From Perna viridis (lineage: Eukaryota): a stretch of 64,000 nt of DNA. The notes under the pieces were generated by a model that was not told the DNA's origin, did no database searches, and saw only the letters and a list, made by a program, of their open reading frames with translations. Below are positions 1-64,000 of the stretch, piece after piece (positions within the stretch are counted from its first letter, which is position 1; the number at the start of each line of letters is the position of its first letter). The translations under genes and the position numbers were made by a program. The DNA is taken from positions 48,428,862-48,492,861 of the forward strand of contig CM074511.1 of the NCBI GenBank assembly GCA_037379345.1. The letters are read 5' to 3'.

Positions 1-1591
1 TATTTAAGGATCACAGACCAGGGAATAAAAACATCATTTAAGTTAATTTAAAATACTTCAACTCCTAATTTCTTTCCATCTGACAGCAAATTTAAACAAG
101 AATTTCCTTGGAAGATTAAATTTCATTTAATGAATGTAAATATTACACCATTTCTTCAATCACTTATGTAGTATACATTGGTTTGATATGATTGGATATA
201 TTTTTTATATGAATAAATATTATAAATGTGTATACTTGTTGATAGATGCATTACAGCGTTTGACAATGACTTTTAGGATAGTGAGTACTTTGATTTTCAT
301 TTAAACACACTGTACATCCTGGGGTCTTTATTATCTCTGTTATGATTGGTTATTTATTAACTCCTTTGTGAGTTACTCATTTCAATTTTTTAGGGGGAGA
401 CATATTTAATTTTTAGATTATTATATTTATATTGTCAACTTCTATTTATTCTGGTCATGGATATTCATATCTTAAGATCCAGTATGAATTCGAAATAGTA
501 TAAGTTCATTTAAAGAATATGACTAACTCAAAGGAAGCCAGCTAAGCTCTTGTAATCAGTTACAGGGGTGTTTAATCTGTCCAATAAATCTATAGCACCC
601 AAGCAGAAAGTTTATTTGGCATATTATGATGCTACACTTATGACAAACATATGATTAAAAATGAACTTTAAACATATGATTTCCTATTTTCAAGCTTGTC
701 TTACAACATTTTAATGCTTCTTTGAAAGGTGTTAAATTTTTATGATACATACACATGTAAGTTAATGAACTTACATGTGACACATCTCTAGTCAGCATTT
801 ACTTAGAAATGAATGTTTTTGCTCTTTTAAGTTTTCAATAAATCAAACGTTTCAAAGAATACTGTTCTTTACTGTGCAGCTCAAATTGGTAATAATGTAC
901 CCAATGCAAGTGCATGTACAAAATTGTACATGCAGTTCTCCAATGCAGCCATAAGATTTCAAAATCAAGTGGTTGCTTAACACTACAGTTGGGCATCTCT
1001 TTAATTACAGGTCTATAGAGATACCTGTAGATGAATGTTTTTGACATACATGTGTACTAATTTGAGCAAAGAGATCAGAAACATTAGCTGTATTTTCCAT
1101 GTACATGTACTTTGTGCCAATTTATGAATAATATCTTCTCCCATGCTTTAGTCTCAAAACTCATGATTCTGAAAGAAAAATCTGGGGACAACAATTGTGC
1201 TAGATCGAAAGTACATGTATGCCCCTATACAAAACTACAAATGTACACCTACAAATGTACTTATAAATGGTATAGAAATAAAAAAAGGTAAAATGAAGGA
1301 ACTGATATACATAGTACTATGGGTCACAAAAAAATACGCCAGATGATGAAATGGATTTCTTCTCTCCACACAAATTGTCTCGTGTGTCACTAATATTAAT
1401 AAGCAGGTGCCACAAAAGTGAAAGACATCATGACAGTTTCTGTCACCAACTATTTGGTAACACCTGTCAAATCATTTGAAGATTTCAAGTTAGTACCTGT
1501 CTCATATTATGAATAAAAGGTTTATGACTTTGTTATCACTGAATACATATAAACAAGTCGAGAACACGACTAGTAATACATGTATACTCAC

Positions 1592-1660
1592 TGCGTCTAA
1601 AAGCAATTTATTCAAAAAAGCTTGGCTTGCATCTTCATCTATGAATTCTTGATCTAGCAT
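1592..1660 (-). CDS. Putative first coding exon of a gene extending off the left edge (MLDQEFIDEDASQAFLNKLLLDA, phase 0)
   Basis: ATG at 1660, 23 open codons, then a consensus donor GCA|GTGAGT (1591-1586). It lies at the edge of CpG-retaining, promoter-like DNA (~1550-2600), while 1-1500 is CpG-poor like a methylated gene body. Product not recognised. Confidence 0.6.
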
Positions 1661-3559
1661 TATTGAACTAGAATGTTCAGATCAGATACACATTAAACGT
1701 ACTGGTGCCTTATTAATCGTCTGTCTATTACAAATTCGTATTACTAAAAAATCCTCAGACTAAATAAAAACAGACAAGTCGAAACAAAAATGAGTATAAA
1801 ATTTACAGGGGAATGTAACGAGTAGAAACATAAAGGTATAATGACTAATTCGTCCCTTTCCATCAACACGTCCTATTTAAGAATAATATTTAGACGCCTC
1901 GTCTATGCACAATGGTGATGTGCAACAACGAACTACTGTCTCTTAAGGGAACTATTCAGATTTATCGAAGAATGTGGCAATGTTAAATAAGACGTGAAAA
2001 GTTATTTTTCAATAAAACTTTCAGGACATAATCTTGTAACAATGGTCTAGTTAAAAGCCGGTGATTGTTTTTCTAAAGAAATATCCAACAAGCTATACTT
2101 TAAGTAAATGCTAATTTATAATTCAATCTATTTTAAAGTGGTTTAAAATAGTTCTAGACCATTCTGACCATGTGAATTATTTTTTTAACTTAATTTTAAT
2201 TATTTTCATTTTTTTTTTGCAATTTAAAGAAAAGAAACATTTTTTTAAACTTTAATTTTGCGCCGGTTATCGTGCGTGTATATGTTAGTATCGGACTTTG
2301 AATAAACATAAATTAGAAAATAACAAAAAAATACAAATGAGGTGCGAACTGTTTCATTTGAAAAAGTGTGTGTTGATGAGTGAAAAACGAACTTTACTAG
2401 TGGTAATGTAATGAATGCATTTGCATGGACTCTTTAATTATCAACTTGTTTCTCTCACTGGCAAAGTCTTAACGAAACTTATAAAAGAAGCAGAAAAAAA
2501 ACAAGGCATGGTTCCTTAGTAAGACCATATTTTTATTTAAAATGCGGTCATCGAGGAGAAGTTGAAAACAAAAATCAACACACATGCACGTGCGCATACA
2601 CAAAGCACATTTGACTTTCCTAAAACAAGAAATGAAAACTTTTTTATTTATGAAAGAAAACAAATTATCAATGGATTTTTCCATTTTACTAGAAATGGTT
2701 TTGCGGCTGATCTCATAAGTAAATATTCTGAATTTCTTTACACTCATGCTGTTATTTTATGATATGATACAAATATTGATTACTAGAGGGCTAATGTAAG
2801 ATATAGATTAATATAGAGAATAATGCCCAATGATATCCAATACAAGAAAAAAGTTAATTACATAGACACTCAGGGTTTTATAATCCTATTCCATCCCATC
2901 AGTCTTCATTATATTTTCTGCATCGCTTCTTGGACGCGTTCTATTCATCCTTTACGAAAATATATATTTGTCAATTTAGAAAGAAAAACTAGTGTGAAGA
3001 TCAAAAATTTTGCTTTAAAATATCGTTTACTTTAGTTGGGTATTCAAGAGTCATGTAAATATGAAGGTTTCAGCTGAATTTTGTCTGTAATAATTTGACA
3101 ACAGACAATTGTTTACTTATTTATTTTCACAAACGCATTTATATACATTCAAATGGCATAGCAAGGCATAATTATATGTATTCACATTCTACACATGATT
3201 AAAAATAGTACTTCTAAAAACTGGGGAATTGCAGTGAAAAAATAGCAGTAATTAAGAGTCAGTTGACTATAATTAAAACTTATATAAATATTTCATAACT
3301 TTGTTCCTTTATAAGTCAGACAGAGATCGGGAATCCTGTAAGTAACCTGTCTTCCTTGACCACACCAATGATATTTATTAGAAGTATATAAATATATACT
3401 GTAAGTAGAATTTTACGATGTTCTTGTTTTAATATAATGATGAAATAGCAATATCCACACTAAAGGTACAAGTAAGGGGAAGTCCGAAGGTAAAATAATA
3501 CCATAAGATCAACAGACGAAGACAATGCCAATAAAAAAAACTTAAAAGTTCACCCTGGA

Positions 3560-3670
3560 AATCGAATAGCACACTGATAGTGAACTCTGATGCTCTGGAA
3601 GGGCGAACTTTGATACTTCGGAAGGGTGAGCTGTAAATGGCATCTGCATGACTCATGTCGTGCTGTTCGT
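3560..3670 (-). mobile_element. Degenerate fragment resembling a Penelope/Naiad-type 3' terminal repeat
   Basis: gtgaactctgatgctctggaagggcgaac and gatacttcggaagggtgagc resemble the reverse complement of the PLE 3' segment at ~5430-5460 (gcttaccctaccggtgcacctgatccat). Confidence 0.4.
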
Positions 3671-3994
3671 CAATGATCAAGTCCGGTGAAGTAAAAGGAT
3701 ATCTATGACAAATGAACCGTGCATAGCCGTTTGTAATACTACTTTACGAAACGGAACCCTATCTCAGACAAGTAGGTCATGTTGACTGCAGTTGTTGAAG
3801 TTTTCATTTATCCTTGTTCCGGTAGATTTTTTAATAGCCGTTGAATCAAATTCTATCTAGAAAATCGCTGTGATTGTCACAATCTCTAGCAAAGCTTATG
3901 ACTTGAAAGACTAACAACAACTGGAATGTTTCTTCATAGGAAATATGAGAGTTGACCATGGAGAGTCAGAAGTCGTCGTGTTTGTTTTTGATAT

Positions 3995-5632
3995 TTTTGA
4001 TAAAAAGAACAAGAAGACATTGATTCTCTGTCAGAGTGGTTAAAAGCCGTAAGGTCTTTAATTTTGAAACAAATGAAAGTTTTAAGAAGGTCAATGAGTG
4101 CCAAGGCTACATCAGTTTTTAAAGACAACGATGTAGCAAAAACATTGTCTACTATACATGACACATATGTTGTCGTACAAGCAGACAAAGCCCAAAACAA
4201 CATTGTTTTTGTCTACAAAACGTTTTACATCCAATGTTTATTAAACTCCACAAGAATCCATACAAACAACGTTTCATAGCTGGATCTGCAAAATATACCA
4301 CCAAACCTCTTTCAAAACTTTTAACTTCTATACTCACAACTGTCAAAGAGGGTCTGCATTCCTACCACAACAGTTGTTATTCCCGTAGTAATATTAATTC
4401 AGTGTGGATTCTGAAAAATTCGAAAGATCTTTTGGAGACAATCAGTTCAAGACTATTAGAATATGATAGCATTAAAACTATGATTTTTCAACACTGTATA
4501 CTTCTATTCCCCATACTCAGTTAAAATCCCGACTTAAAAACATTATACATCGTTGTTTTTCCAAAAAAGATGGTACACCTAGATACAAATATATAGTTCT
4601 TGGTAGAGATTCCTCATACTTTGTAAGAAAAAAATCCAAATCATCTTCCACATATACAGAGGAAGATGTTTACGAAATGCTGGAATTTTTAATCGACAAC
4701 ATATTTGTCGAGTGTGGTGGACGTGTTTTTCAACAAACGGTCGGCATTCCAATGGAAACGAATTGTGCTCCTCTAAAGCTGACCTATTCCTTCACGCTAT
4801 TGAGGCCGATTTTATGGCTGATCTGATCCGAAAGAAAGAATATCGTTTGGCTAGACCCTTTTATCTCAGTTTCCGCTATATAGATGACGTATTATCTTTT
4901 AACAATCATAATTTTGGGGATTTGATACATCGCATCTACCCTAAAAAACTTAAGATAAAGGATACTACAGACACTGTGAAGTCAGCCTTATATTTTGACT
5001 TACATTTAGAAATCGATGGTAAAGGAAAACTATTGACCAAACTTTACGACAAACGTGATGACTTTTCATTCAGAATTGTCAACTTTCTTTTCATCTGTGG
5101 CAACATTCCTTCAGCACCTGCGTGTGGAGTGTTCATATCACAACTCACACGTTATGCCAGAGCTTGCTGAAACTACGCAGACTTTTTGTATCGCGCTAGA
5201 ATTCTAACAAATAGGCTTCTGGAACAGGGTTATGTTACGACAAGATTGAAGTAATCACTACACAAGTTTTATGGTCGTCATCATGAGCTCGTGGATCGTA
5301 ATGGTGTATCCATCTGCGCCATGAAAACTGATTTATTCAACATGTCATAGTTTTCCTTTCCTCGCTTTGTTTACCCCGGACTTGACTGTTTATGAGCAAC
5401 TTGGCGGGTATTTCTAAAAAAGCAGAGGAAGCTTACCCTACCGGTGCACCTGATCCATGCTCCCAGTTTTTAGTGGAGTCCAAGTTGCTCATTTGCTCTT
5501 GTTGCTTTGTATGTATGATTTTAGTTACTTCATGTTTTTCGTTGTGTACGTCTGTTTTCCATGTCTGGTCTTTGTCCCTGGATTACATTCTTCTGATTAC
5601 CGCTATAACCTTGGTTTCCTTGATTACTCTTT
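3995..5632 (+). mobile_element. 5'-truncated, frameshifted Penelope-like retroelement, Naiad-type (RT at the C-terminus), with 3' UTR
   Basis: RT motifs across frames: VVVQADKAQNNIVFV, KLHKNPYKQRFIAGS, FQQTVGIPM, ADLFL, FRYIDDV, KLYDKRDDFSFRIVNF, GVFISQLTRYARAC, KFYGRHHELV. The reading frame ends at ~5350 with no downstream GIY-YIG domain. Multiple frameshifts and stops. Confidence 0.9.
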
Positions 5633-6327
5633 TGAAGATGTTACATTGTAGGAAAAAAGTAATTTCATCTTTCAACTTTTTATTTTTACAGCAATTCTAT
5701 TTTGTTTTGGTATGTTACGAAAGCGTCCCATTTCAATAGGCAATACATTCAGTTGTATGGCGCTATCTGTCTATTTCACTGATTCACATACATGTATTAG
5801 GTACATACATGAAATTGATGAATTCTAGCTTATCATTAGTATGATATTATTACCCGTTATTTTTTTATGGACACATCTGTTATTTTCCTTTCGTTCGTTC
5901 TTTTATAAGTTTGGTTTTAACAAAGATTATCATCACTATTATAAAGGAAATAACAAGATCATTTAGAGTTTTTCTAATTCGACTCAACGAATAAGTTCCC
6001 ATAGCCGCAACGTAAATGCTGTGATTTTTTGATAATGTTTCTTCAATGCTTGCTAAAATAATCTGCAAGGTCCTTCCAAAAAAATTTAAGTACTTTCCGA
6101 CGTTAATTGTCTTTGAAACCTCATATGGCTAAAATAAGAGACAAACAATATTTAACTAATATATCAAAAACAGGATGATGTCATCATTTTTATACCATCT
6201 TAATTAAAATTCGAAATATTTCAAGATACTATTTTATTCTAGTCAGTTATCCTAGGTCAGGAATGATAATGTTCGGATCTCTGCCAAAGTAATCTAAACC
6301 GTTATCGAACAAATTACAGTATGAACA

Positions 6328-6360
6328 ACAAACAAACAAACAAACAAACAAACAAACAAA
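6328..6360 (+). repeat. (CAAA)n microsatellite
   Basis: About 8 tandem CAAA units. Confidence 0.9.
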
Positions 6361-7607
6361 AAACAAAACACATTTATATTTATACTTAACATAATATTGA
6401 TATTTATATATACTTCACCACAACAAAATGTTTTGCTGTATTGTTACATGTATGATTAATTTCAAAATGAGACAAGACACGTTTTTGATAAGACCTGCAT
6501 ATACATGCATTCATTGCAATGTCGCATGCATCAGCATCATATGGTTATCTTGCGTAACCATTGTAATTCTGGGTGAAACTGAAAATTGCAGCGTAGGAGT
6601 TTGGAGGATCAATAAGTTTTATACCCAGCATGGAAGGAATAAAGAAGTAAGTTATAATTGTAATGCTGAATATTCATGCATGGTCATTAATTTTGTATGT
6701 CATAAACTCTGAAATAATGAGCAAGATTGAAAAGACATGACGTTTAAAGTATATCTTTGAGAACAGAACAGATAGTCTTATGGCAAATGTTTATGGAAAA
6801 ACATTCAGTATTTTCCCGTAATTCCTTAGTCTTGATTTAGAAAAACTAATAGAATTGTTTGTGATTGAAAGCCAAAGGCTGCCACAGTTACTACTAAACA
6901 TGATCACTATAAACTGGCCAACAGGGAAACCTTTTAGAGATATCATTTTGTATTGATTTTTAACCAGAATATGTGATAAATCAATGTAAAATTAAATTAA
7001 ATATCATATCCAGCAGATATTTTAAAGTGGTGTACTTTAACTTCCTCTATAATGCTATATTTAGCTTCGTAATCTCCATTGTATAGAAGCATGGACGTAT
7101 TGTTTCTTGATATTGTCTTAACTGGTGCTTTGGCTATGTCCTTGTCGAAGGTTTTTTTAAATTCAAAAGGTTTGGCAACTTACCAGGTTACATTCATTCA
7201 TACGTATTCACGTGGAAATATTCTAATTTAGTAAACAACTAGTGGGACACTAAACATTTTTTAACTTTAAATCATATAATGATGGCATAAAGAGGATTAA
7301 TTCTAGTATTTAAAATAATCTTATAGAAATATTGTTTATTTATTTAGATATTCTCAGCGATGTGAAAGACGTTAACGATGGCGTTGATATATTCAGTGAA
7401 TTCAGTACAGGACTCTGATTGTAGCCGAGATTGAAAGCATCTAGAAATCGATTGGTATAATTGAAATATTCTGTAACGTTCGTTCTACTGCTAGTGTTCT
7501 TGACATGACAAGTGAAGTTGTCAAGTATTTTACTTACATAGACTTTATCAATTAATGTATGTTTTAAAGACTACCAGTAAAAGGGATCGTCATAAAAAAA
7601 ACAAACA

Positions 7608-8096
7608 ATGGATTTAACCAAAGAAGAAGATATACGTGAAGTTTCGCGTACATCTACACCTGACAAATACGTACCGGAAGCTTCGGATACCTTCCGGCGT
7701 GTTTTGGAACAATTCAGAATATCACCACAACAAGAGCAACCACTGGCATTTGATGAGATTGACGTCGAGAAAATGGATTGTTTAGATGGAATAGGTAGAA
7801 TTAAAACGCATGCTTCGGGATCTAGAAAAACTGATAGACGGTTTTCAGTGGACGTTCTCAATCTGAGACAGAGAGAAAATAATGGACTTGATGATTCTGA
7901 CTCTGAAAAAGAAAACCCTGTACCTCGACGTGGACGTCGTAAATCAGTTCAGTGGATCGATGAACGTTTCATAGCCCCAGTGGCTCACGAACCGACGGAC
8001 AATGAAAAACATCAGGCAAGACTGTTTATGAAAACAGTCCCAAAGTCTATACTTAAGCATTCAGCGAATGACTTGGCAATGCTTTCAGACCATTAA
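7608..8096 (+). CDS. Uninterrupted 162-aa hydrophilic protein; putative protein phosphatase 1 interactor (RVxF + SILK motifs)
   Basis: Clean ORF with A-rich start context (aaacaATGG), higher GC than flanks and charged composition. KSVQW at 7941-7955, KSILK at 8043-8057, PKA-type sites RRFS and RRKS. Possible acceptor just upstream (7569 or 7577) and possible 5'UTR exon 7348-7454. Tandem AATAAA at 9581/9591. Confidence 0.8.
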   Translation: MDLTKEEDIREVSRTSTPDKYVPEASDTFRRVLEQFRISPQQEQPLAFDEIDVEKMDCLDGIGRIKTHASGSRKTDRRFSVDVLNLRQRENNGLDDSDSEKENPVPRRGRRKSVQWIDERFIAPVAHEPTDNEKHQARLFMKTVPKSILKHSANDLAMLSDH

Positions 8097-9580
8097 GTTC
8101 ATATACATTGTTATAGCTATAGAAACTGCCAAAAACAATTTCCGGAAAGTATCATTCTGACATGGTATATGTGGAACATAGGATGACGATGGATACGGCA
8201 TCGTCCGGTGAGACTTTCATTGGAAAGAATTATGTCTGTCATACAAGTAAAGATTTGTAAGTTTTATTAGAGTTACATTAGAAAAGGACGATTCAAGATT
8301 TTTCAGGACTTTGAAATCAGGGTGTCACTTGCGTTTGCAGGGAAGTTGAAGTCGATTCAGCATTACCATTGTATTATAAACGACAGGAATGCATTTGTTT
8401 TGAGTATCGTTTTATGCTCTTCTTTTTCATGTTGATTGTACATTAATTTTACAGATTTTCCGCTGTGCCGTATCTTTCATATTCAATGAAATATCCGTAC
8501 AACGCTCTTGTGGCATTTTCAATTTTTATTGGGAATAACAAACTGTAACCTCTTTGGAACATTTCCAACTTCTACCATTTCACCGAAAGGTTACAAGAAA
8601 TTTGGCAAGAATGATTAATACAAAATTTAATGTTTTAAAGTGGAAAAACAAACAATTCATTTCTATTTACATCTGGATATTTTCTTCCATTTCATTTTGT
8701 TGCTTTCATCATTGACTTATTGCCAAGGCTTCTGATTTTGTCGTTTCTATGATAATTCTTCTAAACAAACACAGCGTGCAACAACTGCAGCACTGAAAAC
8801 TAAAATGGCTGATAGAAATTCATAGGGCAAGATATTAACAACTTTAAAACCTTAATCCTTAGGTATTCTTATGTAACGTTTATTGAACTGTACTATATCA
8901 ATGCAGATTTGAATACTTTTTTAATTCATTCAATGACATTTAATAATGTCTTGCCATTTATTAAAATGATAGATTTATAGCGGCACAAAATCCTGTGAAG
9001 TTGAATCTCAATATCGTAAAAATTATTGGCATTTATTTTATAATGTCAAAGGTCAAATCGATACACCCATTGTAATGTATTATTGGTTCTTGTCTAGTTT
9101 TCATGTTTTAGATACTATATTTGGACGCTTAAGATCTCATTTTTATTTTGAAAGTAAGTTCACTGTGTGTTGGCTCTATATAGATTATGAATTAAACCTT
9201 TTCAAAAAAGCTAGTTAAAGGAGAGTGCATGCATTGAATTTCCTTACAGAAGCCTACGAAAGCCGTTAATAATTTGAACGTTGCCACAAATATAATTATA
9301 GTGGAATGTCTCAAAAATCAATTTAATTTTTCTATCCACAATCCCTGTCAATAGAAAACTTTATATTACAAGATATACTCCTGTATAATTAACTATGTTT
9401 TTCCTACAATTGCATTTAGATAGAACTTCCTGGCAGGGGGTTTTCATTTGTTTCCATGGGAAGCTTTGGAATCCCGATGTCCTGTTGGTGTATTAGTTTG
9501 ACCTTCATTGTTTAAAGTGCAATTTTTTGTCAACAGGAGGGATAACTATATAGACATGAACTAGTCAGTTATATATGTTT

Positions 9581-9596
9581 AATAAATGTTAATAAA
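9581..9596 (+). terminator. Candidate polyadenylation signals of the 7608-8096 gene
   Basis: Two AATAAA hexamers 10 nt apart followed by a GT/T-rich tract (ttgtattgtatgtctt). Confidence 0.5.
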
Positions 9597-12258
9597 ACTT
9601 GTATTGTATGTCTTATTTGAACAGAACTCGATCGTAATAGTACATTTGTGTGAAGAAATCAAATGTCATGTGTTCGATATCCGTTTACACAGTGGAAGTG
9701 TTATATAGTAGTGTCGGTATGTTCAGCCATTAGTAGTCTACGGAAATGTAATCACAAATGGTCACACATGTACCAATTCAACATGCATTTATAAAAGCAT
9801 GCATTGCATGTCATTAAAAAAACACACACACACACAAAATATGGTTAATACGACTTTGATGCTCCATTCGGCACCACAATACAAAAAAAACTATAAAATA
9901 ATGATCCAAGCTAAAGCATAGTACGATAGTTAAAGAAGTTTACTTCACGATGTCTTTTCATGTTGATATGAACCCATGCTATGCTTTAATTATACATGTA
10001 AGATACGACAAATGAACATATGGTGGACAAACAGATTGAAAATTTGTATTCAGGACTTTGGCGGTTCATATAAGTAAGTTAAAATGTTACATTAGAATTT
10101 TGAAATTTCGTACTTTTCCCAAACCCAACGTTATCAAAATAAAGATAGAGACTGTTTATCTGAACTTAAGACTCCCTTCAATTTATGCCTAGGAATTTAA
10201 TGGTAAATATTCTCTCACGAATTATTTATTGTATAAAACACTCTGAAATCATTATTACTTTTGACAATCAAATGTTATGTTTCAATAGTGCCGTACAATA
10301 AAAGTTCGAGTTTCCGGAGTGTAATTGCTCATATTTCCTCTTATTTCTTCCCTTAGACAAATCAATTGGTTTTCATTTGGTGCTTTGCCAACAAAATCCC
10401 ATGTGTTTATGGAGAAATTAGACATAGGAGATGATTTTTGTCTTAAGTATCAGGTCCTTCTCTACCGTCCACACGATACAGATCGATCTTTTTGCTTATA
10501 ACAGTATATAGTTTTACTTCAGTGCTCAGTTCCATCGAACAAACACAATATAGTCTCAACTAGTAGAAAGGTTTTTAATCAATAAAACTTTTTTCGTAAC
10601 TATGTATCAAAATCGGCAGAGTTAAGGAGGTACGGAAACGCTATTGTAATTATTTTGTTAAAAAGTGTCATTTAACAAATATTAATAAATATAAACTATT
10701 GGAGAAATGGTAAAGCTGTCCATTTTTGTATCCAAAATAACTTCATAAATAATACATCTCTGTCTATATATAACCAAATGCTCAGGACAAGCCTACCAGG
10801 TAGTTGAGACGGCAATGGTTCATTACAAAAACAGGGCTTAATCGTTTTGTTGTGAAGTTATTTTCGCAGATACAGTAAGCTACATCTATATGTTCGGACA
10901 AAACATGGATAAAATCGGATTATTTTAAGCCATTTATAGAACCAAATAATGTGCTTATGTAAAGTTAATATACATTATGCAGAGTTATATATGATTATAT
11001 ATTATTTCGGTAGAGATTGGATCAGGAAGATTAAGTAGTTTATTATAACTGTAACTCAGACAGGACAAATCCTATCTATCAAAATCTTTCACGGTACAAA
11101 ACACAAATAGGAGAACAAAAGAGGCTTACCATTATTCTGGGTACTTAACGTTGCATGTAGATACATATACTTTTTTGTAAAGAACAAAATCATTTACAAA
11201 AAAATGGTAAAATATGAAATGCAAGTCACCCGTGAAGACCAATTCTGGGGACAGTCTATAAGCAAAATATTTAACCTTAGAAAAACCTTAGCAAAGAAAG
11301 TATAACTTGCGAATCAGGAACGAAGCACACATTAATTATACTTGCAGATATCGACTATCTAAATGAAAAGGTAAAGACCATGATAAGATAATGTCCTTTA
11401 AAATGCTGTTTATAAGATTGTAAACGATAACATCCAGCACAAACAAGGAAAGCATCAACACACACCAAAAAGATGATACCTAATTATAAATACCAAAACA
11501 CCCATACGCGCTCCATCATATCAAGTTGTTTGTCCTAACAGTGGTTTTTGGAAACTGAGAGACTACCAAAATTGACACAACGCGAGAACACAATTACTGT
11601 CGACTTCAATGATTTAAGGAAAGGTGTCCATACAGATAGACAACGGATGCTTCTTGTTTAATGATATAAAATGTAGGTTTATAAGTTACTGTGCAAGTTA
11701 CTAAACACACCAGTATAACAATTCTTAATTTTTTGCACTTTGACGAGAAACGTACTGTCCATTTTTCACATTCCTTAATTTGGATCATGGTACGGCATTG
11801 TTTTCTGTCCTGAAAAGATAAAATTTCTGTTGTTTGATTTTTTTTATTCCCAACGGTTGTATTTTTGTCCAAAACCATTGGAGCAGGTCAAAATAGAAAT
11901 TCAATTTCAAATTGTTTTAAAAGCATTCAAGGATACAAGTATATCAGAAACGAACTTAAGACCTTGCAAGCATTTAGAGAATAAAATTTTAAAGATGCTA
12001 TTTTATTGAAAATACAGTCATTCCCCATTTTGATTTCATCAAAAACAGTTGAACGGAACGAATCTGTGACTTACGCGTAAACAAAAAGCAACTAGAATGT
12101 TTAAGACCCTGTTGGTTGAGGAACGACGGACTAAGACCGCTTTGTGAAGCCATATGGTATACAAATAAGTAAAGTGAGAAAGTTTCTATTTTCAGTCCCT
12201 CTAAGAATTCAGTTATAGAGACATTACTTGATAAATCGTGACAATGCATGGAATTACA

Positions 12259-12344
12259 GGGGCTTGCTCCCACTATCAACTATGCAGCCCGCTAGTATAT
12301 AACCACGTAGTGGGGCTGCATGGTTGATAGTGGGAGCAAGCCCC
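12259..12344. repeat. Near-perfect GC-rich inverted repeat (hairpin, ~35-bp arms, ~12-nt loop)
   Basis: ggggcttgctcccactatcaactatgcagccc ... ggggctgcatggttgatagtgggagcaagcccc. Confidence 0.85.
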
Positions 12345-13240
12345 AGTGATGGAACATAATTAATTTACAACTTACTACGCAAATATACAGAATTGAATAA
12401 CAAGAAAATAAATATCAGTGCATCACACCAAACTGAAGTCATGAATCATGATGTTTATTTCTGTTCTTTGTCCCATTGTACTGACATTGATATAACCCTT
12501 CATTCTACAAATTCTGTCTTTTGTTATTTTATTTCTATTTTTAGGTGTTTGTCTTCCAAATATAGATGCGATTCCTTTATCTGTATTCATGCGGTCCACT
12601 ATTTCAATTTAAATCGATAAATCGATTACAAAGGTGACCGACCAGACGGAATCGGGTCTATTCTTGTTTCCAATTAAATCAAGATTGAATGTTATAATAA
12701 AGTCAAAGCTGTCTTGATAACAACAATCGTTTACCCAGTAGCGAATAAAGTGTTTGTTACAGAATAAGCTGAAGCTGTTATACCCACTATTGCCAGAGAA
12801 CCACCGTGGATAACCACCTGAAACTCTTTTTGTATGTTTTAAGTGTTTTACTTTATTGATATTTTCTAAATAACTGAAATTTTGAAGCTTATATTACAAT
12901 ACAGTCGTATAATGGCAAGTGTGGTGTCATCGTCCGTGTCGTCGTCGAGGCGGCGTCCGTGTACACTTGCTTTTCGAGTATTGTTGGTCTTGATAAACAA
13001 GGTCCCATACCACAAAAGAAAGGTTGATAAATTTGAGTTTATGTCCCAAACTGTTTGTGAATAAGGGACCAAAAAGAGGATATTAAACATACACTTTATA
13101 AAATTACATCGTATAAGTTGTGTAAAATCTCAATGAAATTACACAACACGTTTTCATACCATAAAAAGAGAGGGTTATGACTTTAACCAAATTTTAATTA
13201 GGGACCAAAAAAGGACAAAACGTGGTTCTAAGTTAACCGC

Positions 13241-13480
13241 ACTTGATAAACTATAACATTCTGAACTTGATAAGCTATAACATTATAAACTTGATAAGCT
13301 ATAACATTCTAAACTTGATAAGTAATAACATTCTAAACTTGATAAGTAATAACATTCTAAGCTTGATAAGTTACAACATACTTAGCTTGATAAGCTATAA
13401 CATTCTAAGCTTGATAAGTTATAACGTTTTAGCTTGATAATTCATAATATTCTAAGACTGATAAGTTGTAACATTCTAAA
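13241..13480 (+). repeat. 24-bp minisatellite, ~10 copies (acttgataagctataacattctaa)
   Basis: Directly visible tandem units; explains the spurious LISYNILN-repeat ORF. Confidence 0.95.
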
Positions 13481-14236
13481 TTTCATTTAATGAATTAAGT
13501 TTATATATACAGAAGTATAACGACCAAAATATTATGGTATTTTTTTAATTATTCATGAAAGAGTGAACAAGAAATCTGTATGCTTTGCAGCGAGTCATGT
13601 ATTGTACAAAACATTCCATGTAGGAAGAAAAAGAAAAAAAACGAACGACTACCATCCTTCTATCTAAATGCGCCTTCTCCTTTTCGTGAGTGTTGAAAAC
13701 GCCCTTGACATTAGCTGGACAAAACTAAATTTGTTATTACTGCGATAAATTTTAGTTTAAGCATTCCTGTTATTTAAACAACTTTTACAAATATGCAATG
13801 CAGGACGACTGAAATAATTAGTCTTCATTGATTAGCTTATATACAGCTTTGAAACCAACTTGATTATCATACTGATAGCTTCATAAGGTGTATATCTTGT
13901 TCTCTTCCGTGAAATAAATACTAGTAAGTCTTTTGATTCATACAAAAATCAATGTAACCGACAATAAGCTATATCCTTCTGGGAATATTCATTTGTCAAA
14001 GTCGTCATTTTCTGCTTAATTGAACCTTTTAGAATATATACATTAGTGACAAATTGTATCCAACTCTTTGAAACAAGGAAATGGTTCTAGTAAATATGCT
14101 TTTTCCATCTTTTTTAACAGATATTGAAATTTTTATCGACATACAAAAGTCTAACAATGAAATTAGATCAAAGCATCCAGATGAAGTGAAAGAGCAAATA
14201 CAGGAATTCTTCATCATTAGATGTTACCATCGTAAG

Positions 14237-14332
14237 GAGGGGCGGATCCAGAGACTTTCAACAGCGGGGGAACGAGGAAAAAAGTTCTACGCTATTATTT
14301 TCTCATTTTTGCCCAAATCGGATCCGCCACTG
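14237..14332. mobile_element. Short MITE with GGCGGATCC terminal inverted repeats
   Basis: aggggcggatcc ... ggatccgccact. Confidence 0.55.
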
Positions 14333-15660
14333 GTATAAGCATTGTTGGATCTGTATCCCATTTCAGTTTTCAGTATATTTTAATTATTTCAACTTTTTCG
14401 TTTTTTGTTTGTTTTTGTTTTTTTTATATTTTGAAAATCGACCAACACTAGTCATGCTTAGTATAATCGAACATTGAAATACTAATAGGTTAATAAATGG
14501 ATTTGTCTACTTCAGCAAATATACAATGAAAGTCTAATCAGAGTAAATAGTAATGGTCAGTTCTGTGTAGAAGTAGAGAAATTGTTTCCAAGTTCCAATT
14601 CCCATGCCATTGGTTTCTTGATTTAAACAATTCATATCCACAATCTTCTGTCCGTCTGCTATCGATTACTAAGCTGGATAAAAGTGTTAGGTTGTACGCC
14701 AAATGAATGTTAATTATTTTCCTCAACTCAAACAATATATAATATTTTCCTCAAGTCATTCTAAGTATACTGTTCCATAAAACATTACATGGAGTGATAA
14801 ACTTCAAAGATACCCATAGGTAATGCAACCTGTATTATAGCTTTTACCTCTGTCAGCAAGCTAATGCTGTAATCGGTACTTTTCTTTTGCGAAAACGTGC
14901 AATTTCACTTGTGCAAAAATGTCATTCTTCATTGGATTATACGCAGCACCTTTCAATAGGAACATATCAAAAGTCAACTTAGGAGTATATAGTTCAGCGA
15001 TTCTAATGTTAAGTCAATTTGGCTTTTAAAAAATATCAACAAATCCGTTCTAGTGCTATGAATCAGTAAGCAAGTGTGTTCACATGTAATTCTTTCTCGA
15101 GATTTCAAGATTTCCTATAGTCCTTTGGAACGCTTTATTTGGCGGTCTAGTGCACATATGGATCTTACCAGGAGTACGTCTTAGTTTTGTCTTACATCTC
15201 TTTCAATATCAATGTTCGGGTACTTCAATTTCATTGATTTTTTCATATAAACAAAATTAAGCGCACTCATTTAGCTTTGTACAATATTTCGAATACGAGA
15301 CATGTAAACAAATCATTACATATATTACAACCTGTGTTCTGTTATATTTCTATGTTTTACCTTTTAATCGAATGATACATTTTTGGAACAAATGACGCTT
15401 GAACAGTGTGTCTCTTAGAAGGAACAGTTCTTTGGGGTTTTATTGTCTCATAAAAATGGGAGTTCGAAGTCAAAAATCAAACTAATATCTTTCTAAATCT
15501 TTTCATGCACCATTCGTATTGAATTGGGTACGACATAAGACACACAGAACGTACTTTTGTTTGAACTCACAGAAAATGAAGTCACGACAACAATGATTTA
15601 GTCTTATACAAATAAAGTTTCTACTTCTTCTTTGGGCTATACGTAGTGTATACTTGTTAA

Positions 15661-16032
15661 GTAGCTGTCTTTGTAAGAATCATACAAAATCTGAAAAATG
15701 TGATACAACCCAAAAAAGGCTACATATTTTTATTTTTTGTAATTAAGCTGTTTCATGGGTCTATATTGTAAAATGTGTAATTATTCATTCATATCTGCCT
15801 GCTCAACTGCTATCTGATAATCAACATTGGAAACCCAACAGATTTTATTATATTTGAGTGTCATTTACAGAGTTATCTCCCTTAATTTTGAAATCTTAGA
15901 ACACGGGTTATATGAAAAACTGAATGTTAATTTCTGCATATTATGGCAATTCAAACAAAATATCAAAAATAAAAATATGTAGGCTTTTTACCCATGAATC
16001 ACATTTTGCATAATTCTTAGCTAGAGTGCTAC
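15661..16032. mobile_element. Non-autonomous DNA transposon with TTAA target site (Kolobok-like)
   Basis: ttaa|GTAGC ... GCTAC|ttaa; internal inverted ctacatatttttatttt / aaaataaaaatatgtag; second copy in opposite orientation at 41110-41483. Confidence 0.7.
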
Positions 16033-18802
16033 TTAATTATATAATATACATATTATATGTTTGTTTTGTTTTATACAGAAGATTGTTTGTATCTTTAATA
16101 TGTCCCATCTTCTTCTGTTCGGTTTCGTCCAATGACATGTGGACATATGGCGACTTCAGCTAGCGTTAATGTGCTTGGTTAGGAAATCGATCACAGACAT
16201 AGTTTTATATAAGAGTTTACTCTTTAAGGAATCTAACGAAGTCCATCTGGGTGAGTACATGTATAGCCTATAGTTGAAAAGTTGAGGAGTGCAAGTATAT
16301 GAAGGCATACACGCTGCACCTCGAAGTCCTTGCTGTTACGGGGTCTTCTACAAGTGATTACAAGAATACTTATCCTAGTTCATCGTTTCTGTGGCAAAGA
16401 GAGGCTTTGTACCGACCTAACAAGCGGGCGAGCCGCGAGTGCGACCAGGGTATTCAAATTCATTTGGCAAAAAAAAAAAAACCAAATCCTACAGCAATAA
16501 GGCTAATCTGTCAAATACTTGTTTGATTCTGTTGAAAAAAAAAACAGATAGGAAAGTATTATTTTAATGGATGATTGTAATATCGGTATTTCATGAGCAA
16601 AAGGCAATGTAGTTTAGATTCCTTTAAGGTATTTACTAGGTGACTAGTTTGAAGTCAGCAAAGCTATTAAAGAAAGTTCTGCACGTCCTCAAGGATCGAA
16701 TCAAAAGTATATATATTTTTTTATTTTTCTAGATATCATCGTGTTGCGTGATGTCTCGGCTTTCTTGATGACGACATCAATATGATATTGATGATATTGG
16801 AATTAAAAGCAAAATATGTATTGCTTAGACTGACATATTTGTCCAAACCCCTAAAGTATAATATCCATGCTTCTGTAAAAAATGGTTTATTTTGTATTTT
16901 CTGTTCAGTAGTATAACAATCGATATTGTTGGGGTCCTTAGATAACTTGTGGCGATGATCCTGTTCAAAATTGATCAAACTAGAGCTGAAACAAAATTTT
17001 CGTTTTTTTCTGAAAGTCGCATAAATTCGACTGTCTGTACAATTTATTTCACGACGAAAATATCTCATATATGGTATCATTCGATAGATAAAACCACATC
17101 AATTCGAACATGTAAAAACTTTCCTAGAAAGTAAATAAATATTTCCCCTGTAAGTCAGGTTTCAGTATGACATAAAATGTTCATTTACAGCACACCAACA
17201 CTGTAAAACTCACATTTTGGGCATTTATAATCAAAGCAATGATGCATCCAACATATCTTCTCAGTTACTCGTTTTGGAATTTGAGCATAAAAAGCAGTTT
17301 CCTGAAATTCCACTGCTGTCATTTAGAAAGAGGAAAAAAGAGTATGTAGTTCTAAAAAGTTTTGATATGATACAGTACCTTACTTTTACACTATAACTTT
17401 AAAATGGGCCATAGAAATAAATATTTTTAATGTTGATTTGATAAAAATTGCTACCATCCCTGAAAATGAAGCTAAATATGAACCAAAATGCTAATATTTA
17501 GCGTATGAATATATCCAACATATCTGCTTCTTCCAGGATTGTTGATAAATTGAATCATGACCTTATCTTAAAAACAAGAATTTTTGGAATTTCACTTTTT
17601 CTTTCAGTTAATGTGCAATTTGCATGCATTTTCAAATGCCATACTTCTAAGAAGCCTTTATGTTAAAAAAATGATGAGACTAATGATGAAATATCTCAGG
17701 ATGACAAAAATTAAAAAATAACAAAAATATTAACATTGCAAATCTCAGTATGCTGTACACGTGTTTCTATGACCTCTCATTTGCAGCGTGAGAACCAAAT
17801 ACTTAGAAAGTTCAAGATAAAAAAAATCAGTTTATGCAAGAAGTACTAAAAGCCAAAAATAATGAAAAAAGAAGCCAAGTCCAGTACCAATTAATTCAAC
17901 ATAAGTATGAAATTAAAACAATTGAATCACAAAAAATCCGCACCATTAGACTGAATAGGAATCAAAGAATATTCTAAGGTAATTAATTGATTCATAAATG
18001 GCAGGTATTAAGGGTACACGGTTGGTGAGTTTGGGGAGGGGCGTTGTGGATCCTCCAAGCCATTGGACTAAGTTGTGTCAAGTACATATTTGGGCAAATA
18101 CAACTTCGAAATTTATAAGTAAATTTAAGATATTGAGAGGACAATTTTGACCAACAGAAATGTACACTTTGAAATGGAATGGGTCTAGCGAAATGAGACC
18201 AAGTACATTGTCTAATGATGTTATGAATTATCTCAACTTCTTTAATGATTAAAGAATGAGGGAAGATTTCTGTTATTGTTATTTTGAATTAGTATGGACC
18301 ATGTAAATGTTTTCAGAATTAATATTTGTCTATAGTTTGAAAATTGTACTGCTTTCTGAGTTCGGCAGAGATGCTGTTTAAAAAGCTGAATTCCAGATTT
18401 TGAGCTCTTTAAAAACTATTCAGATTTTCATTCTTTTTCTCTGACCCTTACCTTTTGTTACAGTAGCTTTTTTTTCTCTGAAATAAAACAAGATATGGTC
18501 AAATATAACATATATATATATAGATATTCTTGTGCTAATAACTGCATGCTTAAATGAAAATTCCTCTTCATTTTTGTTTTCAGTTTCACTTACAAACCCT
18601 TGTATTTCCATCTAAAATTCATGTTATGTTATACCTCTAGATCTGTAGTCTGTAATTTCATAGTATAACCTTCACATAAAAAATGCTCCCATGAAAACTA
18701 GAGGCACAGAGAATAACCAAGTAGGCTGACTCAGAACTCTAATATTGTTGGGCTGAATAAAGAGTAGAGAAATAGAAGTTTATTTGAATCATAAAGATTC
18801 AT

Positions 18803-18818
18803 TTTATTAAATTTTATT
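18803..18818 (-). terminator. Candidate polyadenylation signals of the C8orf89-like gene
   Basis: Two AATAAA on the minus strand (18803-18808, 18813-18818), ~1.55 kb after the stop codon. Confidence 0.45.
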
Positions 18819-20373
18819 TCAAATTTATAAACATATGCTATGAACAGACTTAATGCCAGTAAAATTTTAAAGAAAATGAAATGTTTTGAAGGAACAACTC
18901 TTGGACGGAATGCTTTCAGAAGTCAAATAAATAAGAAATATACAAACATGTACACAGCTGTGGAATAATACAAAAATTAACAAAAAAATAAATATAAATG
19001 AAGATTCAGTTTATATAAATTCAATGATTAAATGCTTCTATGTAGCGTCCAATTGATAACTTGAATTATCTCCCTTTGCATATTTATTTCAGTATGAAAT
19101 GTAACAAAGTTCTATAACTGTTTTTATAAGCACTTTGAACAGACCCACTACTACAAGCAAAACAAATTGCACTCAAACATTTCTATCAGTTAATAAGTCC
19201 ATACAGACCCTAGTTAGCAGTAAGAAATTTAATGAAGGCACATCAATGTTTACAACCTTAGAGACAACAAAAAATAACAGTGAGGTACTTCAGTGAGGAG
19301 GAGGATGAGGGCAATATAATCAGATCAATATTCTCCATTGACAGACCATTAAAATTCACTGTCTCTTTAAAATCTATGCTAATATTAAGGTGGCATTACA
19401 GTATAGTTACGTAAATATTAAAACCACAAAGTTTCACAGCATTACAGAACCATGAAAAATCAACAGAAAATACTCTACTTGTTCTTCCATTGATTTGTTA
19501 AAATATTGGAAAATAGTGAAGTACATTGAAGACGTTTATACTCTACTCTATTGCAAAATATGTTTTTGATATAACATGAAAAGCTGATTTATAACAAACC
19601 ATATCCTCCATTTATACGGAAAATAATTGTGCCATCCTGATATCATTTTGCAGCCCCATTTAAAAAAAAAAATTAAAAAAAAACAACAAAAAATAAAAAT
19701 AACAAAAACAAACAAAAAAAAACCAAAAAATTCATTGCTTGCAGAATTAACTATTCTTTTCTTTAGAGGATCATATTTTTAATTTTTTTTTGGAACAACA
19801 AATTATTTTTAGCCATATAAGCAATGGTGGTGTTGAATAATCATCGAAGAAAGCCATATATTTTTTCAGGTGTTTTCAAATGCAACATTAATTTTTTGGA
19901 CAAGAGCTCACAAGGTAGTATTATTTACTCAAACCCCATTATTTTAAGAAGAGAGTCCTTAGACCATAATATTGACTTTTTACAGGTTTCACTGGATAGC
20001 AATGATATCCTTAATAACAAATGGTCTTACAAGGAAATATTTATGTCCTAAATAACAGTTTGAACATATCAATGCAAAAACAATCAATCAATAATATTTT
20101 TCCAACAATAAATAATGAAAGACAATGTCATTATCTTCAGTTCATGACATTTCTCATCATGTAATCAACAACCATTGGATAATTCAACAATCATACAGAA
20201 TTTAAGCTAGTCTATCCAGTGGATGAAAGGAGTTGTCTCCCTTTGACCAGATACAATCTATCACAGTTATGCTTTCCAGCAGTTTTTATTTGGTTTCCTA
20301 AATCCCTGGGATTTGCAAGGTGATATTATGTAAAATAATGAACTAATTAGAATAATCTAGTGATGAGCTATCC

Positions 20374-20519
20374 TCAAGAATCACGATCTCTGACTTTCTT
20401 TTTCACTTTTTTACTTTTTTCATATCTAATTGTCTCGGACTCCAGTGCACTTAACTCCATAAGTCTTTGTTGAAAAGAAGGAGGAGCACCAATAACAGGA
20501 TCTGTGTATCTTGGTTCAG
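20374..20519 (-). CDS. C8orf89: C8orf89-like gene, terminal constant exon C4: (A)EPRYTDPVIGAPPSFQQRLMELSALESETIRYEKSKKVKKKVRDRDS*
   Basis: Strong acceptor (ttgttattttttttttag|), phase 1 matching C3, TGA at 20376-20374. The peptide matches my recollection of the conserved C-terminus of vertebrate C8orf89 (DPxxGAPxxxxxRLxxxxxLExxTIRxE plus a Lys-rich tail). Confidence 0.85.
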
Positions 20520-21258
20520 CTAAAAAAAAAATAACAAAAATGTCTCCTCTCATTATTCAGAATAATAAAGATATCAAATGAATGTAAAGCTGAGATGTAA
20601 AACACAGAGTATTGTAAACACTGTACCAGGAATTAATTATTGAGATACAGATTAAAAAAAAAATTGAATGCTAAATTATCTATCCTCTATGACAAGATTA
20701 TTTTCTCTCACAAGACATTGAATTTCAAACTTAAATTCCCTATTTTGAAACCCTTTTTCTTGACACTGATATTTCTTAATCAATGTAAAGGTTGGCAAAA
20801 AAAAAGATGTTTTTACATACTAACATGCAGCCCAATAATGCTTACATTTACATTACAGGTACTTGTAAACAAGGTTTTCTGGTATGTATAAAGGCACAAT
20901 TATAGCTATCAAACAGCATTTTCTTACTGCAAAGGCACCTTTACACTTACAAGAACATCAAAATGGATTGACTTTAATCAAAGAGAAGGGAGATACAAAA
21001 TTTGTTGTATAAAAAATGTGTTAGATAAAAAAAAGCGGGAATGAAATCAAGAGGGTCCAGCCTACAAGCATCTGTAGTATTTTTAGAAGCCTAAGAATCC
21101 TACATGCTTTCAGAGTATACAACTGTCAAATAAATAGATAAATCACTAGTGTTACCTGACACTAAAACGTAAACCAATCATCAAATGGAAGATTGTATCC
21201 TAAAAGGTATACCGGAATAAAATGCTATCTATATCATCTGAGAGTACTTAGTAGTTAC

Positions 21259-21483
21259 CTTCTTTACTGAAGCTGGACCGTGAGTGAGCTGGAGCATTCT
21301 GCACCATGATTGGTTTTACACTTTTACGCTGGGGAACTGTTGTTGAACTACTAGAGGATGACACCATTGATACACTTTTGCCTGTAACATTTTGAATACC
21401 ATTGGCACTATTAGATCCTGAGTTTTTCTGGGCATTAGGGCTCCAGATTGTACCCATAGCAATTAAATCATCAGATTCTCTAC
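21259..21483 (-). CDS. C8orf89: C8orf89-like gene, constant exon C3 (GRESDDLIAMGTIWSPN...HSRSSFSKE), phase 1-1
   Basis: Acceptor tttccattatag|, donor AAG|GTAACT, 225 nt open and in frame with C2 and C4. Confidence 0.85.
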
Positions 21484-22283
21484 CTATAATGGAAATAGCG
21501 CAAGTGTGAGTAGTAATGTGGCATTTGACAGATGACGTCATTAAGACCTTACTTTAATTGGTTCCCATATAGCACAGTAATATAATTTTTGGGAGTGAAT
21601 TTGTAATTCAATGGCAAGGCATCCTAAAACCCATAATTTCTTCAAATACTGATTGAAAAAAATTAATAAGGGAATTTTTCTATTGCCAACTAAGGACAAC
21701 AGTTGTTGGTTTCCTAGGTGATGATTCTTCTACTACATTCAGATATCTATATGGCTAAAATATCACAACAGAAACGAAACAAAGAACTGATAAAACTTTG
21801 GTTAACCTATATCTTCTTCTCTGTTCTACTATACCATATAGAAAATCCATAAAAAAGCAGGTATAAATAGATTTATTTTGACCTAATTGAAATCTACCCA
21901 TAAATAAATGATTAAAACTGAGGGTAACTCTCTGTTTTTACCTGACAATGATGATTAAAATAAAATTCAATTAAGCTGGGTCTAGAGACTGTGTCACATC
22001 GACTTATTTATTTCCTGCAGCATCAAAATAGTAGAATTATTTGAACTTTATCTTAAATGGAGTTATAGTGCTGTAAGTTTATCTATAATCGAATAGATTT
22101 CTTTATACCATTAAATAAAACAACAACTGCATTAGTAGGTGTTATGACTTTATTTCTTTTAACAAAAAAAAATCTTATTGCTTAATATCACATGGGAGAA
22201 GGTCATACGATGCCAAGTTGAAAGTAGAAAGTTTTTCGTTTTCTTCTTTTCATCAAACTACCATAGAAGTTCTCCCAATAGGA

Positions 22284-22355
22284 CTCTTACACATGATCAC
22301 AGATTAGTTCAATTATCTACTCTTACACATGATCACAGATTAGTTCAATTATCTA
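22284..22355 (+). repeat. 36-bp tandem duplication
   Basis: ctcttacacatgatcacagattagttcaattatcta x2. Confidence 0.9.
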
Positions 22356-22614
22356 CCCTGGCAAGCATACAACAATATTCTCACCCTTAATGCATGTAAA
22401 CATAAAATGCCCAACCTTCATATAAATTTTATCAAGACCTTTTTAATAGTTTAAGCACAGCAATGTTTACAATTGTACATTGATGAACTGACAGACAGAC
22501 GTGTGGAGATGTCAAATGACTTTCAGGTATACAATGTTCAGTTTTACATTTATTTCTATGTAATTAGCTTAGTCATTGTAGCCTTATATTAAGTGATGTA
22601 CTTCAAAAGCCTTG

Positions 22615-23083
22615 CCCCCATGCAGGTCCGGGTGTCAGGATAATAGGCCCACAGCAGTGCTAAGCTTGTTGTAAAAGGCGACTAAATAGTATCTCAGAAC
22701 CCTGGCCAGAGCTACTGGGTTGTGTGCCCTAGGTGGTGGAATGGGGTACCCCTGGGATGTTACATGCTGGGGTCGTCAGGCCATAATACGGAAAACCCGA
22801 CTGCAAACCATAGTCATGCAACGTGTTGTGAAAAATGCCACGTTTCTCGCACATTAAAGAACTCTTCTGTGGTATTCTCTCGGAGTAGGAACCATAGGGC
22901 TCTATCACAGGAGTCTAAATTGCCTGACCCTACCCACCTCTCCCTATTTCCAGTAGCATTCAAAATTTGTCGACCCATTATCCTTGTGTATCATCCCATT
23001 TATCATTTCATGTTCATTGCCTGAATATAGTTGAAATATTGCTGCTCAGGTGTTAAAGCCCAACAATCAATCAATCAATCATT
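22615..23083 (+). mobile_element. Full-length SINE-like retroposon with Nin/Deu-like central domain and (CAAT)n tail
   Basis: 10-bp target-site duplication aaaagccttg (22605-22614 and 23084-23093); central gcacattaaagaac motif; 3' tail gaaatattgctgct...gttaaa...caatcaatcaatc; related copy at 41488-41812. Confidence 0.8.
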
Positions 23084-23354
23084 AAAAGCCTTGTAGTATA
23101 CATATAATTTTTTTAGAGAAGGCATGCAGTATGAATTTTCATCGACTAGAAAGTAGTTTTTCTAAAAAAGTAAGCTTTAAAAAAGTGTCCAGGTAGCACA
23201 ATATCAATATACAACTGAACACCTACACACTATTTTTAAACAGCTGCAATTTCAAGGTAAAAGTGTCTACCAAACATTTTAATTAATCATTGTTAGTGAA
23301 GGAACACTTGTGAAAGGTATATTTTTATACTTTAACCTTTTAAACTCTCTTTAC

Positions 23355-23535
23355 CTATTTTAAAACTTGTTAAAAACTTACTGTGTCTTATATTATAGGC
23401 CAAAAGGTGCCTAACAACACTACTGTTAATTCTTGGCAGTTTGTCCCGACCTTCTGTGTCCATTATTTTAAATCGTACATTACTATTATCTTTCCATGGC
23501 GTCCACATAATATCATTCAAAATTAAGTTTTTCAT
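23355..23535 (-). CDS. Putative internal alternative first exon splicing to C3 (MKNLILNDIMWTPWKDNSNVRFKIMDTEGRDKLPRINSSVVRHLLAYNIRHSKFLTSFKI), phase 1
   Basis: 60 open codons from ATG to ATAG|GTAAAG; phase 1 matches the C3 acceptor. Confidence 0.55.
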
Positions 23536-24949
23536 TTTTCAGAAACAAAACCGATTCTTTTGGTGTCATGAAGGTATAAAAAACACAAGAAGTTTGGAGA
23601 AAATCATTCCAATTAAGAAATTCTGTAACTAAATCCGTCATGTTGATTAAATAAAATCCCAATTATTCAGCCACAGTCCATTGTTATTATGTGAATAGTA
23701 TCGCATAAAAATAATCAATACCCAGAATGCATCAGAGTGATTAAAACAACAGATAATGTTACATATAAATGATAAATAATGGAGATCCATTATGACAAGG
23801 GAATCAATCTAACACAGAGTTTTATAGCCATTGAAGGATTTCTGTATTTGCTCCGTTATTACAGAAGCCACTTTCTATGGCCATCACAATCTGCCATCGA
23901 CTTTGATTATTTATAAGTATTATTACCTCTATGTATGAAGAACTTGAATGTTGAAATACCAAGAGGAAAAGGTCGTGACTTCTAGGATAAATCAAGACTG
24001 AAATATATTGGATTTGCCTTTCCACCTTAAAATGATTCATTCTGAGTCTACACTGTACCAAATAATAATATTATTGCTCTCACTATGCAAGTGAAGGTAA
24101 AGATTTATTTGAAATGTGTAAATGGACCAACTTTGACAAGTTTCGTCAGTTTATATCAAAATTAAGTGAACTTCACAGTGAGGAGCTACCAAGAAATTCA
24201 CATCAAGTATCAGAAGAATCTGATGAAGTAGAACTATTCAAAAGGTTGTTTGTACCTAGACAACAAGATTGCATCAGACATACTAAATTCTATCTTAATC
24301 CTTGTCACCGTAAAAACAAACTCATATTTGATCTATATAAGTTGTGATTGCAGGTCCATTTCTTAAGGAATAAAATTTATTTGAATAACTTGCTTGCAAG
24401 GGTGTTGCCTCCCTCATATTTGTCTTTTTATTGACTAAATTTTCTTAGAACCAAAACTGTCTAGAGTAGGCTGATAGGATCTACAAGTTCATCCCCAAAT
24501 AACATGCAGCATGCTAAGAAAACCAAATCAAAATGCCAATTGAATAGCTACATATATTGCCACTTAGCAAGATCAACAAAGCCAGCTTTACATTGTAGCT
24601 GTAGTAAATCTGAATGATAATGCAAATGGTCTTAAATGTACACAAGGGCTTTCTAATATAAAATGGCAGAAAAATATTTTTAAAAAAAGTACCTCTTGTG
24701 AACAGCTAAAGATTCAACGACATGGTATAGACCTGTTAAACATATCCCAACCCTCCTCTAACCTAAAATATGGGATCTAACCCTAAATAATGAGAAAATA
24801 TGAACACTGATTTCCTTAACCAGAAATGATATGTAAGTGATTAATACAAGTATTTTTTAATGCAATATTATTGAAAAAGTTAATTGTAGAAGTGAAGCAA
24901 CTATCATCAAAAGCTTTTTGTTTATTTTACACAGGAAGTCATAGCTCAC

Positions 24950-24956
24950 CATCCAT
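24950..24956 (-). CDS. Possible very short alternative start exon (MD), phase 1, to C3
   Basis: aaaaATGGATG|GTGAGC with strong donor and correct phase; too short to exclude chance. Confidence 0.25.
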
Positions 24957-25244
24957 TTTTAATTTAAAAAAAAATGAATAATGAACAGCCCCTTCAACAA
25001 AAACCCCCACAAAAAAAAAAACAAAAAAAAAAAACAAACTGATCAATAACAATATCCATACAACACAAACTGTCACTAATCGCTCCATCCATGCAAAACA
25101 TGCACCACTGCTACACAGCTCTGACTACCAAGGGGCTTTTAAAGTGAAAGTAGGAATTAGAAATGAAGCCAACAGATAAAAAACTTGCAGTGAACAGATC
25201 TGAGATGCAAGGCAAGCTTAATACCTACAGCAGCCAATCCTTAC

Positions 25245-25308
25245 CATAGTAGGGAACTACAACTGCAGAACACATTAAAGTCATGTACAATTCTTTACAA
25301 AGCTCCAT
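25245..25308 (-). CDS. Possible alternative first exon (MELCKELYMTLMCSAVVVPYY) or 18-nt cassette microexon (25245-25262), phase 1, to C3
   Basis: Donor ATG|GTAAGG; ATG preceded by an in-frame stop; internal acceptor ttctgcag| would give an in-frame symmetric microexon. Confidence 0.35.
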
Positions 25309-25993
25309 CTGTGACAATAACTACCTATTTCATCAGTGATTATCAATCTCCACTTGGTTGAAGGCAATGTCCAGTAATCAGATTTTAGTAATAATTTGGT
25401 CATAATTAGATTTCTAACTATGAAAGTATTGTTGACCATGATGTTTTTGTGGATTTTATATTCAAATCGAAACTGAACATAAAAATATTCACAGAAGCAA
25501 AGAAATAAGATTCATTAAATTTTTGGTGAAATCTTGAAAACTGAAACAGTAATCTAACATCACCTGATTACTGGTCAAGTGTGTTTAAACATTCACTGTC
25601 TTTTTTGGAAACATTTACTGTTTTTATAAGTTATAATTTTACGTGCTTGATGAAATTTATCAAGTTTATGCATGTACACATGATATTGCTTTAGCTGGTA
25701 TCAAGGAGAAAATTTAAGGTGAGAATTTTTTTTATCCAATTAAAGCAATATCCAGAGTTTTAAAGTTGTCAATAAAATTGTTGGATTTATACTTTAATGT
25801 GTAAAGCAAAATTTCAACTCAAAAACATCAGACTGACAGTATTTATCAATTCCTGACTGATAACAGAAAGCAAAATAGAAATACTTTTATATCACTAAAA
25901 AGTTCAGTTTTGGCAACTAATAATTAACTATTCATAAGTATAAACCCAACATATCCAAAGCACTTTATGTAAATATTTTCACAGTATACCAAC

Positions 25994-26146
25994 CTGAAGT
26001 GTAATTATTTCCCCTAGAACCATACAAGGGTTCTCCTTTGAGGAGATTTGTCCGTAAACCATTAGGACGATACTGATTGCTGTTTTTCCCGGGATTTGGC
26101 AGTATAGGCCGCAAATTGTCTTCACTCTCTTTGTTATTGAAAGAAA
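25994..26146 (-). CDS. C8orf89: C8orf89-like gene, constant exon C2 (VSFNNKESEDNLRPILPNPG...GEPLYGSRGNNYTS), phase 1-1
   Basis: Acceptor ttatttatcttgcag|, donor CAG|GTTGGT, 153 nt open in the frame set by C1; GC-richer than flanks. Confidence 0.85.
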
Positions 26147-28216
26147 CTGCAAGATAAATAAAGCACTATTCAGTCATTTGTGCTAGTGCTGTTAGCTACA
26201 AAAGGCAATTAAATTGTAGTATAAATTATACACTATATTTATTACAGCTTCATACCCCGTATTGTAAAGACCTTATTTAAAAAGAAGAAAGTGAGCATTA
26301 TTCATTTTACACCATGAATGTGTTGTGCATCAAAATGGTGACATGACAAACAATCTCAATGAAGTTTTAAACACGATAATACACCACATGTGATAAAACA
26401 AACATTGTCACTAGACTACATCATACATACATTTCCCCTTTCCAGATATAAGATATGGCTCTCCTTTTGGTTTTTTTGGACAATAATATTGCCTGAAGAT
26501 CATACTTTTATCCATAAAATCCTAAATTTTAACGTACTCAAATGGCAGCCATTTTTGTAATAAACCAAGATAGAGGTACAATGTATACCAACAAAAGCAA
26601 TATTTACAAAAGATATTTACAACTCAATAATATCTTTCTTTGTAGCCTACAGTAGATTTTAAAATTGACGTTTTCTTTACACTTTCACTTCAGTAAACAT
26701 CTCAGACTATTCTTCTATTTTCAAAATAAAATAAATTAAGCCTAATTAAAAGAAAGCAAAGACGGACCAATAGGAAGCCATTTGAGTAAAGATCGTCTAA
26801 ATTGTATGGTTGCTAAGACTATTTTGTTGACTTGTCTTTATACGATTTCAGTCCTGTGGAGGACTTCAGGTAATTATATATTGTTGACATATAAAATGAA
26901 TCCTAATAATAGAGGGGGATAATGGCATTACACATATTATATATTCGATTACCACCTTGATAAATGATGTTCTTTATATAAGCTGGCCTACATTTTTGGA
27001 AGACGAAACCCTTTAAAAATTAGGTCTATAGCAGCACAGCTTTCCTTGTGTTCCCTAATAGCATACGTAAAGTGGCTTGTGGCTGTCATATTTTTTTTAA
27101 GTGCATATGAACACAACAAAAATTGATGTGTTACTACAGATTGTAGGAGAAGAGACATACAATCTAGTCACACAGGAATGGAAGAGGATATAATGAGAAT
27201 TCAAGACCCCTCCTGAGTATACAATAACTGGAAGAATGTCTATACTTTGTCCTTGTTCTAAGAGTGTCATTCTGTGGTGTAATCATATCATAAATCTTCA
27301 CAAGCACATTGTATATTTAATAAATAATCTGAAAAGCTAGACCTTAAAATTTATACCATCAAATGTGTTTGTTTAGAAATTAAAAGTTTTAATTTAAAAT
27401 TGAATATAAAAGTTTAAATAACAGTTTATCATTTTCATTTATCACACCAATAAATTCTGAAGTGTGAGTAGCAAAATACTTAGGTTCCGTTAGGTAAAGC
27501 TCAAAAGACTTAATTAAACAGTCCTATAAAGTAACAGCTTTGAAGTATTCATTAGCTTCTTGGATACTGATTATACAAAAGTCTTCAATAATCACTTTCT
27601 TTTTATACTTATTTTTATTAGATCACTTATTCTTCTTTAAGTGATCTTTCTAACAGTGTGAAGAAATTTAACAGACACACAGACCTAAATCATAGACACA
27701 TGCACTGTATGGCATGATCATGTGATGATATAATATACAGACCTTGATGTTAACTAGTCCATGGCATGTCACAATTGGGCTGGGCCAAGGTTTTAAGCCA
27801 ACCAAATATGTGGCATGATCATGTGATATTATCAGTTTTAGGGTATTTCAAACCTGCATAAAATGATAACCTACCTACATAAGGTAAAGCTTGGAGTTCT
27901 AAAGAGATTCAGTACTGTATACAAAACCAATTCAGATATTTTGCAAAGGCTTCTGCAAAACCTTATAACTTCTAAATGGAAAGTCAATTAAATTCTTATT
28001 GTCTTTGATTGCTAAGGGATTCAATAATCAAAGTTCTAGGTATTTCATGGCATTCCTGACAGCCCAACATTTACAGACAGGGTATACCTATATCACAAGA
28101 TCATCTGAACTCCAGTAAAAAGATAAATATAATGTAACTCAATCATGTACTATATATAACATTTGGTAGGAAGTTATCAATCGTAGCAGGTTCACTAGTT
28201 CATATAAAAAACTTAC

Positions 28217-28235
28217 CAGAATAAGAATTATTCAT
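28217..28235 (-). CDS. Possible short alternative start exon (MNNSYS), phase 1, to C2
   Basis: ATG preceded by an in-frame TAA; donor CTG|GTAAGT; phase matches C2. Short. Confidence 0.3.
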
Positions 28236-28548
28236 AACCAGATTTTAAATGTATAAAGTGTTACATCACTAATAAAATAAATACAACTTGTACTGAACAA
28301 CAAAGTTTTCAATAGGTCAAAGTTAAATATTGAATTTAAAAGTGATAATTCTAAGTATTGAATTCAAGCCAGGAGAAAATTTGTTTGCCTAATCCAAAAC
28401 TAAAGAATCTCATCTTATCAACCTGCATTGGCCATGTTTAAAGTTCCTTCATAGATTTGTGCATGTTACTAAGGACTTACTACTGTGAGAGAATAGTAAC
28501 AGCATATAACATCTACTGCTAAGTTGACCCTGACAATGTCAAACATAC

Positions 28549-28763
28549 CTTTTTCTATTGATAATGATTTTCTAGAACTGTTTTTGCTGAGAGGGCGCCT
28601 GTTGTTGTAGTCGACTAGGTTATTAGAACTGTGGCGGTCTTTCTCCTTACTGTATTCAATAAAGCTGTTTTGTTTGATTTCATCCAGTTGGGGAGAATTC
28701 CGAACTTCGTTTCCATACAATATATCTGGGTTGGAATATGGAACCGTTGGCGTACTCGAAGAA
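28549..28763 (-). CDS. C8orf89: C8orf89-like gene, first constant exon C1 (xSSSTPTVPYSNPDILYGNE...RKSLSIEK), phase 2 in, phase 1 out
   Basis: Acceptor ttttgtctctttgcag|, donor AAG|GTATGT, 215 nt within ORF 28469-28813. Confidence 0.85.
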
Positions 28764-29671
28764 CTGCAAAGAGACAAAATTATTTGAATTATAGTTGAAA
28801 CAAACAAAACCAATCAATATTACAGGCAAATTGAAATACAACACTAACATAGAAATAGAATTGAAAAAAAACAGTCAATGGAGGCATTCACAGATCACTG
28901 GGTCTGCCTTGGGTTTAATCTAAATAGTAACAGTACCCTGGGTCATTGATTCCTAATATCATCTAGGCTAAAAATCGTAAAAGTCAAGATTTAAAAGAAA
29001 TGGACTCTGTATAATATACTTGGAGTTAATTATACCCTTAGAAAAGTAGGGACAAAAAAGTAATAACTAAATCAATAAATATGTAGAACATTTCTTTTAA
29101 TGTGTAAAAACTTAAAAGATACATAATACAGATACTTAAACTTAATTCAAAGTAAATAAAATATGGTTAACAAAGATACAAGTATTGCATAAGTCAATAA
29201 TCAAATGTATTTAAAGAAGACATTCAGCTTTTAGTGGGAAAATCATTCATAAATCAGGGTTTGACACTAAACTAATCTTGCAAGGTAGCCCACATGACTC
29301 TTTGATAGATAAACATTAGGTAGTCCTGAAATTAATTTTGCAGTCTCCTGTTCTTTATAGGGCTAATGAAATTTTAAGAATTAATTTAGGTAGCCTAAAG
29401 GACCACCAACTGAAATATAAAGATTGTCCTTAAGTAACAATATCCCTAATATATTCATATTGGGTAATTGAAATTTAGCTTTGGAATTGCAGAAGCTACT
29501 CATTACTGTCTGCAACAAGGGAAGAGTTTGTGTTTCTATTCCAGCTGCAACTAATATCAAAACAGCTCTCACACATCAAAGCAAACCTAATTAATGTATG
29601 ATAGTACTTACTTAATGTACACTAAGCTGCATTTTTAAAGTAAAGTTTTAAGCTTTCTCAGATTCAAAATA

Positions 29672-29851
29672 CTGTGAAAGTACTTAAATTCGTGGATACC
29701 AATTTTTGTGGATTAGGGACGAAACACAAGTTCGTGGATTCTTGAATCTGTGTTTTTGAGGTTTTCAGTATACACACAAATGGGATTCTCTTTTTCGTTG
29801 GGAACCAAATTTCGTGGTTTAGCCTACCCACAAACAACAGTTCTTTCACAG
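29672..29851. mobile_element. MITE with TA target site (Tc1/mariner-like)
   Basis: ta|CTGTGAAAG ... CTTTCACAG|ta with internal ttcgtgg repeats. Confidence 0.65.
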
Positions 29852-30317
29852 TAGCTATATTTGTTTTTCATTAGCTATTTAATTAAGACATTACAACTTG
29901 TGACTTCTGTTTAACAGAGAAACAACAGTACTCATGTCAATAATTTTAATAAATTCTTTATTGTAAACTGTAAAGAAACATTACATCAATAATTTTTTAA
30001 GAGAATATTACAAGACCTGATAGTCCCCAATATAACTCAGTTATCATATATTATTCCACTGTAAGGGACAGATTTTCAGAATTCAGTCAACAAACCAATT
30101 TTGTAAAATTTATCATTCCTTATTATATAATTATATTGAAATTCTCAAAAGCTTATAATCAATGAAAACATGAATCCCTTATAAACAGACCAAAACCATA
30201 TAAACAGATGATGTTTTTCCCCAATTCAAAAAAGACTATATGTGATCAACCAAATACAGTTGTAGAAGAATAAAATAAAAAAAGTTTGATCCTGACTGCC
30301 TGATTACCTCCCCTTAC

Positions 30318-30394
30318 CTTGGTATTTCAGCTATCAAAGTTTTTAATGTTAGATTTGTTTTTCGAGCAGCATATCTACGAACATGGTAATCCAT
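30318..30394 (-). CDS. Variable first exon V9 (MDYHVRRYAARKTNLTLKTLIAEIP+S), phase 2
   Basis: In-frame TGA two codons before the ATG; donor AAG|GTAAGG; 77 nt = 25 codons + 2. Confidence 0.6.
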
Positions 30395-31702
30395 AGTTCA
30401 TAAGGAATTCCTTTGTTTGTCTGATATATCAGCATATCTACATAAACAAAGTGTTTTAATAGTACGAAAATTATCTCTTCACACAAATCAATCCCTCAAG
30501 ATCTGTTTGTCTATAAACATGTAAGACTGTACAGTCTTCATTTATAAAACATTTAAACATTTATTCTGACACAAGTTCCGTTGGTAATCGGAACATGCCC
30601 AACATGTTTACAGAACACTGCGTTAATACAAGTGTAATTTAATACTTATAAAGAAATGGGTTTAGTATATCCTAAATTGAATTTGAACAATATAAATCTA
30701 CTTTAAAAGTCCAAAGATTAACCTTTATTGTGGTTAGGAAAGCTAAATTACCATACATATATCAGTTATCAACTATTCATTCCTAAAAAAAAAACCTCAA
30801 TATATAGTAGTAATAAGAGTGAAACACAAAATATTCAAAGCTGAGGTCAGCTTCAGTAAGTTATCGGCTTGACAGTGGGTTATGACCCAAATCAATTTAA
30901 ATAGCTAAAATGTCCTATTGTTAAAGATATTTATAGACAGTGACAGCCCCCCCTCTCCCCCCCCCCCAAAAAAAAAAAGAAAAAGTATGCTGAATGAGAT
31001 AAACCTAGATAAGGTAGACATGATCAAGAATATCCCCTAAGGCAAAAACAGGACCAAAATGTACCAAAAACTGACGGCAATTTTCTCTAAAAATAAAATT
31101 TGACCCGTACATTATGGTCAATAGCAGTCCTAAAATTCAAAAAAGAAAACTTCAAGAATAAAGCTACAGGAATATTAATGTCATTAATGATACAAAGCAA
31201 AGGAAAGCAATCATTATGGATAAGGAATATCAAATTATTTAATTTCCAAATTAAAAGGGTGATGGAGTAAAACAAAGTATCTCTATGAGATTAATATCAC
31301 CCTCTATAAATATTGTGACCATATTGAATAGGGGTGGGGGCACAATATTTTTTTTAGAAGAAAATTGTATAAAAATACAGGAAAATCTTATCACAGTTCA
31401 AATCAACTGCTCTGCCTTCCAGAATTCTTCAAAAATTATCTTCAATGAACCATGAATGCAAGCAAATTTTTTAAGATCTTTTCATAAAGCACATTATATC
31501 TCTGTAGTTGGTTAAGTAATTCTAGATAAATCAGATCCATGATTTGTCAAATTTTCCACTATTAGTCTCACTAAATCAATTATCTGTAAACATATTACAG
31601 TCAAAAACCATTTAATTCCTGCAGTGCCAAGAAACAATGAAACAAGCTAGATATAGCATGCACAATTAAAAAATAAAATGTCAAAATATTACTGTAACTT
31701 AC

Positions 31703-31818
31703 AGATTTAGTGAGTTTACGTTTCGCTGATTTTTCACCCGAACTGGATATAACCATGGACATTGGGGATAAATCACTGTTGCCTTCTTCACTGGTCGAAG
31801 AAAGTCATAATCCTGCAT
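31703..31818 (-). CDS. Variable first exon V8 (MQDYDFLRPVKKATVIYPQCPWLYPVRVKNQRNVNSLN+L), phase 2
   Basis: aaaATG after an in-frame stop; donor TCT|GTAAGT; 116 nt = 38 codons + 2; CpG-retaining island in a CpG-poor intron. Confidence 0.6.
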
Positions 31819-34114
31819 TTTGATGATGAACGTAAGTCCAAAGATCCATCAATTAACCAAAATCATGACTTTTTACACATCTCACCAAAGTAAGAAATAT
31901 TCATACATGTAACTCATTCTTCATTTTAATGGCAGTTCATAACTGCAGTAAATCATTAGAAGTGTTAGCTTTTCACGGCACTAAAATTTAATACCAACAC
32001 TTCAATTAAAAATTCTCAATTTAATATTTCAAAAAAAGTAATTCTTAAGTCAACACTTATGAATTGTAGGGATAGGTCAAGCAGTTCACATCATGTTTGA
32101 ATTGTATTTAATACAAAAGTCCTCCTGAACAGCCCAAGCCTTTCAAATCAAACACAAATCAACATATGTAATCATATGTAAATTTTCCACAGTTTAACAG
32201 AAACGGCAGACTCTGAGTCCTTATTTGTTACACTTCTTCAGAATCGATTTTAAACAACTTTAGTGCGCTTGAAACCACATGAATAAGATTTATGACTAAA
32301 TCATAGGTTTAAATAAATGCACCATCACTATCTTTTGTATTTTATGCCGAGATTTTAAAACAGTTCTTATCACAGATTTTTATCTATTGTCCTGATAGTT
32401 ACATCTGATCAATATCAATTCCAAAAAGTTTAAAATTTTAATAACCATGTCGCTGAGACTCCGATGGATCATATATATGTAGAGCACTCCATCCTGTTTA
32501 TAATAACACTATTATAGCCACATCTGAGTAGCAAGCGCCAGTTAATATATCAGAAAACTCTGCAAAATTAAAGTTTTAAAAGGACAAAAGTCAATACATT
32601 ATTGTTTATATTAAAATTGTTTAAAGTCAAAGGATAAACAATGAGCTGATTTTTGAATAACCGATAATCCACCTCATTCAATTTAACCTTTCATTAAAGA
32701 ATAGGAACTCACACAATAGCACTACAAAAGAAAAGTCCCTGATAAAAACAGCATTCAAAATCCAGGGGATCAACATTTTGTTTAGTGATTGATTCATATC
32801 TGAATGCATATTCTATATGTCATGTTTAAGAAATCATAATGCCTTAACTTTTAAAAACCACCACCAAAATTTGCTGTTTATAACCAGAGTTGGTAAAGTG
32901 TCAAGTTTCATACTGCTTTATAAGGGGATCATATTACATGGTAGTACATGTCCATTTCATCAAAGTCCCCATATAAAAAATATTCATTTATCTTATGCAA
33001 GTTTCAAAATAAGCTTTTCATGGCATAATATATCTACACAATAAAAGAATTATATATTGAATTTTATTTGAATTGGACCTTTAAATAAAGAATTTTAATT
33101 TCAAAAGTATGGTTTGGTAATATGGTATAAGGGAGATAACTCATGCTAATACTAAGTTTTGTTTTCTTAATTACAAGTTTTATTAATGGTGAACACTTAC
33201 ACAAAATTTAAAAACCATTTCATTAATGGTACAATGATTTTTGTTTCATCTGCAATCTCATATTAAAGTATCAAAAATGAATTGACTTTGGGGTTACATA
33301 TAGTTGCTTCAGCAGAGGGTGTTATGTTAGTGTAACATACTCCAAAATGTATCACCCACAATTAGGTATTGATTGATATATTTAATTTGTCTCCTTAACA
33401 CCCTGAAGCATAGAGCAATCAGCTTAACATCTGAAAGCATTCAGAAAAAACTGTCAAAGGCATAAACATAGCAATAGTTTGGAAAAAGGTATGACACATT
33501 TATTTAATCTAAAAAAAAAGTTTTTATCAGTAGGCTAACTGTGAGCCTACAGGGAATTGTCATTTGTTTTATTACAAACTATGAAATGTTTACTTTTTAG
33601 TATTTGACAAACCACACTTGATGTTCCCATCTTAAATACCAACATAAAGACACTAAAAATAGGTCCACTAAGTTTATAACACAGACAATGTCTTGTGCGC
33701 TTTCACTAATGTTCCATGGTATATTGAATAAGTATAAATATATGAATGCTACAAGAAAGAAAAAACTTGTTTATAAGATTAAAATATATAACATACATGG
33801 GACAATATAAAAATGATGCCATTTAAAGGATGTGGGCCATTTAACCAAGGATTCTGACCACAAGAATGGGCCAATTACAAAAGCCATTTAAATGTCCAAA
33901 ACTTACTTTGAAATTTGTGAAAAAAACAAACTTTATTATTGTTAAAATTGCAGATTTGTAAACGGTCAGGTGGGAGAAAAGTACAAAAAATTAGTAACAG
34001 AAATTGATAAAAACATATTTTTCACAAGTTGGCACTATATTGAACACCGTCAGTTCCTTACATTCAGTAAGACTACATAGTGTCTTTTCTACCACTAAAA
34101 CGCATGTTTTTTTT

Positions 34115-34263
34115 CCATCCTCCCAAGTAAGGGTTTTGAGTCCACTCTCAACCGGAGAAGCCACAAATCGAATTGGCTGGATGATACCAGCTTAATATGA
34201 ATGAGTGATGTCAGGAGTTTGAGAGAGTGAGGATGGACTCAAAACCCTGACTTGGGAGGATGG
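34115..34263. mobile_element. MITE with ~29-bp terminal inverted repeats
   Basis: ccatcctcccaagtaagggttttgagtcca ... tggactcaaaaccctgacttgggaggatgg; both flanks are g(t)n, a possible TSD. Confidence 0.75.
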
Positions 34264-35129
34264 GTTTTTTCACGCAATTAAAGAAAACAAATCTTCTGCT
34301 AGAGCAAGAAAGGCTGATAACCTTCTTTTCAAGTTACAAAAAACACCCAAAAACAAAACACACGAGCAGTAGACATTACATAGCTTACTAGGACATCCTG
34401 ACTATGTGAATGTCCTAAGTCTTTAGTCCAACTGACAAGACAGTCATACCAATGTAGGGAAAAGATTTTAGATCAACACTAAATCTATATTTTTTCATTT
34501 ACTACTTAACATTTTCTTGTCACTTCTTAGTTTAAAAAATAGTCTTGTCATAACTTTTTCACTGGAGAGTTTGTATATAAGAACATTTATTGTCATGGGT
34601 TTGGCCAAACGTATAAATCTAAATAGTCTAATTTTGGCATCAACTAGATGCTTTTCTATGAACAAAATACTGGGAAAGTTTTATTCTAAAATATCTTAAC
34701 AAGTGTTAGTGTCATCTAATTTTCTGGACTGCACCAACTTTCACTATTTTTTCTTATGACAAATAAGCTTGAAAAATTGTACCTGCTAAATGATTGCTCA
34801 TAGAAAAACACCTATCCTTTAAAGACACTCCAATAAAAATTTCAAGTAATACCTGCACCTTAACACAGAATAATGCTCTTTTGACAATAATCTAGTACCA
34901 ACCTCTATTATACAGAATATAGACAAGTCAAAACAGAAAATATCACAGTAAGCCAAATAGGAAATAGGCGATATATTTCAGTAACACGGCAGTATCCTGA
35001 GATAGAAAGTATCATGCATTAAGATCAATAAGAAAACTTTCAAGTTGCCTATACAGTACCTCAGCAGTCTTTAAATGTAATCACACATTATGATATCTGA
35101 TATCACTACACTTTATATACAATACTTAC

Positions 35130-35326
35130 TGTGTCGAGCTGCAGAAATAAGGCCCTGATGTTGCTGGCCTAACTCGTTCTCTTTCAGAGAGTAATGTCAC
35201 GGAACTGTTCCTCCCATAAACATTTCTCAATCGAGAGTTTTGTCTTAGAGAAAAGAACTGCCCAGTTTTTGGCCTTCCTGCCGAAGTTATTATCATCACA
35301 TTTTGAAATCTTTCAAAATCACTCAT
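35130..35326 (-). CDS. Variable first exon V7 (MSDFERFQNVMIITSAGRPKTG...RLRNVYG...RPATSGPYFCSST+H), phase 2
   Basis: ORF 35126-35326 ends at donor ACA|GTAAGT; 197 nt = 65 codons + 2. Confidence 0.7.
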
Positions 35327-38183
35327 TTAGATGTTTGAGTGAAACACTTGTAATAAATAAATTTGTTTTAAAAGAGCATCAGATCCAAGCTTATAACACT
35401 CAGAATACATATTAATCCTATACTATTGCAAGGTTTGATAACTTTCCGGTTAAGGTTTATCAATTCAAAGGTTTAAATGAATATTTCAATGACAAAAGAT
35501 ACACTAACTTTAACATCATCAAATATGTATATAGCCATTTACGTATCCAAATAAATCCATAAGATAATCTGTCCCAAACTAATACTCTTGAAGGACAAAA
35601 CACAAAAAAGTCTTTCAAATTACAGTTCTCAAGCAAGTGTTCAATTCACCTTACTATATATAGAGATTGTACATGTCCTTACAACAACAGAAATATTGAC
35701 ACAAAGATGAAATTTAAACTAAGAAACTGATTACTTGATATTAGACTACTATTTGTAGAAAAATATCCAATCTAGGATAATAAAATCAATAGTGAGTTCC
35801 TACTGAGACAATATTCCTGATCATTTTGAATTTTCATATTTCCTGAGGGTCAACAAAGTTAAATCAACAGCAGATCTCCTCAAGGTTGAATTTAAAGTTA
35901 AAAGCTAATTTCTCAGACACCAACAATCATAGAAAATTACACAATCAAAATTGGTTATCACTTAGCAACTACTATTAATTGTTACCGAAAAAAAACTCCA
36001 ATTAAGTTTTATTGTAACACATTTTGAAGATGAAACATGTCTCGTCAATCTGAGATCGATATACAGTCTTCTGATTATTGATAAACAATAATTATTCCAT
36101 GATAAACGTTGCCGTAATAATACTTTTCCTGTTACATCAAAAAGGTAACCATTCGAGGAGGTTTTCACTGGGAGAATGAAGGTAATTGTACTACATGTAT
36201 TTTCCTGCAAGTTCCTGGTGAAGGCAGTTATCTGGAATAATTTGCCACAAATTTCCTTTCAGAAGAACTTTAAGTTAATGAATACACTGCATATTAGTAA
36301 CCAAGATTTTTTTTAAACATCCTCATATGATTGAATCGCTAGGAAATTTTCAACCACACACACCTTAATCTTATAACTTAAGTCTTTGAAGTACCTCAAA
36401 TGTGCACAATCAAAATTTTACAATCACTTTTAAGATTAAAAATTTATTGCAATTCCTGTAAATTATTCACAATGCTTAAAAATCCATGTAATAAATATAT
36501 AAACCTTATGATATATTTGTCTCAAGTATGACATTCAACTTCACTGTGCATTGAAGGATAAAATTGAGTTATTTCCCTTTTGGTTCATTCGATGATATTG
36601 TAGCTGTAACACCAGTTATGACATAAGTCAAATATACATTTAGTAAGACTACAGAGTGATAAATACACAAGAAATACAAAACATGTATATATAATTTAAT
36701 TTGTAATAGGCCAATAACAATTTCCCATTTAATTGCAGGTTCCAACAAAAACTTTTAAAAAGACCTTTTGTTGTTCATTGGTAACAAATTGTATCTTAGA
36801 TTCCATCTAAAGAAAATTAAAAAGAAAATAACTTACTTAAATTGTAATGAAAGATAAAGGACTTTAAAAGCATACAGAAAAGTAAAGTTTCATTACATAA
36901 ACTTAAAAATGCTGAGTCAACTTCTGAGTGGATTACATAGGGTATAATATGTGATTCTGGTTACATTTGTACGGATGCTTTATACAACATCTTGATAAAT
37001 CAAAGATACATTTCTACTGGCTGAATTTTACTAAGCAAATACAATGTAGTTACATAAAGGTAAATCCAAGCCCCCACCTGCCTCATGCTTTTAAAGTTTG
37101 GCTGATTAAAAAGATGGAAAACACTGGAGCAGGCCCCCTTTTCAGAATTTGTGGATATGCCACAAAGTAACCCTGAAGCAGGTAATACCTGCTGATTTTC
37201 TTTTCTAGTTTTTGACACCAAATGGAAATGTTAGTGCAAGTTATTTTATTAAGTCTGACCTCTTCAAGAAAGAAAAACACACTACTCTCTGGATCTCTTG
37301 TTCTTTATTCATAAAGAAACCCATTGCCAGCAAAATGTGTTAAACCTTTTAAAGATGTGAGTTTTTTAATGTCTTTCAGCTCAAACATATTGAATTCAAC
37401 TGATGAAGGAAGTTTGTCAGATCAAAGATGTTTACCCGCCTTTTTTTCAATCAAAAACAATTTATAGTATTAGTTATTTTTTTTTAAGTTTACCTGTGGA
37501 GAATCATGCATATGGTAAAAGAAATGTCATGCACATCTACACAAAGTTAGGAATAACTGTCAGGTTTCCGATCAAACAATTGAAATCACAACCTTTGTAA
37601 CAGACAGACAGACAAAAGTAATGTATATTCAATGACTGCAAAGAAATAAGGACCATGAGGACATCGAGGAAAATATTCAAGAAAATCCATATTTTAAGTA
37701 CCATTTATGTTTTTAAATGTTGTAACACAAGTTCAAGGTAAAATGATATTGAAATTTTTCGCCAAAATCCACAAATATGAAGAAATGTGCAGAAAGTTTC
37801 AGAAATGCTCGATCAAAAATGTATGTTTTTTTAAATACCGCTGAAGAAACTAAAAGATGTAGAAAATTAGCTGGAGAAGAAACTTACGGCAAAAACAAGA
37901 CAAGTTATTTAATAACAATGATATATAAACATGGAGACAGACTATTCTTACCAATGAAATCATTCTCAGTTCAAAGACTTGCTTTCTATTCTGGATTGTA
38001 CAGGTAAAAATAGTTCCTGCCTTTAACAATTGTCTTATAAGTATTAGCTCAGTAACTTAGACACTAATAAAATATAAACGTGTAAAAAAATTTTCTTCTA
38101 ATGTCCTTAGAACCTCTAGTATGAGTGACTCAACTTAATACAACAAAGTTAACCAAATCTAACACATAATATGTCATACTTAC

Positions 38184-38431
38184 TACACACTGCATATACT
38201 CATAGGAACCCACTGATATTTTTTCCTTGTCCTATTTCTCTGCGAGGCAGAAAATACATGTTGAACATTCAACATACAGTATTGTTTGTTAGGGAGACTA
38301 CAACAACACTCAGTTAAATCCTTAGATGATCGTTGAGAATGACTACTCTGTAGCAAGTCATACCGTTCAAACTGGGCTTGTAACAGTAAACCCTGCTGTA
38401 AAGTTTTCCACTGCATAACACTTTTCTCCAT
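38184..38431 (-). CDS. Variable first exon V6 (MEKSVMQWKTLQQGLLLQAQFERYD...WVPMSICSV+Y), phase 2
   Basis: The stop of ORF 38183-38431 overlaps donor GTA|GTAAGT; 248 nt = 82 codons + 2. Confidence 0.65.
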
Positions 38432-52810: not shown

Positions 52811-54668
52811 CCCTAGTGAAAATAAACACTGGAATTCCAGTGGAATTCCATTGGTATACCAGTAGGCAAGTTCACCCAAATTTCTTCAGAATTTCACTGG
52901 AATTCCAGTCAAATTTCCACTGTAATTCAGTTGAATTTTCAGTGAAATCCACTGAAATTCACTGTAATTCGGTTGAAATTCCAGTGAAAATTTGGGTGAA
53001 AATGCCCAGTGGAATTACCACTGGAATTCACTGTCTGTCGAAATTCCAGTGGAATTCAACTGGAGTTCGGTTGAAATTCAAGTGGAATTCTACTGTAAAT
53101 CACTGGTCAGTGTCCTATGGAAGAGTCCAGTGAAACCCATTTTACACTCTTCTGAAATTTATTTGAACTGTAAGATCTCCTGTGGGGGTTCTGGTTGAAT
53201 ATTCTAGTAAATTTGCAGTAATTATCGATCATGTTATTGTCAACAACAAATATTAAAAGGATACACGTGAGAACAGGAAAAAGAATTGATCACTAAAATT
53301 CTTTCGTTGGAAACTGTTAATTCAGTGTTAAAAAGTTAAGTTTCAGCCTATCTGAAAAAAAATGAAAGTACCCACAAAGAATCATATTCAATAAAATGCA
53401 TGATGGTCTGCAAGTTTGTTTACTCTGACTGAGGTTCATTTGATTATATATATAATGCTAGTTACAAAAAAATACAATCTTCAATTAGATTAGATTATAA
53501 AAAGTATATTTTTTTCTAAAATTTTTCACTGATATAACTTAAGGAAAAGTTTACCTTACAATTAAAATGGAAAGGTTAATCTTTCAAGTTGCTTTTGAAG
53601 ACTCCAAGCAAGTTTATTGAAGCTATTTACATATGAATTAAATTAATATCTAAACATTTTATTTAAGTGATTTTTTTCTGCAAATATTTATAATTAAAAG
53701 AATAAATAAATAAAAACAACTTATCTAAATAGTGTATATGCTTGTCCAACTTCTATCCCTTGATATCAGCCATTAACCCTTCAGAGTGCCAAAATTTGAA
53801 TTCAGAAAACTCACATAATAAGTCATTCGTCACATAAAATAATTCCTTCTTATTTCTGAAGAGAATTAATTTACTTATTGTTGTACCTTAGTTGATACAA
53901 TGAAATCATTTCATTTTTGGTGGATGTATTTAAATAAAAGTTCAATAACCAGCAGAAACTTGGTTTTACAATTTTGTTTTTTGTTTTGGTTTTCAATTGT
54001 ATGTATTAATACTCATTTGTCCAGGTTACTTTGTTTATCAAGATAATTAAGTGACCTCCTGGAGATGCAGAAACAACACATCAATTATTTCTGGTCATTT
54101 GACAAGAATAGTTCTATTGATTTTATCAGATAACACAAAGTTGTAAACTTGCTTTGCTATTAAGGAGCATATGGTTTGAATTGACTTTTTATAAGGATCA
54201 TCTATTTATCTAAAAAAACATTATTGTTTTAATATATCAGAAATAAACACTAATTTAATTTCAAATACATTTAATTATGTAACTTGAATTCTCTGTTAAT
54301 ACCAGGTTTTTGTTTATTTATTGAAATGTGAAAACGAAATATAATTACTTTTAAATATCTTTTGTAGATTATTGAAGACATGAATCTCAAACTTTGATTT
54401 ATTATTTCAATAAATTAGGAGAGACAATTGTATGAACTCATTCTGAAATATTTCTTTGAAAAAAAACATGGTTTCTCTAAAATTCCTTTGGAATATTTGT
54501 ATTTCAATGAAATATACTTTTACTCCACTGAAAAACCACTGGAATATTTTTTTTCTACAAATGAATTCCAATGGAATTTCACTGGAAAAGAATCTTTCAC
54601 TGGAATTCCACTGGAAATTTTTATTTCACTGGAATTCCAGTGGAATTCCACTGTCATTTTCAGTGGGG
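52811..54668. mobile_element. ~1.85-kb non-autonomous DNA transposon with CCC termini and arrays of subterminal CACTGGAATTCCAGTG repeats (EnSpm/CACTA-like)
   Basis: Left end ccctagtgaaaataaacactggaattccagtgg versus reverse complement of the right end ccccactgaaaatgacagtggaattccactgg. Repeat arrays at 52811-53160 and 54520-54668; no transposase inside. Confidence 0.7.
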
Positions 54669-57600
54669 AATACAATGTCTGGCATAACAGAGGCAATTCA
54701 AAGTTCTATATTATTTGTCAAGTCCAGATTGGAATTAGTTTTTATGATTTATCTTCAAAATACACAATATATATTTCTAGTCAATATATATACAAACTGG
54801 CATGAACAGCCAAATAAAATCATCAAAACTCTTAAAAAGAATTTTCCCTATACAGTATTTATATTCATAAACACTTAAAAATGCAGTCCACATTATAAGA
54901 AGTTGAGTTAAAAACCTTATCCATGAGAAAAATGAATTTTGAAATAACCTGGAACGTAGCTTATTTTCCGTCATCTGATAGTAAAATGTGTTACTTTTGT
55001 GTCTGTAAAAATAAATCAAGTTCAGGAATAATGTTTATAAAACTGAAATCAAATACAAACAATATAAAATACTTTTAATGTTATTTTTTGTGGTCTATTA
55101 TTTCCCTTTGGTATAAAGTGCCATGCCATAATTTAAAAAATAGGGCATTAGAAAACATTAAGTAACACAGTGCTATAAATGGTGAAAAAATGGCCTAACT
55201 CAAGAAGAGCCTTTTGGATTATGCTGAAAATTGAACTTGAACTGTTTATTTTTATTTTATAGCATTTATCAACTTAACAAAGTTTTAAAAAAAAATCAAT
55301 TAGTTATCACCTGGAAACCAATGAAGGGTGTACATTTTGTGTGGTGGAATATTAAAATTAAAAAAATTACAAAATCAATTTTCTAACTCTTGAAGTAATA
55401 AATAATATTTGCAAGGAGTAATGTCACATATTTTCTGCACAAAAAAAAACAGTACCAAAAACTGTTCTCTTAAATATGTGTTTTTTAAGTTGTGTCAAAA
55501 TCTTTATTTTCCAATCCTTTTAATCTTCATCTAAAGGATTCATACTCTAAAAGTAACTTAAAGAAGAATATTAAACATATACAACACCTTGTATGACATA
55601 CCAGACTTTCAACAATGCAAGTACATCACAGTGTAAAAAGGGAAGTAACTCTAAAAGACCATGAAACCCTTAACACAACAAATCAATGTAATTAAATGCT
55701 GTGGTTTTGCATCTCATGAGTTTTAAAAGCAAATTAAAGAGATAATCTAATCTGCATCACTGCACATACTTCAGTTTGTCTGGATAATGTACACTCAACA
55801 TGCAACATTTCAAGCTTTGTTTCGCATCATTTGTAAGCAATATTCCTGCCAGAAATTCACTTTTATGAATCAAATCTTTTCAAAGTATTTCAGTGAAGTG
55901 GTAAATTAAGACCCTCTAAGGTATAATACAAAAAATCAAAAACAAAGTTGTACATTATAAACATTCTACCATTCAAGAAAATTTTTTACCAAAATTTGCA
56001 ATGTTACGAAATTCAAAAGCAATAAACACTGAGGCTTTATTCCTTGTATTGCACATGGTAGAACTTCTTGGTGATGGATTTGGCTTCCTATTTTGAAAAT
56101 TTTTATTTTGCATTCTTCTTGTATACTATATCTTGGATTAAAATATCCCTATGTATTTGGTTTTAATGGTGATTATGAGAGATTATTCCTTGAAACAGAA
56201 TATGAAAATTTACAATACTAAATAAACAATACTAAGTGGTAAATTTGTATACATGAAGTATGAAGTGTCATATGCTGTAACTACTTTATAAACTCTATCT
56301 GGTGTCTTTCAATCATCCTAGTTTTACTGAAAAGAACTTAAACTTAGATACGATCAAATGGATGTATTACATACCCATTATAAGCATTGGTAGTGAAAAG
56401 TATGTGTTAAAGCAAGATGTATCAACCAAAAGTGTGGTTAAACCTCTTTCAGACAGACAAATTTAGTTTTTATGAGTTCAAAACAAACTGAAACAAATAG
56501 AAGCGATTCAAGAAAATTTCTGGTTTTGACTGGTTCCCATTTTCAAGGGTAATTTTAATCAGGTACCAGAGTAAACAACATCAAAATAAATCTATCACCT
56601 TATTAAGTAAAAGAAAATCAATCAGTGGTATTATGAATAAAATTGCTTCATAGAAATAATGGAATACAGTTAAAAGACAAACCTTAGGATTACACATTGA
56701 TTTCTGGAGATGTAACTAACAGAATGCATTAGAAAAAGACAATTGATTTCCGGAGTTACAACTCATTTTGACTGAATCATATTACAATTGTAGTCAAGAA
56801 TTCTATCACAATTAGACATGATTGATAGTCTAATAAAGAATTGTAGAAAACAGAAACAATCTGAAAGTGAATATGCATGTTTTACAGACTAAATTTAGTT
56901 AAAAAAAAAACATATATACAATATTAAATAATAAAGACAAAAACAATGCCAGGAGTACATGTATCATAACAATACCTAAAGAATTCAATGTACATGTATC
57001 ATAAACTAAACCAATTGTTTTGACTGTAAGTGTACAAAAATGTACAAGTATCATAAACTATACCTATTGAAATCTCTGTAAGCATCCAATATTTTCTGTG
57101 CTCTCTTGCTATCAATCCTTACAGATAGAATATTTCTAGCACATTTTTGTTTTATTTTCACTGTTCCAATACCTCTAGTACTGTCCTTAGACACACCACC
57201 TTTTCTCTCTCTTTTCAAGATGCTCATATTTTCAAAATCATATAGTAACTTAACAGCAAGGGCTAAGCTATTACTCAAAAATGTTCAATTTTCCTGTCAT
57301 GTCAATAGATGTAAGCAAAATTAAATTGGGTTTACTTAATTACAATGACACTGCAATATGAGTGATTCAAACCCCCTAAGCTCAGCAAGAAACAGAATTT
57401 GTAAATTAAAATGATTAAAATTGATTGGCATATATTTTGTTGAATAAGTAATCATAAATATTTTTAAATATATACAAATTACTAATACAGACCACAATTA
57501 AAGTCAACTTCACTGAAAAATTATTCAATATTAGAAAAATCAAAATTACTGAACATAATTAAAAATACAACTTTTTAAATTAAAAAAAAAGATTGAAAAA

Positions 57601-58070
57601 AAACCATGTTGTCTGTCATGAATTCATGCACAATAACAATGGTCTTAATTTCTTTTGTTATTCATTTTTGATGTTACATCATCATGTAAATGTGTTGACC
57701 TGACCATACCACATTCTATGGTCAACCTTTTTAAGTGCCAATGAAACATCAAAAACAAAATATTCAATGCTTATAATTTCATAATATTTCTCTTATTTTA
57801 TGTATACTTAGAAAATAGGCAATAAGAGTAGTCCACTTATCTGTGGGTGTGGCATATATAAATACCTATCAACTCACAAAACATCACATGTAAAACCAAT
57901 TTACCAATAAGGTCAGGGTATTTCAGTGGTATGAACGCTAATTGTAATTATTTTCTGATTAAACAAAATCACAAACAACAAAATAGCAGGAAATAAACTG
58001 GATAAAAAACTTCTTACGAGGAGTGTAATTTAGAGAAGCAACTATATATCAGATAAGGTATAAATCTTAA

Positions 58071-58752
58071 AGCTGCATTAGCTGCCAAATTTGTTCAGTT
58101 CTGATTCTACTGAATTTTGCTGATTCAATGAAATAAGTTTGTAGTAATGCAATTGAAGCAATAAATGCCGATAATACCTACAGAATATTGTGAAAACAAC
58201 GTTTTTTTTAATCAGAGAAGATCAATAGCTTTGATCTAATTATTTTTTGGCATTACGTCCAAGGTTTGCAGACAAGCCATTCACCTGGGTTAAAAAATAA
58301 CAATAATGGATAGACAGGTAAGCATGTGTCTTGTTTTCATATCATTTCATCTAGTAATTGGTTAGTGTTAAGATGAATAATGACCATATTTGTGCCACAT
58401 TATATCACAATACAAAAATTTCAAAAGGAACCTTGCGTTATAACTTTTTTCTTTTACAGCTTGAGTCAGTCGGTCTTCCTTGCCGTTGAATAACCACTTT
58501 CACTTTGCAATCAGATTTGTTATTTAAGATGTACATGCGCAGATTAAGGTCACCAGAAGTCACATGCATACAAATTTAACTTTTCTTGCAAGACAATAAA
58601 TAAATAGACACCTATTTCATGTATTTAATGCATTTTATTTGTTGATATCAAATGAAATTATACAAGAAAAGTACAATTTAGTAGAAATAATTTAAGGTTA
58701 AGGCATATTTCAACAGAAACAAAAATTTACGAAAATGACAGCTAATGCAGCT
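58071..58752. mobile_element. Non-autonomous Kolobok-like DNA transposon
   Basis: ttaa|AGCTGCATTAGCTG ... CAGCTAATGCAGCT|ttaa: 14-bp perfect TIR and TTAA TSD. Confidence 0.8.
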
Positions 58753-59454
58753 TTAAAAGGAGCATTACCATACATTCCTGTGATTTTCAAAAATTTTCAA
58801 TTCTACGTTTCCAAAATTCAAAGTTTACATTTCTAAAATTAATCAAATTACCATTAATTGTGGGTCTTATTTTTGCACCACAGGGGCTTGAATTCATGAA
58901 TTAAATCCACAAAATTGCCAAAAATATTTGGCAATTTTATGGATCTAGCTCTGGAACTCAAACAACTGTGGAATGGAGATCAATACACAAAACTTGTAAA
59001 TCCTAATATTATCACCAGGAGTGGAGATGACTCCATTAGGATTGAACAGAGGAACAGTTTATGACTGTAATTCGTTAGTTCTTATTTTAACATACAACTT
59101 TTTTACATTTCAGTAAATTTATTAAATTGTCATATTCAAGGTGATTTTAGTGCCGACTCAATTTTAATAACTTTTTATTTTAATAAAATAAATATCTTGC
59201 TCAAAAACGTCCTTCAAACACCATATGGAGAGTAATGGGTAAGAGTCATATTTGGCAAGCGGAAGATAGATTGTTTTAGGTTGTCAAACAAACTCCAAGT
59301 AATTTTGCCAGGACTGTTCTTGCCATAAGTAAAATACATATATAAATTAGATCAAAGGTCAAGTTTAAATGTTAATTTGTACCAAAACATCTAGCGTTAC
59401 CATAAAACAATGTAATGTCAAGGATTGGACACATAAGTCATTTTTTTTCTTGAT

Positions 59455-59600
59455 CAGGGGTAAAAAGTAGGAAATTAGCTAGTAGCCCAGACCATATTTG
59501 TGTTTAATATTTTCTATATGTTCAACTAAATTGGGAGCCAAGCTCAAAATCTACCGGTAGTAGCCATGGGCTACTGGGCGACTGCTAATTCTTATCCCTG
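59455..59600. mobile_element. Short CAGGG-ended MITE
   Basis: caggggtaaaaagtag ... ctaattcttatccctg; internal agtagcc / ggctact motifs. Confidence 0.5.
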
Positions 59601-60325
59601 TTGATGACTAAGTTGAAGGTCAAATAAAGTTCAGAATGCTGGGATACACACTTCCAGTCTTTATCACACATGGTAGGTGGTGGTTTATAGAAAGGCAATT
59701 GCCTCAAATCATAGAACTGTTTACAAAAAAAACATTGAAGCTTCTTTGTCAAGTGTGGAGCATTGTATAATGGTATGAGTGATATGCCTTCCCTAACAGC
59801 TTCTGTACACTATTTACTGGTATGTAAATGTTATCCTATTTCTGTCTGTATGAAGGAGCATTTGTTTATCTGATTTATCAGCATAACTATGTCATTATTC
59901 AGTAGAATTATTCATTATCATAACTGTAGCAAATATTTGTCAACTCATTCCTAATCATTAATTATTCACATCATATGGAGTAAGGCAATCAAACTTTCAA
60001 TTATTCTGAAAGTTCTCTGATCAGCCAATAAAACTACACCAGCAAAAAGATATGGAATAGTCTACTGACTACACTATGCCTTCTATCCATTATCAAGTAA
60101 AAATATTTGCACAGTCTAGTGCATATAGGTTTGCTGGTAAAACTTAAAGATTGGTGGAAGTTTGATTCCAGAGATATTAGATGTATAGAACAAATAGAAG
60201 GAATAATGCAAGTTAACCATAGAGTGTTCTGAGAATCTTGAAAAAAGAAAGTCGTACACCATTTAAAGTTAAATTAAAAAATCTCCTTTACAAATTCTAC
60301 CATACTTATATGTGACTTGACTTAC

Positions 60326-60504
60326 CAGCTAGCACTGATGGCTTTCCTATGCTGGTAATAAACTCTGGGTTTACTATTCAATCGAGCACTCAGCAATCTA
60401 CAGTGTTTAAGTAAATCAGACTGCCGGCCTTTCCCAATGCATAGAATATCTTCATCACACCTTAAAATCCTTGTCACTTCAAGATACTTTGATGTGTCAT
60501 ACAT
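60326..60504 (-). CDS. Variable first exon V1 (MYDTSKYLEVTRILRCDEDILCIGKGRQSD...HRKAISAS+C), phase 2
   Basis: ORF 60322-60504 ends at donor CTG|GTAAGT; gaaATG start; 179 nt = 59 codons + 2. Confidence 0.65.
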
Positions 60505-61229
60505 TTCAGATATAAATTTGAGAGTTCTCTATCACATAACTCCTGCACTTCAGTCCACACATAAATATCAAAGATAACTAATATCTTTAAAAATAGACAC
60601 TGTTTTTTTTTAGGTATTTTAAGAAGATTTTTTACTAGTAGCCCAAAGATAATATTCAATGAATAATTTTGTGTTTTTTTTAAACAAGCAGGTAGCTCAA
60701 AATAGATAAATTAAGTGGAAAAAATACTGAGAAGTACAAGCTCTTTGGCATAGAGTTTTTATACCATATGATTAGGGTTCAGGGAATCATAATAAGTTTT
60801 GAACCTTTAAATAATTCACAAACAAATATTTCAATTACGATGTCAGATTTAACTAAAACAATAAGGTAATTTAATTTTAAAAGAGATATGGGTGAAAGAG
60901 TACATTCTGAATGTTACATTTAAAGTTACTGAGATCTTTAAATTGTAGCTTTTAAAAACAGTAACTCAATTTAGGTGTCATGATACAACTTTGACCCAAT
61001 GGAGTCATTTGGATTGTTCACAAGATAAAAACTAACAAGAAAATGTTCCAGTAAGATACTGATGCCTAGCTGGACACATTACAGTCATAACTGGCTTTAA
61101 ATACAATGTTCGTTTCTTTTTTTCTAATAAGTACCATGTGACCCAAGATGAAGAGACACAGACATACATAACAAGTAGAAAGCTTGTCAGTAAGCTTATA
61201 CAAGAAGACTACCCCAGCTTCAAGTTGAT

Positions 61230-61997
61230 TAAAAAGTAATCAAGGGAACCAAGGTTATAGCAGTAATCAAAAGAATGTAATCCAGGGACAAAGACCAGAC
61301 ATGGAAAACAGACATACACAACAAAGAACATTAAGTAACTAAAATCATACATACAAAGTAACAAAAGCAAACAAGTAACTCGGACTCCATTAAGAACTGG
61401 GAGCATGGACCAAGTGCACCAGCAGGGTAAGTGTCCTCTGCTTTTCTAGAAACACTCGCTGAGTTGCTCATAAAAAGTCAAGTCCAGGGTAGACAAACAA
61501 GGAAAGGAAAACTATGACCTGCTGAATAAATTAGTTTTCATGGTGCAGATGGATACACCATAATGATCCATGAGTTCATGATGACGACCATAAAACTTCT
61601 GTAGTGACGACTTCAATCTTGTAGCAACATAACCCTGTTCCAGAAGCATATTTGTTAGAGTTCTAGTGCAATACAAAAAGTCTGCATAGTTTCGGCAAGC
61701 TCTGGCATAATGTATGAGTTGTGATATGAACACTCCACATGCAGGTGCTGAAGGGATGTTGCCACAGATGAACAGAGAGTTGACAATTCTGAATGAAAAG
61801 TCATCACCTTTGTGTTTGGTCAATAATTTTCCTTTACCATTGATTTCTAAGTGTAGGTCAAGATATGAGGCTGACTTCAGTGTCTGTAGTATCCTTTATC
61901 TCAAGTTCTTTGGGGTAGATGCGATGTATCAAATCCCCGAAATTAGGATTATTAAAGATAATACGTCATCTATATAGTGGAAACTGAGATCAAAGGA
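61230..61997 (-). mobile_element. Second, more 5'-truncated copy of the Naiad-type Penelope element
   Basis: Reverse complement matches ~4855-5632 (YIDDV, DDFSFRIVN, RYARACRNYADF, KFYGRHHEL and the 3' UTR). Confidence 0.9.
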
Positions 61998-64000
61998 TCA
62001 AACAATATTAAATCAAGTTTAACCCTAAAACTGGATAACCTCCCCTTACAGTGACTTGACATTGATTATTTTCATTAAAAACACCTAACATTTCCATAAA
62101 AATATTATCAGAATTAAGATGAGTTACACTAACAAGGTTTAATTTAACATGTAAAACCCCTAAATTGGATTATCTCCTTTTCCAGAGTAATGATGATATT
62201 AACCAGAACTGTAGAAATACTAGGAACAAGTAATCTAATCCTACTTTAACCAGCTTAATTCATGTTTTTATCCCTTCTAGGCTTAATACTAAAATCCATT
62301 CAGGCAATGACGACTTAGCTGAATTTCTGTTTAGAAGGTCTCATTAACCACTTCCTGGTCAAATGGCCACCCCTCTATGTAGTACCAAAAACACACTGAA
62401 CCTAGATCTGTGCATTGTAAGTGCATTATTTGCATGTATTCTGGTCAATAGTAGTCAAAATAAGGCTGATAATGTGTACTTTAAAATCATATTTGCAATT
62501 TACTGCAAAATTGTATGAATATTGTTTACATGTAATTTGCCTCCATGCTGTCAGCAGAAAAGGTAAAAATGTGGATTTCAGTATTTTTTGTTCAAGTTAA
62601 TTTTGTGAAGAATTTCTATGATCATCATACCATTAGCATAATGATTTTGAAAGCCTAATTTTCCAAGCATCGTAATGGTATGCAACTTAAAGATGTCATT
62701 TGTCCTAGAAATTAACAGTGAAACTTTGAAAATTACATTTTTAACATGTAAAGCAATGGAAATATTAGAAGTGGTAAGGGAGACCAAAACACTTAAGTTG
62801 GATTATTGCCCCTTGCATAGATCTAACAATATGATGCATGACCTTCCTCTTAAATTTTCCTGAAGTCTGTCAAGTGGTTAAGGAGGAGACATGCTTGCAA
62901 GATGTGTGGACAGAGATATTTTCTATATAACCCCAAAATAAACTTTCTTTGTGGGGGTATAATATAAGTTTATCTAATGTTTTAAGATTGTCTTGGTGGT
63001 AACCAACAAAGACAGATCATGGACATCAAGTGTTGCTCATAATCCTTTTAAGAGATCATGATGTAAGAAAATATCCTAACATAACTAGCTATTTAAGTAT
63101 GATAGCAACTTTTCACACTGAACAGAACCCCATCATGTCTCTGTGTGAACTAGAACAACATATCATTGATTTCAAACATTTAGAAACCACCATAATGAGT
63201 AAAGTTCATTCAACCATACCCTTCTGACATAGAAATTACTTTATCATATGTCTTAAAGTCCAAATGAACTATATTTCTATTACAAGCATTTTAATTTCAA
63301 TTGATTTCAAGGATTCCAATACAATTCATGGTCAGACCAATTCAAAAAAAAAAAAAAAACACCTGAGTCAAGACCACCTATACAATGTAAGATGGTAGTT
63401 TTCTTGTTAGGACTAAAGTCTAATATATGAACAAATAAAACCAAATCATTGAAGCAACATTTTAGATGTCCAATATTTACAGAGCATGTCATTATACTGT
63501 GTCAACATACATATATCTACTTAAATCCCAAAATCTACTCTCAGTAAATAACAGTACTGCACTTCAATGACCATCTAATGGTGTAATCTCAATGCCAACA
63601 ATATTTTCTGAAATTTTATTCCTATATCAAACATAAAAAAGTTTAAATAGTATATATGCATTATATTCATTTCTTTCATAAATATTTGTCAACACAAATA
63701 AAATATCTAATAATGAAAAGTCATTTTTAAGCAATAAATACAAAATTAGCTTTTTGAGAAGATACAATTTGAAAGGTAATAAATTAAGAATAAATTACAG
63801 ATAAATTCAAACCAAAAAGGAAATACCAGTACATAAAAAGGTTTTTGTCATGTTTCCAGTGTATATCCTTGGAGTCCAGTAATGCAATTTATACATAGGC
63901 TTGATGAAGTTTAAGGGTAGAAAATAATGAGTGTCAAAATGAACCCAAAAGGCTTCAACACAGTAACGGTACCCAGACCAAAATTGAAATTAGGACCAAC

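Follow-up and report, generated by a model that had tools for sequence, protein, structure and literature searches.

The Constant Exons and Their Product

The window analyzed here, a 64,000-nucleotide stretch of the Perna viridis genome, carries on its minus strand four constant exons that join in one continuous frame of 245 codons plus a stop, with canonical AG/GT borders: constant exon 1 (C1, 28549–28763), constant exon 2 (C2, 25994–26146), constant exon 3 (21259–21483) and constant exon 4 (20374–20519), which ends in the stop codon. These are the borders and the frame proposed in the first-pass annotation of the sequence, including the 2 nt that an upstream exon must supply at the start of C1, so that splicing into the common acceptor at 28763 takes place in phase 2. 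C1 encodes the conserved beginning of the constant part (SSSTPTVPYS...) and has 20 homologues by phmmer. Its joint to C2 (26146^28549) was found in same-organism RNA in runs X1 and X5, and the loose end of C2 in a same-organism RNA contig runs on into constant exon 3 at 21481; both C2 and constant exon 3 were also matched by tblastn of orthologues. Because constant exon 3 is 225 nt long, skipping it would preserve the frame, and it is absent from the Mytilus coruscus model P0002. Constant exon 4 encodes a conserved C-terminal helix and a polybasic motif and is 98–100% identical to Mytilus (tblastn of orthologues); the 3′UTR extends below 20374, with the transcript of a relative aligning as far as 20214. 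Across the constant exons, identity with Mytilus orthologues is 81–98% and lower with scallops, and dN/dS is 0.03–0.07. The gene is single copy in the genome (C1 and V6 were searched among others).

The region had been described as C8orf89-like, a label that survives as a marginal Pfam match confined to the last 42–70 residues. Constant exon 4 alone matched DUF5537 (PF17690) with an E of 3.3e-7 and 30.6 bits, above the gathering cut-off of 28.4 bits, and the orthologues P0005, P0006 and P0007 scored 31.6–31.9 bits; membership is nevertheless marginal, since other orthologues scored 23–26.5 bits, under the cut-off. The matches fall short of most of the 160-position model, covering positions 116–157 in the window exon and 67 or 88 to 157 in orthologues. 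Pfam searches found no match at E up to 1 in constant exons 1–3, taken exon by exon, and none in the other open reading frames of the window (five of at least 110 aa, one of 109 aa). Homologue searches for non-mollusc relatives, C8orf89 included, returned molluscs only, and an Atlas search for such relatives gave a best match of 0.75, which is uninformative. A literature search on DUF5537, C8orf89 and the LOC identifiers given below returned nothing relevant, C8orf89 appearing only in gene lists. The protein is uncharacterized, and its family turned up in molluscs only within the homologue searches run. An orthologue Atlas model has a pLDDT of 0.38, on which basis the protein is predicted to be disordered: the constant part would be a Ser-rich, disordered 245 aa ending in a conserved helix and a polybasic tail.

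Variable Exons and Their Conservation

Upstream of C1, nine minus-strand segments (V1–V9) each start at an ATG, have a length that leaves 2 nt after the last codon, and are directly followed by GT(A/G)AG, all as first described. The coordinates below are those of the coding parts, from ATG to donor, and the exons may reach further 5′. An in-frame stop precedes every V ATG, 1–11 codons upstream. Eight of the nine, the exception being V3, align from Met1 to RefSeq or transcript-derived Mytilus orthologue isoforms, and several types also match isoforms of scallops, Mya, Haliotis, Pomacea and Aplysia. The orthologue RefSeq models are LOC143067591 (Mytilus galloprovincialis, X1–X19), LOC127699443 (M. 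californianus, X1–X14) and LOC110442007 (Mizuhopecten yessoensis, X1–X11). These models share the constant part and the N-terminal types (V1, V2, V4–V9 and exons beyond the window) with the gene studied here, but come from other species and are automatic Gnomon predictions, not cloned cDNAs, all named “uncharacterized protein.”

V1 (60326–60504; 59 codons plus 2 nt) is 72–73% identical to residues 1–59 of M. galloprovincialis X12 and M. californianus X10 (E 1e-22). V2 (51114–51223; 36 codons plus 2 nt) shows 74% identity to P0043 and further matches to Mytilus X8, X9 and X11 and scallop X11, with a conserved ECVRLRLINVSNIS core, while V4 (46329–46429; 33 codons plus 2 nt) is 76% identical from Met1 to M. 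galloprovincialis isoform X17 (E 6e-11). For V5 (42942–43177; 78 codons plus 2 nt), identity is 73% across residues 1–50 of M. galloprovincialis X14, and its core MVPYDSxKLRFR recurs in Haliotis X8, Mya X7 and Aplysia; a lineage-specific repeat expansion of the KQELKDC type makes up the 3′ third, and 42942 is the sole consensus phase-2 donor in that region. V6 (38184–38431; 82 codons plus 2 nt), present in single copy, is 71–76% identical to Mytilus X8 and 47% to scallop X5, and its Cys-rich and ...WVPMSICS motifs are also found in Haliotis and Pomacea. V7 (35130–35326; 65 codons plus 2 nt) reaches 91% identity to P0044, has matches in Mytilus X9/X10, Haliotis, Mactra and Mya, and shows a dN/dS of 0.04, level with the constant exons. 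V8 (31703–31818; 38 codons plus 2 nt, in an exon extending to at least 31900) is 74–76% identical from Met1 to M. coruscus P0002 and M. galloprovincialis X16, with scallop X10 also matching. V9 (30318–30394; 25 codons plus 2 nt, in an exon extending to at least 30539) is 58% identical (E 6e-4) to residues 1–24 of M. galloprovincialis X18 and M. californianus X14. Of the whole set, V9 is the one whose translation is least assured, because this conservation is the weakest and its ATG is the fifth AUG of the RNA-covered part of the exon, after four upstream AUGs. No homologue of V3 (49498–49520; 7 codons) was found among the orthologue isoforms.

The cross-species comparison suggested by the first-pass annotation therefore bears out conservation from Met1 for eight of nine segments, with the V7 dN/dS alongside. 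Types V5, V6 and V7, together with those at 66.4, 69.5 and 86.2 kb beyond the window, recur in gastropods, and individual N-termini are orthologous between bivalves and gastropods. Gastropods share the array layout, which is annotated in the gene models of related species; a description in a paper was sought and none was found.

As had been noted from the letters alone, the variable exons are mostly unrelated to one another. Profile–profile comparison of 11 V types with hhalign gave a best probability of 9%, that is, no significant similarity, and in this respect the exons do not behave as paralogous tandem duplicates. Many V types do carry a 5-residue basic-hydrophobic motif, [VI]-[RK]-x-[RK]-[LMF], which was defined after the peptides had been seen; if it is a common inheritance, the V exons would be extremely diverged duplicates.

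Transcript Evidence and Extent of the Array

Same-organism RNA reads were assembled over one 6-kb stretch, which took in two variable donors, those of V9 and V8. Both predicted junctions to 28763 were recovered in run X1 as direct joints, 28763^30318 (V9) and 28763^31703 (V8, in an 850-nt contig), so that splice junctions predicted from sequence alone were later confirmed by RNA. The V9 contig covers 30318–30539, including 145 nt upstream of the ATG without a joint; the V8 transcript skips V9, and within the covered 6-kb stretch no joint enters either exon. In the same run the constant contig ends precisely at 28763, which indicates a branch point of the assembly graph there. In run X5, a 2099-nt contig links 28763 to an exon at window-equivalent 69423–69601; its loose end was sought inside the window, not found there, and located 5.4 kb beyond, and the dominant transcript in one run uses this exon 5.4 kb past the window end.

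Transcripts of relatives splice V7, V6, the 66.4-kb exon and the 86.2-kb exon each directly to C1–C4. Transcript L007 covers 38480–38184 (V6) and then joins 28763 exactly, and in L006 the 5′UTR and V7 are collinear with 35498–35142, followed by C1–C4. For the relatives’ V6, V7 and 66.4-kb-exon transcripts, the 5′UTR runs collinear with the genomic sequence preceding the ATG, and the isoforms have no 5′ leader in common. Separate promoters for the V exons are likely, given such isoform-specific 5′UTRs, and orthology suggests the use of V1, V2 and V4–V7 in Perna viridis.

The original proposal of nine exons in 30 kb holds for eight members but underestimates the array, which continues past the window to about 100 kb and includes upstream members that are internal. 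From window-equivalent 20374 to about 100400, the gene measures at least 80 kb (the gene range at the scallop locus is 125.7 kb). At least five further exons, at window-equivalent 66.4, 69.5, 83.1, 86.2 and 95.5 kb, join C1 in phase 2; with the eight in the window (V1, V2, V4–V9), at least 13 exons share the hub acceptor, and the exons joining C1 all end in phase 2 before GT[AG][AG]G. Some members beyond the window are internal exons fed by several first exons: those at 69.5, 83 and 95.5 kb have acceptors, and the 66.4-kb exon (dN/dS 0.04) serves both as first and as internal exon. A Mytilus 16-aa cassette (RSVENTYMYLKQSSAL), the X19 N-terminus and the small first exons feeding the 69.5-kb and 95.5-kb exons were sought in this genome and not found.

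One Gene With Many N-Termini

One constant acceptor thus receives several exons that each carry an ATG and a donor. We consider it probable, at roughly 0.85, that the locus is one single-copy gene in which an array of phase-2 alternative 5′ coding exons is spliced onto a common four-exon C-terminal part. The earlier claim of many N-termini on one C-terminal part draws its support from RNA for V8 and V9, relatives’ transcripts for V6 and V7, and homology for eight of nine segments, V3 being unsupported. The window would represent the 3′ two-thirds of this minus-strand gene. Each 5′ coding exon, with its own ATG and 5′ splice site, would be joined in phase 2 to 28763; a transcript starting at a given V exon would use that donor, and the V exons downstream of it would leave with the intron. 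Start-site choice probably sets the N-terminus, because several V exons look like first exons in which no acceptor is used. The product would be a dozen or more proteins with a common C-terminal part and individually conserved N-terminal peptides of 24–240 aa, which might guide the common part to distinct partners or locations.

The most serious competitor, though an improbable one, accepts the V exons as real but takes most of them to be internal, mutually exclusive or cassette exons: a few far-upstream promoters would serve the gene, and the N-terminus would depend on splice choice, leaving the V ATGs incidental. The acceptors of the 69.5-kb, 83-kb and 95.5-kb exons and the double role of the 66.4-kb exon fit such an arrangement, as do RefSeq models of the gastropod Gigantopelta, which chain a V7-like segment after an 86-kb-type exon and so indicate that some members can also act as internal exons. 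Against it, the in-frame stops shortly before each V ATG exclude read-through from an upstream exon, and orthologous proteins start at the same Met. The collinear 5′UTRs of the V6, V7 and 66.4-kb types, with no leader common to isoforms, likewise argue for first exons, as does the covered stretch, where V8 skips V9 and both join C1 directly.

It is considerably harder to hold that transcripts initiated at V exons are a low-level by-product of promoters lying in introns or derived from repeats, with an untranslated V ATG, and that only the long upstream isoforms make protein. The four upstream AUGs of V9 and the X5 constant contig, continuous into the 69.5-kb exon, would suit this reading, and contig depths in run X1 were 10.9 for V8 and 19.7 for V9 vs 100.7 for the constant contig, depth being a poor measure of level. 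Yet the V peptides are conserved over very deep divergences (dN/dS 0.04), as are the start codon positions, and the same depths, unreliable as they are, sum to 30.6 and suggest that V8 and V9 make up a non-trivial share of transcripts in the covered stretch.

The caveat that exons had been picked partly by phase raises the further prospect that the V segments are chance ATG-initiated frames in a long, AT-rich intron that happen to run up to cryptic GTAAG sites. We compared the region 28764–64000 with a first-order Markov null model (200 simulations). At its 45 minus-strand GT[AG]AG sites, ATG-ORFs of at least 7 codons numbered 6/6/15 in phases 0/1/2, as against 7/5/5 on the plus strand. With at least 25 codons the counts were 2/4/8 vs 1.9/1.9/2.0 expected, and none of the 200 simulations reached 8; with at least 55 codons they were 0/0/4, vs 0.2 expected in phase 2. 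Phase 2 is thus enriched, as the proposed check on donors with upstream ATG-ORFs had anticipated, and phases 0 and 1 lie at chance. Frames of 50–80 codons are common in these 35 kb, but among the ATG-ORFs of at least 50 codons, such a donor marks the end of 4 of 16 on the minus strand and 0 of 21 on the plus strand. The stops at or just past the donors of V1, V5, V6 and V7, first read as a mark of real exons, are indeed present but lend no independent support, because phase 2 followed by G|TAAG or G|TGAG forces an in-frame TAA or TGA. Short phase-2 ORFs (7–24 codons) occur at chance level, which leaves V3 without statistical support and probably a chance match; the suspicion that short segments might be chance applies to V3. 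Against the null model, the RNA joints of V8 and V9 and the Met1 matches and dN/dS of 0.04 across species, a chance origin is the least credible reading of all, rejected for eight of nine V segments and standing for V3 alone.

Comparison With Known Systems

Alternative first-exon arrays are a known route to protein diversity, and the well-studied large ones have paralogous, domain-coding exons. In the clustered protocadherins (Pcdh alpha/gamma) and UGT1A, variable first exons, which are large paralogous duplicates encoding whole domains, are spliced to shared constant exons. The mollusc locus resembles these in its tandem first exons, which each bring a start codon and a 5′ splice site, in the one acceptor of a few constant exons, and in the removal of downstream variable exons as intron. 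Unlike them, it has variable exons encoding 24–91-aa peptides without detectable mutual homology, a protein predicted to be disordered, and some internal members that have sets of first exons to themselves.

The array is large, with at least 13 exons on one hub acceptor and up to 19 annotated isoforms in Mytilus, and distinct in that purifying selection acts on its short, not recognizably related peptides as strongly as on the constant part. Size, unrelated peptides, selection and bivalve–gastropod conservation together argue that each N-terminus has a function of its own. Speculatively, and we regard this as rather doubtful, the locus may be an ancient “address-label” array, in which a dozen or more N-terminal peptides, individually kept since before the bivalve–gastropod split and mostly built around [VI]-[RK]-x-[RK]-[LMF], would each steer the same disordered scaffold to its own partner or compartment in a cell-type-specific manner by promoter choice. 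If true, this would be a very old counterpart of protocadherin-type arrays, with short linear motifs replacing folded domains. The locus offers a compact model for promoter choice encoding N-terminal “labels” on a disordered scaffold, and a good test of mollusc genome annotation.

In TCF4, PDE4D and NRG1, too, distinct N-termini arise from numerous alternative 5′ exons that are unrelated to one another. Like them, the locus described here joins N-terminal peptides lacking mutual homology to one C-terminal part, yields a dozen or more N-termini, and mixes true first exons with shared internal 5′ exons. It differs in belonging to an uncharacterized family (molluscs only in our searches), in its single hub acceptor and uniform phase 2, and in having individual N-termini that are orthologous between bivalves and gastropods.

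Constant Region and Its Orthologues

The four minus-strand exons that the first-pass annotation had joined in frame (C1, 28763-28549; C2, 26146-25994; C3, 21483-21259; C4, 20519-20374) form a single frame of 245 codons plus stop with canonical AG/GT borders, and C1 requires two bases from an upstream exon. The 723-Mb assembly contains one copy of the gene. C4 scores 30.6 bits with Pfam DUF5537, whose cut-off is 28.4, and the match is limited to model positions 116-157 of 160. Given a pLDDT of 0.38 in the Atlas model of an orthologue, the protein encoded by the constant part is predicted to be disordered. C3 is 225 nt long, a multiple of three, and its absence from the Mytilus coruscus model P0002 suggests that it may be skipped in frame; no skipping of C3 was seen in the RNA examined here.

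Homologues were sought exon by exon from the spliced model. A phmmer search with C1 returned 20 proteins, in which C1 begins at widely differing residue numbers and a common constant part follows differing N-termini. The orthologues are all named "uncharacterized protein" and represent isoforms of one gene per species, among them X1-X19 of LOC143067591 in Mytilus galloprovincialis, X1-X14 of LOC127699443 in M. californianus and X1-X11 of LOC110442007 in Mizuhopecten yessoensis. Orthologues also occur in M. trossulus and M. edulis, in the bivalves Pecten, Argopecten, Mya, and Ruditapes, and in the gastropods Haliotis rufescens (up to X11), Gigantopelta, Pomacea, Patella, and Aplysia. No homologues were found outside molluscs in searches limited by shared words and length, which do not prove absence elsewhere. 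Oyster records (Crassostrea, Ostrea, Saccostrea; P0154, P0051, P0053) were returned under names without an isoform label; these proteins have 263-267 aa and an 8-aa N-terminus, MQLRIKFI. Oysters may have lost the array, or it may lack annotation there.

Variable 5' Exons

Nine candidate first coding exons (V1-V9) had been proposed upstream of C1. All nine do start with ATG, have a length of 2 modulo 3 and abut GT(A/G)AG. The supporting argument that their ORFs stop just past the donor is not independent evidence, because phase 2 combined with a donor G|TAAG or G|TGAG sets TAA or TGA in frame and the stop is automatic. The phase distribution itself is informative. Between 28764 and 64000 the minus strand holds 45 GT[AG]AG sites, and upstream of these, ATG-ORFs of at least 7 codons numbered 6, 6, and 15 in phases 0, 1, and 2 (about 8 expected per phase), those of at least 25 codons 2, 4, and 8 (1.9, 1.9, and 2.0 expected), and those of at least 55 codons 0, 0, and 4 (about 0.2 expected per phase). 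Under a first-order Markov null model, the suspected phase-2 excess was borne out, with the values of 8 and 4 in the two longer classes reached in 0 of 200 simulations. On the plus strand, ORFs of at least 7 codons were distributed 7, 5, and 5; among ATG-ORFs of at least 50 codons, 4 of the 16 minus-strand ones but none of the 21 plus-strand ones ended on a GT[AG]AG donor. Phase-2 ORFs of 7-24 codons occurred at chance level, and V3, with 7 codons, is therefore without statistical backing.

Orthologue N-termini were mapped onto the locus by tblastn, with identities given relative to Mytilus. On the minus strand, matches were obtained for V1 (60504-60328; 72-73%, E 1e-22), V2 (51223-51119; up to 74%, also scallop X11), V4 (46429-46331; 76%), V5 (43177-43022; 73%, also Haliotis, Mya, and Aplysia), V6 (38431-38186; 71-76%, also scallop at 47%, Haliotis, Gigantopelta, and Pomacea), V7 (35326-35129; up to 91%, also Haliotis, Mactra, and Mya), V8 (31818-31705; 74-76%, also scallop and Mya), and V9 (30394-30323; 58%, E 6e-4). 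The gastropod matches of V5, V6, and V7 are also evident in the peptides themselves. Matches begin at protein residue 1, and the start codons are thus conserved in position. Of the proposed nine, then, eight stand, while V3 matched no orthologue N-terminus. V3, which lacks support, and V9 are the weakest members; V9 is supported by RNA, yet has four upstream AUGs and low conservation. In V5, about 27 extra codons of KQELKDC(K/R)-type repeats (42942-43022) are missing from the Mytilus, Haliotis, and Mya peptides, and the frame stays open through them up to the sole consensus phase-2 donor.

Further 5' exons lie beyond the window, given here on its coordinate scale. These include 66506/66428-66292 (matches in Mytilus, scallop, Mya, Dreissena, and Haliotis), the internal exon 69601-69423, onto which the first exons 78838-78200 and 74877-74800 are spliced, 86202-85928 with the optional exon 83122-83045 (also Argopecten, Haliotis, and Gigantopelta), and 100409-100179 followed by 95574-95417. 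All exons spliced to C1 terminate in phase 2, followed by GT[AG][AG]G. The 66.4-kb exon (66292-66506, or 2292-2506 of L002, the DNA reaching past the window) has a dual use in orthologues, either as a first exon with its ATG at 66428 or internally, with entry near 66506 at a pair of AGs spaced by 11 nt (CCTCAG TCTGTGTACAG). In Mytilus, a 16-aa cassette (RSVENTYMYLKQSSAL) is optionally included between variable exon and C1 (P0039, P0103, P0105, P0107, P0108), and M. galloprovincialis X19 has the N-terminus MSYLPWKYCK...; neither was found within positions 1-104000 of the extended scale.

The variable exons were described as mostly unrelated, and a profile-profile comparison among 11 V types, with a profile made for each from its orthologues, agrees (best mutual probability 9%). 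A short motif, [VI][RK][LVF][RK][LMF], nevertheless occurs in 4 of 12 peptides versus 0.05 expected from shuffles, and its relaxed form, [VI][RK].[RK][LMFN], in 7 of 12 versus 0.42; neither count was reached in any of 5000 shuffles. The relaxed form is carried by V2, V4, V5, V8, and the exons at 66.4, 69.5, and 86.2 kb, and lies within the conserved core of V2, V5, and the 69.5- and 86.2-kb exons. Since the motif was defined after viewing the peptides, it should be taken as a lead rather than a result. The oyster N-terminus contains a related L-R-I-K-F.

Transcripts and Selection

RNA of the same organism was assessed over 25950-31900, which holds C2, C1, V9, and V8. Runs X1 and X5 both contain spliced RNA with the joint 26146^28549, and a loose end at 25992 leads into C3 at 21481. 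The proposed V9 and V8 donors are both in use, the former in a joint 28763^30318 (contig covering 30318-30539) and the latter in a joint 28763^31703, within an 850-nt contig that skips V9 and extends past 31900. No upstream joint into V8 or V9 appeared in contigs over this interval. The constant contig of X1 terminates precisely at 28763, as expected of an assembly-graph branch, and a 2099-nt contig of X5 joins 28763 to sequence absent from the window, placed at G000:C1:48498287 (window-equivalent 69426). This is the 179-nt internal exon 69601-69423, which has a pyrimidine tract with AG acceptor, a CAG|GTAGGT donor, and the required frame open with phase 2 at its end.

Unspliced intronic contigs of depth 2-4 (26874-27238, 28316-28544, 28913-29093, 30063-30301, 31468-31679) are probably pre-mRNA; no joints from within intron 26147-28548 to C2 were seen in X1 or X5. 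A repeat of about 165 bp at 29666-29834 (more than 4000 candidate genome copies, 87-91% identity) produces a large spike in RNA depth, with a maximum near 1280, and numerous loose ends in three runs. This repeat resembles a SINE- or MITE-like element within the big intron and lies outside the gene model.

Among relatives, Logan contigs encoding P0044 (V7 type), P0021 (V6), P0004 (66.4-kb type), and P0035 (86.2-kb type) have the variable exon spliced directly to C1-C2-C3-C4, with junctions at the corresponding window coordinates, e.g., 38184 to 28763. The 5'UTRs of the V6, V7, and 66.4-kb transcripts are genome-collinear upstream of the ATG, extending to 38480 for V6 and 35498 for V7. If the isoforms had a common leader, their 5' ends should share sequence; they have nothing in common, which supports separate starts, on the basis of transcript ends and not of TSS mapping. 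For V7, comparison with L006, a relative's V7-type transcript, gave dN 0.045, dS 1.12, and dN/dS 0.04; the ratio was likewise 0.04 for the 66.4-kb exon and 0.03-0.07 for the constant exons, synonymous sites being saturated in more distant pairs.

Proposed Architecture

These results show that 28763 is a hub acceptor for many phase-2 coding 5' exons, each conserved in its own right and subject to purifying selection. Each variable 5' exon would have its own promoter, and choice of start site would fix the N-terminus, because downstream V exons appear to have no used acceptor. Attached to the same disordered part, the N-terminal peptides may serve as separate modules for interaction or targeting. 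The array is already caught by automatic annotation in relatives, and we found no literature description of it, nor any paper mentioning DUF5537 or these loci. The same kind of architecture is already known from the protocadherin and UGT1A arrays, as well as from TCF4, PDE4D, and like genes.
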